Shown: positions 1-64,000 of the stretch, in pieces
Position numbering within the stretch: the first letter of the stretch is position 1
How the letters are laid out: every line of letters starts with the position of its first letter
Source of the DNA: Okamejei kenojei
Taxonomy: Eukaryota
DNA: 64,000 bases
Reading direction: 5' to 3'
Assembly: GCA_035221665.1 (NCBI GenBank)
Contig: JAVHYY010000112.1
Location: 248,001 to 312,000 of the forward strand
The notes under the pieces: model-generated
Database searches by the model: none
What the model was told of the DNA's origin: nothing
The model's input: only the letters and a program-made list of their open reading frames with translations
Position numbers and translations under genes: made by a program

Positions 1-1781
1 TAATGGCGGACCAATTGAATAACTACTTTGGTTCCGTCTTCACTAAGGAATACATAAATAATCTGCCTGAATAGCAGGGGGACTGTGGGTCAAAGGAGGA
101 ATTGAGTGAAATCCAGGTCAGTCGGGAAGTGGTGTTTGGGTAAATGAATAGATTGAAAGCCGAATAAATCCCCAGGGCCAGATAGGCTGCATCCCAGAGT
201 ACTTAAGGAAGTAGCTCAGGAAATAGTGGATGCATTAGTGATAATCTTTCAAAACACTTTAGATTCTGGAGTAGTTCCTGAGGATTGGCGGGTAGCAAAT
301 GTAACCCCTCTTTTTAAGAAGGGAGGGAGAGAGAAAACGGGGAATTACAGACCAGTTAGTCTAACATCGGTAGTGGGGAAACTGCTAGAGTCAGTTATTA
401 AAGATGGTATAGCAGCACATTTGGAAAGTGGTGAAATCATTGGACAAAGTCAGCATGGATTTACAAAAGGTAAATCATATCTGACGAATCTAGTGGAATT
501 TTTCGAGGATGTAACTAGTAGCGTGGTAAGGGGGAGAACCAGTGGATGTGGTATATCTGGACTTCCAGAAGGCTTTCGACAAGGTCCCACATAAGAGATT
601 AGTATACAAACGTAAAGCATACGGTATTAGGGGTTCAGTATTGATGTGGATAGAGTAGAGAACTGGCTGGCATACAGGAAGCAAAGAGTAGTGAGTAAAC
701 GGGTCCTTTTCACAATGGCAGGCAGTAACTAGTGGGGTAAACCGCAGGGCTCAGTGCTGGGACGGGGACCCAGCTATTTACAATATATATTAATGATCTG
801 GATGAGGGAATTGAAGGCAATATCTCCAAGTTTGCGGATGACACTAAGCTGGGGGGCAGTGTTCGCTGTGAGGAGGATGCTAGGAGACTGCAAGGTGACT
901 TGGATAGGCTGGGTGAATGTTTGGCAGATGCAGTATAATGTGGATAAATGTGAGGTTATCCACTTTTGGTGCAAAAACAGGAAAGCAGACTATTATTTAA
1001 ATGGTGGCCGATTAGGAAAAGGGGAGATGCAGCGAGACCTGGGTGTCATGGTACACCAGTCATTGAAAGTAGGCATGCAGGTGCAGCAGGCAGTGAAAAA
1101 AAGCGAATGGTATGTTAGCTTTCATAGCAAAAGGATTTGAGGTACAGGAGCAGGGAGGTTCTACTTCAGTTGTACAGGGTCTTGGTGAGACCACACCTGG
1201 AGTATTGCGTACAGTTTTGGTCTCCAAATCTGAGGAAGGACATTATTGCCATAGAGGGAGTGCAGAGAAGGTTCACCAGACTGATTCCTGGGATGTCAGG
1301 ACTGTCTTAAGAAGAAAGACTGATAGACTCGGTTTATACTTTTCTGGAATTTAGGAGATTGAGAGGGGATCTTATAGAAACGTACAAAATTCTTAAGGGG
1401 TTGGACAGGCTAGATGCAGGAAGATTGTTCCCGATGTTGGGGAAGTCCAGGACAAGGGGTCACAGCTTAAGGATAAGGGGGAAATCCTTTAAGACCGAGA
1501 TGAGAAAGACTTTTTTTTCACACAGAGAGTGGTGAGTCTCTGGAACTCTCTGCCACAGAGGGTAGTTGAGGCCAGTTCATTGGCTATATTTAAGAGTGAG
1601 TTGGATGTGGCCCTTGTGGCTAAGGGGATCAGAGGGTATGGAGAGAAGGCAGGTACGGGATACTGAGTTGGAATGATCAGCCATGATTATCTGAATGGCG
1701 GTGCAGGCTCGAAGGGCTGAATGGCCTAGCTCCTGCACGTAATTTCTATGTTTCTATGTTTCTATGTTTCTATGTTTCTAT
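1..1781 (+). mobile_element. CR1-clade LINE, 3' part of ORF2 (RT), frameshifted, with 3' tail
   Basis: ORF pieces 'VPEDWRVANVTPLFKKG..NYRPVSLTS' and 'WQMQYNVDKCEVIHF'; ends in (TTTCTATG)n at 1743-1781. Confidence 0.95.
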
Positions 1782-2759
1782 ATATACCACGGTCGCTTTT
1801 TAGTTGACATGTTTAATCTGAACTTTGAGGGAAACCCAACGAAGAGGACAAACGCAGTGCTCTATCGCCGGTGGACATGGCTAAGACTTTATTTTACGGG
1901 CCTGTTATGTCCTCATCCTGTTATATCACACTTTTTATCTTTACATCTCCCCCCTTTGTCCAACTATCTGGCAATCAAACCCACCCAGAATCCACCTGTC
2001 CCTTGACAGACATTGTGCATCCCGAACTCGCTTCCAGGTCCTCCACCACAAATCCTTCTGAAGAGGGGTCCGACCGTAAACGTTGCCTATCGACGTTCGC
2101 CAGAGATATATCTGGATCCCTGAGTTTACTCATGAACTTTGCGTAGTTTAGTTTGAAAATAAGTCTCTGCAGTTCTTTGTTTCAACATCTGCAGTTGACT
2201 TTACTCCCGTATTTCATACTAAGGTTGGCAAAGGTTGACGCCCGCCTGTGGGATATTCAATAACTGCAAGCTGACCTTGGAAGAGCAAGAAACCGCCGTC
2301 GCAGGTGACGAGCTCTTGTTTGAGCTGCCACCGGAAGGGTGTGAATTTGAATTTACACCTCATCCTTATTTGTTGTTTCGATGCATTGCAGGAGGACAGC
2401 ATTTGCAGAGCGTACCTTCTCTTCTTTGCTCGAAAGTGCAGGAAATATTTATATGCATTAGCACCACGTGCAGTTGTGTATTGAAAACACTGTAGTCCAT
2501 TAGAGGCAAATCACAAATGACTAGAGATGCTGGAATCTGTGGCAAAAATAAAGTTATGTGTTAGAGGGATTAAGCGCGTCTGCCAGACATTGTACAAGAA
2601 AATGGAACGCGTGAGACGAGATGTAGTAACACGAACGGTAAATCCCCACCACAATATTAAAGAGGGAGAGACGGCTGGATAAAAACAGCTGGGCTTGGTA
2701 CAATGCCTGTTTGTTCGTTGTCCATGTGGAGCATCCTTTGTTGCAAACGCATTCTCGCA

Positions 2760-3375
2760 AATTTTAGCAATGTTTAAAACATGTTTGAGATTTAAAAAAT
2801 CAAGTCTGGAATTAATCCCATCAGATAAAGCATAAAAAAAGTTTAATTTGACACCTAATTCACTTTCATAACTTCAGTATTAAAAATGTATGGCAATTTT
2901 CATACTAGGAAATTAGCACCTTGTTCCTATTGCTTTTACATAGATTTAATTCAAAGCTGTGATCTAGGACAGTCAATAGCCCATGACTTCTTAAAAAAAA
3001 TAAGAGAACAGAATAAAATTTACAGGTACGATAGATTGAAGCATTCTGAAACAAATAATGAAAGAATCTTACTTGACTGACCTGAAATTAAAGCATATAA
3101 TTAGCTAGTTACCTAATTGTAGCTAATTACAAAATTCAATTACTGGATCTAAACATCTATCCATTTCTTAAGTGGTTAACATTTTTTAATAGCCTAAGTT
3201 TCCAAATAACATTCACACAAGAATTCACAACACAACATGATTTTTTTAATCTCATTGTCGTGAATTTATAGGCCAAATGGAAGGAATACAGTGTTTAATT
3301 CCCGTAAACTAATGGGCATTTAAATCATCTTGCGAGTGGGATTTTGAGGAAAGCGATCGTTTGGAGCGTTGCAGA
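2760..3375. mobile_element. AT-rich insertion, possibly a DNA-transposon remnant
   Basis: Absent from the other cassette copies, where flanks (11531 and ~12209) are joined by ~680 bp of different sequence; family not identified. Confidence 0.35.
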
Positions 3376-4075
3376 AGATGATGTTATTCTCGTCGCCAAT
3401 AAGCGATACTTGTTCAATCTCGGTATCATTCATAATCGCACTAAAGATTATGTTTGAATGCCACGTTGTTACCTTCCCCCCAGCTAACATTGATATTCGA
3501 GATTTTATGGACCAGCGTCCGCTTTGATCTATCATTTTCACACCTTACCCTTCCATATCGCTAGTCGCCCCCTCCCCTGCATTTCAGTCTCGACTCGAAA
3601 ACGTCTCCTGTCCCACCTATATTTTTTGTCTATCTTCGGCAGGGTACTACAGGATTGAACACCATAAAGTAGAGTACAGGCCGGTGCACATCTACCGCAT
3701 TGTGGGCATTGGGATTTGATTCTGGAATTGATGCGCTGCAATGTAAATAACTTTATTCTGCACTCTGTATCTTTCCCTTTTATCTATTGCACTTCGGTTT
3801 GAATGGGTTTGTATTTATGGATCGTTATCTGGTCTGATCGTTATCCCTGACCACTATAAATCTAAACCCAATCATGTGTTTTCTAGACACCCATTATGTC
3901 ACGCAGATTTCGCCCTCAGCACGGAGAACAGTGGGTTTCAGCTGCACCGATAATACCGCAAGCCGCCCTCGAGAGAAACTGAGTGAGTGGGGATGAATTC
4001 TCAGGCGGCGGGAAACCACAACGACCAAGAACAGTGCAGACGTATCTCGCTGCAGCAGGAAAAGCAGAAGCTAAT

Positions 4076-4115
4076 GTTTTTTGTAGGAAGGTTTTCACTT
4101 GTTCCCATCACTGTG
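4076..4115 (-). other. RSS of V1 (CACAGTG, 24-bp spacer, ACAAAAAAC)
   Basis: cactgtg at 4109-4115, gttttttgt at 4076-4084. Confidence 0.85.
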
Positions 4116-4424
4116 CGGCTAAAGGCGCAGCAATAAACTGCAGAGTCGCTCAGCTTCAGCCACCGAAAGGTTAAACTGACTAATTTTCTATCGGTCGGAG
4201 CTGGACAGTGAAGAGAGCGCCTGCAAATTCGGCTTTCTTCTCGCTACCCACTTGAATATTTAATTCAGGATGAATTCGGGCCTTGAGTCCTGTTGACGTC
4301 GGTACCAATATAAGTAGTAGCCCGTTACTGTGGTATCATAGGTGCAGCTGAATGTCACCGATTCTCCTTCTACCCTCCGTGCTAACGGCAAGCGATTGCG
4401 TGACGCTATCTCCATGATTGGAAT
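4116..4424 (-). pseudogene. TCR alpha/delta-type V pseudogene V1 (family I), leader exon deleted
   Basis: DSVTQS..EGESVTFSCTY..YYLYWYR..LSDSAVYCCAFSR with several frameshifts; leader and promoter missing at ~4620 compared with paralogs. Confidence 0.9.
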
Positions 4425-4944
4425 CTGGTAAAAAATATATGGATTTTGTTTAGGGTTGTCATACGTGCACCGAAATACGGGAAGACTTTTGTATTACATG
4501 CTACCCAAACAGATCAACGGATACTATACTTAAGTACAATCAAATAAACACACGTGCAAAATATAGATAAAGGGAAGATAGAGAGTGCAGAATAAAGTTA
4601 TTATTATTGGTAGCGGATCTGTAACAAGGGATAGTCGGCGTTATGAGGAACTCTTAGGTATCATAATGTAAACGCACTGTGATGAGACGGGTTAATAGGT
4701 TACGTTGATTGCCTGGCGAAATGTACTTTCTGTTTACATTTATCTCCGAGTTAGAAATCATCCCCATTGAACCGCAAGGAACGGATTCGATGCGAGATAG
4801 ATGCAAGTTAGGATGCGCGGCCTCCTTTAGAGTACTGCGATCCGTTTTTGCGCACGTGTCATATGAAAGATGTTATCCAGCGAAAAAGGGTGCAGGGAAG
4901 ACGTGCGATGATATTTCCAACCCAAGGGACCTGAGTATGTTTCG

Positions 4945-5520
4945 TGTAGTTCAGAGATACAGCGCGGAAAACTGGCCGTTCGGCCCACCGAGTCCGTATC
5001 TACCATGCTCCACGCACATCAACATTACCCTCCACTGACTAGGACAATTTTACATCGATCAAGTCAAGTCAAGTCATTTTATTTCTACAGCACATTTAAA
5101 ACAACTCTCCTTGTCCACATTGCTTTACATTAGTGCAGGTACTAACGTGCTTACAAACAGTGGTACATAGATCAACAATACATACGTAAGTACATACATA
5201 CAGCGCTCCACCAAAGGACCCAAGAAAGGCTTGAGTGTATCAATAAGCTTTTAAGTCTAGTCTTAAAAGGGTTGATGAGGGGGGCTGTTCTCATGGGAAG
5301 AGGGATGCTGTTCCATAGTTTAGGTATTTCATCACAAGCCAATTAACCTACAAACATGTACGCCTTTGGATTGTGGTCGAAAAACCCAAGATTTCGGAGA
5401 AAACCCACGCAAGTCACGGGTAGAGCGGACAACTATGTACATAGTTGCCCGTAGTCAGGATACCCGTGTCTCTGGCGCATTTAAGGAAGTAGCTATACCG
5501 TTACGGGACCACCGTGCCGT
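4945..5520 (-). mobile_element. tRNA-derived elasmobranch SINE (HE1-like), interrupted by a LINE 3' fragment at ~5059-5325
   Basis: Same body (acccgtagtcaggat, gagaaaacccacgc, ggcccaccgagtccg) recurs many times in the window. Confidence 0.6.
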
Positions 5521-6224
5521 CGTGCCACTGAGCTATATGGTGAGGATGAGTTCGTCTAGGACGTTATAACATTATTCGCAGGGGATGAAGGGTGTACAAA
5601 ATCATGAAGGAATTGATTGGGTAAACGGACAGGGTCACTTGACCCGTATAGGGGAGGTAGAAAACCAGAGCATACAGGTTGAAGGTGTGTGTGTGGTGGG
5701 GATTTAATAGGAACCAGAGGGGTAACCTTTTTACACAAACAGTGGTGGGTGTCTAGATCGAGCTGCCGGGGGTAGGTAGTTGAGGCAGGTACTATCGAAA
5801 CCTTTTAGACAGGGACATGGAAAGGATAGACATGGAGGAATATTGAGCCAAGCGCAAGCTGATAGGATTAGTGTAGATTGGACATATCGGTCGTTGTTTA
5901 AGTTTGTACCTGTGTTGGTGAGAGAGTGTAAAATTTGGGTTAGACCTGAGAAGAACAGTTGGGTCGCGATAGACGCAACACGGCAATGTAGGCCCAGCCC
6001 AATAACCAGATTGGACTGAACCAACTTTGGTGGCCGCATTTGTGCTTCAGGAGACAGGTAGTTTGGCAGTGACGACCGTGATACAACGGGCAACAGATAA
6101 ATTAGTAATTGTGCCGCTTCGGTTTTTTCTCACCTAATTCACGGTTAAGTTTTAACAGGAAATTCAGGATAGACAGTAAGCAGACAGTATTAAAGGGGAT
6201 ATAAGCATATTTATCTCTTCTGTC

Positions 6225-6808
6225 AATAGGCAATAGGTGCAGGAGTAGGCCATTCGGTCCTTCGAGCCAGTACCGCCATTCAATTTAATCATGGCTATGA
6301 GTTATGGGGAAAAGGCAGGAACGGGATACTGATTGGGGATGATCAGGCACGATCACATTAAATGGCGGTGCTGGCTTCGAAGGGCCGAATGGCCTACTCC
6401 TGCACATATTGTCTATTGTCTATTTGGCTAATCATCCCCAATCTGTACACCGTTCCTGCCTTCTCCCCATAATCCCCTGACTCCGCTATCGTTAAGAGCC
6501 TTGCCTAGTTCTCTCTTGAGACTCATAACTCTCAGTGAGAAAAAGTGTGTTTCCTCGTCTTCGTTTTAAATGGCTTACCCCTTTTTCCTTCAGCTGTGCT
6601 TCCCTGATTCTGGACTCCCCCCCAACATTTGGAACATGTTTCCCTGCCTCTAGCTTGTCCAAACATTTTTAACAATCTTATATCTTTCAATAAGATCCCC
6701 TCTCATTCTGCTAAACTCCCCCAGACCGTACAAGCCCAGCCGCTCCATTCTCTTAGCAAATGACATCCCCGCCGTCCCGGGCATTAATCTTGTAAACCTA
6801 CGCTGCAG
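6225..6808 (-). mobile_element. CR1 LINE 3' fragment with a nested inverted CR1 3' end (6298-6424)
   Basis: QRRFTRLMPG..ERLGLY..RMRGDLIE; nested piece flanked by tggcta at 6292-6297 and 6425-6430. Confidence 0.85.
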
Positions 6809-7449
6809 GTCGATATCCTTGTATAAATATCCGCATCGACAGAACCACCGACAGTAACACACATAGCACCGGAGTTCTCCAGCAGGTCGCGCAGCATCCG
6901 GGTAGGGAATGGATAGGGTGACGTTTGGAGTCGGGACCTTTCGTTGGTCTGATTGTGGGCTACTGACCCTAAACACGCCTGTCTATTTCCTCCACAGATG
7001 AAGCCTGATCTACTGAGCTTCTCCTCTACTTTCAATGCTTCTCAACATTTTCAACATCCGTCAGTTTCACCGGTCGAAAGACGGTGGACTCTGGAGAGAA
7101 CTCGTGTAGCAGCAGTAAAGTATGGAAAAGAGCTGAATGCAGGACTGTTGTTTGAACAACGTTTATTGTGCCAGGTACAACAATAGAGCAACGGGACAAG
7201 CAGAGACAAATATAGACCGTGTCGTTATGAAGATAAACGGGGGAAAGATGTATTGAACACGTGTGATTGCAGCATTACGTGCAGAGTTGAGGGTGCACGG
7301 CCTTGACTCGGAGGACATGGCGTCCTTCGCGGAGGTTTGGAAGCTATTCTTTGGAATTGTGGCGAATTTGCAGGATTCCAAAGAATTTTTATCACCTCAT
7401 TGTCCCCATTCAGGATATAGCCGCGTTGCTCCATATGAAGCATTTTATT

Positions 7450-7597
7450 TTTTAAAGAAGGAACTGCAGATGCTGAGAATCGAGGGTACACAAAAAGCTG
7501 GAGAAACTCAGCGGGTGCAGCAGCATCTAAGGAGCGAAGGAGATAGGCGAACGTTTCGGGTCTCGACCCGAAACGTCCGCCTATCTCCTTCACTTTT
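7450..7597. mobile_element. Short Penelope-like terminal-repeat insertion with partial palindrome
   Basis: aagaaggaactgcagatgctg...acgtttcgggtctcgacccgaaacgt; flanked by duplicated tgaagcattt; empty site in paralogs at ~30485 and ~42525. Confidence 0.7.
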
Positions 7598-7759
7598 TGA
7601 AGCATTTATATGTTCAGCGTTCTTTCACGCTCTTCCCCCAGTCCCTAAGTGCACACGCGCAAACATGTAGTCCTTTTCTTTGATTGTTTAGCACGCAAAC
7701 AAAACGTTTTATTTTACTGTTTATTTTACTGTACGTGACAATAATAAAATAATGAAACA

Positions 7760-7920
7760 ACATTAATACTAAACTAAACTTAACTAAACTAAACGAAACT
7801 AAACTTTACTTAACCTAACTAACTGAACTGAATTGAACTAAACTAAACGTAATGAAACTAAACTGAACTGAACTGACCTAAACTAAACTAAGTTCAACTA
7901 AACTAAATGTAATGAAACTC
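7760..7920. repeat. (AAACT)n microsatellite; paralogs at ~30640-30810 and ~42670-42845
   Basis: Direct reading. Confidence 0.9.
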
Positions 7921-8659
7921 ACTGACATGATTCGGGAACTGTTCAATGCACACTGACGTTCAGGTATATACTTGTCGTTACGTTTGCTCATCATGTAACA
8001 CCGAGCTCCTTGGGTAACACTATTTTGCTTTTATTGCTTCAGATTTTCCTTTATATAAGCTGTGGGGCGGAGGAGCTTCTTTGTGTAGTTTCGTGACCCA
8101 ACTCCAGGACTATACATGAAATGTGTAAAAATAGTATATAAATCATCCCTGAAACTCGTCAAGAACACAACGTGCACATTTGTTTTTTAAATTGGAGATA
8201 AACCGGAAACATATCGATAATTTTAGTCCAATCAAAGCACATTTGACATCGAGTCGGACGCCATTGGCCAATCATGCGCTTTGTTTCTGGCTATTAGCCG
8301 GGGAGCACACAACACGGGTGAGATTACTTCTACTGATGCATATTTTGCTGGAATTCACTATGAGTTTCTTTGTTGTCTGTGAATACATATCGTGGAAACT
8401 TGCAGCAGTGTAATTGAATTTAGTGAGAAAAGCATTAAGAAGTCCTGAAGAATGTGCAACTAAGTGAGAGAAGTGGAAACAAAGCCCGTTGAAAGCAAAG
8501 TCCCTGCTCAGGTGCTGCAGTCAAACTTTGTGAATCAACTGGAATTGAAAGGTAAATTCTAAAATCTGAATTTATGAAAATGAATCTGTATGGACTTTAA
8601 TTAATTTAATTGCTCCCTTTTATAATGTGAATAAATGAGATTTGGAGCGAGCATTAATT

Positions 8660-8772
8660 AATTAATTCATTCACTTGCATTCATTCACTCATTAATTCAC
8701 TCATTCACCAATTCATTGACCTATTCATTCACTCATTCATTCACTCATACATTCACTCATTCATTCACCCAT
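8660..8772. repeat. (TCAT/TCAC)n microsatellite adjoining the N-gap 8773-8929
   Basis: Direct reading. Confidence 0.9.
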
Positions 8773-9769
8773 NNNNNNNNNNNNNNNNNNNNNNNNNNNN
8801 NNNNNNNNNNNNNNNNNNNNNNNNNNNNNNNNNNNNNNNNNNNNNNNNNNNNNNNNNNNNNNNNNNNNNNNNNNNNNNNNNNNNNNNNNNNNNNNNNNNN
8901 NNNNNNNNNNNNNNNNNNNNNNNNNNNNNCTAAACTATGTGTAACCATAACAAAGTAAATTAAAAGATTTTCACTAATGTTAGCTTGTTGAAGTCTAATA
9001 CGTTTTCTTTAACATCTATTTTCGGAGCTGCCTGCGATAACTTACGGGATAAAGTGTTCCAGACCGCGAGGCTTCACATAGTGAAGACTCGGTCTCAATT
9101 AAGAAGCGGCCGATTCGCGAACGCGGACCGCGGAATAGTGGGAGTGTCTTTGGATCATCTCCACGGACGGATAGAGGGGGGGGACCCTTTCCAGGCCTCG
9201 ACCACGTGAGAAAAAACGGATGAATATTGATTGCACGTTATGGGCTTTCATTTGAGTAGGAAATGGGCAGAAATGGCTGATGTTTATGTTGAAATGAATT
9301 GTTGCATGTGAACTTGAACTTGACCTAATGTATCTATGGTGGTAACATTAAGAAGAGGTTTCAAATGTTATGAATTGAAGTCCATGCAGAGATTGTAGCC
9401 TCTGCCTGACCATCCAATTGAACTTGAACTAACTATCATTGGACATCAAAACTTATGAAAAGACTTGGAATCTGATGAAGAATTTTTCAGATGAAGATCA
9501 GCTGTAGTGTAAACAAATAAATTGGGGAAATACATGATTAAATAAAGTTTTATTTTAATGTCGATCGTTTCACTGTTTATTTGGTCAGGTTATTTAAACA
9601 ATGAGTGAATTTCTTTGGATAATGTGTGCTGGTGAATGACAGTTGCGACAGTCCACCCACCCATCCACACACACACACCCATCCATAAGCACACTTTCAA
9701 GCATGCACACACACACATACATGCACACACACATCCGCACACACACATATCCACACTTCCATCAGCACG

Positions 9770-10032
9770 CAGACATAACAGGTCCCTTGTCCCCACCGAG
9801 ACTGAACCGACACATTAACACTATTCTAACTAAAACCACACTAGGACAATTTACACTTACACCAAACCAATTATCCTACATACCTGTGCACAGATGTCGG
9901 AGAAAACCCACGTGGTCACGGCGACAACGTGCAAACTCCGTACAGACAGCACCCGTAGTCGGGATCCAACTCGTGTCTCCGGCGCTGCAAAGTCCTGTCA
10001 GGCAACAACTCTACTGCTGCGCCACCGTGGCC
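9770..10032 (-). mobile_element. tRNA-derived SINE (HE1-like); paralogs at ~35870-36160 and ~44860-45150
   Basis: Minus strand starts ggccacggtggcgcagcagtagagttgttgcc and has a B-box-like gagttggatccc. Confidence 0.65.
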
Positions 10033-12956
10033 GCTCGGAAATTAATTTGGTTGGGTTGGAATGGTGGGCAGGATCAATAATTCACGCGAATGCTTTGCGG
10101 TCTCGGTCTCACATTGAATGAACACAACGCATTTTCGCGGATAATAATAAAGATAGGCAAACGTCAAAAAAGATTTCCACACGCTAAAAAAACCTTCAAA
10201 ATAATAAAATGGCCTTATCCTCCTTGATTTAATCGGTGCTCTGGTAAATGTTTGATGAAGCGAGGGGTGGATCTCATCATTCAAAACTGGAGATGAACAA
10301 CCAACAAAATAATTTGCAGCAAGTTGAAGCATGACACATCGTTTTTAAAGGAGAGGAGCGTCTCGGCGTCCAAACTATTCATCTCCATCGCGGATTCAAT
10401 GCTTTCTCTTAACATCTCGTCTGTGCCATTTTACAAAGCCATTGCCCACATATCGCCCCTCCTCGTGCCTTGGCCGTTATTTCCCTTCATCCTCTGACAA
10501 AGTTAGATTATTTTAATATTATTATCAGTGGCATTATTTTTATGTATGTTGTTGTTAGATAATTTCATTGAATTAATTGAGAAATTCTTGTCACTGTTAT
10601 TTTTCAAGAGCGCGCGCCGGTGTGTAAATCTTCGGCGACTTGATGCCTATCTTTATCATTCTCTTAGAACATTCTTGTTACCGATATTCATCCGATTGGT
10701 TCACCCCAAGCTCTGCCTCACCTCACTGTATTCAGATAAAATATACCGTAGGTCCAACAGTTGCAGTGGCCCCAAGTTCGACTGTGTAGATCTGTGATTG
10801 ACAAATAAGCTTGCAGTGTAGTTACCGGATTGACCAACTAACCGGGATACACGCCTGTGCACACTGTGATTGACGATCCATTCCCCTCTATAACAATAAT
10901 ATACCAGGTATTCTGCCGATCACTTATTTTCGCAACTGAGTTCAGGCAGATCAATACCATTCGAACATTTTAAGACACGACGCCATTTTACAAAAATATA
11001 TACAATTTAATGAAGAAAACTATATGAAGCAACGTGTCATGATTTGAAATAAAGATAATTTTCATCTTGCTTGTTTCGCTTTGTTATGTAGAAATTAGGA
11101 TCGTGCTAAGCGTTTACGCCGTATATCTACCCGTTCTGCCAGAACAGCCTTCCCGTCCATTCTTGAAAGCAATCAGAAATTGATCCAATACCGTGTAAAT
11201 CAAGCCAACCTTTATTTATACCAGGGAAGAAAGCACGGTTGATAATTGTGGTGCATTGGAGACAAGTCGCAAATGACTACAGATGCTGGAATCTGCAGCA
11301 AAAATAAAATGACGTGTTGGTGAAACTCAGCGGCGTCTGCCAGACATTGTACAACTAAATGAAATGCTTGAGACGAGTTGTAGTACACAAACAGTGAATC
11401 CCACCTGAGGATTAAATGATTAGTGGATGGACTGCGGTGAGGGGGACGGATGGAGAAAACAGCACGGCTTGGTACGATGCCTGTTTCTTCGTTGGCCATA
11501 TGGAGCATCCTTTGTACCAAAATCCATTCTCGCAAATCTCCCCAAGCGCGGATTACGGCTTGTGGACTGCCTTTTGGAGCCAGCAGTACAGGCTAATATT
11601 TTTAACTTCGCCACTAATGTCCGCCCCGGCGTGAAATTGGACTGGAACTACTTTGCTCCTCCATTTTCCTAATCGTTTTGGCTATGTACCCCGATGGTTA
11701 CACCGACTCAATAGATGAGGGGTGATGTAATCTGCAGCAATAAAATAAAACAATTGGCTGGAGCTGCGTCCACTTGAACCCTGTTGTGCCCAGTATCTTG
11801 GCAAATTGCACAACGGGGCGTAGATAGGGATTCCTGCAGCAAGTAGAAAGTGTCAATATGAGTTTTTTGCAAACACACAGACGAGGCACGCTGATCACGT
11901 GATGTGTTGTAGGTTACACAGACTCACTTCGACATCGTTTCCGCTAATCAAGCCCCTTCCTTTTGACGACCACGGATGGATTCGGGGGCCTGTGATGTTG
12001 GATGGTTGAGATCAACTCAGAAATAGGAGCCGCGTCAGGCTTTCGCTGTGCTATCAATGAGCAAGTGTGGAATCGCTCTCCTCTTGTCCGCGTCTGCGAT
12101 GACGTTGGCAATAAAGCACTTGATGTAATGCGTTCAGCTGCAATGAGCAACATTGCATTCCCCAATCGAGCCTGACAATTGACAATGTAGGGAGCACACA
12201 GATGAAGAAGATGATGTTTCATCCTCGTTGCCAATAAGCGATATATTTCAATCTCGGTATCATTCATAATTGCACTGATGTTTCTGTTTAATGCCACGTT
12301 GTTATCTTCCCTCCAGCTAACAATTATATTCGACATTTCCTGGATCACCGTCCGCTTTGATCTATCCTTTTCCACACCTTAAACCCTTCCATATCGTTAG
12401 TCCCCCTCTCCCCTGCCTACCATCTCGACCCGAAACGTCCCGCCTCCGGTCCCCGCTTTTACACCAGCATTCTGTGTCTATCTTCGGCAGGGTAAGATTT
12501 AACTCCATAAAGTAGAATACAGGCCAGTGGCATTGTGGAAATTGGGATTCGATTCTGGAATTGATGCGCTACAATGTACAGAGCTTTGTTCTGCACTGTG
12601 TAATCTTTCAATTTGCTCTATCTATTGCACTTCGCTTTGAATGGGTTGTATTTATGCATCGTTATCTAATCTGATGGCCAGCCTGGGAAGCATAGTTTAT
12701 CACTGTATCTCTGACCATTATGAATCTAAATCCAATCCATGTGATTTCCAGACAGCAGACATGGCGATTCTGTTCACACAGATGCCTCCCTCTGCACGAG
12801 CACAGCAAGGGTGTCGGTGGGTTTCAGCTGCGCCGAAGACACCGCAAGCCGCCCTCGGGAGAAACTGAGTGAGTTGGGGTCCTCAGGCGGCGGTAAACCA
12901 CAACCATCAAGCGCGGTGCAGAAGTATCTTGCTGCAGCAGGCGAAGGAGAAACTGA

Positions 12957-12995
12957 TGTTTTTGTATGAAGGTTTCACTTGTTTCCATCACTGTG
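12957..12995 (-). other. 23-RSS of V2 (CACAGTG, 23, ACAAAAACA)
   Basis: cactgtg 12989-12995; tgtttttgt 12957-12965. Confidence 0.92.
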
Positions 12996-13925
12996 CGGCT
13001 CAGTGCGCAGTAATAAACTGCAGAGTCACTCAGCTCCAGGCCCGAAAGGGTTAAACTGACTAATTTGCTATCAGTCTGGAGCTGGGCAGCGAAGCGAGCG
13101 CCGGCAAAATCGGCTTTCTTCTCGCTTCCAGTTGAATATTTATACAGTATGAACTCCGGCCTTGAGTCCTGAGATGCCGGTACCAATATAAGTAGTAGTA
13201 CGTTACTGCGGTATCATAGCTGCAGCTGAAAGTCATCGACTCTCCTTCTACATTCTGTGCTGACGGGAACGATTGTGTGACGGTATCTCCATGATTGGGA
13301 TCTGAAAAAATATACGGATTATGTTCAGGTTTGTCATGCGTGCACCGAAATACGCGGAAGACCTTTGTATCACATGCTACTCAAACAGATCAACTGATAA
13401 TATAGTTCAATATAATCAAATTAAACGCACGTTCAACCGATAGATCAAGGGAAGATAGAAAATGCGGAATAACGTTATTATTATTGTAGCGAATCAGTCC
13501 CAGAGACAAACGCCAATTTGTCTCTGGGACTGGGTAGACATGCATCGCATAATTCGCTTGTATATCAAGGTGAACCGAACATTGCCGCGGCTTATAGGTA
13601 GGAAGGAACTACAGATGCTGACTTAAACCGAAGTTAGACACGAAAAGATGGAGTAACCCAGCAGTCAGCCAGCCTCTCTTGACAAAAAGAATAGATGACC
13701 TGATCAAGGGCCTGGACCCGAAACATTACCTATACCAAGTAATTTTCTCCATGGCATGTGGATGGTGATTAGATTGTACCCGGCTTTCCATTGCATATAA
13801 AGTTTAGACCGGTTCGCATACGCAATGATGGTCGACGTTCCGTCGGAGTAAGTAGCCGGATTAACAGCTGCGACTTTACCTATGAGGCATGCTCCCCACA
13901 CAATCCAAATGGCAAATACGCGCAT
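12996..13925 (-). pseudogene. TCR alpha/delta-type V2 (family I): leader 13880-13925, V exon 12996-13301, single 1-bp deletion
   Basis: Leader MRVFAIWIVWGACLI|G with GT donor; DTVTQSFP..FSCSYD..WYRH / QDSRPEFIL..LSDSAVYYCALSR; CATCTCAG versus paralog CATCATCAG at ~13172. Confidence 0.92.
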
Positions 13926-14469
13926 TTTCCCAGTGAAAAGCCCTTTGTGAATGTCCCTCCTCGACCTGTGGCTGGGCGGCTTACTGATGTTCTCGCCTCT
14001 CCTGCTGGTGGCACTGTGTTAACGGTGGGCGGGAAGCGACTGACTTCCGCCTATCTCAACTTCCTCCCATTTGGGGCTCGGTCAGCTTTCTTTCAGGTTA
14101 GCCTTGTAGTGACTGGGTGGGGAAGGTAACGTCCTCACCGCAGTAACAGGGGATACTCGGCTCGGCCATATGAGGAACTATGAATAACCACAATGAAAGG
14201 AAATGTGATGAGGTCAATGAGGGAATTATACGTTACGTTGATTGCCTGGCGAAATGTACTTTCTGTTTAAATTTATCTCCGAGTGAGAATGTATCCACAT
14301 CGAACCGCAAGGAACGGACTCGGTGCGAGATAAATGCAAGTTAGAATGCGAGTGCACCTTTAGAGTATTGCCTTCCGTTTTGGGTATGTGTCATATGAAA
14401 GATGTCAAGCAGGAAAGGGTGCAGAGAAGACTTTCGACAATGTTGCCAAGCACCAAAGGGACTGACTTT

Positions 14470-14785
14470 TGTTTAGTGCAGTTCAGAGATAGAGCGCGGA
14501 ATCTGGTCCTTCGGCCCGTCGAATCCGCACGGACCAGTGATCCCTACACATGAATAATATACATCACACACAGGGCAACAATTGTGGAATTTTAAAACAA
14601 GTCAAGTAACCTACAAACATGTACGACTTTGCAGTGTGGGCGGAAACCCAAAATCTCGGAGAAAAAACGCACGGAAGTCACGGGGAGAGCGTACACACTG
14701 TGTACAGACATGCACCCGTTGTCACGATGCCCGGGTCTCTGGCTCAGTGAAGAAGTAGCTATACCACACGCCACCGTGCCGCCGT
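14470..14785 (-). mobile_element. tRNA-derived SINE (HE1-like); paralog at ~40705-41015
   Basis: Minus strand starts cggcggcacggtggcgtg; same body as other copies. Confidence 0.6.
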
Positions 14786-16563
14786 ACCACTGAGCTATAT
14801 GGTGAGGATGAGTTGGGTAGGAATGTATCCCATGATGAGCCTGGGAATGAAGGTTTACAAATGAGAGGAACAGATCGAGTCACTTTATCGTATAGGAGAA
14901 TAGAGAACCAGGGGATACGGGTTTCAGGTGTGTGTGTGCGGTGGGAATTTAATAGGAACCAGAAGGGTAAACTTTTTACACAAACGGTGGTGGGTGTCTG
15001 GATCGAGCTGCTGGTAGGTATTTGAGGAAGGTACTGCGGCAACGCTTTAGACAGGTACATGGAAAGGATAGGCATGGAGGAATAAGGGCCAAGCGCAGGC
15101 TTGTGGATTAGTCTAGATGGGACATATTGGTCGGTGTTTGTGTGTGTGGTTAATGTGTGTGTGGAGAGAAAGAAAGTGGGAAGAACTTTCGCTGTATTGT
15201 CCCCATGCACACGCCGCTCATCACTTTTTGGTTGCAGAGGTAATTGTTTTGAGAGGTGTTGTTGGATTGGGAACTATATGCCGTACATCATCTGGTGTGC
15301 AGTCGATTTTCCATGTTTATAGGCATGGGAGTGTAGAGCATGGAAATAGTCCCTTCTGCTCAATCTGCCCTCATTGAACAAAATGGCCCATCTACCTGCG
15401 TTTGGCCGATGTCCCTCTAAATCATTCCTCTCCATATACGGAATCGACACGTCGTTTTTAAGTTGAGATAGTGACTGCCTCAACAACTTCTTCTGGCTGC
15501 TTATTCCATGCACCCTCCACCCATTGAATGAAAACGCTTCTCCTCGTTCCTATTAAATCTCTCCGTCTCACCTTAAACTTTTGTCCTCAAGCGCTAGTCT
15601 GGGGTAAAATACTCTGTGTATACACGCTGTCTATTCCCCTCGTGATCGTATGCACGTCTACATGATCATTTATGTAGTTTATTCCTGGAAGGTAGTGCAA
15701 ATATTAGCAGTGATGGCGGATTCAGTTGTAAAATTCGGATTAGATCTGAGAAGAGCAGTTGGTCGGGCGATATACACAGCAAGGCGATGTAGCCCAGCCC
15801 AATAACCGGTTGGGATTGAACCAATTTTGCTGGCCACATTCATGCTTCAGGAAACAGGTAGTTGGCAGTCACAACCGTGATGCATCGGGCAACAGGTAAA
15901 TTAGTAATTGGACCGCTTTGATTTTCTCACGTAATTCAAGGTTAACACACATTCAGGATGGACAGGAAGAAGACAGCATCAAAGGAGAGAGAAGCAGATT
16001 TTATCTCTCATGTCGATATTTTTGTATAGAAATTCGCATAGACAGCACCACCTGCAGTGAAACACATTGCGCTGGAATGCACAACAGGCCGGGAAGCATC
16101 CGGGAAGGGAATGCATAGGGCGAAGTTTCTGGGACCCTTCGTAAGTCTGATTTTTTGGGCTACTGACACCAAACATCGCCTGTTTATTTTCCTCTGCGGT
16201 TGAAGCCTGATCTAATGGGCTTCTCCGGATCTGCTCAATATTTCAACAATCGTCAGTTTAAAACTAAACTTAATGAAACTCACAGACATGATTTGGGAGC
16301 CGTTCAATGCACAATGACGTTCAGGCATATACGTGTCGTTACATTTGCTCATCAGACAACACCGAGCTCCTTGGGTAACACTATTTTGCTTTTATTGCTT
16401 CAGATTTTCCCTTATAAGGGCAGTGTCTCCAGCGCAGCTGTTCCGTCAACAGATAGACCCCACCCCGCTCACCCATATATGGAGAGCCAACGGAGGCAAG
16501 GGGAAACAACGAGGGAGCGCTCTGATTGCCGACGGCTCGTCAACAACTCAGCTGATAGACACC

Positions 16564-16963
16564 ATGTGGTTCCTCATTATCTGGATGGCGCGGGGAACAT
16601 TTTTGATAAGTAATAGTGACACACACGCATTTCTTGTCTCTTTTACTTGTGAAACAGGGTATGAATCTCAGAATTTAAATCTCGCAGGTCTGATTATTTT
16701 TTTCCCGTTTGGATCTATTGTTACAGATCATGGCCGTGCAGATTCTATTACTCAGTCGCTGCCGTTAGCAGTGAAGACAGAAGGAGAAGCAGTGACATTA
16801 GAATGCACATACAATACCCCAGGTGCCTTCATGATATACTGGTATCGACATATGCCCGGCTGAGAGCCGAGTACACTTAACGGAAAGACAGCGATGGCTA
16901 TGAACGGAATGTGGAGTTTGCTGAAAGTCGTTTCTCTGTCGAACACCGCACCAAGAGAAAATT
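16564..16963 (+). pseudogene. V3 (family II), 3'-truncated, no RSS: leader 16564-16609, V exon from 16727
   Basis: MWFLIIWMARGTFLI; DSITQSLPLAVKTEGEAVTLECTY..WYRHMPG then TGA at 16861; joined at ~16964 to sequence homologous to 36842. Confidence 0.9.
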
Positions 16964-17561
16964 CTCTGCATCAACGATTCCTGTATTCAGATAAAATATA
17001 CCGTAGGTCCTACAGTGGCAGTGCCCCCAAGTTCGACTCTGTAGTTCTGTGATTAGTCAGAGTAATTAGGAAATAAGCTTGCAATGTATTTACCGATTGA
17101 CCAACTAAACGGGATACACGCCTGTGTACACTGCGATTGACGATCCATTCCATCTATAACAATAAAATACCAGGTTATTCTGCCGATCGCTTATTTTCGC
17201 AAACGAGTTCTTGCAGATCAATAATATTCCAACATTTTAAGACACGACAATATTTTTTCAGAAAGCTATCCAATTTAACGAATAAATTTATGTAGCAATG
17301 TGTCTTTATTTGAAATAAAGATAATTTTGGCTTTTTTATGTAGAAATTAGGATCGTGCTAAGCGTTTATTCCGTATATCTAACCTGTTGTATCAGAACAG
17401 CCTTCTAGTCCATTCTTGAAAAGCAATCAGAAATTGATCCAATTCCGTGTAAATCAGGCCAAAATGTATTTATTCCAGGGAGGTGAATACGGTTGACAAT
17501 TTCACAATGCGTTGTTCATTTTCTGGTTTCCATAGATCAATAAGCGCTACAATCACAGATC

Positions 17562-18844
17562 ACAGATCACAGATCACAGATTCCTTTATTTGTCATTCAG
17601 ACCTTTCGGTCTGAACGAAATTTCGTTACCTTGCAGTCATAACATGTAATAAATTAAAACAAAACACACAATAAACACATAATTTAACATCCACCACAGT
17701 GAGTTCACCAAGCACCTCCTCACTGTGGTGGAAGGCAAAAGTCTTAAGGTCTTTGTCATTTTCCCCTACTTGTTCCCCCTCTGTACTGAGGCGATCCAGG
17801 CCTTCGATGTCATCGTCCACCAGGCCCGCGGCCGGGCCTCCGAAGCCAGGCCGCCACCGCCGCCGCCGCCAGAACGCCGGAACACCACCACAGCTCCCAG
17901 TCAGGATCGACCACGGGAACGCTGGAGCCGCCGGAGCTCTGAAGCCGGGCCGCCGCTGGAGCACCAGCTGGAGAGCCGCCGGAGAGCCGCCGGAGCGCCG
18001 AAGCCGGGCCGCTGCTGGAGCACCGCTGGAGAGCCGCCGGAGAGCCGCCGGAGCGCCGAAGCCGGGCCGCCGCCGGGACACCCGCTGGAGAGCCGCCGGA
18101 GCCGCCGGAGCGCCGAAGCCGGGCCGCCGCCGGGACACCCGCCGGAGAGCCGCCGGAGCCGCCGGAGCGCCGAAGACGGGCCGCCGCCGGGACACCCGCT
18201 GGAGAGCCGCCGGAGCCGCCGGAGCGCCGAAGCCGGGCCGCCGCCGGGACACCCGCTGGAGAGCCGCCGGAGCCGCCGGAGCGCCGAAGCCGGGCCGCTG
18301 CCGGAGCACCCGCTGGAGAGCCGCCGGAGCCGCCGGAGCGCCAATGCCGGGCCGCTGCTGGAACACCCGCCGGAGCCGCCGGAGCGCCGAAGCCGGGCCG
18401 CTGCTGGAACACCCGCCGGAGCCGCTAGAGCGCCAATGCCGGGCCGCTGCTGGAACACCCGCTGGAGCCGCCGGAGCGCCAATGCCGGGCCGCTGCTGGA
18501 ACACCCGCTGGAGCAACTGCTGGAGCGCCGAAGCCGGGCCGCCGCCGCCGCTGGAACACCGGAGCTCCGAACGCTCGCCACAGCTCCGAGGCCACCAGCT
18601 CCGCCATTAGGCCTCAGCACAGACGGAGATGGTGACGGGGGACACGACAAGAAAAGGTCGCATCCCCCCGAAGGGAGAGACTAAAACCTTGTTTCTCCCA
18701 CCCTCCCCCCCCCCCCCCCCCCCCACACAAACACAGCCTAATAAACCAAAAATTCCAACTAAAAACAGACACAAAGGACAAAAAAAAAGAAAAAAAACAG
18801 ACGGACTGCAGGTGAGCCGCAGCTGCCACGCAGCGCCGCCACTT
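17562..18844 (-). mobile_element. Non-autonomous retroposon (LINE-type 3' end) with an internal GC-rich minisatellite
   Basis: Minus-strand 3' end has a CAGACC-GAAA-GGTCTG stem-loop, AATAAA and a (TCTGTGA)n tail; absent from paralogous cassettes. Confidence 0.65.
17915..18570. repeat. GC-rich minisatellite, ~57-bp unit with shorter variants
   Basis: gccgccggagcgccgaagccgggccgccgccgggacacccgctggagagccgccgga repeated; 19-aa periodicity in the ORF track. Confidence 0.95.
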
Positions 18845-19198
18845 CAAATGTGGAGAACTTTATTCGGTACTCTGTATCTTTCCCTTTGCTCTATCTATTG
18901 CACTTCGGTTTGAATGGGTTGTATTTATGGATCGTTATCATGGCCAGCATGGGAAGCATAGTTTAAAACTGCATCTTTGACCATTATAAATCTAAACCTA
19001 ATCCATGTGTTTCCCGGCACCTGACACGGCGATTCTGTTCACACAGATGATGCCCTCAGCCCGGAGCACAGAAAGGGTGTTGGTGGTTTTCAGCTACGCC
19101 GATGTCACCGCAAACCGCCCTCGTGAGAAACTGAGTCAGTTGGGATAAATTCTCAGGCGGCGGGAAACCACAACCACCAATCGCAAAGCAGAAGCTTA

Positions 19199-19237
19199 TG
19201 TTTATGTAGGAAGGTTTCACTTGTTTCAATCACTGTG
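19199..19237 (-). other. 23-RSS of V4 (CACAGTG, 23, ACATAAACA)
   Basis: cactgtg 19231-19237. Confidence 0.85.
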
Positions 19238-20162
19238 CGGCTAAAGGCGCCGTAATAAACTGCAGAGTCGCTCAGCTTCAGCCCCGAGAGTGTTAAACTC
19301 ACTAATTTTCTATCGATCAGGAGCTGGGCAGAGAAGCGATCGCCTGCAAAATCGGCTTTGTCCTCGGTTCCTGTTGAGTTTATACTCAGTATGAACTCGG
19401 GCATTGAGTCCTGATGATGCCGGTACCAATATCAGTAGTAGCTCGTTTCATAGGTGCAGCTGAAAACCACCTTCTACCTTCTACCTTCTACCTTCTGTGC
19501 TGACGGCACCGATTGTGTGGCGGAATCTCCATGATTCGGATCTGAAAAAAAGGATTAGATTTTGGTTTGTTATGCGTACACGAAAAATACGCGGAAGATA
19601 TTTGTATTACATGCTACCCAAACGGATCAACTAATATTATATTTAAATACAATCAAACCAAACGCACGTTCAATAGACAGCTAAAGGGAAAATAGAAAGT
19701 GCAGAATAAAGTTCATATTATTGTAGCGAATCAGTTCCAGAGACAAAGGGCAATGTCGACACTGGGGTAAGCATGCGTCGCATAGTGCTCTTGAATGTCG
19801 AGGTGAACCGAACATTGCCGCGGCTTACAGGTAGGAAGGTACTGCAGATGTTGACTTAAAACGGTTAGACACGAAAAGCTGGAGTAACTCAGCGGGTCAG
19901 GCAGCCTCCCTTGACTAAAAGAATAGGTGACCTGAAGAAGGGTCACGACCCGAAACATTACCTATACCAATTAATTTTCTCCATGGCATGTGGATGGCGA
20001 TTAGGTTGTACCCGGTTTCTCATTTAAATATAGAGAAATATTAGACCGGTTCGCATTCACAATGATGGTCGACGTTCCGTCGAAGTAAATAGCCGGATTA
20101 ACTGCTGCGTCTTTACCTATCAGACATGCTCCCCACACAATCCAAATGGCAAATGCGCGCAT
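19238..20162 (-). pseudogene. V4 (family I): leader 20117-20162, V exon 19238-19541
   Basis: Leader MRAFAIWIVWGACLI; in-frame TAG and TGA; second Cys lost (YYGAFSR). Confidence 0.92.
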
Positions 20163-20261
20163 TTTCCCTGTGAAAACCCCTTTGTGTATGTCCCTCATCG
20201 ACCTGGTGCTGAGCGGCTTTCGGATGTTCTCGTTTCTACGGTTGGTGCTGATGGCGCTGTG

Positions 20262-21125
20262 TCTGATGGCGAAATGTCTGAACCGGGAAGCTGAATTAGC
20301 AAGACCCGTCTGGTAAGGTAAATGGATGGAGACAATGAACGTTACCCCTCAGTGTAGCGAGAAATGCACCCATCGTACCTTAAATCCTGGCGATTCCACA
20401 TCCATTCTCATTTTCCTGCTGATATGCCAATGCCAATAAAGTTAGGTAAACTATTACCGGATACTTTTACTAGATTGCACCCATGTGCTTTACATATAAT
20501 AGCACCAGAGTGTATCAAGTTAGACTTGAGCATGCAGATATGCATATTCGCACAACCTGTATCCGCAGAATGCACCTAATGTGAATAGGTAACTCATGCA
20601 AACCCCATCCGCCTCCGTAACTAAAGATGGTGTATAGTAATAATCCATTTTAAACATAGCATCAGTTAGTAATTAACTGACGAGTATTGATGAAGGTTAG
20701 TGGGGCAATGCTCAATACTGTTTGTCCACAATGGTGACTTTGCCAGCTGGGAATAGCCTGTGAGCTTGCTCCTTTGCACGCCGTAGAGCTCTGATGGTGC
20801 AGAAGGCGCAATAGCACAGCTGATCAATATATATCAATCCCAGACAATTTATAATTTCAGTTGGTATCAACTTATATTACTGGATAGATAAGAACCCAAT
20901 TCCTGCAGAATGGTTTGTGGCTGATACCGCTGATTAGGCAAAATAAAGTGTTTTAGAACATCATCCAGATAACCCATCAATAATATCTTACCTTCAGGAT
21001 TCAAACTGACCGCTGGTGGAGCAGCGCTTCTACAGCCTGTCGATGCGCAATGCGGTAGACGATATGACGCGCATGCGTGCTGGTGGGGTCTTCACGTAGT
21101 CACTCACGTGACTCCGAAGAAAAAT
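20262..21125 (-). mobile_element. DIRS-related terminal fragment
   Basis: Ends in gcgcatgcgtgctggtggggtcttcacgtagtcactcacgtgactccgaag, nearly the same as the DIRS end at 35777-35830. Confidence 0.6.
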
Positions 21126-22060
21126 TGCAGGTTATTCTGCCGATCACTTATTTTTTGTAGCTGAGTTTACGCAGATCAATAATATTCGAACATTTTAATA
21201 CACGCCGACATTTTCCAGAAAGATATCCAATTGGACGAAGAAAATTTCATGTGACAACGTGTCCTTATTTGAAACAAAGATAAATTTCATCTTGCTTGTT
21301 TCGCTTCCTTATGTAGGAATTAGGATCGTGCTTCCGTCTATCTTCCCCTTTCTATCAGCACACCCTTCCAGTCCATTCTTGAAAGCAATCTGAAATTGAT
21401 CCAATTCCGTTTAAATCAGTCCAAACTTTATTTATTCCTGGGGAAAAAAACGTTGACAATTTCGCAATGCGTTGTTCATTTTCTGGCTACCTTATGAAAC
21501 AGCAGATATTACATTTGCCTTGCCCAAATGAAAACATTGCAGCGCATTTGAGGCAAGTCACAAATTACTAGAGATGCTGGAATGTGCAGCAAAAATAAAA
21601 GTGTGTGTTGGAGGAACTCTACGGCGTTTGCCAGACACTGTACAAGACAATTGAATGCGTGAGACGAGTTGTAGTACACGAACGGTGAATCCCCACCTGA
21701 GGATTAAATAATTAGTGGATGGACTCTGCTGAGGGAGAAACTGCTGGAGATAACTGCAGGGATTGGAACGTTGCCTGTTTCTTCGTTGGCCATATAGAGC
21801 CTCCTTTGTTCCAAACCCATTCTCGCAAATACCCCCATTCAGCCTCCCCTTTGCGGACTACGGCTTGTGGACTTCCTCTTGGACCCAGGCAGTACAGGCT
21901 GATATTATGAACTTCGCCACTAATGTCCGCCCCGACCTCAAATTGACTGGAAACACTATACTCCTCCTTTGTCCTAATTGTTTTGTCGCTGTAACCCGAT
22001 GGGTACACCGACTCAATAGATGAGGGGTGATATAATCTGCCGCTAAAAATGAAACCATTT

Positions 22061-25000
22061 AGAAACATAGAAACATAGAAATTAAGTGCAGGAGTAGGCC
22101 ATTCGGCCCGTCGAGCCTGCACCGCCATTCAATATGATCATTGCTGATCATCCAACTCAGTATCCCGTACCTGCCTTCTCTCCATAGCCTCTGATCCCCT
22201 TAGCCACAAGGGCCACATCTAATCCCCTCTTAAATATAGCCAATGAACTGGCTTCAACTACCATCTGTGGCTGAAGTTCCAGAGACTCACCACTCTCTGT
22301 GTGAAAAATAAGTATTTCTCATCGCGGTCTTAAAGAATTTCCCCCTTATCCTTAAGCTGTGACCCCTTGTCCTGGACCTCCCCAACATCGGGAACAATCT
22401 TCCTGCATCTAGCCTGTCCAACCCCTTAAGAATGTTGTACGTTTCTATAACATCCCCTCTCAATCTCCTAAATTCTAGAGAGTATAAACCGAGTCTATCC
22501 AGTCTTTCTTCATAAGACAGTCCTAACATCCCAGGAACCAGTCCGGTGAACCTTCTCTCCACTCCCTCTATGGCAATAATGTCCTTTCTCAGATTTGGAG
22601 ACCAAAACTGTACGCAATACTCCAGGTGTGGTCTCACCAAGACCCTGTACAACTGAAGTAGAACCTTCCTGCTCCTATACACAAATCCTTTTGCTATGAA
22701 AGCTAACATGCCTTTCGCTTTCTTCGCTGCCTGCTGCACCTGCATGCGTACTTTCAATGACTGGTGTACCATGACACCCAGGTCTCGCTGCATCTCCCCT
22801 TTTCCTAATCGGCTACCATTTATATAATAATCTGCTTTCCTGTTTGTGCCACCAAAGTTGATAACCTCACATTTATCCACATTATACTGCATCTGCCAAA
22901 CATTTGCCCACACACCCAGTCTTTTCAAGTCACCTTGCAGTCTCCTAGCATCCTCCTCGCAGCTAAACACTGCCTCCCAGCTTAGTTTCATCCACAAACT
23001 TGGATATATTGCCTTCAGTACCCTCATCCAGATTATTAATATATATTGTAAATAGCTGGGGTCCCAGCACAGAGCCTTGCGGTACCCCACTAGTCACTGC
23101 CTGCCATTGTGAAAATGACCCGTTTACTCCTAATCTTTGATTCCTGTTTGCCAACCAGTTCTCTATCCACATCAATACTGAACCCCCAATGCCGTATGCT
23201 TTACGTTTGTATACTAATCTCTTATGCGGGACCTTGTCGAAAGCCTTCTGGAAGTCCAGATACACCACAACCACTCGTTCTCAGTTATCCACGCTACTAG
23301 TTACATCCTCGAACATTTCCAGAAGATTCGTCAGACATGATTTACCTTTCGTAAATCCATGCTGACTTTGTCGAATGATTTCCCCAATTTCCAAATGTGC
23401 TGCTATCCCATCTTTAATAACTGCAGCAGTTTCCCTACTACCGATGTTAGACTAACTGGTCTGTAATTCCCCGTTTTCTCTCTCCCTCCATTCTTAAAAA
23501 GAGGGGTTACGTTTGCTACCCGCCAATCCTCAGGAACTACTCCAGAATCTAAAGAGTTTTGAAATATTATCACTAATGCATCCACTATTTCCGGAGCTAC
23601 TTCCTTAAGTACTCTGAGATGCAGCCTATCTGGCCCTGGGGGTTTATCTGCCTTTAATCCATTCAATTTACCCAACAGCACTTCCCGGCTAACCTGGATT
23701 TCACTCAATTCTTCGTTTGACCCGCGGTCCCCTGCTATTTCCGGCAGATTATTTATGTCTTCCTTAGTGAAGACGGAACCAAAGTAGTTATTCAATTTGT
23801 CCGCCATATCCTTGTTCCCATGAATAACTCACCTGTTTCTGACTGCAAGGGATCTACATTTGTTTTAACTAATAATTTCTCCTCACATATCTATAAAACC
23901 TTTAGCAGTCAGTTTTCTTTCATAATCTATTTTTCCTTTCCTAAATAAGCCCTTTGTCCTCCTCTGCTGGTCTCTAAATTTCTCCCAGTCCTCTGGTATG
24001 CTTTTTTCTGGCTACTTTGTACGCATCATCCTTTGCTTTGACACTATCCCTAATTTCCCTTGTTATCCACGGATGCACTACCTTCCCTGATTTATTCTTT
24101 TGCCAAACTAGGATGAACAATTTTTGTAGTTCATCCATGCAGTCTTTACATGTCTTCCATTGTATATCCACCGTCAACCCTTTTAGAATTAATTGCCAGT
24201 TAATCTTGGCCAATTCACGTCTCATACGCTCAAAGTTACCTTTCTTTAAGTTCAGAACCATTGTTTCTGAATTAACAATGTCACTCTCCATCCTAATGCA
24301 GAACTCAACCATTTTCTGGTCACTCTTGACCAAGGGGGCGCGTACAACAAGACTGCTAACTACCCCTTCCTCATTACACACCAAACCCAGTCTAAAATAG
24401 CCTGCTCTCTCGTTGGTTCCTGTACATGTTGATTTAGATAACTATCCCGCATACATTCCAAAAAATCCTCTTCCTCAGCATCCCTGCCAATTTGATTCAC
24501 CCAATCTATATGTAGATTGAAGTCACCCATTATAACTGTGTATCCTTTGTCGCACGCATTTCTAATTTCCTGTTTGATACCATCCCCAACTTCACTGCTA
24601 CTATTAGGTGGCCTGTACACAATACCCAACATCGCTTTCTGCCCCTTAGTGTTTCGCAGCTCTACCCATACCGATTCCACATCCTCCAAGCTAATATACT
24701 TCATTTCCATTGCGTTAATCTCCTATCTAACCAGCAACGCTACCCCACCTCATTTTATTTTATCTCTATCCCCCCTGAATATTGAATATCCCTGGATGTT
24801 CAGCTCCCAGCCTACGTCACCTGGGGCCATGTCTCCGTGATACCAACTATATAATAATCATTAATAGCTATTTGCACGTTCAACTCATCCGCTTATTACG
24901 AATACTCCTTGCATGAGACACAGAGCCTTCAGACTTGTTTTTACAACGCTCGTACCGCTTATAGAAATATGTTGAAAAGTGGCCCTTTTTATTTTTGCCC

Positions 25001-25232
25001 TGGTTTTGTCTGCCTGCCACTTTTATTTTTCACCTTGCTACCCATTGCTTCTACCATCATTTTACACCCACTTGCCTCTCTGCTCTTGTACCCAACCCCC
25101 TGCCACATTAGTTTAAATCCTCCCCGACAGCACTAGCAAACACTACCCCATTGGTTCCATTCCAGCCCAGGTGCAGACCGTCCTGTTTGTACTGGTCCCA
25201 CCTCCCCCTAGTTTGTACTGGTCCCACCTCCT
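22061..25232 (-). mobile_element. CR1-clade LINE, near-complete ORF2 (APE endonuclease + RT) and end of ORF1, degenerate
   Basis: [37 protein letters not shown]; ORF1 esterase-like YKQDGLHL; (TTTCTATG)n tail; TSD ccattt 22055-22060 and 25233-25238. Confidence 0.95.
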
Positions 25233-26437
25233 CCATTTGCTGGAGCTGCTTCCACTTGAGCACTGTTGGGACCAGTGTCCCGGAAAACTGCACAACGGGA
25301 CGGTAGATTGGGCTTCCTGCTGCAAGTAGGAAGTGTCAATATGAGTTTTTGCATAGAGGAGGCACGCAGGATCACGTGATGTGTTGTAGGTTACACAGAC
25401 TCACTTCGTCATCGTTTCCGCTCATCCAACCCTTTCCTTTTGCCGACCACGGATGGATTCGGAAGCCGTGCTGTTGCATGGTTGACACCAACTCAGAACT
25501 AGATCCACGCCTGGCTTGCGCTGTGCTATCAATGAGCAAGTGTGGAATCGCTCTCTTCTTGTCCGCGGCCGCGATGACGTTGGCAATAAAGCTGCCCTCA
25601 GCTGCAATGAGCAACATTGCATTCCCCAATCGAGCAGAATATCGCCAATGTAGGGAGCACACAGATGAAGGAGATTGTGTTCATCCTCGTCGCCAATAAG
25701 CGATATATTTTGAATCACGGTAGCATTCATAATCGCACGAATACGTCTGTTTGAAAGCCACGTTGTTACCTTCCCCCTGCTAACATTGATATTTCCTAGA
25801 TCACCGTCCGCTTTGATATAACGTTTTTCACGTCTTACATTTCCATATCGCTAGTCTCCGTCTCCCCTGAATATCAGCCTCGACTCGAAACGTCACCCAT
25901 TTCTCTCCGAATATGCCTCATGTCCGGCTCGTACATCAACATGTTATCTTCGGCAGGGTACAACAAGGTTTAACTCCATAAACTAGAGTACAGGCTGATG
26001 CACATATTCCGCAATGTGGATATCGGGATTGATTCTGGAATTGATGCGCGACAATGTGGATAACTTTATTCTGCACTCTGTATCTTTCCCTTAGCTCTAT
26101 CTATTTCAGTTCGGTTTGAATGGGTTATATTTATGGATCATTATCTGATATGCTGGCAAGCATGGTAAGCATAGTGTATCACTCTATCTCTGACCATTAC
26201 GAATATAAACCGAATCCATGTGTTTTTCCAGACATCAGACATGGCGATTCTGTTCACACAGATTGCGCCCTCAGCACGGAGCACAGAAAGGGAGTTGGTG
26301 GGTTTCTGCTACGTCGATGTCACCGTAGCCCTCGAGGAAAACTGAGTGAGTTGGGAAGAATTCTCAGGCGGCGGAAAACCACAACCACCAAGCGCGGAGC
26401 GGAAGTATCTAGCTGCAGCAGACAAAGCGGAAGCTGA

Positions 26438-26476
26438 TGCTTTCGTAGGAAGGTTTAACTTGTTTCCATCACTGTG
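26438..26476 (-). other. 23-RSS of V5 with degenerate nonamer (ACGAAAGCA)
   Basis: cactgtg 26470-26476. Confidence 0.75.
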
Positions 26477-28316
26477 CTGCTAAAGGCGCAGTAATAACAT
26501 GCAGACTCGCTCAGCATCAGCCCCGATAGGGTTAACCATATACACCATATAACAATTACAGCACGGAAACAGGCCCTCTCGGCCCTTCCAGTCCGTGCCG
26601 ACCATTTGTTTCCCCCTAGTCCCATCTACCTGCACTCAGACCATACCCCTCCATTCCCTTCACGTCCATAATACCTATCCACTTTAGTCTTAAATGTTAA
26701 AATCGATCCTGCCTCCACCACTTCTGCTGGAAACTCATTCCACACAGCCACCACCCTCTGAGTAAAGAAGTTCCCCCTCACGTTACCCCGAAACTTCTGT
26801 CCCTTAATTCTCATGTCATGCCCTCTTGTTTGAATCTTCCCTACCCTCAATGGGAAAAACGTATCCACGTCAACTCTGTCTATCCCTTTCATCATTTTAA
26901 AGACCTCAATCAAGTCCCCCCTTAACCTTCTGCGCTCCAAAGAATAAAGACCTAACTTGTTCAACCTTTCTCTGTAACATAGTTGCTGGAACCCTGGCAA
27001 CATTCTAGTAAATCTCCTCTGTACTCTCTCTATTTTGTTGACATCCTTCCTATAACTAGGCGACCAAAATGGTACACCATACTCCAGAATTGGTCTTACC
27101 AATGCCTTGTACAATTTTAACATTACTTCCCTACTCCTATATTCAATGCTCTGATTTATAAAGGCCAGCACACCAAAGGCTTTCTTTACCACCCTATCTA
27201 CATGCGATTCCACCTTCAGGAACTATGCACAGTTATTCCTAGTCCCTCTGTTCCACAGCATTCCTCAATTCCCTACCATTTACCATGTACTTCCTATTTT
27301 GATTTGTCCTGCCAAGATGTAGCACTTCACACTTAACAGCATTAAACTCCATCTGCCATCTTTCAGCCCACTTTTCCAAATGGCCCAAATCTCTCTGTAG
27401 ACTTTGAAAATCTACTTCATTATCCACAACACCACCTATCTTAAGTTAAACTGACTAATTTTCTATCGGTCTGGAGCTGGACAAAGAAGCGAGCGCTTGC
27501 AAAGTCGGCTTTCTACTCGGTTCCATCTGAATATTTCCACAATACGAACTCAAGTCGTGATGATGCCGGTCCCAAAATAAGTTGTAGCACGTTTCTGCGG
27601 TATGATAGGTGCAGCTGAAAGCCATCGAATGTCCTTCTGTCTTCTGCGCTGACGGCAGCGATTGTGTGACAGTATTTCCTTGATTGGGATCTGACAAAAA
27701 AAATATGAGATTTAGGTTTGTTATGCTGCACCAAAAATACGCGGAAGACCTTTGTATTACATGCTAGCCAAACAGATCAACTGATAATATACTTAAATAT
27801 AATACAATCAAACGCACGTTCAATAGCTAGATAAAGAGAACAAAGAAAGTGCAGAATAAAGTTCATATTATTGTAGCGAATTAGTTCCAGAGACAAAGGC
27901 CAATGTCGACACTGGGGTAGACATGCATCGCATAGCCCGCTTGCATATCGAGGTGAACCGAACATTGGCGGGGGTAACAGGTAGTAAGGAACTGCAGATG
28001 CTGACGTAAACCCAAGCTAGACACGAAACGCTGGAGTTACTCAGCGGGTCAGCCAGCCTCTCTGGACAAAAACGATAGGTGCCCTGAAGAAGGGCCTCGA
28101 CCAGAAACATTACCCAAACCAATTAATGTTATCCATGGCATATGCATGGCGATTAGGTTGTACCCGGCTTTACATTTACATGTAGAAAAAGATTAGAACG
28201 GTTTCGCATTCACAATGATGGTAGAACGTTCCGTCGGAGTAAATGGCGGGATTAACACCTGCGACATTCCCCATCAGGCATGCTCCCCACACAATCCAAA
28301 TGGCAAATACCCGCAT
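26477..28316 (-). pseudogene. V5 (family I), split by a LINE: leader 28271-28316, V pieces 27445-27690 and 26477-26535
   Basis: NTVTQSLPSAQKTEG..FSCTY; frameshift; leader donor GT changed to GG; LINE inserted in FR3. Confidence 0.92.
26536..27444 (-). mobile_element. CR1 LINE (second subfamily), 5'-truncated, inserted in V5
   Basis: ORF 26626-27213 (LYKALVRPILEY..ERVQRRFTRMLPG..RRLRGDLIEVFK); TSD gttaa 26531-26535 and 27445-27449. Confidence 0.93.
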
Positions 28317-31099
28317 TTTCCCAGTGAAAAACCCTTTGTGAATGTTCCTTCTCGATCTCGTGCTGTGCGGCTTTCGGATGTTCTCGCCTCTCCTGCTGGA
28401 GCTGGTGGCGCTGTGGTAACCGTGGGCGGGAAGCGACTGCCTACCGCAACTTCCTCCCCATTTGGGACTCGGTCAGCGTTCTTTCAGGTTAGGCATGTAG
28501 TGACTGGGTGGGGAAGGAAACGTCGTCATCGCTGTAACAGGGGAAACTAGTCTCGGCTTTATGAGGAACTCTAAGGTATCATGATGTAAAAGAACTGTGA
28601 TGAGCGGGTCAATGAGGGAATTATAGGTTACGTTGATTGCTTGGCGAAATCTACTTTCTGTTTAAATTTATCTCCGAGTTAAAAATGATTCCCGTTCCCA
28701 GAACGAACTGCACGGAACGGATTCGATGCGAGATGGATGCAAGTTAGGATGCGAGGCCACCTTTAGAGTATTGCGTTCCGTTTTGGGTACCGTGGTGGGT
28801 GTCTGGATCGAGCTGCCGGGGTAGGTAGTGGAGGAAGGCACTAGCGCAACACCTTTGACAGGTACATGTAAAGGATAGACATGGAGCAATATGGGCCAAG
28901 CGCAGGATGGTTGGATTTGTGTGTTAATGTGTGCGTGTGTGTGTGTGAGAGAGAGAGCGTGGGAGCCTCTGTTCGCTGTCCTTGGCTCCATGCATACGTT
29001 GATCATCATGTTTTGGTGGCAGAGATAATTGATTTCAGAGGTGTTGTTGGATTGGAAACTATATGTCGTACATCATCTACTTTGCAGTCGATTTACCAAG
29101 TTATATAGTCGTGGGTGTTTCGAGCATGGAAATAGGCCCATCCGCTCAATCCGCCCACATCGAACAAAATGCGCCATCTACATTAGTCTAATTTGCCTGC
29201 GTTAGTCCCATATCCCTCTATACCTTTCCTCTCCATGTACCTAATCGAAATGTATTTTAAAAGTTGAGATGGCAACTGCCTCAACAACCTCCTCTGTCAG
29301 CTCGTTCGATACACCCTCCACCATTGCTTGAAAAAGCTTCCCCTCAAGCTCCTATTAAATCTCTCTGTTTCACCCTGAAACTCGAATGAACCCTACTCTG
29401 GGTAGATAGCTCTGTGAATACACGCTGTATATTCCCCCCCGTGATCGTATACACCTCTACGTGATCAGTTAAGTAGTCTTTTCCTGGAATGTAGTGTAAT
29501 AATGTAATATTAGCAGTGATGAAAGATTCAGTTGTAAAATTCGGATTAGATCTGAGAAGACCAGTTGGTCGGACGATAGACACAGCAAAGCGTTGTTTGC
29601 CCAGGCCAATAAACGGTTGGGATTGAACCAACTTTTCTGGCCGTATTCGTGCTTCAGGAGACAGGTGGTTGGCAGTGACGAACGTGACACAACGGGCAAC
29701 ACGTAAATTAGTAATTGTACTGCTTTGATTTTCTCACGTAATTCAAGGTTCACAAATTCAGGATGGACAGTAAGCAGACAGCGTCAAAGGGGCGAGAAGC
29801 AGATGTATCTCTTATGTCGATATTCTTGTATTGAAATTCGCATAGACAGAACAAACCGATAGTAAGACACATAGTGCCGGAGTGCTCAGCAGGACGAGAA
29901 GCATCCGTGAAGGGAATGGATAGGGCGAAGTTTCGAGTCGGGACCCGTCGTTGGTCCGATTGTAGGCTACTGATGCTAACGATCGCCTGTCTATTTTCCT
30001 CTACGGTTGAGGCCTGATCTACTCGCTTTTCCGGTACTTTCAGTGCCGCTCAATATTTCAACATCCGTCAGTTTCACCGTCGAAAGCAAAGATCTATATA
30101 GTTCCGCTATAGGACCTTTGGTCGAAAGAAGGTTAACATTGGAGAGAACTCGAATAGCCAGCGGAAAAGTATGGAAAAGAGCGGAATGCAGGAATTATGT
30201 TATGAACAACGGTTTATTGTGCCAGGTACAACAGTATAGCAACGGAATAGAGACAACTATAGACCGCGTCGTTATGAAGATAAACTGGGAAAATGTGTAT
30301 TGAACACGGTGATTATTCATTACGTGCAGAGGTGAGGGTGCACGACATCCAGTCGGGGGACATGCAGTGCTTCGCGGAGGTTTGGAGGATATTCATTGGA
30401 ACTGTGGCGAGTTTGGAGGATTCCAAAGGACGGTATCTCCCCATTGTCCCCATTCAAGGAGTATAGCCGCGCTGGTCCATATGGGGCATGTATATGTACA
30501 GCGTACTTTCACTCTATCCCCCAAAGTCCCCAAGTGTACACACGGAGACACGTACAGTCTTTTCTTTGATTGCTTAGCATGCAAACAAAGCGTTATTTTT
30601 TAAACTATTTCTCATTATACGTGGCAATAACAAACTGATCTAAACCAAACTAAACTAAGCTAAACTAAACAAACTAAACAAAACAAAACTAAACTAAACA
30701 AAACTAGAGTAAACTTACCTTAACTGAACTGAATTGAACTCAACAAAAGGAAATTAATCTAAATGAAACTGAACTGAACTAAACCAAACTGAACCGAATT
30801 AAACTAATGAAATTCACAGACATGATTTGGGAGACGTTCAATGCACAATGACTTTCAGGTATATACATGTGGTTACGTTTGCTCATCATATATCATCACA
30901 GAGCTCCTTGGGTAACATTATTTTGCTTTTATTCCTTCAGATATTTCCTTATAAGTACAGTGACTCCAGCGAAGCTGTTCTGTCAACAAATAGACCCCAC
31001 CCCGCTCACCGCTGTTGGAGAGCCAACTTGGACACGGGGCAACAACGAGGGAGCGCTCTGTTTGCCGCCATCACATCAACAATTCAGCCGATAGACACC

Positions 31100-31570
31100 A
31101 TGTGGTTCCTCATTATCTAGATGGCGTGGGAAACATATTTGATAAGTAATAGTGACACACATGCATCTCTTTTCTATTTTACTTGTGGAACAGGTTCTGA
31201 ATCTCAGACTTTAAATCTCGCCGGTCTGATATTTTTTTTCCGTTTGGATCTATTGTTACAGATCACGGCCGTGCAGATCCTGGCACTCAGTCGCCGCCAT
31301 TAGCAGTGAAGACAGAAGGAGAAACAGTGACGTTGGAATTCACCGTTTCTCCCCGGGTGCCTACAGTATATACTGGTATCGACAGATGCCCGTCTCAGAG
31401 CCCGTCTCAGAGTACACTTTACGGAAAGACAGCGATGGCGATGAATGGAAAGCGCAGTTTGCTAACATTCGTTTCTCTGTCGAACTCCGCACCGGGAGTA
31501 AATTCATCAGTTTGACCATCTCAGATCTGGAGCTGAGCGACTCTGCAGTTTATTACTGCACTTTCAGCCG
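31100..31570 (+). pseudogene. V6 (family II): leader 31100-31145, V exon 31262-31570
   Basis: TAG in leader at 31118; first Cys replaced by Phe; frameshift; local duplication (PVSEPVSE); ends LSDSAVYYCTFSR. Confidence 0.92.
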
Positions 31571-31608
31571 CACGATGATGGGAATCACTATACACCAATA
31601 CAGAAACA
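31571..31608 (+). other. RSS of V6 (CACGATG, 22-bp spacer, ACAGAAACA)
   Basis: Direct reading; heptamer mutated. Confidence 0.8.
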
Positions 31609-32106
31609 CCAGGCGCCTTGTGGCTCGCGCTGGAATCCAATGCATGCCTCACACGGGTTCCTGCTCGCGGTTTGTTCTCATTCTGAGTTTTGATCCCAAA
31701 TTAGTTTTTGGAACGATTTGAGCAGGTGCGCCGGTGTTTTATTTCCGATTGGCTGAGAACTGTCACCCCTGGATCCCTTCCTTCCGTTGCTGGCTCCTGT
31801 TCTTTTCTATTCTCCGCTCCATCTCTCTCTGTACAACAGCTTCGAAATGAAAGTCTCGCAGCTTCCCAGCTTTCCAGAAAACGCGGTATTAGGGATGTTC
31901 CTTGTTCTATTCTGATTCAAAAAAATATTTATTCAAAGTGTCCTACGAGTTGTGATCATTTCCTGCCGATTACGATGAACACAATGTCTGGCGGTGTGTA
32001 GATTGCACGCTCTCCTGTTCGTCGAAATATATCGTTAAGTCGCAGAATATCTTACTCAGAATAGGGGAAGCAAGAACCCGTGGACGTGGGTAATAGGTGG
32101 TGGGGT

Positions 32107-32146
<40 letters not shown>

Positions 32147-32855
32147 CGGGGGTTAATAGCAACCCGAGTGGTAATTTTGTCCACACATACGGTGGCGCTG
32201 TATGGAAGGAGCTGCCGGAGGAGGCAGTTAAGGCAGGGACTATCGCAACGTTGACGCAACTTTAGACAGGGGCATGGATTGGACAGGTTTAGTGGGATAT
32301 GGGCAAAACGCCTGACGGCGGGTGTACTAAATGCTGGAGTAACTCAGCGTGATAGGCAGAATTTCTGCAGAGATGGAATGTGTGACGTTGCGGGCCGAGA
32401 CCCTTCTTCAGACGTCTTCAGATGGGGCATGTTGTCGACGTGGGCAAATAAGGCCGAAGGACCTGTTTCCATGTTGTATGATTTTATGACGACAATTATT
32501 ATATCCTTCAATCCCTGACACCATTAATTGATTGGTATTAAGATGCAGCATGAAAACAGGCCCATCAGTCAACAGAGTGCACGATGAGCATCACTCAGCA
32601 GTTCACACTAGTTCCTACTTTCGCTTCCACTGCGTACGCATGAAGTCAAATTTACACCGGCCAATTGACCTACAATCACGCACGATATTTGAGATGTGGG
32701 GGAAAACCGAAGCTCCCGGAGGAAAGATAAGCGGTAGCATGGATAACTTGCAGACTCCACATAGACAGTGCCTAATGTGAGAAAAAGAGAACGTTTCACT
32801 ACTGTGCCATAGTAGACGGGTGAGGCGTAAGAGCGAGATGGGGCATCAACGGTTA

Positions 32856-35834
32856 GAATAGTAAGATAAAAGGAGAACTTGCCAGTTTGAAGTTTGATCT
32901 TCATTTTATGAGGAGTTGCGATGAGGGATTTCGTGAAGACCCCGCCAGGCATGCATGCGCGACATTCTTCAAAGCAGCGGTGCGGAATCACAGATAACAA
33001 TGACTGAAGATAGTAAGATTAAAGAACTCGAATATACCAGTTAACCTTATGAAAGAGGGTTGGGAGTGGAGGGCAAATATAGTTTTAGCAAATATTTGCA
33101 GGTTCAACATCCACTTGATGCCGTTAGTAAATACTTGTGACCTGGTGTCCGCCACTGTATTGAGCTTAACCGGAAGGTACGTAGCTGATATCCAAATATT
33201 TCTTTCAATCCACTACAGCGAAATTATTTTTTCCATTTCATCACTTGATATCACCCATAAGGTTTAAATACGCCACCTCAGTGGTTTTATTGAAGACGGA
33301 CATGCATATGCTGCAGATTAGTGCATTAAGCCCGTAGCCCGTGACATGCTCCCAGCATTTCTAAACAGTTTATACCTTGTGATTGAAAAAAAGTAGACTC
33401 GTGCAAATCCCATCTACCACTCCAACTGGAAATGGTGTTGGTAGCTCCCCAGCCCTTGGTGCTTGCGTCGGTTTGTAACACTACTAATGGGTTTGATATA
33501 ATGATGGGTTTTAACAATCACAAACATAACTAATCCACTATCGTAGCTCAATGTATGCCTTGACTGGCGGCTGCATAGGCCCGTAAGAATGTCCAGCGTT
33601 CGCTTTTAATGCCGAGATTTTGCTCTTTGCAAGCTTAGATAGTGCAACGGCCCAATTATGTAGCTAGAATGTAGCTACAGGTTCAGCAATTATTTTAGCA
33701 GTATGTCTAATAGTCGGTTTCCTGGCGCAAGCAAGGCTGTTACATGCCTCTATTATGTCTATAGCTTTGTTCCCTGGGATAGTGACAATCAGCTCCCTTG
33801 CAACCCAGAATATATATAACCGCTCTCCTACTTGTGAGGTTAAACATGCAGCACTTCCAAGAGAACCAGACACCCTTACATCCATGGTTACCGGCGGGCC
33901 TGACGATCTGGTTCCTGGTGTTCCGTTGAATTGTGTTGAGGTGCTGCCGGCGTGTAGGTCCTTACTGGTCTTTCAGGTGGCCCCCGAGATTTTCCACATG
34001 GTGTTTGTCTGCGCACTGCCGGCCTGCTGGAGGGAGGTGGGTTCATCAACCGTCGGCCTTCCCCTCCTAATCCGGGTCCTAGACCTGTTTGGGCAGGTCC
34101 TCACCGAACAGCTGTTTCGGTGGTGGCATCGCAGATGCCAAGTACAACCCCGCAAATAAGGGGTTTGGAGTCGGTTTGATGGCGATACTCTGGGAAGTGT
34201 TAACTTCATGACTAATATTGCAAGCGTATCCTCCTTTTCTGCCGTCATTTCCATGCCGTCAACCGACCTGGCAAAGGCAGTAATCCCCGACGTTCGGTCA
34301 CATCCTGCCGCTAAAGTGGGGTGCGCCGATCGAGATGAGACTACACCGGCCCGCGTTCTGGCAGGCTCCCCCGGCGGCGAGTCTACGCCGGCCAACAATG
34401 CGGGGTTGCAGACCCTGGCCTCAATCCTTCACCAGCCCGTGAACTGGCGGCTGCTCCGGTAGAAAGTCGACCCCGGCTCCTACAGCGGCGTTTAACCGAC
34501 GGTTGTGCGATTCTGCCCCTGGTCCTCTCTCTGGAGACCTGCTTAGTTGGGGAGAGAGAACGTGCGCCAGGCGAATAACACGTTTACGCAACTTTGCTCC
34601 ACTGTCCCTATGCTTAGGTGACAGTGGTAGGGAGTCAGGATCTTGCCTACCCTGATCCTGTGCGGTGCTCTTACCACTCTACGGCTCCACGGCCAGCCGT
34701 GGTGGATAATCGGGTCCTGGCTGCTGCAGGGCTCCTCGGTTTCCGCATTCTTATCTCGGCCCACAGAGCGGGCGCTGCCGGTGTTGCTGGCAGCTCCGGG
34801 AATAATGGGCGCTGACTCCCATCCAAAGTACCATGGTCCTGGGAGGCATACTCGTTGCCTTCATTCTGGTCTCCCATCCATTGCTTCTTTAAGCAAAGTC
34901 TAGTACAGAAGCTAAACAACTCAAGGTTAATATCTTACCTGAGGGTCCTTATGAGCTTCCGGTGGAGGAGCGCACTCTCTCCACCCCCCGCAGCTCCAAT
35001 GGTGACCAGACTCTCATGCGGGACATAGACTGCCGCTAACGGCAAGGCTCCCCCCTGTGTGTGAGTCGGAGCCCCGGCTCTGTCTACCACCTCTATAGGT
35101 TTAGCATAGCCGTCATTCCGCGGTATAGCTGCTGCCAGCGGCGTTCCTACTCTGCCTTCGCTACCCGCGAATGGCAGTCTCCGAGCCCGGACCCTCCTGG
35201 TCCACGGGCTTGCCCGACTGCCGGATAGCGTTGCCGTCACGGCCTGCGAACGGCGAGTGTGAGCCCGGACCCTACCGGGTCAACGAGCTGCCCAAGCTCC
35301 CCGGTGTAGAAATGAAGTCGGGGCAACGGCGTAAGTAGAACCGTCAGCCCACAGACTCATTGCGGGCTGCGGTGTAGAGTCGGGGCTGCCGCTGTGCCGT
35401 TGCCTGCAAGCCCCACTCCCTGTTGATTCAGACAGCCCGCAGTGTCCCCCAGTGCGGTGTAGAGTCATTTATTCATGCCGCCATCCCGCGGTGTTCTGCA
35501 GGCTGCGGTGTTGCGTCGGGCTGCCTCTGCCGTCCCTCCGACCGGCGAGTGTGAACCCGGACCCTCCTGGGTCAACGGGCTCTTCCCGACTCCGGTTGGT
35601 TGCTGCCGCCGCTGACTGCCCGCATCCCGCGTCCGCAGTCAGTCCGAAGCGTCCTGGAGTACTCTGAAAACAGAGTCCCTAAAAATGTAAAAAGGACCGC
35701 AGGTTAGTTTTTCTTACCTGCATGTCCCTGCAGTACAGGAGCAACGCTGTCGCTTACATGCGGTCGACGATATGTCGCGCATGCGTGCCTGGCGGGGTCT
35801 TCACGAAGTCACGCACGTGACTCCGAAGTAAAAT
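32856..35834 (-). mobile_element. DIRS-type (tyrosine-recombinase) retrotransposon, internally deleted
   Basis: RNase H motif LQTDASTKGWGA..WSGRW..INCLEMLG (33326-33517); inverted terminal repeats 32930-32965 and 35772-35807; empty site at ~44820. Confidence 0.85.
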
Positions 35835-38800
35835 ACAATTTAGCTCATTAGAAAATTAATTGAATTTAGGTTAGTTTAGAGATACAACGCAGAAACAGGT
35901 CCTTCGGCCCACCGAGACCACATCGACCAGCGAACCCCACAAAGTAACATTATCCTACACACACTGGGGATAATTTACACTTACAGCGAGCGAAGTAACC
36001 TACATGCCCGTACGCCACAGATCTCGGGAGAACACACGAGGTCACGGAGATAACCTATCAATATCCGTGCAGGCAGCACCCGTAGTCGGGATCGAGCTCG
36101 GGTCTCCGACGCCGGAAGTGATGTAAGACAGCAGGTCTACTGATGCGCCACCGTGGCCGCCCAGAATTTAATTTATGTGGGTTGGAATGGGGAGCAGGAT
36201 CAATAATTCACGCGAATGCTTTGCGGTCTCGGAGCACACCGTGAATGTTAGTATATGAACACAACGCATTTTCGCAGAGAATAATAAAGAAAGGAGCCAA
36301 GTCAAAAACGATTTCCACTCGCTGAAAACGCCCTTAAAATAACAATATTGCCTTCTCCTCCTTGAATGAATAGTGGTAAGTAAATGTTTGATGAAGCGAG
36401 CAGTGTAACTCATCATTGAAACTGGAGATGAACAACTAACAAAATAATTTGCAGCAATTTGAAGTGTGACATAAGGTTGTTAAAGAAGAGGAGCGTCTTG
36501 GCGTTGAAATGTTCATCTCAATTTCGGATTCCATGCCTTTCTCTTAACATCTCCGCTGCGCCATTTTACAAGGCCATTGACCACATATCGCCGCTAGTAG
36601 TGGTTTTGCCCTTATCCCCTTTCATCCCCTGACGAAGCTCGATTCTTTAAATATTATTATCAGTGGCATTAGATTTATGTATGTTGTAGGATAATTCAAT
36701 GAATTCATTGAGAATTGTTGTGACTGTTATTATGAAGAGCGCGCGCCGGTGTGGAAATCTTTGGCGACTTGATGCATATCTTTATCATTCTCTTAGAAAA
36801 TTCTTGTTGCCCATATTTACCCGGCGTGGTTCACCCCAAGATCTGCCTCAACGATTACTGTATTCAGATGAAATATACCGTAAGTCCAACAGTAGCAGTG
36901 CCCCTAAGTTCCACTCTGTAGTTCTGTGATTGATCGGAGTATTTGGCAAATAAGTTTGCAGTCTAGTTACCGGATGACCAACTAACCGGGATACATGCCT
37001 GTGTACACTGTGATTGACGATCCTTCCATCTATAACAATAACATACGAGGTTATTCTGCCGATCACTTATTTTCGCAGCTGAGTTTAGGCAGATCAATAA
37101 CATTCGAACATTATAAGACACGACAACATTTTCCAGAAAGATATCCACTTTAACGAAGAAAATGTTATGAAGCATCGTGTCTTTATTTGAAATAAAGATA
37201 ATTTTCATTTAGCTTCTTTCGCTTTCGTATCTAGAAATTGGGATCGTGCTAAGCGTTTACTTCGTATATCTAACCCGTTCTGCTGGAACAGCCTTCCAGT
37301 CCATTCTTGAAAGCAATCACAAATTGATCCAATTCCGTGTAAATAAGGCCAGACCTTATTTATACCAGTGAAGAGAACACATTTTGCAATTTCGCAATGC
37401 GTTATTCATTTTCTGCTTTCCTTATGATACAGCAGATATTATATTTGCCTTCCGCATTTGAAAATATTGTAGTGCATGGGAAACAAGTGACAAATGACTA
37501 TAGTTGCTGGAATCTGCAGCACAAGTAAAATTACGTGTCTAAGGATCTCAGCGGCGTCTGCCAGAAATTGTATAAGAAAATGAAATGCGTGAGACCAGTT
37601 GTGGTACACGAACTGTGAATCCCCACCTGAGGATTAAAGAATTAGTGGATGGACTCTGGTGAGGGAGAGACGGGTGGGTATAACAGCAGAGCTTGATACG
37701 AAGCCTGTTTCTTCGTTGTCCACATGGGGCATCCTTTGTTGCAAACCCATTCTCGCAAACTTCCCAATTCGGCCTCCTCTGCGCGGACTACGGCTTGTGG
37801 ACGGCATCTTAGAACCAGGCAGTACAGGCTAATATTATTAATTTCCACACTAAAGTCCGTCCCGGCCTCAAATTGGTTGGAACCACTTTGCTCCTTTTTC
37901 CTAATCGTTTTGGGTCTGTAACCCGAAGGTTACACCGACTCAACAGGTGAGGGGTGATGTAATCTATAGCAAAAAAAACATTTGCTGGAGCTGTGTCCAC
38001 TTGAACCCTGCTGGGACAAGTATCCTGGCAATAGCACAACGGGGCGGTAGATAGGGCTTGATGCTGCAAGTAGCAAGTGTCAATATGAGTTTTTGCAAAC
38101 ACATATAGGAGGCACGCAGGATGACGTGATGTGTTGTAGGTTACACAGACTCACTTCGTCATCGTTTCCGCTCATCGAGGTCTTTCCTTTTGCAGACCAC
38201 GGATGGATTCGGGGGCCGGTGTTGTTACATGGCTGACGCCATCTCAGAAATAGGAGCCGCGCCAGGCTTCAATGTGTCAATGAGCCAGTGTGGCATCGCT
38301 CTCGTCATGTGCGCGGCTGCGATGACGTTGTCAATAAAGGACTCGATGTAACACTCTCTGCTGCAATGAGCAACATTGCATTGCCCAATCGAGCCGATTA
38401 TCGCCAATGCAGGGAGCACACTGATGAAGAAGGTGAGGTTTATCCTCGTCGCCATTAAGCAATACATTTTCAATCTCGGTATCATTCATAATCGCACTGA
38501 AGTTTCTGTTTGAATGCCACGTTGTTATCTTCCCTCGAGCTAACAATGATATTCGACATTTCCTTGATCACTGTCAGCTTAGATATATCGTTTTCACACC
38601 TTAACCTTCCATATCGCTAGTCTCCCTCTCCCCTGACTCCCAGTCTCGACCCTAAACGTCACCCATTTTCTCGCAGGATATGCATCCTGCCCCGCTGTTA
38701 CACCAGCATTCTGCGTCTATCAACGGCAGGATTGAACTCCATAAAGTAGATTTCAGGCCGGTGCACATCGACCCCATTGTGGACATCTGGATTTGATTCT

Positions 38801-39194
38801 GGAATTGATGTGCTCCATTGTAGAGAACTTTATTCTGCACACTGTATCTTTCGCTTTGCCCTATCCATAGCAGTTCGGTTTGAAAGGGTTGTATTCATGG
38901 ATCGTTATCTGATCTTCTGGCTAGTATGCAATGCATAATTCATCACTGTATCTCTGACAATTATAAATTTAAACCCAATCCATGTGTTTTCCAGACATCA
39001 GATATGGCAATTCTGTTCACACAGATACTGCCCTCAACACGGAGCACAGAAAGGGTTTCAGCTGCGCCGATGACACCGCAAGCCGCCCTTGAGAGAAACT
39101 GAGTGAGTTGGGAAGAATTCTCAGGCGGCGGGAAACCACAACCACCAAGCACTGTGCAGACGTATCTAGCTGCAGCAGGCAAAGCAGAAGCTGA

Positions 39195-39233
39195 TGTTCT
39201 TGTAGGACGGTTTCACTTGTTTCAATCACTGTG
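39195..39233 (-). other. 23-RSS of V7 (CACAGTG, 23, ACAAGAACA)
   Basis: cactgtg 39227-39233; tgttcttgt 39195-39203. Confidence 0.92.
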
Positions 39234-40166
39234 CGGCTAAAGGCGCAGTAATAAACTGCAGAGTCGCTCAGCTTCAGCCCCGATAGGGTTAAACGGAATA
39301 ATTTTCTATCGGTCTGGAGCTGGGGAGAGAAGCGATCGCCTGCAAAATTGGCTTTATCCTCGGTTCCTTGTGAATCTATGCTCAGTATGAACTCGGGGCT
39401 TGCGTCCTGATGATGCCGGTACCAAAATAAGTGGTAGTTCGTTTCTGCGGTGTCGTAGGTGCAGCTGAACGCCAGCGATTCTCCTTCTACCTTCTGTGCT
39501 GACGGCAGCGACTGTGTGACGGTATCTCCATGATTGGGATCTGAAAACATATATGGATTATGTTTAGGTTTGTTATGCGTTCAACAAAATACGCGGAAGA
39601 CCTATGTATTACATGCTACCCAAACAGATCAACTGATAATATACATAAATACAATCAAATCAAACGCACGTACAATAGATATATTAAGTGAAGATGGCGA
39701 GTGCAGAATAAAGTTATTATTATTGTAGCGAATCAGTTCCAGAGACAAAGGCCAATGTCGACACTGGGGTAGACCTGCATCGCATACCTCGCTTGCATAT
39801 CGAGGTGAACTGAACATTGCCGCGGCTTAAAGGTAGTAAGGAACTGCAGATGCTGACGGAAACCGAAGTTAGACACGAAAAGCTGGAGGAGCTCAGCGGG
39901 TCAGCCAGCCTGTCTTGACAAAAAGAATAGGTGACCTGAAGAAGGGTCTCGACCAGAAACATTACCCATACCAATTAATTGTCTCCATGGCATATGGATG
40001 GCGATTAGGTTTTACCCGGCTTTCCATTTACATATAGAAAATGATTAGACCGGTTCGCATTCACAATGATAGTCGACGTTCCGTCGGTGTAAGTAGCCGG
40101 ATTAACTGCTGCGACTTTACCTATCAGACATGCTCCCCATACAATCCAAATGGCAAATACGCGCAT
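39234..40166 (-). CDS. Intact TCR alpha/delta-type V segment V7 (family I): leader 40121-40166, V exon 39234-39540
   Basis: MRVFAIWIVWGACLI-DPNHGDTVTQSLP..FSCTY..LFWYRHH..RFSPQL..LSDSAVYYCAFSR; phase-1 GT/AG intron; both Cys and Trp present. Confidence 0.93.
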
Positions 40167-41170
40167 TTTCCCAGTGAAAACCCCTTTGTGAATGTTCCTC
40201 CTCGACCTGGTGCTGTGCGGCTTCCGGATGTTCTGGCCTCTCCTCCTGCTGCTGTGGTAACGATGGGCGGGAAGCGACTGATTTCCGCCTACCTCAACTT
40301 CCTCCTCATTTGGGACTCGGCCAGCGTTCTTTCAGGTTAGGCATGTAGTGACTGGGTGTGGAAGGAAACGTCGCTGTAACAGGGGATAATTGGCTCGGCA
40401 TTATGAGGAACTCTAAGGTATCATGATGCAAAGGAACTGTATGTGCGGGTCAATGAGGGAATTATATGTTACGTTGGTTGCCTAGCGAAATGTACTATCT
40501 GTTTAAATGTTTCTCCGAGTTACAAATTATTCCCTTTCCCTGATCGAACCGCACTGAACGGATTCGATGCGAGATAGGATACGACGCCACCTTTATAGCA
40601 TTGCGTTCCGTTTTGGGCACGTGCCATATGAAAGATGTTGTCAAGCAGGAAAATGTGCAGAGAAGACTTGCGACGATGTGCCAGCACCAAAGGCAGTTAG
40701 TTTTGTTTAGTGTAGTTCAGAGATACAGCGCGGAATCTGGCCCGTCGGCCCACCGAGTGCGCACCTACCAGAGATCCCCGCACATCAACAATACCCTACA
40801 CACACGAGAGACAGTTTTACATTTATAGCAAGCCAATTAACTTACACATATGTACGTCTTTGTAGTGTGGGCGGAAACACAAGATCTCGGAGAAAACCCA
40901 CGCAAGCCATGGGGGGAGCGTACAAACTGTGTACAGACAAGCACCCGTAGTCAGGATACCCGTGTCTCTGGCGCAGTAAGGAGGTATCTATACCGCTACG
41001 CCACCGTGCCGCCGTGCCACTGAGCTATATGGTGAGGATGAGTGGGCTAGGCCTTTATTCCATGATGCGCAGGGGGTTGAAGGGGTTACAAATGAGAGGA
41101 ATAGATCGGGTAAACGATCAGTCACTTGCCCAGTGTAGGGGAATAGAGAACCAGAGGAAACACGTTTAAG

Positions 41171-41178
41171 GTGTGTGT

Positions 41179-41245
<67 letters not shown>
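41171..41245. repeat. (GT)n microsatellite
   Basis: Direct reading. Confidence 0.95.
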
Positions 41246-41246
<1 letters not shown>

Positions 41247-43134
41247 TGGGGATTTAATAGGAACCAGAGGGGTTGCCTTTTTACGCAAACGGTGGTGGGT
41301 GTCTGGATCGAGCTGCAGGGGTAGGTAGTAGAGGAAGGTACTTGCGCGACACTTTTGACAGGTGCATGGAAAGGATAGACATGGAGGAAAATGGGCCAAG
41401 CGCAGGTTGATGGGATTAGTGAAGATGGGACATATTGGTCGGTGTTTGTGTGTGTGTTAATGTGCGCGTGTTTGTGTGTGTGAGAGAGAAAAAGAGAGAT
41501 AGAGTGGGAGACTCTGTTCGCTGTCCTTGGCCCCATGCACACGCTGATCATCATTTTTTCGTGGCAGAGGTAATTGATTTGAGAGGTGTTTTGGGGTTGT
41601 TAACTATATGTCGTACATTATCTGCTGTGCAGTCGATTTACCATGTTATAGAGTCGTGGTATAGAGCTTGGAAATATGCCCATCCGCTCAATCCGCCCAC
41701 ATCGAACAAAATGCGCCATCTACATTAGTCTAATTTGCCTGCGCGTGGCCCATATATCTCTATACCTTTCCTCTCCATGTACCAAATCGAAATGTATTTA
41801 AAAGTTGAGATGGTAACTGCCTCAAAAACCTTCTCTGGCACCTCGTTCCATACACCGTCCACCAATGAGTGAAAAAGCTTCTCCTCAAGTTCTTATTAAA
41901 TCTCTCCGTCTCCTCTAACCACAAAAAAAACCCTACTCTGGGTAGAAAACTCTGTGAATACACGCTGCCTATACCCCTTGTGAGTAGGCAGACAGCATCA
42001 AAGGTGAGAGAAGCAAATTTAAATCTTATGTCGATATTCTTGTATAGAAATTCGCATAGACAGAACCACCTAGCGCCACATGGCGCCGGAATGCTCAGCA
42101 GGTCGCTAAGCATCCGTGAAGGGAATGGATAGGGCGACGTGTTGAGTCGGGACGCTTCGTTGGTCTGATTGTGAGCTACTGACCCAAAACATCGCCTGTC
42201 TATTTTCCTCTGATGTTCAAGCCCGAACTACTGAGCTTTTCCGGTACTTTCCATTCGCTCAATATTTCTACATCCATCAGTTTCACCGTCGAAAGCAAAT
42301 ATAGACCATGTCGTTATGAAGATAAACTGGGAAAATGTGTATTGAACACGTGTGATTGCTCATTACGTGCACAGTTAGGGTGCACGGCATCCAGTCGGCG
42401 GACATGCAGTCCTTCGCGGAGGTTTGGAAGATATTCATTGGAACTGTGGCGAGTTTGGAGGACTCCACAGGACGGTATCTCCCCATTGTCCCCATTCAAG
42501 GAGTATAGCCGCGCTGGTCCATATGGGGCATTTATATGTACAGCGTTCTTTCACTCTATCCCCCAGTCCTAAGTGCACACACGGAGACATGTACAGTATT
42601 TTCTTTGACTGCTTAACACGCAAACAATACATTTTATTTTAAACTATTTCTTATTATACGTGACAATAACAAACTAATCTAAACCAAACTAAACTAAACT
42701 AAACTAAACAAACTAAACACAACTAAACTAAACTTAACTAAACTTAACTTAACTGAACTGAATTGAACTCAACTAAAGGTAATGAATCTAAACTAAACTG
42801 AACTGAACTAATCCAAACGGAAGTGAACTAAACTAAACTTAATGAAACTCACAGACATGATTTGGGAGCAGTTCAATGCACAATGACTTTCAGTTATATA
42901 CGTGTCGTTACATTTGCTCATCATATATCATCACCGAGCTCCTTGTGTAACACAATTTCGCTTTTATTGCTTCAGATTTTCCCTTAAAAGTGCAGTGACT
43001 CCAGCGCAGCTGTTGCGTCAACAGATAGACCCCACCCCGCTCACCGCGATTGGACAGCCAACGGAGACACGGGGCAACAACGAGGGAGCGCTCTGTTTGC
43101 CGCCAGCGCATCAACAACTCAGCTGACAGACACC

Positions 43135-43600
43135 ATGTGGTTCCTCATTATCTGGATGGCATGGGGAACATTTTTGAAAAGTAATAGTGACACGCATACA
43201 TTTCTTTTCTCTTTTACTCGTTAAACAATGTATGAATCTCAGACTTTAAATCTCGCTGGTCTGATAATTTTATTCCGTTTGGATCTATCTTTACAGATCA
43301 GGGCCGTGCAAATGTTGTCACTCAGTCACTGCCATTAGCATTTAAAACAGAAGGAGAAGCAGTGACGATGGAATGCACCTACAAAACACCAAGTGCCTAC
43401 AGTATATACTGGTATCGACAGATGCCCGGCTCAGAGCCCGAGTAAACTTTACGCAAAGACAGGGATGGCGATGAATGGAAAGCAGAGTTTGCTGTTGGTC
43501 GTTTCTCTGTCGAACACCGCACCGGGAGTAAATTCATCAGTTTGACCATCTCAGATCAGGAGCTGAGCGACTCTGCAGTTTATTACTGCACTTTGAGCCG
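43135..43600 (+). pseudogene. V8 (family II): leader 43135-43180, V exon 43297-43600, single nonsense codon
   Basis: MWFLIIWMAWGTFLK..VVTQSLPLAFKTEGEAVTMECTY..WYRQMPGSEPE*TLRK..LSDSAVYYCTLSR; TAA at 43443-43445 where paralog V6 has TAC. Confidence 0.93.
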
Positions 43601-43638
43601 CACAGTGATGGGAATCAGTATACACCCGTACAGAAACA
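43601..43638 (+). other. RSS of V8 (CACAGTG, 22-bp spacer, ACAGAAACA)
   Basis: Direct reading. Confidence 0.9.
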
Positions 43639-44202
43639 CTTTGTGGCTCGGGATGGAATCCAATGCAAGCCTCACACGGGTTCCTGTTCGCGGTTTCCTG
43701 TCATTCTGAGAATTGTTTACAAAGCAGGTTTTGGTACGATTTGCGTAGGTGCGTCGGGGCTTCCGTCCTATTCGCTGAAAGCTGTCTCTTCCTTCCGTTA
43801 CTGGTCCCTGTTCTTTTTCATTCTCTGCTCCATCTCTCTCTCGCTTTACAACAGCTTCGAAATTAATGTTTCGCAACTTCCCAGCTTCTCATCAAACGCG
43901 GTTTTCGGAATGTTCCGTGTTCTATTCAGATTCCGAAATTCTTCATTCAAAGCACTCATTAATGCTTCATTAATAGCAACCTCATGGGTAACGTTTCCCA
44001 CAAATAAGGTGGCGATGTAGGGAACGAGCTGCCGGACGAGGCTGTTAAGACAGGGTTTATCGCAACGATGAAGAAACATTTACACAGGGACATTGATTGG
44101 ACAGGTTTAAAGGGACATGATAAAAACGCAGGCAGGCTGGTGTACTAAAGTGCTGGAATTACTCATCGGGACAGGCTGTATTTCTGCAGAGAAGGAATGG
44201 GT

Positions 44203-44230
44203 GACGTTTCGGGTCGAGGCCCTTCTTCAG
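44203..44230 (-). ncRNA. Minimal hammerhead-ribozyme-like core from a Penelope-like repeat
   Basis: Minus strand CTGAAGA-A-GGGCCTCGACCC-GAAAC-GTC. Confidence 0.45.
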
Positions 44231-44427
44231 TCGTCTTCAGATGGGGCATGTTGGTCGGCGTGGGCAGTTAGGCCGAAGGACCTGTTTGCATGCTGTATTA
44301 CTTTATGACTCCATAATTAAATCATTCTTGAATCTACGACAGCAGTAATTGATTCGTGTTAGGACACAACATGAAAAGAGGTCCTTTAGTCAACAGAGTG
44401 CACGCCGGCCATCACTCACCAGTTCAC

Positions 44428-44569
44428 TGTGTTTAAGAAGGAACTGCAGATGCTGGAATATCGAAGGTAGGCAAACGTGCTGGAGAAGCTCAGCGGGTGC
44501 GGTTGCTGCAGCATCTTCGCTCCATAGATGCTGCCGCACCCCGCCGAGTTTCTCCAGCACTTTTATCTC
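44428..44569. mobile_element. Short Penelope-like terminal-repeat insertion
   Basis: aagaaggaactgcagatgctgg body; flanked by ctcaccagttcac and ctcagcagttcac; empty site at ~32594. Confidence 0.7.
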
Positions 44570-45676
44570 CTCAGCAGTTCACACTTGCTCCTACATTCGC
44601 ATCTAATTCCGACGCATGAAGGCAAATGTACAGTGGCCAATTAACCTACAATCTCGCACGACATCAGAGATATGGGGAGAAACCGCAGGGAAGATAAGCG
44701 GTCGCACGAATAACAAGTAGACACCACACAGCCAGCACCGCAGGTGAAAACAACGGAACGCTTCACCACTGTTCCATGGTTTAGGGGTGAGTCGCATGGA
44801 GAGATTGTGCATCAACGGTTTTAATACAATTTAGTTCATTCGAACAATGAATTCAGTTTTGTTTCGTTTAAAGATACAACACAAAAAAAGGTCCCTCGGC
44901 CCAACGAGACCGCACCGACCAACGAGCCCCCACACATTAACATTGTCCCACACACACACGGGACAATTTACACTTACACCAAGACAATTAACCTACATAC
45001 CTGTACGCCACAGATCTCGGAGAACACCCACGAGGTCATGGCGCGAACGTACAAACTCCGAACAGGCAGCACCCGTAGTCGGGATCGAAGTCGTGTCTCG
45101 GGCGCTGCAAGTGCTGTAAGGCAGCAACACCACTGCTGCGCCACCGTGGCCGCCCGGAATTTAATTTGATTGGGTTGGAATGGTGGGCAGGATAAATAAT
45201 TCACGCGAATGCTTTGCGGTTTGGGAGCACGTCGTGAATGTTGGTATATGAACACAACACATTTTCGCAGAGATTAGTAAAGACAGGCACCAAGTAAAAA
45301 TATATTTCCTCACGCTAAAAAAAAAACCCCTTCAACATAACAAAATAGCCTTCTCCTCCTTGAATGAATAGTGGTCTGGTAAATGTTTGAGCGAGCAGTG
45401 GATCTCATCATTGAAATTGGAGATGAAAAACCAACAAAATAATTTGAAGTTATTTGAAGTGTGACATATGGTTGTTAAAGTAGAGCAGCGTTTAGCGTTC
45501 AAATCTTCATATCAATCTCGGATTCAATGTCTTTCTCTTACCATCTCCTCTGTGCCATTTTACAAAGCCATTGTCCACATATCGCGCCTACTCGTGCCTT
45601 TGCCCTTATCTCCGTTCACCCCTTCACTCGATTGTTATAATACTATTATCAGTGGCATTAGTTTTATGTATGTTGT

Positions 45677-46750
45677 AATGGCAAGCAGTGGTGAGTGGAG
45701 TGCCGCAAGGCTCGGTGTTGGGGCCGCAACTGTTTACCATATATATTAATGATTTGGAAGAGGGAATTAGGAGCAACACTAGCAAGTTTTGCGGATGACA
45801 CTAAGCTGGGTGGCTGTCTGAAATGTGAAGATGATGTTAGGAGGTTGCAGGGTAACCTGGACAGGTTGACTGAGTGGGCAGTTGCGTTGGAGATGCCGTA
45901 TTTACATTGATACATGTGAGGTTCTGCACTTTGGTGGCAGAAACAAGGGGCAGATTATTATCTCAACGGGGTTAGGTAAGATAAGGAGGAGATACAGCGA
46001 AACCTGGGTGTCCTTGTACACCGGTCACTAAAAGTTGGCGTGCAGGTACAGCAGGCAGCGATGAAAGCTAATTGATTTTTTTCCTTCATAACAAGAGGAT
46101 TTCAGTCCAGGTGTAAAAAGGTTATTCTGCAGTTGTATAGGGCTCTGGTGAGACCACATCTGGAGTATTGTGTACAGTTTTGGTCTCCTAATTTGAGGAA
46201 GGCCATCCTTGTTATTGAGGCAGTGCAGCGTATGTTCACGAGATTGATCCCTGGGATGGCGGGACTGTCATATGAGGAAAGATTGTAAAGACTAGGCTTA
46301 TATTAACTGGAGTTTAGAAAGGACGAGGGGGGATCTTATAGAAACATATAGCATTATAAAAGGACTGAACAAGCTAGATGCAGGAAAAATGTTCCCAATG
46401 TAGGGGAGTCCATAACCAGGGGCCACAGTCTTAGAATAAAGGGGAGGTAATTTAAGACTAAGGTGAGAATAAACGTTTTCACCCAAGAGAGTTGTGAAGT
46501 TATGGAATTCCCTACCACAGAGGGCAGTGGAGGCCAAGTCACTGGATGGATTTAAGTGAGAGTTAGATAGAACTCTAGGGGCTAGTGGAGTCAGGGGATA
46601 TGGGGAGAAGTCAGGCACGAGTTATTGTTAGGGGTATTATAGGGGAAGGGGCTAGTCAGGCACGAGTTATTGTTAGGGGTATTATCAGCCATAATCACAA
46701 GGGCCAAATGGCCTCCTCCTGCACCTATTTCTATGTTTCTATGTTTCTAC
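45677..46750 (+). mobile_element. CR1 LINE 3' fragment; terminates the last cassette copy
   Basis: [19 protein letters not shown]; tail tttctatgtttctatgtttcta. Confidence 0.92.
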
Positions 46751-47544
46751 TATATACCAACAATCATACTGTTTTAAATCTAGGAGCCTGTGCGAACTGA
46801 ACAGCATGTTCCATTGAGGTCATTATTAAAGCACGTGTTAGCCCATTATAATTGGATCTTCACCAACTCTTACGGGTGGGTCTATTCAGTTGTTTGAAAG
46901 CGTCACCCGCTTTCACAACTTGGTGCTCCAGATTGATAGCAGCACTCAGAAATCCTACGAAATACCGCGCATGAAATCGTTCTCTCTTTACGCACCGTCG
47001 AATAGCTTGAACAGAGGACACCTCTCATTCCTCCTAAAGTTATTTATGTGCGCAAGTCAGCCTCGATACTCACTTTCCGCACACTCACAGCCCAACTGAA
47101 CATTTGATGAACTAATTTCAATGCATAAGGAAACATGACCGCAGGATGTCAGTTGAATCTAAACAAAAATGAAACCAGAATTTAATATTTCAGCTCTTGT
47201 GGTGAGCAACTGAAGTAACGGTTCCATCTCGTTGTTTACATCTGTGATTGGATGTCGTAGTCGTATCGGTTAAAACATAGAAAAGTACAGAACAGAAATA
47301 GGCCCTTGGATCCGTATTCTCTTGCTGAACCTGAACCAAGATATACAAACCGCGTCTGCAAGGCATGGTACATTCCACTTCCGTCCCAGCCAATCTAAGC
47401 CCCCAGTAAATTCCACTGCATTTATTCACCTACCACCCTTGGTCTGAATTACCTGCCTAGCACATCCCCTTTAAGCATTGCGCCTCTAACCTTAATGGTA
47501 TCTAGTCCTTGGCAAAACTATGCATGACGCTTGCGATGTTATAA

Positions 47545-48125
47545 ACTTCCATCGGGACGAGGGGTTATCTTAGAGAGGTGTATACAACAATGAGAGTAGA
47601 CGCACAAAATCTCTTGCACAGAGTAGGGGAATCGAGAACCAGAGGACTAAGGTTTAAGGTGAATGGGAAGAAAATGACTAGGAATCTGAGGGGTAACCTT
47701 TTCACACAAAGCATGCTGGGTGTATAGAACGAAATGCTGGAGGTAGCTGAAGCAGGGACTATCTCGATTGAGAAACAATTAGACAGGTACATGGTTTTAA
47801 AGAAGGAACTGCAGATGCTGGAGAATCGAGGGTACACAAAAAGCTGGAGAAACTCAGCGGGTGCAGCAGCATCTAAGGAGCGAAGGAGATAGGCGACGTT
47901 TCGGGGGAAACGTCGCCTATCTCCTTCGCTCCTTAGATGCTGCTGCACACGCTGAGTTTCTCCAGCTTTTTGTGTACCCCAGACAGGTACATGGAACGGA
48001 CAGGTTTAGAGGGATATGGGTGGAACGCAGGCAGGTGAGACTGACATGCATGGGTCATGTTGACCGGCCGAGCAAGTTTAGCGGAAGGGCATGTTTCCAC
48101 GCTGCGTAACTGTATGACTGTGACT
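47545..48125 (+). mobile_element. CR1 3' fragment hosting a palindromic insertion
   Basis: aggggttatcttagagaggtgtatac..aatctgaggggtaaccttttcacaca. Confidence 0.75.
47795..47980. mobile_element. Penelope-derived palindromic mini-element
   Basis: 73-bp inverted arms 47830-47902 and 47907-47979; 14-bp TSD agacaggtacatgg. Confidence 0.8.
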
Positions 48126-48589
48126 CGATTACTAGGTTGTAATCGTTCTTCAGTTTCATGATTTGGTGTGCAATGTGAGCTGCAGAGGCGGGGGTGGAGG
48201 TGTGGGTATCTGAGGAAAATCTGAGGTAAATATTAATTACCAAGTACTTAAGTGGTATTTGGTATGATGTGGCTGAGCCTGCGGGGCAAGAGACAGAATG
48301 GTTTACTCCGGAACCCGTATCCTGTCTCCTTGAGAGAAGGCTGGAGTGATTGGACGCTCTACAAATGATTTATTTTGTATAGCTCTAATGACCCACACAG
48401 CACTAAAAATAAATGTACTGCAAATAAAGCATGTGCTTCCAGACAGTAGATTATTTTGCACAGACGGTTGGATTGACGTAAAAACCATCTTTGTTGTCGG
48501 TCTGCTAGCTATCAGCTGCAAGAGCAGTTGTGACGCAGCTTAGTTTTTTTTTTCTGGTGTATCAAATCCCAGCCGAATAGTTAGCAGTG

Positions 48590-48811
48590 CGTGTTCATTG
48601 CAGAATAGGTAAACTTGCAATACCTCCGCTCAGCCCGCGTGAACCAACCTCATTTCCCGGTTGCTGGACACTTTAATACTCCTTCCCATTCCTACACAGA
48701 CCTTTCTGTCCTCAGTCCTCTCCATTGTCAGAGTAAGGCGAAACCCAAATTGGAGGAACAGGATCTCATATTTCACGTGTGCAGCATACAGCCCAGTGGT
48801 GTGAATATTGA
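48590..48811 (+). mobile_element. Penelope-like element, C-terminal GIY-YIG endonuclease remnant
   Basis: PVAGHFNTPSHS..LHCQS..KLEEQDLIF..IQPSGVNI; runs into N-gap 48812-49066. Confidence 0.8.
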
Positions 48812-49492
48812 NNNNNNNNNNNNNNNNNNNNNNNNNNNNNNNNNNNNNNNNNNNNNNNNNNNNNNNNNNNNNNNNNNNNNNNNNNNNNNNNNNNNNNNNN
48901 NNNNNNNNNNNNNNNNNNNNNNNNNNNNNNNNNNNNNNNNNNNNNNNNNNNNNNNNNNNNNNNNNNNNNNNNNNNNNNNNNNNNNNNNNNNNNNNNNNNN
49001 NNNNNNNNNNNNNNNNNNNNNNNNNNNNNNNNNNNNNNNNNNNNNNNNNNNNNNNNNNNNNNNNNNGTGAAAACCGGCGAACTAAACTAAGCAGCTTTAT
49101 TGGAATGGGGAATACGGAACTGCAAATGCTGGAATCTTGTGAAGAATATAACATGGTGAAGTAACCCAGTGGATGACGCAGCATCTCTTGAGGACATGGG
49201 GAGGCAACGTTTCAAGTCATTCTTTAGATTGATTGAATAATTGATTTGTGTTTCGCACGGATGTAGTAAAGACTGAATGTTCTATTCTGACGGCGGACAC
49301 GCTCCAGAAAGGGAGCAGTATGAGAAGTGCAAGCAGCGCTATCGGATCATTCAGCGTGGAATTAAACCGGCATTAGAAGGAAGTTAGTTACAAGCCACGT
49401 AGAAAGGACTGAGAGGACCATGTACGGCCTCGGTTTTCAGTTACAATTCTCTGAAGTCGTGCACCTAATCTGTACAGCAAGTTTTAAAATTA

Positions 49493-49815
49493 TCATTGAA
49501 AACACAGACGGAGAGGAATTTTGACCAGATTCTTTAGCTGTTGTCTAAATTTGGTCTGGGTCACGGCATACATGCAGGTGTTGGAGCAGGAACTCAGAAG
49601 CTGCAACATGTTGCCCACTTCCCGGAACACAAACTTGGGGTCTCTGAAGTTAAAGCCAACGGAATAGTTGTCATTGGTGATTTCAACGTAGAGGAAGTTT
49701 GCAACGTACGTCATCCACAGAAGCATGGAAACTGCCGGACATGGCAGTTTGCGGCTCTCAGTTTCCGGGTCGCTCCGGTTGTCTACCTGTCCGCCCGCCC
49801 GAAGCCTCCTGCAAA
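49493..49815 (-). pseudogene. Class A GPCR fragment (GPR139/GPR142-like), ICL3-TM6-TM7-C-terminus
   Basis: RRLRA..SDPETESRK..LLWMTYVANFLY..GNMLQLLSSCSNTCMYAVTQTKFRQQLKN. Confidence 0.75.
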
Positions 49816-50019
49816 CAAATACCATCAAATCACAACATTGTTGTCCGCATCCACCACATAGTCGAGCTTCAACGGCGCCTACCGGTACCTACTCCACCTT
49901 AAACTATGGAGAACCTACCAACCCCGTACAGACAACGCCCATAGTCAGAAGCGAACCCTGGTCTCTGGCGCTGTATTAATTATCGAATGTGCTTTTGTAA
50001 ATTATTTTTTTTTTCCGAT

Positions 50020-50320
50020 TTTAGATATACAGTGCGGAAACAGGCCCCACAGCCCACCGAGTCTGGACCGACCAGTAATCCCCGCATATTAACACATGTC
50101 CCACACACACGTGGGACAATTTACATTTTTATACCAAGTCATTAACGTACAAACATGTGCGTATTTGGAATGTGGGTGGAAACCAAAGACCTAGGTAAAA
50201 AACCTGCGCAGATCAAGGGGAGGTCGTACAAACTCCATCCAGACAAGCACCCGTAGTCAGTATCGAACCCGGGTTTCTGGCGCTGGAAGGCAATATCTCC
50301 ACCGCGACGCAAGCGTGCCA
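50020..50320 (-). mobile_element. tRNA-derived SINE (HE1-like)
   Basis: acccgtagtcagtatcgaacccgggt; same body as other copies. Confidence 0.6.
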
Positions 50321-51827
50321 CCTGTCAAATGATGTACGAAATTCTTGGTAAGACTAGCATTTACTTATCGCACTTATTGTGCCAGAATTGAAGAAACGGT
50401 CACCTCTCAATGCGTTTCGGAAAAGGTAAGGAGCAGGACATTCTCCCATCGGGGTTAGATGGATTTTTCTCTAATTTGGGATGTTCAGGCTCTATTCGCG
50501 TAATGTCAGGTATGTTCCTTAGCTGACGCGACACTATCGTTGGCAGAGTATTAATGAGTCCACTGCTGATTAAGAAATTAGTTCGCATGCTGCCGTAATT
50601 TTATGAAGTGGGTAAAATTACCGCGATGATACAAATTAGAAAACATTCCACTTACATTTGCTTCTTCTTCCAATCTTGTCAGACTGAGGAAAGAGTGCAT
50701 GGAAAAAACTCCTGATTTTTTTAATTTGTTTCCGGATTCCGAGTCCAAGAAAACAACCCCGTATATTCCAACAAAATACAAATGACCTTAATGCATTAAA
50801 TACTTCACGCATGTGATATGCAAAGGCAGATAGACCGAGAGAGGCAGACAGCAAAATAGATGACATGTAGATTGGTAGACAGGCAGCGAGGCAGATAGAC
50901 AAACATATGAACATAGAGGTAGATAGAAAGACAGACAGGCTGGCAGACAGGCAGTGAGACAGCATAGAGAGAGGCGGAGTGGAGTAGAATTACACGTAAA
51001 CTACTCATGGTAAAGAGTTGACGGAATTCACTGACATGGCATTATGCCAAATTTGAGCCTCCTATCCGAAAAGTGTAAAATATTCAAATGAAAGTGTGGA
51101 AGTTACCTATTAATGTTAGAAAACTGCAAGTATAATATAAACAAGTATAATATTGAATGATGCAACTTTTAAAATTTTCTGAATGTTAATTTTTCAAAGC
51201 CAAAAGAATTATTTAGCTTCATTTAACCTTTCTTTCAAATGACAGTTCATGGTTTTATGACTTTGTTCTTCCGAGTAACTTTGTTCTGTGCCGCACAGAA
51301 TGATGCAGTGAAATCGTATCCAACTGAACTGTCTTTAGGCTTCTCTTGAGCAAGTAGAAACGACGAATAACATGTTGCTGATCGTTTTAATGGGTCGACA
51401 AGGCAGAGTGACCGAAATTTGCATCGATATTCCAGTTATGGGAAAAGCCACGTTTCTGGCGCTATCGTGCGCCCCAAATAACTGCCAAGCAAGTAGTGTT
51501 TAACGACGCCAGAATGGACTGTAGGGGGTCGCTGCAAAGACCCAAGGCGGAATAATAATGGGCCGATTTCCAAAGGAAAATACGAAACAAAATAAATAGT
51601 CAAAACCAGTATCTGGAATATAAACAATGCGACTTAATCCCTGCTAGGGATGGCAGCGGGAAACCGTGCGTGTTCCGGAATGTTTCACCGATATAGCAGT
51701 GGCAACTATAGAAATGCGAAATATTGTATGAGTGTTTCTCACCGTCATCTTACAAAGAAAACCCTGAAGGCGACAATGCGGTAGTTTTTGAGTTGTGGAC
51801 ATTAGTACAGGGTAAACTGTGGTAGGA

Positions 51828-52013
51828 CCGGCATTAGAAGTAAGTTAGTTACAAGCCACGGATAAAGGACTGAGAGGACCATGTACACCCTCGGATTTCC
51901 GTTCCAATTCTCTGAAGTCGAGCACCTAATCAGTACAGCAATTTTTTAAAAATATCATTGAAAATACAGACGGAGAGGAATTTTGACCAGATTTTTAGCT
52001 GTTGTCTAAATTT
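51828..52013 (-). pseudogene. Second copy of the GPCR C-terminus and 3' flank (duplicate of ~49367-49551)
   Basis: KFRQQL..NLVKIPLRLYFQ* plus matching flank ccggcattagaag..ttgtctaaattt. Confidence 0.7.
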
Positions 52014-52059
52014 CCAAACATAATTCCGATTTTATTACGTTAACAGCGACATGCTGCCA

Positions 52060-52850
52060 ATAATAGCCATAGATTGATACAGCATGGAGACAGGACCTCC
52101 GGCCCAACTTGCCCACACCGGCAAACATGTCGCAGCTGCACTGGTCCCATCTGCTCGCGTTTGTTCCACATCCCTCCATATCTGTCATATCCTTACACCT
52201 ATCCAACTGCTTCCTAGAAACAGAGACACATAGAAAATAGGTGCAGGAGTAGAACATTCGGCCCATCGAGCCTGCACCGTCATTCAATATGACCATGGCT
52301 GCTCATCCAACTCAGTATCATGTACCGATCCAGCCATCCAACTCAGTATCTCCATACCCCCCGATCCCTTTAGCCACAAGGGCCACATCTAACTCTTAAA
52401 TATAGCCAATGAACTGGCCTCAACTACCTTCTGTGGCAGAGAATTCCACAGATTCACCACTCTCTGTGTGAAAAATGATTTTCTCATCTCGGTCCTAAAA
52501 TACTTGCCCCTTATCCTTAAAGGATATTCTTAAACGATGGTATAGTCTCAGGCTCTACTATTTCCTCTGAGAGCTTGTTCCATACACCCACCACCCTCTG
52601 TATGAAAAAGTTACCCCTCAAATTCCTATTAAATGTTTTCCCCTTCACGTTAAACATATGTTCTCTGGTTCTTGATTCGCCTTCTCTGGGTGGTTCTGTT
52701 CGGATCTATTCCTTTCAAGATGTTATACACCGCTATAAGATCACCCATCATCCTCCTGTACTCCAAGGAATAGAGTCGCAGCTTGCTTAACCTCCCAGAC
52801 AGTTGAAACCCTCTAGTTCCCGGAAATCTCCTCTGTACCCTTTCTAGCTT
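52060..52850 (-). mobile_element. Cluster of CR1 3' fragments
   Basis: KLERVQRRFPG..LYSLEYRRMMGDLIAVY; CR1 3' end taggtgcaggagtag at ~52238. Confidence 0.8.
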
Positions 52851-52876
52851 GAAATTAATCTCGTCGTAAATCTCAC

Positions 52877-52946
52877 CAGGGACGCCGACTGCTGCGAGGA
52901 TTATATAGTAGATTGTATAAAGCAGACCTTTTGGTGGAGCGTGCAT
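52877..52946 (-). pseudogene. GPR139-like first coding exon (N-terminus and start of TM1)
   Basis: MHAPPKGLLYTIYYIILAAVGVP then phase-1 donor G|GTGAG. Confidence 0.65.
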
Positions 52947-53206
52947 TCTCGTTGGACTGAGACGGCCCTCCGGCTCTGACTGATCCTTTGTAATCTGAAT
53001 CAACGTTCCTTTTATGTAGGCGATGTCCCGCTCCGGGGAGATGAATGTTAATGTGATCTAGCTCCAGCGTTTTAAAGTAAACTAATTAACCCATCAATTT
53101 CGCGTGGGTTATTTTCAAAATAAATTCATTGCCATTTATGGGACAGCTATTGTTCAAGTCATTTCTGCTCCCTAAAAGAATGCTATTTGCTAGGTGTATA
53201 TCGTAT

Positions 53207-53576
53207 CTAGAAACTTGCAAAATTCTTAAGGGGTTGGACTGGCTCGATGCAGGAAGATTGTTCCCGTTGTTGGAGAAGTCCAGGACAAGGAGTCACAGCT
53301 TAAGGATAAGGGGGAATTCCTTTTTGACCGAGATGAGAAATACGGTGAGTCTCTGGAACTCTCTGCCACAGAGGGTAGTCGAGGCCAGTTCATTGGCTAG
53401 ATTTAAGAGGGAGTTAGATGTGGCCCTTGTGGCTAAGGGGATCAGAGAGTATGGAGATAAGGCAGGTACGGGATACTGAGTTGGATGATCAGCCATGATC
53501 ATACCGAATGGCGGTGCAGGCTCGAAGGGCCGAAAGGCCTACTCCTGCACCTAATTTCTATGTTTCTATGTTTCTA
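53207..53576 (+). mobile_element. CR1 LINE 3' end
   Basis: KILKGLD..AGRLFP; (TTTCTATG)n tail. Confidence 0.9.
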
Positions 53577-54009
53577 TTTACTCCATCCAGGAAGTTAGGG
53601 TCAGTCTAATGTGATCTCAGTGTGTGCCTTACAGATCAATTACTGAAGGTAGATACAAAATGCTGGAGTAACTCAGCGGGACAAGCTGATTACACATCAA
53701 TTAATTATTGATGCAGTATTCGACTACATAAAAGTCAGAGACATAGTGTTGTGAATTATTAAGGGGAATCAACGACTAGATTTTGGACTATTATCAACAA
53801 GCTGGACTATGAAAAAAGATCGGTACCCTCAGTATGAGAGATGCGGTAACGAAAGATTCGGAGAGAACGTGTGCACCAAAGTAGCCAGAGCATCTTGCAG
53901 AATGCCAGTTTTGTTTCCATTTCAGATTTCCAGCATATGTAGGTTTTAGTTTATTTTTCACCAGTCCGTTGGTCTAAATAACACACATTGGCTGATCAGG
54001 AAACCTGTG

Positions 54010-54420
54010 CAGATTTTCTCGAAGATAGATACAAAGGCTGGAGTAAATCCGCGGAACAGGCAGCATCTCTGGATAGTGGGAATGGGAGACGTTTCGGATC
54101 GAGACCTTTCACTGTGAACCATGAGAGAGTGTCCAGAGATATACATGGGTAAGGCGTGAAAACGAGGCATCAAAGGGGGACGAGGATGATGGGAATGTAG
54201 AGTTGATGATTGCTCGCTCGCGGAATGTGAAGCATACAAAGATGACATTTAATCAGGAGGACAGTGAGACTGGTCGGAGAACTATGATGAGGGAGTGATG
54301 GAGAGAGAGAAATTACGGGACACTTGAAGTTACAGAAGTCAATATGTATACCGCCCAGTTATCAGCAGCCCGAACGAAATATGAGGAGCTGTTCCTCCAA
54401 TGTGCGTTGAGCCTCACTCG
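54010..54420 (-). mobile_element. Penelope-like element 3' remnant
   Basis: Minus strand EAQRTLEEQLLIFR; plus-strand terminal motif gagacgtttcggatcgagacc. Confidence 0.6.
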
Positions 54421-56574
54421 ACCCGCCTCACTTGGCGACATTGGCAATCATTCGGCCTGTGCAATTGTCTGGACGGCGGTTTGCCCCCCCCCCCCCCCCC
54501 CCCCCCCCCCACCAGACCGCTTTAAATGAATGCACCATATCTCTAAAGCAGGACAGGCACTTGCAGCCCGGGGCATTCCGACATCTACCTAGCAGAGCGG
54601 CGCACGGTCATTTTAGTTAGTACTGGTGAGCAATTTGAGTGTAGACAGTCAGAACCTCATTTCCAGCCGTCATCGCATAGACTGCAAGCACTCAGCATCC
54701 GAGAGATACACCTTTTCACAGTTACCTTACATTTGCTCTGAACCTTGATGCATTTCTAGACACAAGGACAAGAAACCGGATAATCTGTGACAAACCTTCA
54801 TGGATACTTGGATATACTGATAGTGGGTTGTGTGCCCATTTAACCTCAAGGTATATAAAACACGTTAACATGAAAACTGTTAAGGCGGTGTGATATTGTA
54901 TTTTTATGTAGTCATACAGCACCGAAGATGGCCCTTCGGCTCTATTCTTCCAAGCTGATCGAAAGACCTATCTATGCACATTCCACTTCCTTATTTTGAC
55001 CCACAATCCTATATTATCTTTCCTACCGGTATGTCTGTCCAAACGTTGTGATTTTACCAACTTTTCCCATATCTCCTGGTAGCATGCTCCATGTCGCCAA
55101 AATCTTATGTGGCGAAAAACCTTGTCCTTTAGGACTCCATTAAACATTTCCGTTCTCATTGTTTATATATGTCCTCTTGTTTTACAGTCCCCTAACTTTT
55201 GCAAAAATGTCTGCGACTATTAATCCTCCGTACTCCCCACATAATTTAATAAATCACTACAAGATTTGCCATTGGCACTGATCAGTCAAAAATACCGATC
55301 GAACTCAAAACCAGAATTTTGAGGTTAGAGGCATCTTATAAAATTGAAGGCTGACGAAGGACGGAGAGAGGGAGAGAGGGGGAGGGGGAGAGAATGAGCG
55401 TGTAGGGNNNNNNNNNNNNNNNNNNNNNNNNNNNNNNNNNNNNNNNNNNNNNNNNNNNNNNNNNNNNNNNNNNNNNNNNNNNNNNNNNNNNNNNNNNNNN
55501 NNNNNNNNNNNNNNNNNNNNNNNNNNNNNNNNNNNNNNNNNNNNNNNNNNNNNNNNNNNNNNNNNNNNNNNNNNNNNNNNNNNNGAGGGGAGGAATGGAG
55601 GGAGAGTGGGATAGTGTAGAGGAGAGTGTAGGGAGAGAGAGAGACAGATGCGAATCCTCGTAGCGCAAGTGAATAAAAGTNNNNNNNNNNNNNNNNNNNN
55701 NNNNNNNNNNNNNNNNNNNNNNNNNNNNNNNNNNNNNNNNNNNNNNNNNNNNNNNNNNNNNNNNNNNNNNNNNNNNNNNNNNNNNNNNNNNNNNNNNNNN
55801 NNNNNNNNNNNNNNNNNNNNNNNNNNNNNNNNNNNNNNNNNNNNNNNNNNNNNNNNNNNNNNNNNNTGGAATTAAAATGATCTGCAGATGGTGGTTTATA
55901 ACAAATATAAACACAAATGCTGGAGTAACTAGACGGTCAGAAAACATCTCTGGGGAAATGGACAGATGCCGTTTCGGGCCAGGACCTTCATAAAAATTCA
56001 GTCTAAATTAAGTCCCGATATGTCACCAATCAGTGTGAAATGTGCACCATTTTATTTCCAATTCTGGGCCCAAATTTCTATGTATGCCGTTTATTCCCCT
56101 TTCACTCCTTCTTGAACAGAGGGAGAAACTTTGGGACCCGGAAGTCTTACGGCACCTTACCCATGTCTAGCAATTACTCCTCATTCAGTACCCGTCTGGT
56201 TTCTTTTGTAGCTTCCCAACTGTGTACATTGATAAAACTGACTACGCGTGAGATGTATCTGCCTTCCATACGTTCAATACGTTCAGCACCCAATTGACTG
56301 TAATATAGAAAGCCCCCAAGACATCTTCGTTCATGAGTTCCGTATCCTCCATGTCTTTCTCCGCAATAAAGCAGAGGCGAAATATTAATCGGTGTGAGAG
56401 CAGAAACAACGTGAGATCAACGTTCGGTGATTTCAGTGACGATATTTAGAAAAGTCAATTTGCAGGGACGTGACAGATGAGTGAGTTTCTGTTGATTGTG
56501 GCAAACCGCAATCTGTATCCTGCCTTTCCAAGCCTGTCTTTATCGCTCGAATTCGGAGATCTACACAATGGTGA

Positions 56575-56613
56575 GGTTTTTGTATAACGCTTGAACTGGG
56601 CTCAGCCACTGTG
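56575..56613 (-). other. Consensus 23-RSS of V9 (CACAGTG, 23, ACAAAAACC)
   Basis: cactgtg 56607-56613; ggtttttgt 56575-56583. Confidence 0.95.
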
Positions 56614-59068
56614 TTACTTAGAGCACAGAAGTAAACAGCGGAGTCGGATAGTTGCCCAGAGATAGTTAACTTGGTGACTTTAGCCCCTGTCAGGAGATCC
56701 GCTGAGAACCTCGTTTTAGCAAAATCAGCGCTGTCCCCACCACCGTCTGAATATTTCGCTAGGATATACTGAAGCTGTTTGTCCGGGTTTTGCCGGTACC
56801 AGGACAATACATAAGAATTGAAGGCAGTATCATATGTGCAGCTTAGAGTCGCCAGTTCCCCTTCTGTCTTCAAACTCGCTGGCGGGCTTTGTGTGACTGA
56901 ATCTCCATCACCTCGTTCTGTAAAACAAGAAATAAACTGAAAACCAGATAATATTGAACACATAGGGGCCGCGGAGGCAAAGAACAATGCTGCTGAGGTC
57001 CTCTGAGGGGCAATCGGCCGCAGGAGGCTCCCTGGTCGCTGGACGGTGATCGGGGACCGTGTGATGCGAGCAATGCCCGTTCGCAGGTCGAATTGTTCAG
57101 CTCAAGGTTTCAGTGGAGTGGGGCACTGTAGGTCCCGCAGCAAGCTGAGGCTCAATTGCGTCAGGCGATGCAACAAATGCGACACAGGGGCGCAGCGGTA
57201 GAGCTTTTGTCGACTGCGCCGCAGATCCAGCTTCGATCTTGACAACGGGCACCGCCTGCGTGGGGTTTGCATCCCCTGTGACCGCGTGGGTTTACTCCTG
57301 GTGCTCCGGTTTCCTCGCACATCCCATAGGTGTGTGTGTTTGGAGGGTTCTTGGCTTCTTCAAGTTATCCCTTGGCTGTAGAATGGAACTAGTATGGGCG
57401 GTCGATGGTCGGCGTGGATTAGGTGGGCCTAAGTGCCTTTATACACGTTTTATATCTAATCTAAATTAATCTAAACTATACAAAAATCGTCATGCGCGCT
57501 GAGAGGACGCGGCCTGCAGCGAAAGAGCAAGAGTCGAGCAGATCCTCTTAATTGTCTGGCCAGGCCGAATCCTGAAACACAAAGCCAGTGTCGCCGCCAC
57601 GCCAACTGGCCTTTATGCTAAAAGTGTTTAGGAATAACACTTACAACAACTGTCAACATGGAGGATGAAAGATGTCACCGGAAACGTGCCGAGTCTTTTG
57701 TACTGCCTCAGGGTAATCTGCTATTCTTACATGTTCATAATAGCTCATAAGTTCTAGGAGCAGAATTAGGCCATGCGGCCCATCAGGTCTACGCCTCCAT
57801 TCAAGCATGGCCGATCTATCTCTCCCACCTAAATCCATTCTCCTGCCTTCTCCTCGTAACCCATGGCAACCGTGCTAATTACGAATTTGTCAATCTCCAC
57901 CTTAAACATGTCATTTGACTTGTCCCCCTTAGACGCATGTGGTAATGAATACCACACATTCACCGCCATCTAATCTTAAGGGGTTGGACAGGCTAGATGC
58001 AGGAAGATTGTTCCCGATGTTGGGGAAGTCCAGGACAAGGGGTCACAGCTTAAGGATAAGGGGGAAATCCTTTAAGACCGAGATGAGAAATACTTTTTTC
58101 ACACAGAGAGTGATGAGTCTCTGGAACTCTCTGCCACAGAGGGTAGTTGAGACCAGTCCATTGGCTATATTTAAGAGGGAGTTAGATGTGGCACTTGTGG
58201 CTAAGGGGATCAGAGGATATGGAGATATGGAGAGAAGGCAGGTACGGGATGCTGAGTTGGAAGATCAGCCATGATCATATTGAATGGCGGTGCAGGCTCG
58301 AAGGGCCGAATGGCCTACTCCTGCACCTAATTTATATGTTTCTATGTTTCTATCTAATAAAATAAATTTCTTCTAATCTCATTTTCTAAGGTACGCCCTT
58401 TTATTCTGAGGCTATGATTTCTCATCCTCGACTCTCCCACTCGTGGAAACATCTCCTGTACATTCACTCTATCCAGCACTTTTAGTATTCTTTCAGTCTC
58501 AAATAGTACCCCCCTCATCCTTCAAAACTCCAGCAAGTACATGACCCGTGCCTTCAAACGCTCATCACATGTTAATCCAATTATTCGTGGAAGAGTTGTT
58601 TAAGAAATAACTGCAGATGCTGGAAAAATCGAAGGTAGACAAAATGTTGGCGAAACACCACGAATAATTCATGGGACAATTCTGTTAAACCGCCTCTCGA
58701 TCCTCACCAACGACAGCACATCATTCCTCAGATGTCGGGCCCAAAACTGCCCATTCGTATATAAGGATAATTGTTCAGATGTCGACTGTATCGTATGATT
58801 GTTCAGATGTCGACTGAATTTGATTGTACCGCTGCTGGCATATTTATTTCACTGCACTTATATGTGTATGTGATTAATACAACTGATTTATTGATTGATT
58901 GAGTGAAATAATTCCATGGTACCCGAGTAGATGTGACAATAAAATACCATTGAATCATTGAACGTCAAAGAGATCCAGCAGCCAGAGAGATTAAATTATG
59001 TTTGATTTACACTTACCTGGCAGAAGCGCTGTCAACAAGCAGAAATACAAGAATCGCTTTGCATCCAT
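56614..59068 (-). CDS. Open TCR alpha/delta-type V segment V9 (third family): leader 59017-59068, V exon 56614-56917
   Basis: MDAKRFLYFCLLTALLP|GTAAGT; ERGDGDSVTQSPP..LSCTY..WYRQNPDK..RFSADL..LSDSAVYFCALSN; splice phases compatible. Confidence 0.88.
57180..57480 (+). mobile_element. tRNA-derived SINE in the V9 intron
   Basis: ggggcgcagcggtagagc..ttcgatc..gtgaccgcgtgggttt. Confidence 0.6.
57975..58351 (+). mobile_element. CR1 3' end nested in an older minus-strand CR1 fragment (~57740-58750) within the V9 intron
   Basis: LKGLDRLDAGRLFP..; TSD atctaat 57968-57974 and 58352-58358. Confidence 0.88.
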
Positions 59069-59891
59069 TCGGACGGTAGATTGTGTAGATGTAGCAAACA
59101 GGGTCACGAAGATGTAACTACGAAGAGAGATAAAAGGGTAGATCTCAGCATTTGAAGGCATATCTGGCGCCCTCCCGCAGGAATTTGCTTGCGATCATCA
59201 TGACCCTCTCTGCGTCACTACCTGTTGTCTCTGTTGGTGCAGTGGGATCGGTGGGCGGGAGTTGAACAGTAACACTTACTGCTGAGCATCAGTTCGTTTT
59301 ATTACCGGACGCACTTTTGTTTGAAGATTCAAATGGGGTAGCTGATGCCTTTATCTGGATTTTTCAACGGTGGATCTCTGCCATTAATTAATGGGAATAG
59401 ATAATCCTCATCATTCAGAAAATTCCTGAGTGATCTAAACACAATTCACCAAATTACTCTCGACTCTCGTAGGGCATACATCAGATAGAACATCATATAT
59501 TTGGTTCGCCAGACACGATAAGATTCATCGTGAATTCAAAGCGCTAAATTCAAGCATCTGGGTCATGTCTGCAATTTTCTTTTCTTGATCATCAAGGCTC
59601 GAGTTACCGGTAGGTGAATTCTCCTTACAATGACACGGGAAAAGCTATCCTTGACAGTGTCATCTATGATGCTTGTTATTAAGACGAGGCTATCTTCATT
59701 TGCCCATCGGTTTTTGGACAAGTATCTATTTCACTTGGTAGTGAAAGGAAGATGAAAATGAATAGTGAACGCAGAATAGTACAGGAACTGTCCTAATATT
59801 TGTTTCGAATACGATTCCAAGATAAACGAACATTATCCGCCTACACATTATCTATATCCCTATTTTCATGTCCAAGTGCCCAAATGACAGT

Positions 59892-59974
59892 TACCAGGAG
59901 TGGGGTTCGAACTCACGTGAACACTCGTTCATTGGATCTTACGTCCAACGCCTTAACCACTCGGTCATCCTAGT
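59892..59974 (-). tRNA. tRNA-Leu(TAA)-like, probably a pseudogene
   Basis: ACTAGGATGACCGAGTGGTTAAGGCGTTGGACGTAAGATCCAATG..GTTCGAACCCCACTCCTGGTA, 83 nt with long variable arm; U33 replaced by G and other substitutions. Confidence 0.8.
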
Positions 59975-60095
59975 ATTCGGAAGTAAAGTCATTTCTGAGC
60001 ATAAATGTTGATTTTCAATTCGTTATTATTCGCGATTGGCCTGTGAGGAACAATATAAAACAGAGGAGGTCCGTTTTTTCCATAAGAGTGAACTA

Positions 60096-60109
60096 CTGCC
60101 ATCTGCTGG
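60096..60109 (-). promoter_or_regulatory. Candidate CTCF site
   Basis: CCAGCAGATGGCAG matches the core consensus CCASYAGRKGGCRS. Confidence 0.45.
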
Positions 60110-61679
60110 AAAGCGCCAGTATTTCACCCAGCGTCCATATATTCTGTTCTGTGCAGTTTTACTGCAATCGTCCATGATATCCATCACATCATTCGGCTAT
60201 CCGAACACAGAAAAAAGCATAACGGAGACATTGGGAATTATTTTATTGTGAGAATAACTTAAGTTGACTTGACATCATGCGTGGCGCCGTCATTGTATGT
60301 ATGTCGGTGTGTGTGTGTTGGGGGGGGGGGGTGTCTGTTCCCGTTTATACTGTTAAATGTTCTGTGTTTCAAATGTTCATTAATAATCTTATGGAGATGT
60401 ATAAAGCCATGAGGGGAACTACACAGTCTCTTGCCCAGAGTAGGTGAAACGTGGACCAGAGGACGTGCGTTTAAGAAGGGGAAATATTTAATAGGAATCT
60501 GAGGGGTAACCCTTTGACACGAAGTGTGTGTAGGGTGGAGGGGGGTATGCAACAAGCTGCCAGATGAGGTAGTGGAGGCAGGGACTATCCCAATGTTTAA
60601 TGAACAGTTGCACAGGTACCTGGCTTGGGGGGGATATGGGCCAAACACGGGCAGTTGGGACTAATGTAGCTGGGACATGTTAGCCGATGTGTGTAAGTAG
60701 GGCCGATTGGCCTGGGTCCACGCTGTATCGCTATATGTCCATGAACCTCTATCATAAATGTGAGGTTTATAGTCTTTAAACTCGAACTAAAGCACTGAGT
60801 AGAAAGTTGCCATTGCCGGCATCACCGCCTGGGTAACGGAAACTCAATAGTTAAATGAGCGTAAATGGGCGGAACAACAGGTGTGTTTACAGGTGGCGTT
60901 TTCGAATAGAATAGCTGACAATGAAACTCTATTCAGTCAGGAAATGCCGAATTACATCCTGTCTCATTGCTGATTACCTCACCGCAGAATGAACAAGAAG
61001 GAACCCATCAGAATCAAACCACTTTGTTTTCCGATTCATCTTATCAGTTCCAAGATAATTTCTTCTTCGATTTGCCCAATCAAGTCCCTCGTCCTTTGCT
61101 TACCCCGTGTATCTGAATCGTGACGTTCGAAGGGGGGGGGGGGGGCGCAGCTCATCGTGAACGGTTCTTCCAAAAAATAACTGGACGGAGATGAAACCCA
61201 TGGTATAGCTTCTGATACATTTAGTATCTAAGATGAAACCGGGGGATAATTAACATGGAATGGCAAAACATATAAATACTGGAAAACCTAAGTCAAATCA
61301 GAAATTGATGCTAAAACAAAGAATGCAGGAGCACGATGAAGAGTTGTATCGAGTTCAGGCTGCGGATCGATTGAATTCATCCACTTAAAGATACAGCACG
61401 GGAACAGACCCTTCGGCTCACCGAGTCCAAGCTGACCATGGATCTTCAGTTCATACTAGCTCTTTGTTATCCCACTTTCGCATCCACTTTGTACATAGTC
61501 GGGGCAATTTGCAATAGCCAATTCATCTACAAACCAGCAGTGTGCGAGGTCACCGGAGTCGCCGCAGGAAACACATACGGTCGCTGGGAGAGCGTGCAAA
61601 CTCCTCATAGACCGCACCCGAGATCAGATTCTAACCTGGTACTCGGTGGGCCGAAGTGCCTATGTCCATACTGTAACTT

Positions 61680-61780
61680 AACTAAACTAAACTACAATAC
61701 ACTAAACCGAACAAAACTAAACTAAAATAAACTAAACTAAACTAAAATAAACTAAACTAAACTAAACCAAACTAAACGAA
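61680..61780. repeat. (AAACT)n microsatellite
   Basis: Direct reading. Confidence 0.9.
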
Positions 61781-61899
61781 GACATTATTTAAAATGAAAA
61801 GTACACAATTGGTCCATAATTCTCAGATTTTGGTTCACGTTGCATCCGATCGCAACATAGATGTGCAATCCTATTCAGTGAAATCGGGGCGGAGTTCTT

Positions 61900-61938
61900 A
61901 GTATTTGTAAGGGCGAACAAAGCACCATACACACCGTG
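61900..61938 (-). other. 23-RSS of V10 (CACGGTG, 23, ACAAATACT)
   Basis: caccgtg 61932-61938; agtatttgt 61900-61908. Confidence 0.85.
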
Positions 61939-62390
61939 GGGCTCAGAGCACAGTGATACACCGCGGCGTCCGAGTAAACCACTCCGGAGATTGTCAAAGG
62001 AATGGTTTTCCTATCCAGGTCCAAATCAGCAGAGAACCTGGGCGGGAAATCTGGAGACAGATCTTGCCCGTCCCTGTTGAATCTTTTCAGTAAATATCGA
62101 GGATCTTCTCCCGGTCGTTGGACGTACCAGAATAGCGTGAAACCTGATGTGTAGGTTGAGGTGTAATTGCAGCTGAGCGTTATTGTTTGCCCGTCCTGCC
62201 CAGTTAATTCAGATGGATGCTGTGACACGGAATCTTCGCCAGCAGTCCCTGAAACGCAGATTATTCGAAATGAAGTGAAATGACCAGAGCGGACTTCTAT
62301 TTTATTTTACGCTGACAATTCAAACAGAGACTCACCAGGAAGGGCAATCATTATCAGCAGAAAGGAACACGAGGAACAAGAGGAACACAT
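61939..62390 (-). CDS. Intact TCR alpha/delta-type V segment V10 (fourth family): leader 62336-62390, V exon 61939-62248
   Basis: MCSSCSSCSFLLIMIALP|GTGAGT, 87-bp intron; EDSVSQHP..LSCNY..WYVQRPGEDPRY..RFSADLD..SDAAVYHCALSP. Confidence 0.92.
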
Positions 62391-64000
62391 GATGTCTGCT
62401 TTACAGTTAGAATACAAATCGTAGGTTACTTCTTGGAAATGTTACCTTTGCTTTCTTGCAATGCAGAATAAACTCAAAACCGAGGGAGAAGAGGGCGGTG
62501 TTCGGGCAGGGATAGGCTGGGTATTAACCGCCGTCATACGGGGACCAATGAGAATGAATATTGTGAAATGATTGGATGGCTGAATCAACGTCAGTTCATT
62601 CCTTGTCTCACTGAGTATATTTGAGAAAATAAATAACGAATGAGCAAGGAGGGCAGAGGCCGCCAAGGATTACGTAAGCGCATACTATTTCGTTTACAGG
62701 TGTGTGTGGTAATCATAACGAAATATACCTTAACACTAGAAGCGCAAGCGATTTTATCGAACATGGCATTTTGTCTGTACGTGAAGGTGGTCTTTTTTTA
62801 TTCTGAGCGTGGCAGGCAGAATTTTCATTCCTTTAGACTAATTGCTCGGATGAAAGGTTGTTCCAAGGAAGAATGTTCCGCAGATGTGTTTTATAAGCGG
62901 CACAGCAGGAACGCGTACCTTAGTCAGGCAGGCAAAAAACCTGAAACAGTTTGAACGGTCGAATCGGGCAATGTGTTCCTCTATTAGGAAATACTTGAAA
63001 AGGTGAATCTTTCGCAGATGTAATGCAAAATGTCAATATTTTGGGTATGATGTGACTCAGTAATTCCATGCGCAGAAAACGGCAAGAAAATGGTTGCAAT
63101 TTATTATAAATTGAGTTCAGAGCTTTCAGAGCGAGGTGGGAGTTGCATTTTCCGTCCACACCGGGCGGCGTGACGGCGTAGAATTAAAGCGTGCCTTAAT
63201 GATCGACGTACCGAGCTCGAGCGACTTACCAGCCTTATCCAAGAGCTCTTCCGTTCGTTGAGGGGCTCCAGAATAAAAGCGCCCTCTATTGAGTTCTCAC
63301 TGTAACTCCCAGCGTGGACTTTGCGTCTGGGATCCAAGTCAAGTTGAGTTTACTGTTGAACGCAAAATTACCGCAAGGTACAGTTACCATGAAATTCTTG
63401 CTTGCAAGCATCCGCTCAGCCACGTAGACGCTGACAACGCATCAAGCTTTAATTATACATACATTTTACACAAATAATGTACAAGACCGTGAAATTGAAA
63501 TGATCATGAAAAACAAGGCAGCAGTGCAAAACATAATTCGAAAAATAGTTATGGGACAGGTGGTCAGCGTGTTTCATGCATGGGGTACGATTAGGGATCA
63601 GGGCGTAGGTGGAATTACCTGATCTTTGCAGTAAATAATCTGTCTCTCAGCGTAGTGGGGTTGGGACTTCTAACGTCCGTATATCCAACCCGTCGGTGTC
63701 GAATGGGTCCCTTATTGTACTGAAATGTTACGAGATCCATAGCACTGAAATATTCAGTGGATTCAGCGTTGAGGCATTGAGGTCTCCAATTTTCGGTAAC
63801 CCCCCCCCCCCCACACTTTTCTCCCTCTCTTCCCCGTCCCAACCTGGTACGTATCAATTTCGCACAATATTCCGCCATCTTCTCCCTTTCCCCTCACCCC
63901 CTTCTACCTATATCCCCTCCTCTGATTTCACATTTATCTCCTCTTCTCTTCTTACCTTGCACTCTAGCGTCTCCTTTATATCTCTAGTTTGTGTCCACTC

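Follow-up and report, generated by a model that had tools for sequence, protein, structure and literature searches.

The window analyzed here, 64,000 nucleotides of Okamejei kenojei (contig JAVHYY010000112.1, positions 248,001 to 312,000), contains a tandemly copied block of a batoid TRA/TRD V array, in which a family I V gene on the minus strand lies head-to-head with a family II V gene on the plus strand. From the sequence, we consider it likely that family I is the inverted gene of this block and would join by inversion, and that family II is a decayed passenger. Self-BLAST of the window resolved collinear, same-strand units of 9–18 kb with about 80–87% likeness, the matches being mostly 75–88% identical, and with homologous spacers, as a preliminary description had expected of a self-comparison; the strands it had assigned (minus for the family I genes V1, V2, V4, V5, and V7, plus for family II) were also confirmed. 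The features of the window were as follows.

2481..2764, marker block of unit 1 (core 2514–2536)
4076..4424, minus strand, V1, family I pseudogene with the leader and promoter deleted and six 1-base indels; RSS CACAGTG-24-ACAAAAAAC
4619..8055, spacer of unit 1, with homology to the one between V7 and V8
11245..11537, marker block of unit 2 (core 11270)
12957..13925, minus strand, V2, family I, with leader, donor, and RSS (CACAGTG-23-ACAAAAACA) intact and a single 1-base deletion in the V exon
16564..16964, plus strand, V3, family II pseudogene with a TGA and a 1-base deletion, truncated in framework 3 and without RSS
19199..20162, minus strand, V4, pseudogene of family I whose unit is partial, without marker or spacer; TGA, 9-base deletion, 6-base gain, and Gly for the second Cys
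21529..21830, marker block of the V5/V6 unit (core 21561)
26438..28316, minus strand, V5, family I pseudogene with a 0.9-kb repeat in the V exon (26536–27444; LINE-like, as we assume from resemblance), a 7-base deletion, a TAG, and the leader donor GG
31100..31608, plus strand, V6, family II pseudogene with a TAG in the leader and a frameshift; RSS with heptamer CACGATG and a 22-base spacer
37466..37762, marker block of the V7/V8 unit (core 37491)
38759..39080, plus strand, family-I-type remnant comprising the intron and the initial part of the V exon, tail-to-tail with family I
39195..40166, minus strand, V7, intact family I gene (leader 40166–40121, exon 39540–39234); RSS CACAGTG-23-ACAAGAACA
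40167..43134, divergent V7-V8 spacer, homologous among units
43135..43638, plus strand, V8, family II pseudogene with a single in-frame TAA; RSS CACAGTG-22-ACAGAAACA
56575..56920, minus strand, V9, outside the cassette; open V exon and consensus RSS, leader not located
61900..62245, minus strand, V10, outside the cassette; open V exon, member of a large forward V clade but inverted here; RSS CACGGTG-23-ACAAATACT

The marker sequence CAAATGACTA occurred at 2514, 11270, and 37491 and its variant CAAATTACTA at 21561, with TGCTGGAAT 14 bases after each, which reproduced the recurrence described earlier at ~2513, 11270, 21561, and 37491. The full 23-letter pattern had eight matches in the genome (four on contig C176, three on C1046, and one on C44, the first seven lying in units), and a reversed-pattern control had none. 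The marker, which we take to resemble a dispersed SINE, is part of a homologous block that occurred 13 times in the DNA examined, every time inside a unit, and no match to the block outside units was found in 1.75 Mb at E 0.01. In the V5/V6 unit, a 3.2-kb repeat insertion (22060–25234) lies between the marker block and V5.

Fourteen units were found in the genome on three contigs (C176, C1046, and C988), and ten of them retained the family II partner, including four complete pairs placed consecutively on C1046. All ten family II copies lay within units and none elsewhere in the genome; this agreed with the proposal that the divergent pair, together with its spacer and flanks, was the unit of expansion. 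The copies were collinear including their intergenic DNA and carried genes of more than one family, as in duplication of homology units. Two units without the partner still held 1.3–1.9 kb of spacer. In the window, the V1 and V4 units had no family II partner and the V4 unit had no marker; unit 1 lacks the partner because its spacer ends approximately 150 bases short of the expected family II ATG. The distances from ATG to ATG were 2,639 bases for V2/V3, 2,784 for V5/V6, and 2,969 for V7/V8, consistent with the reported ~2.6–3 kb. V7 showed 63.5–65% nucleotide identity with family II in the V exon, below the 75% boundary given for V families (PMC12698447), and therefore families I and II are separate, as had been claimed. 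The outward-pointing RSSs ascribed to every pair were good on both sides of V7/V8; since V3 has no RSS and the heptamer of V6 is altered, V7/V8 is the only pair in the window with two good outward RSSs.

The genes had the properties of TRA/TRD V segments: a V-set domain, a split leader, two Cys, and a Trp, followed by an RSS with a 23-base spacer (range 22–24; 22 in family II, and no RSS in V3). V7 and the intact family II copy scored above the Pfam V-set cut-off, and the best single-domain PDB matches of V7 were TCR alpha and delta chains. The V-protein homologues, from Amblyraja (78% identity to V7), Chiloscyllium, and Callorhinchus, were all unrearranged, and no full-length rearranged chain was present among the 13 longer homologues.

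The repeats are almost certainly not an artefact of assembly. One-base indels typical of a noisy consensus are abundant in C176 at ~216–222 kb, in V1, and at contig ends; however, the units differ by 8–18% through substitutions, in all parts, and the same units are carried by the separate contigs C1046 and C988, which makes an artefact unlikely. In addition, unit-specific lesions were common to C176 and its C1046 counterparts, including the frameshift of V6 and the TAA of V8. The 1-base deletion in V2 may be either a true lesion or a consensus error.

To fix the polarity of the locus, the J and C segments were sought, as the preliminary description had proposed, with a pattern search for J and a scan of open frames. 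No J segments were found on C176, and the order D-Jd-Cd-Ja-Ca was located on contig C241, where 84 of 86 J-pattern matches, two D segments, Cd, a Ca-like exon, and 15 of 16 V hits were on the minus strand. The names Cd and Ca are our assignments from position and resemblance: Cd scored 15.5 bits against Pfam C1-set, below the cut-off, and PF09291 detected no Ca in the genome, nor was one on C176 or C241 among the 150 best C1-set matches. In three sequencing runs labelled as this species, which are probably DNA at low coverage, coverage of the Ca-Ja region consisted of repeats only and the Ca exon bin was empty, a result that speaks neither for nor against expression. The minus strand of C241 aligned to the plus strand of C176 at 616–721 kb with identical gene order, and V hits were on the plus strand in 58 of 58 cases at 1–200 kb and 7 of 7 cases at 600–726 kb of C176. 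From the gene order shared with C241 and the majority V orientation, it is probable that family I, and not family II, is inverted relative to J-C, with the polarity taken from homology between contigs at 79–92% identity, not from one continuous sequence. The opposite strands within a pair require one family to join by inversion, as had been stated. The choice of family II as the test case did not hold, because family II most likely has the same orientation as J-C and nine of its ten copies are broken.

We regard it as unlikely that the whole V block of C176 and C988 is instead inverted relative to D-J-C, in which case family II and the large array would be the inversional genes and family I the deletional one. 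Such a block inversion is also seen in the distal human IGK copy. No overlap joined C988 to C241, whose ends share repeats only, and teleost TRA is described with this layout (PMC8559430, PMC7775753); nevertheless, the C988 and C241 ends fall at about the same, consecutive positions of C176, and the NAR-TCR-like cassettes and a V trio on C241 are in line with J and ordered as on the C176 plus strand.

In the window, V7 is the only clearly intact family I gene, and genome-wide three of the 14 units carry a clearly intact one (V7, C1046:38.6 kb, and C1046:55.1 kb). Among the 14 family I copies, V2 was doubtful and two copies on C176 were too noisy for judgement. Family II was broken in all three window copies and in nine of ten genome-wide, by differing lesions; V3 ends directly against the flank of the next unit, and the sole intact copy (C988:285 kb) has a broken family I partner. 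Family II is thus likely a passenger that decayed in nearly every copy. Its possible role as a decoy RSS was considered and rejected, as the RSSs decay along with the genes. It is very improbable that the head-to-head pair is a module under selection, as a bidirectional promoter or rearrangement toggle or with family II kept as RSS decoys. The ten pairs do keep their spacing within 2.1–4.0 kb, and V8 has a good RSS despite its stop, but both genes were intact in none of the ten pairs, the family II RSS was intact in only three of seven independent copies and lost or damaged in four, and the spacers diverged by 10–18%, not less than the flanks, with large deletions and insertions. The pN/pS ratio was 0.76 in each family (0.60 for family I and 0.77 for family II in the frameworks only); given this equality, any selective advantage of family I relative to family II is at most weak.

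Distances among family I and family II copies were not correlated over the seven independent units (Mantel r 0.03, p 0.49), and adding three near-allelic pairs gave r 0.56 (p 0.005). Family I and spacer distances were correlated over the same seven units (r 0.55, p 0.02), and the group of V7V8, c281, and V5V6/b76 was common to both trees; the family II and tail trees differed from the spacer tree. Because the family I and II distances are uncorrelated and the trees discordant, we base co-duplication on collinearity.

A third V piece, missed by the preliminary description, was present in all 14 units as the forward family-I-type remnant. It showed 65% identity with V7 over 341 columns, of which ~190 bases of likeness to the family I intron belong to a genome-wide repeat; the part outside this repeat gave z 12 against V7 and z 6 against family II. 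The missing half of this truncated V was not found in five spacers and one tail (best E 0.08), and consequently a V-internal break by inversion and an inverted duplication are indistinguishable. Either event, long ago, may have reversed a family I gene beside a forward family II gene, leaving the truncated forward piece at the family I tail. The three-piece block would then have been amplified in a burst by unequal crossing-over and later altered by deletions, by insertion of repeats, and by exchange among the copies. If V7 were joined to a D or J, the whole stretch from V7 through the spacer and V8 up to the J would be flipped, with the signal joint staying on the chromosome. TCR-delta segments would be kept on joining to J-alpha, V8 would be left inverted just upstream, and the inverted genes nearer to J, V9 and V10 among them, would become deletional. 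By geometry, joining of the first partner leaves the other inversional, and therefore the pairing does not itself supply a deletional V as the next in line.

Inversion extends beyond the cassette and is locus-wide: at 200–600 kb of C176, 24 of 36 V hits from several lineages were inverted (the V protein tree was built by a quick method). The suggested importance for secondary TCR-alpha rearrangement is accordingly generic, with precedents in teleost TRA and Igk. That the inverted family is unused, skipped by orientation-dependent RAG scanning like that of mouse Igh, and the cassette a fossil array, is decidedly unlikely. Igh scanning is described as using convergent RSSs only (PMC11153149), and the family I copies in the window are mostly broken; against this, eight inverted V genes of several lineages on C176 passed the automatic intact test, some were intact in both the C176 and C988 copies ~10% apart, the framework pN/pS of family I was 0.60, and use is described for inverted Trdv5 and Vk and for salmon TRAV in either orientation. 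Among intact V hits, a consensus heptamer accompanied 12 of the 17 inverted and 13 of the 70 forward ones, a difference confounded by lineage, and all three forward intact V in the inverted zone of C176 had it; nonamer mismatches were worse in inverted (1.5) than in forward (0.8) genes. It is possible, though doubtful, that the 400-kb mostly inverted zone is used by Igk-like inversional joining, with the cassette as one amplified module. If so, a first inversion would keep TCR-delta segments on the chromosome, and inverted neighbours would line up in deletional orientation for the secondary editing of alpha.

The cassette is a product of ordinary birth-and-death evolution with an unusual geometry. 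In the bovine TRA/TRD locus, homology units were likewise copied in tandem (e.g. TRAV2-TRAV3, 15 kb, seven copies), and copying of multi-family V blocks brought collateral growth of mostly broken families (PMC4289303); here, however, the genes are head-to-head and a truncated V travels with them, whereas the bovine passages give no opposite-facing V. In mouse Igk, V genes of both orientations also lie upstream of J, the intervening V are retained on inversion, and a primary inversion turns neighbouring genes around for a secondary joining (PMC6146092, PMC11153149, PMC13190342). The Vk orientations are described as clustered, whereas here, in a TCR locus, they alternate from one gene to the next, and the mechanism of Cer/Sis and strong RSSs was shown there by experiment, whereas our locus is known from its sequence. 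Teleost TRA/TRD has V genes that must join by inversion, with the same argument for secondary rearrangement (PMC8559430, PMC7775753), and salmon TRA uses V blocks of both orientations (PMC8559430); teleost V are described as large blocks downstream of Ca, whereas here they are likely upstream of D-J-C with interleaved orientations. Mouse Trdv5 and bovine TRDV3 are likewise described as joining by inversion in the TRA/TRD locus, each as one gene behind Cd, in contrast to an amplified upstream cassette. For elasmobranch TRA/TRD, a literature search that did not include the main shark locus papers found no head-to-head V cassette or mixed V orientation. Nearly all upstream V of mammalian TRA/TRD are reported in line with J (PMC4289303), and the batoid locus, unlike those of mammals and teleosts, seems to mix V orientations gene by gene over 400 kb. 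Joining of TRA by diffusion rather than scanning has been raised as a possibility (PMC13190342); should the inverted genes be in use, sharks and rays would be natural systems in which to test scanning against diffusion in TCR-alpha joining, and to test whether alpha rearrangement always loses TCR-delta. The head-to-head geometry is the sole twist on homology-unit duplication with collateral pseudogenes plus inverted V genes.

The window (G000:C176:248001-312000) contained ten V-type segments. The DNA covered comprised contigs C176, C988 and C1046 completely and 396 of the 526 kb of contig C241, and V segments across it were annotated by tblastn and an RSS scan with automatic tallies that counted fragments. 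Among single-domain PDB structures, V7 was best matched by the alpha and delta chains of the human TCR; the best match among proteins came from the skate Amblyraja radiata (78%). These matches indicated that the window is part of a batoid-like TCR alpha/delta V array.

The four markers (caaatgacta or caaattacta with tgctggaat) were found at the positions reported in the preliminary description, and self-BLAST of the window recovered collinear units, intergenic DNA included, confirming the tandem amplification that it had proposed. The 23-letter marker pattern had eight matches in the genome, seven of them inside these units. In the window, the ATG-to-ATG distances of the three pairs, each a minus-strand family-I V gene head-to-head with a family-II V gene, were 2,639, 2,784, and 2,969 bases. 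The two families were distinct, as had been claimed, with a V-exon base identity of 63.5-65% and separate branches within one larger clade; outward-pointing RSSs, claimed for the pairs, did not hold for V3, which had no RSS, or for V6, in which the heptamer was changed. Comparison against the V7/V8 unit identified 14 family-I units (seven on C176, four on C1046, and three on C988), 13 with the marker block and 10 with the family-II partner, and a genome search with V8 found no family-II copy outside the units. Two of the four partnerless units retained the spacer (1.3 and 1.9 kb), one was a short partial copy, and one was cut by a larger duplication. The marker-to-marker length ranged from 8.8 to 18.7 kb owing to deletions and repeat insertions. 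A tandem repeat of approximately 57 bases occupied window positions 17920-18568, where the unit of V4 had lost its marker and tail.

Divergence between independent copies was 8-18%, whether in the tail, the family-I gene, the spacer, or the family-II gene. Among seven independent units, the family-I distances correlated with those of the spacer (r = 0.55, p = 0.02) and not with those of family II (r = 0.03), and the trees of the unit parts agreed only partially. Co-duplication of the two families is established by collinearity, not by tree congruence, and the distances fit a copying burst with later exchange between copies. Just past the family-I RSS, every one of the 14 units carried a forward-facing remnant made up of the intron and the beginning of the exon of a family-I-type gene. 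Part of this remnant was a genome-wide repeat also present inside the family-I intron, and the rest was closest to family I (z of 8-12; family II and two relatives reached 6-7). The remnant suggests that the head-to-head layout arose from an old inversion or inverted duplication. The repeat in the family-I intron (window 39596-39782) was old, had copies on many chromosomes, and was missing from the short, 116-base family-II intron.

V7 was the sole clearly intact gene of the cassette in the window. V1 had lost its leader, V4 had a stop and had lost its second Cys, V5 was split by an insertion and had a dead donor, V2 had one 1-base deletion that is possibly an error, and the family-II genes V3, V6, and V8 were all broken. 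The damage seen in V6 and V8 is genuine, because it recurred in their C1046 counterparts. The C1046 counterpart of V5 (L075:6144-6450) had an open exon without the insertion (window 26536-27444), the 7-base deletion, or the stop; the dead leader donor was common to both. Genome-wide, one of 10 family-II genes was intact (C988:285 kb), adjoining a broken family-I gene, and none of the 10 pairs had both partners intact. Since pN/pS was 0.76 in both families, the case for family I as the driver of expansion is weak. Approximately 450 kb of the V array was present twice (C176 160-620 kb versus C988 160-520 kb, 85-91% identity; L081-L100 and L121-L138), which may represent either a large tandem locus duplication or a very divergent haplotype, and C1046 was a third version of the array (88-98%), in which the unit count differed.

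The preliminary description had left the locus polarity to be fixed by locating J and C, and D, J, and C were located on the minus strand of C241, which aligned with the plus strand of C176. No J segments were found on C176. The J pattern gave 86 matches, 84 of them on C241 minus (80 at 78-201 kb and four at 245-256 kb), and two D segments and C exons at 237 kb and 73 kb lay on the same strand; these positions indicated the order V-D-Jd-Cd-Ja-Ca. C241 minus aligned to 616-721 kb of C176 plus (79-92%) with a common gene order: a presumed NAR-TCR-like V, a presumed supporting V, and three more V genes. The end of C176 overlapped the start of C988 (89-98%, with indel-rich differences), and the ends of C988 and C241 mapped to consecutive C176 positions. 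V matches on C176 were on the plus strand in 58 of 58 cases at 1-200 kb and seven of seven at 600-726 kb; at 200-600 kb, 24 were minus and 12 plus. Gene order and contig-end positions, which connect the contigs by homology rather than by continuous sequence, and the strand majority make it probable that plus is the J-C direction, with family II in line and family I inverted.

The J pattern search also detected, at 123-151 kb of C241, approximately 35 J segments that were nearly identical and followed one another at intervals of some 0.7-1.2 kb, indicating a recent tandem burst within the J-alpha cluster. The V-D interval of C241 contained an inverted mini-cluster (G000:C241:297250-305839, plus; L171:7250-7541 and L172:1417-5839) of an IgH-like V with a 22-RSS, a J with a 12-RSS, and another Cd-like exon, which was 35% identical to the main Cd and scored 22.5 bits against Pfam C1-set. 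No D was found between its V and J, and the mini-cluster resembles an additional TCR-delta gene whose V is antibody-like.

Inversion was locus-wide and extended beyond the cassette. V9, V10, a presumed NAR-TCR-like cassette (C176 507-510 kb), and others were also inverted, and 24 of the 36 V matches at C176 200-600 kb opposed the rest of the locus. Orientation switched eight times on a tree of 110 V proteins built by a quick method, with at least five switches forced by strong branches. The consensus heptamer, which tracked lineage, occurred in 12 of 17 inverted versus 13 of 70 forward intact genes, and the nonamers of inverted intact genes were worse than those of forward ones. In the main forward V array (C176 8-197 kb), 29 of 35 intact matches had the non-consensus heptamer CACACTG, with near-perfect nonamers.

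Given how V(D)J recombination is known to proceed, joining of V7 to a downstream D or J would invert the whole stretch from V7 through the spacer and V8 to the J, with the signal joint staying on the chromosome and nothing deleted. This would leave V8 immediately upstream in inverted orientation and turn V9, V10, and other previously inverted genes towards the J. In the opposite order, with V8 joining first by deletion, V7 would remain upstream and inverted. Because the partner would never be the next deletional V in either joining order, the pairing has no evident editing value. The cassette described earlier is real, and its interpretation, as a divergent unit of expansion that matters for secondary TCR-alpha rearrangement, was right only in part. 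The importance of the feature would be higher only if the inverted zone turned out to be in use.

No head-to-head V cassette was found described in the literature searched, the two main shark locus papers being outside its scope, and the available portions of PMC12227049, PMC5931798, and PMC10322711 contained no V orientation maps for sharks. In salmonids and minifish, TRA genes are stated to join by inversion, and this is said to be of value for secondary rearrangement (PMC8559430, PMC7775753). Igk has been shown to contain V genes of mixed orientation and to undergo re-orientation after a primary inversion (PMC6146092, PMC11153149, PMC13190342), and mouse makes use of Trdv5, which is inverted (PMC4995090). 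Multi-family V blocks are copied with collateral pseudogenes in bovine TRA/TRD (PMC4289303), and the skate cassette resembles that locus in its block copying. The cassette is a variation on already described kinds of V arrangement.
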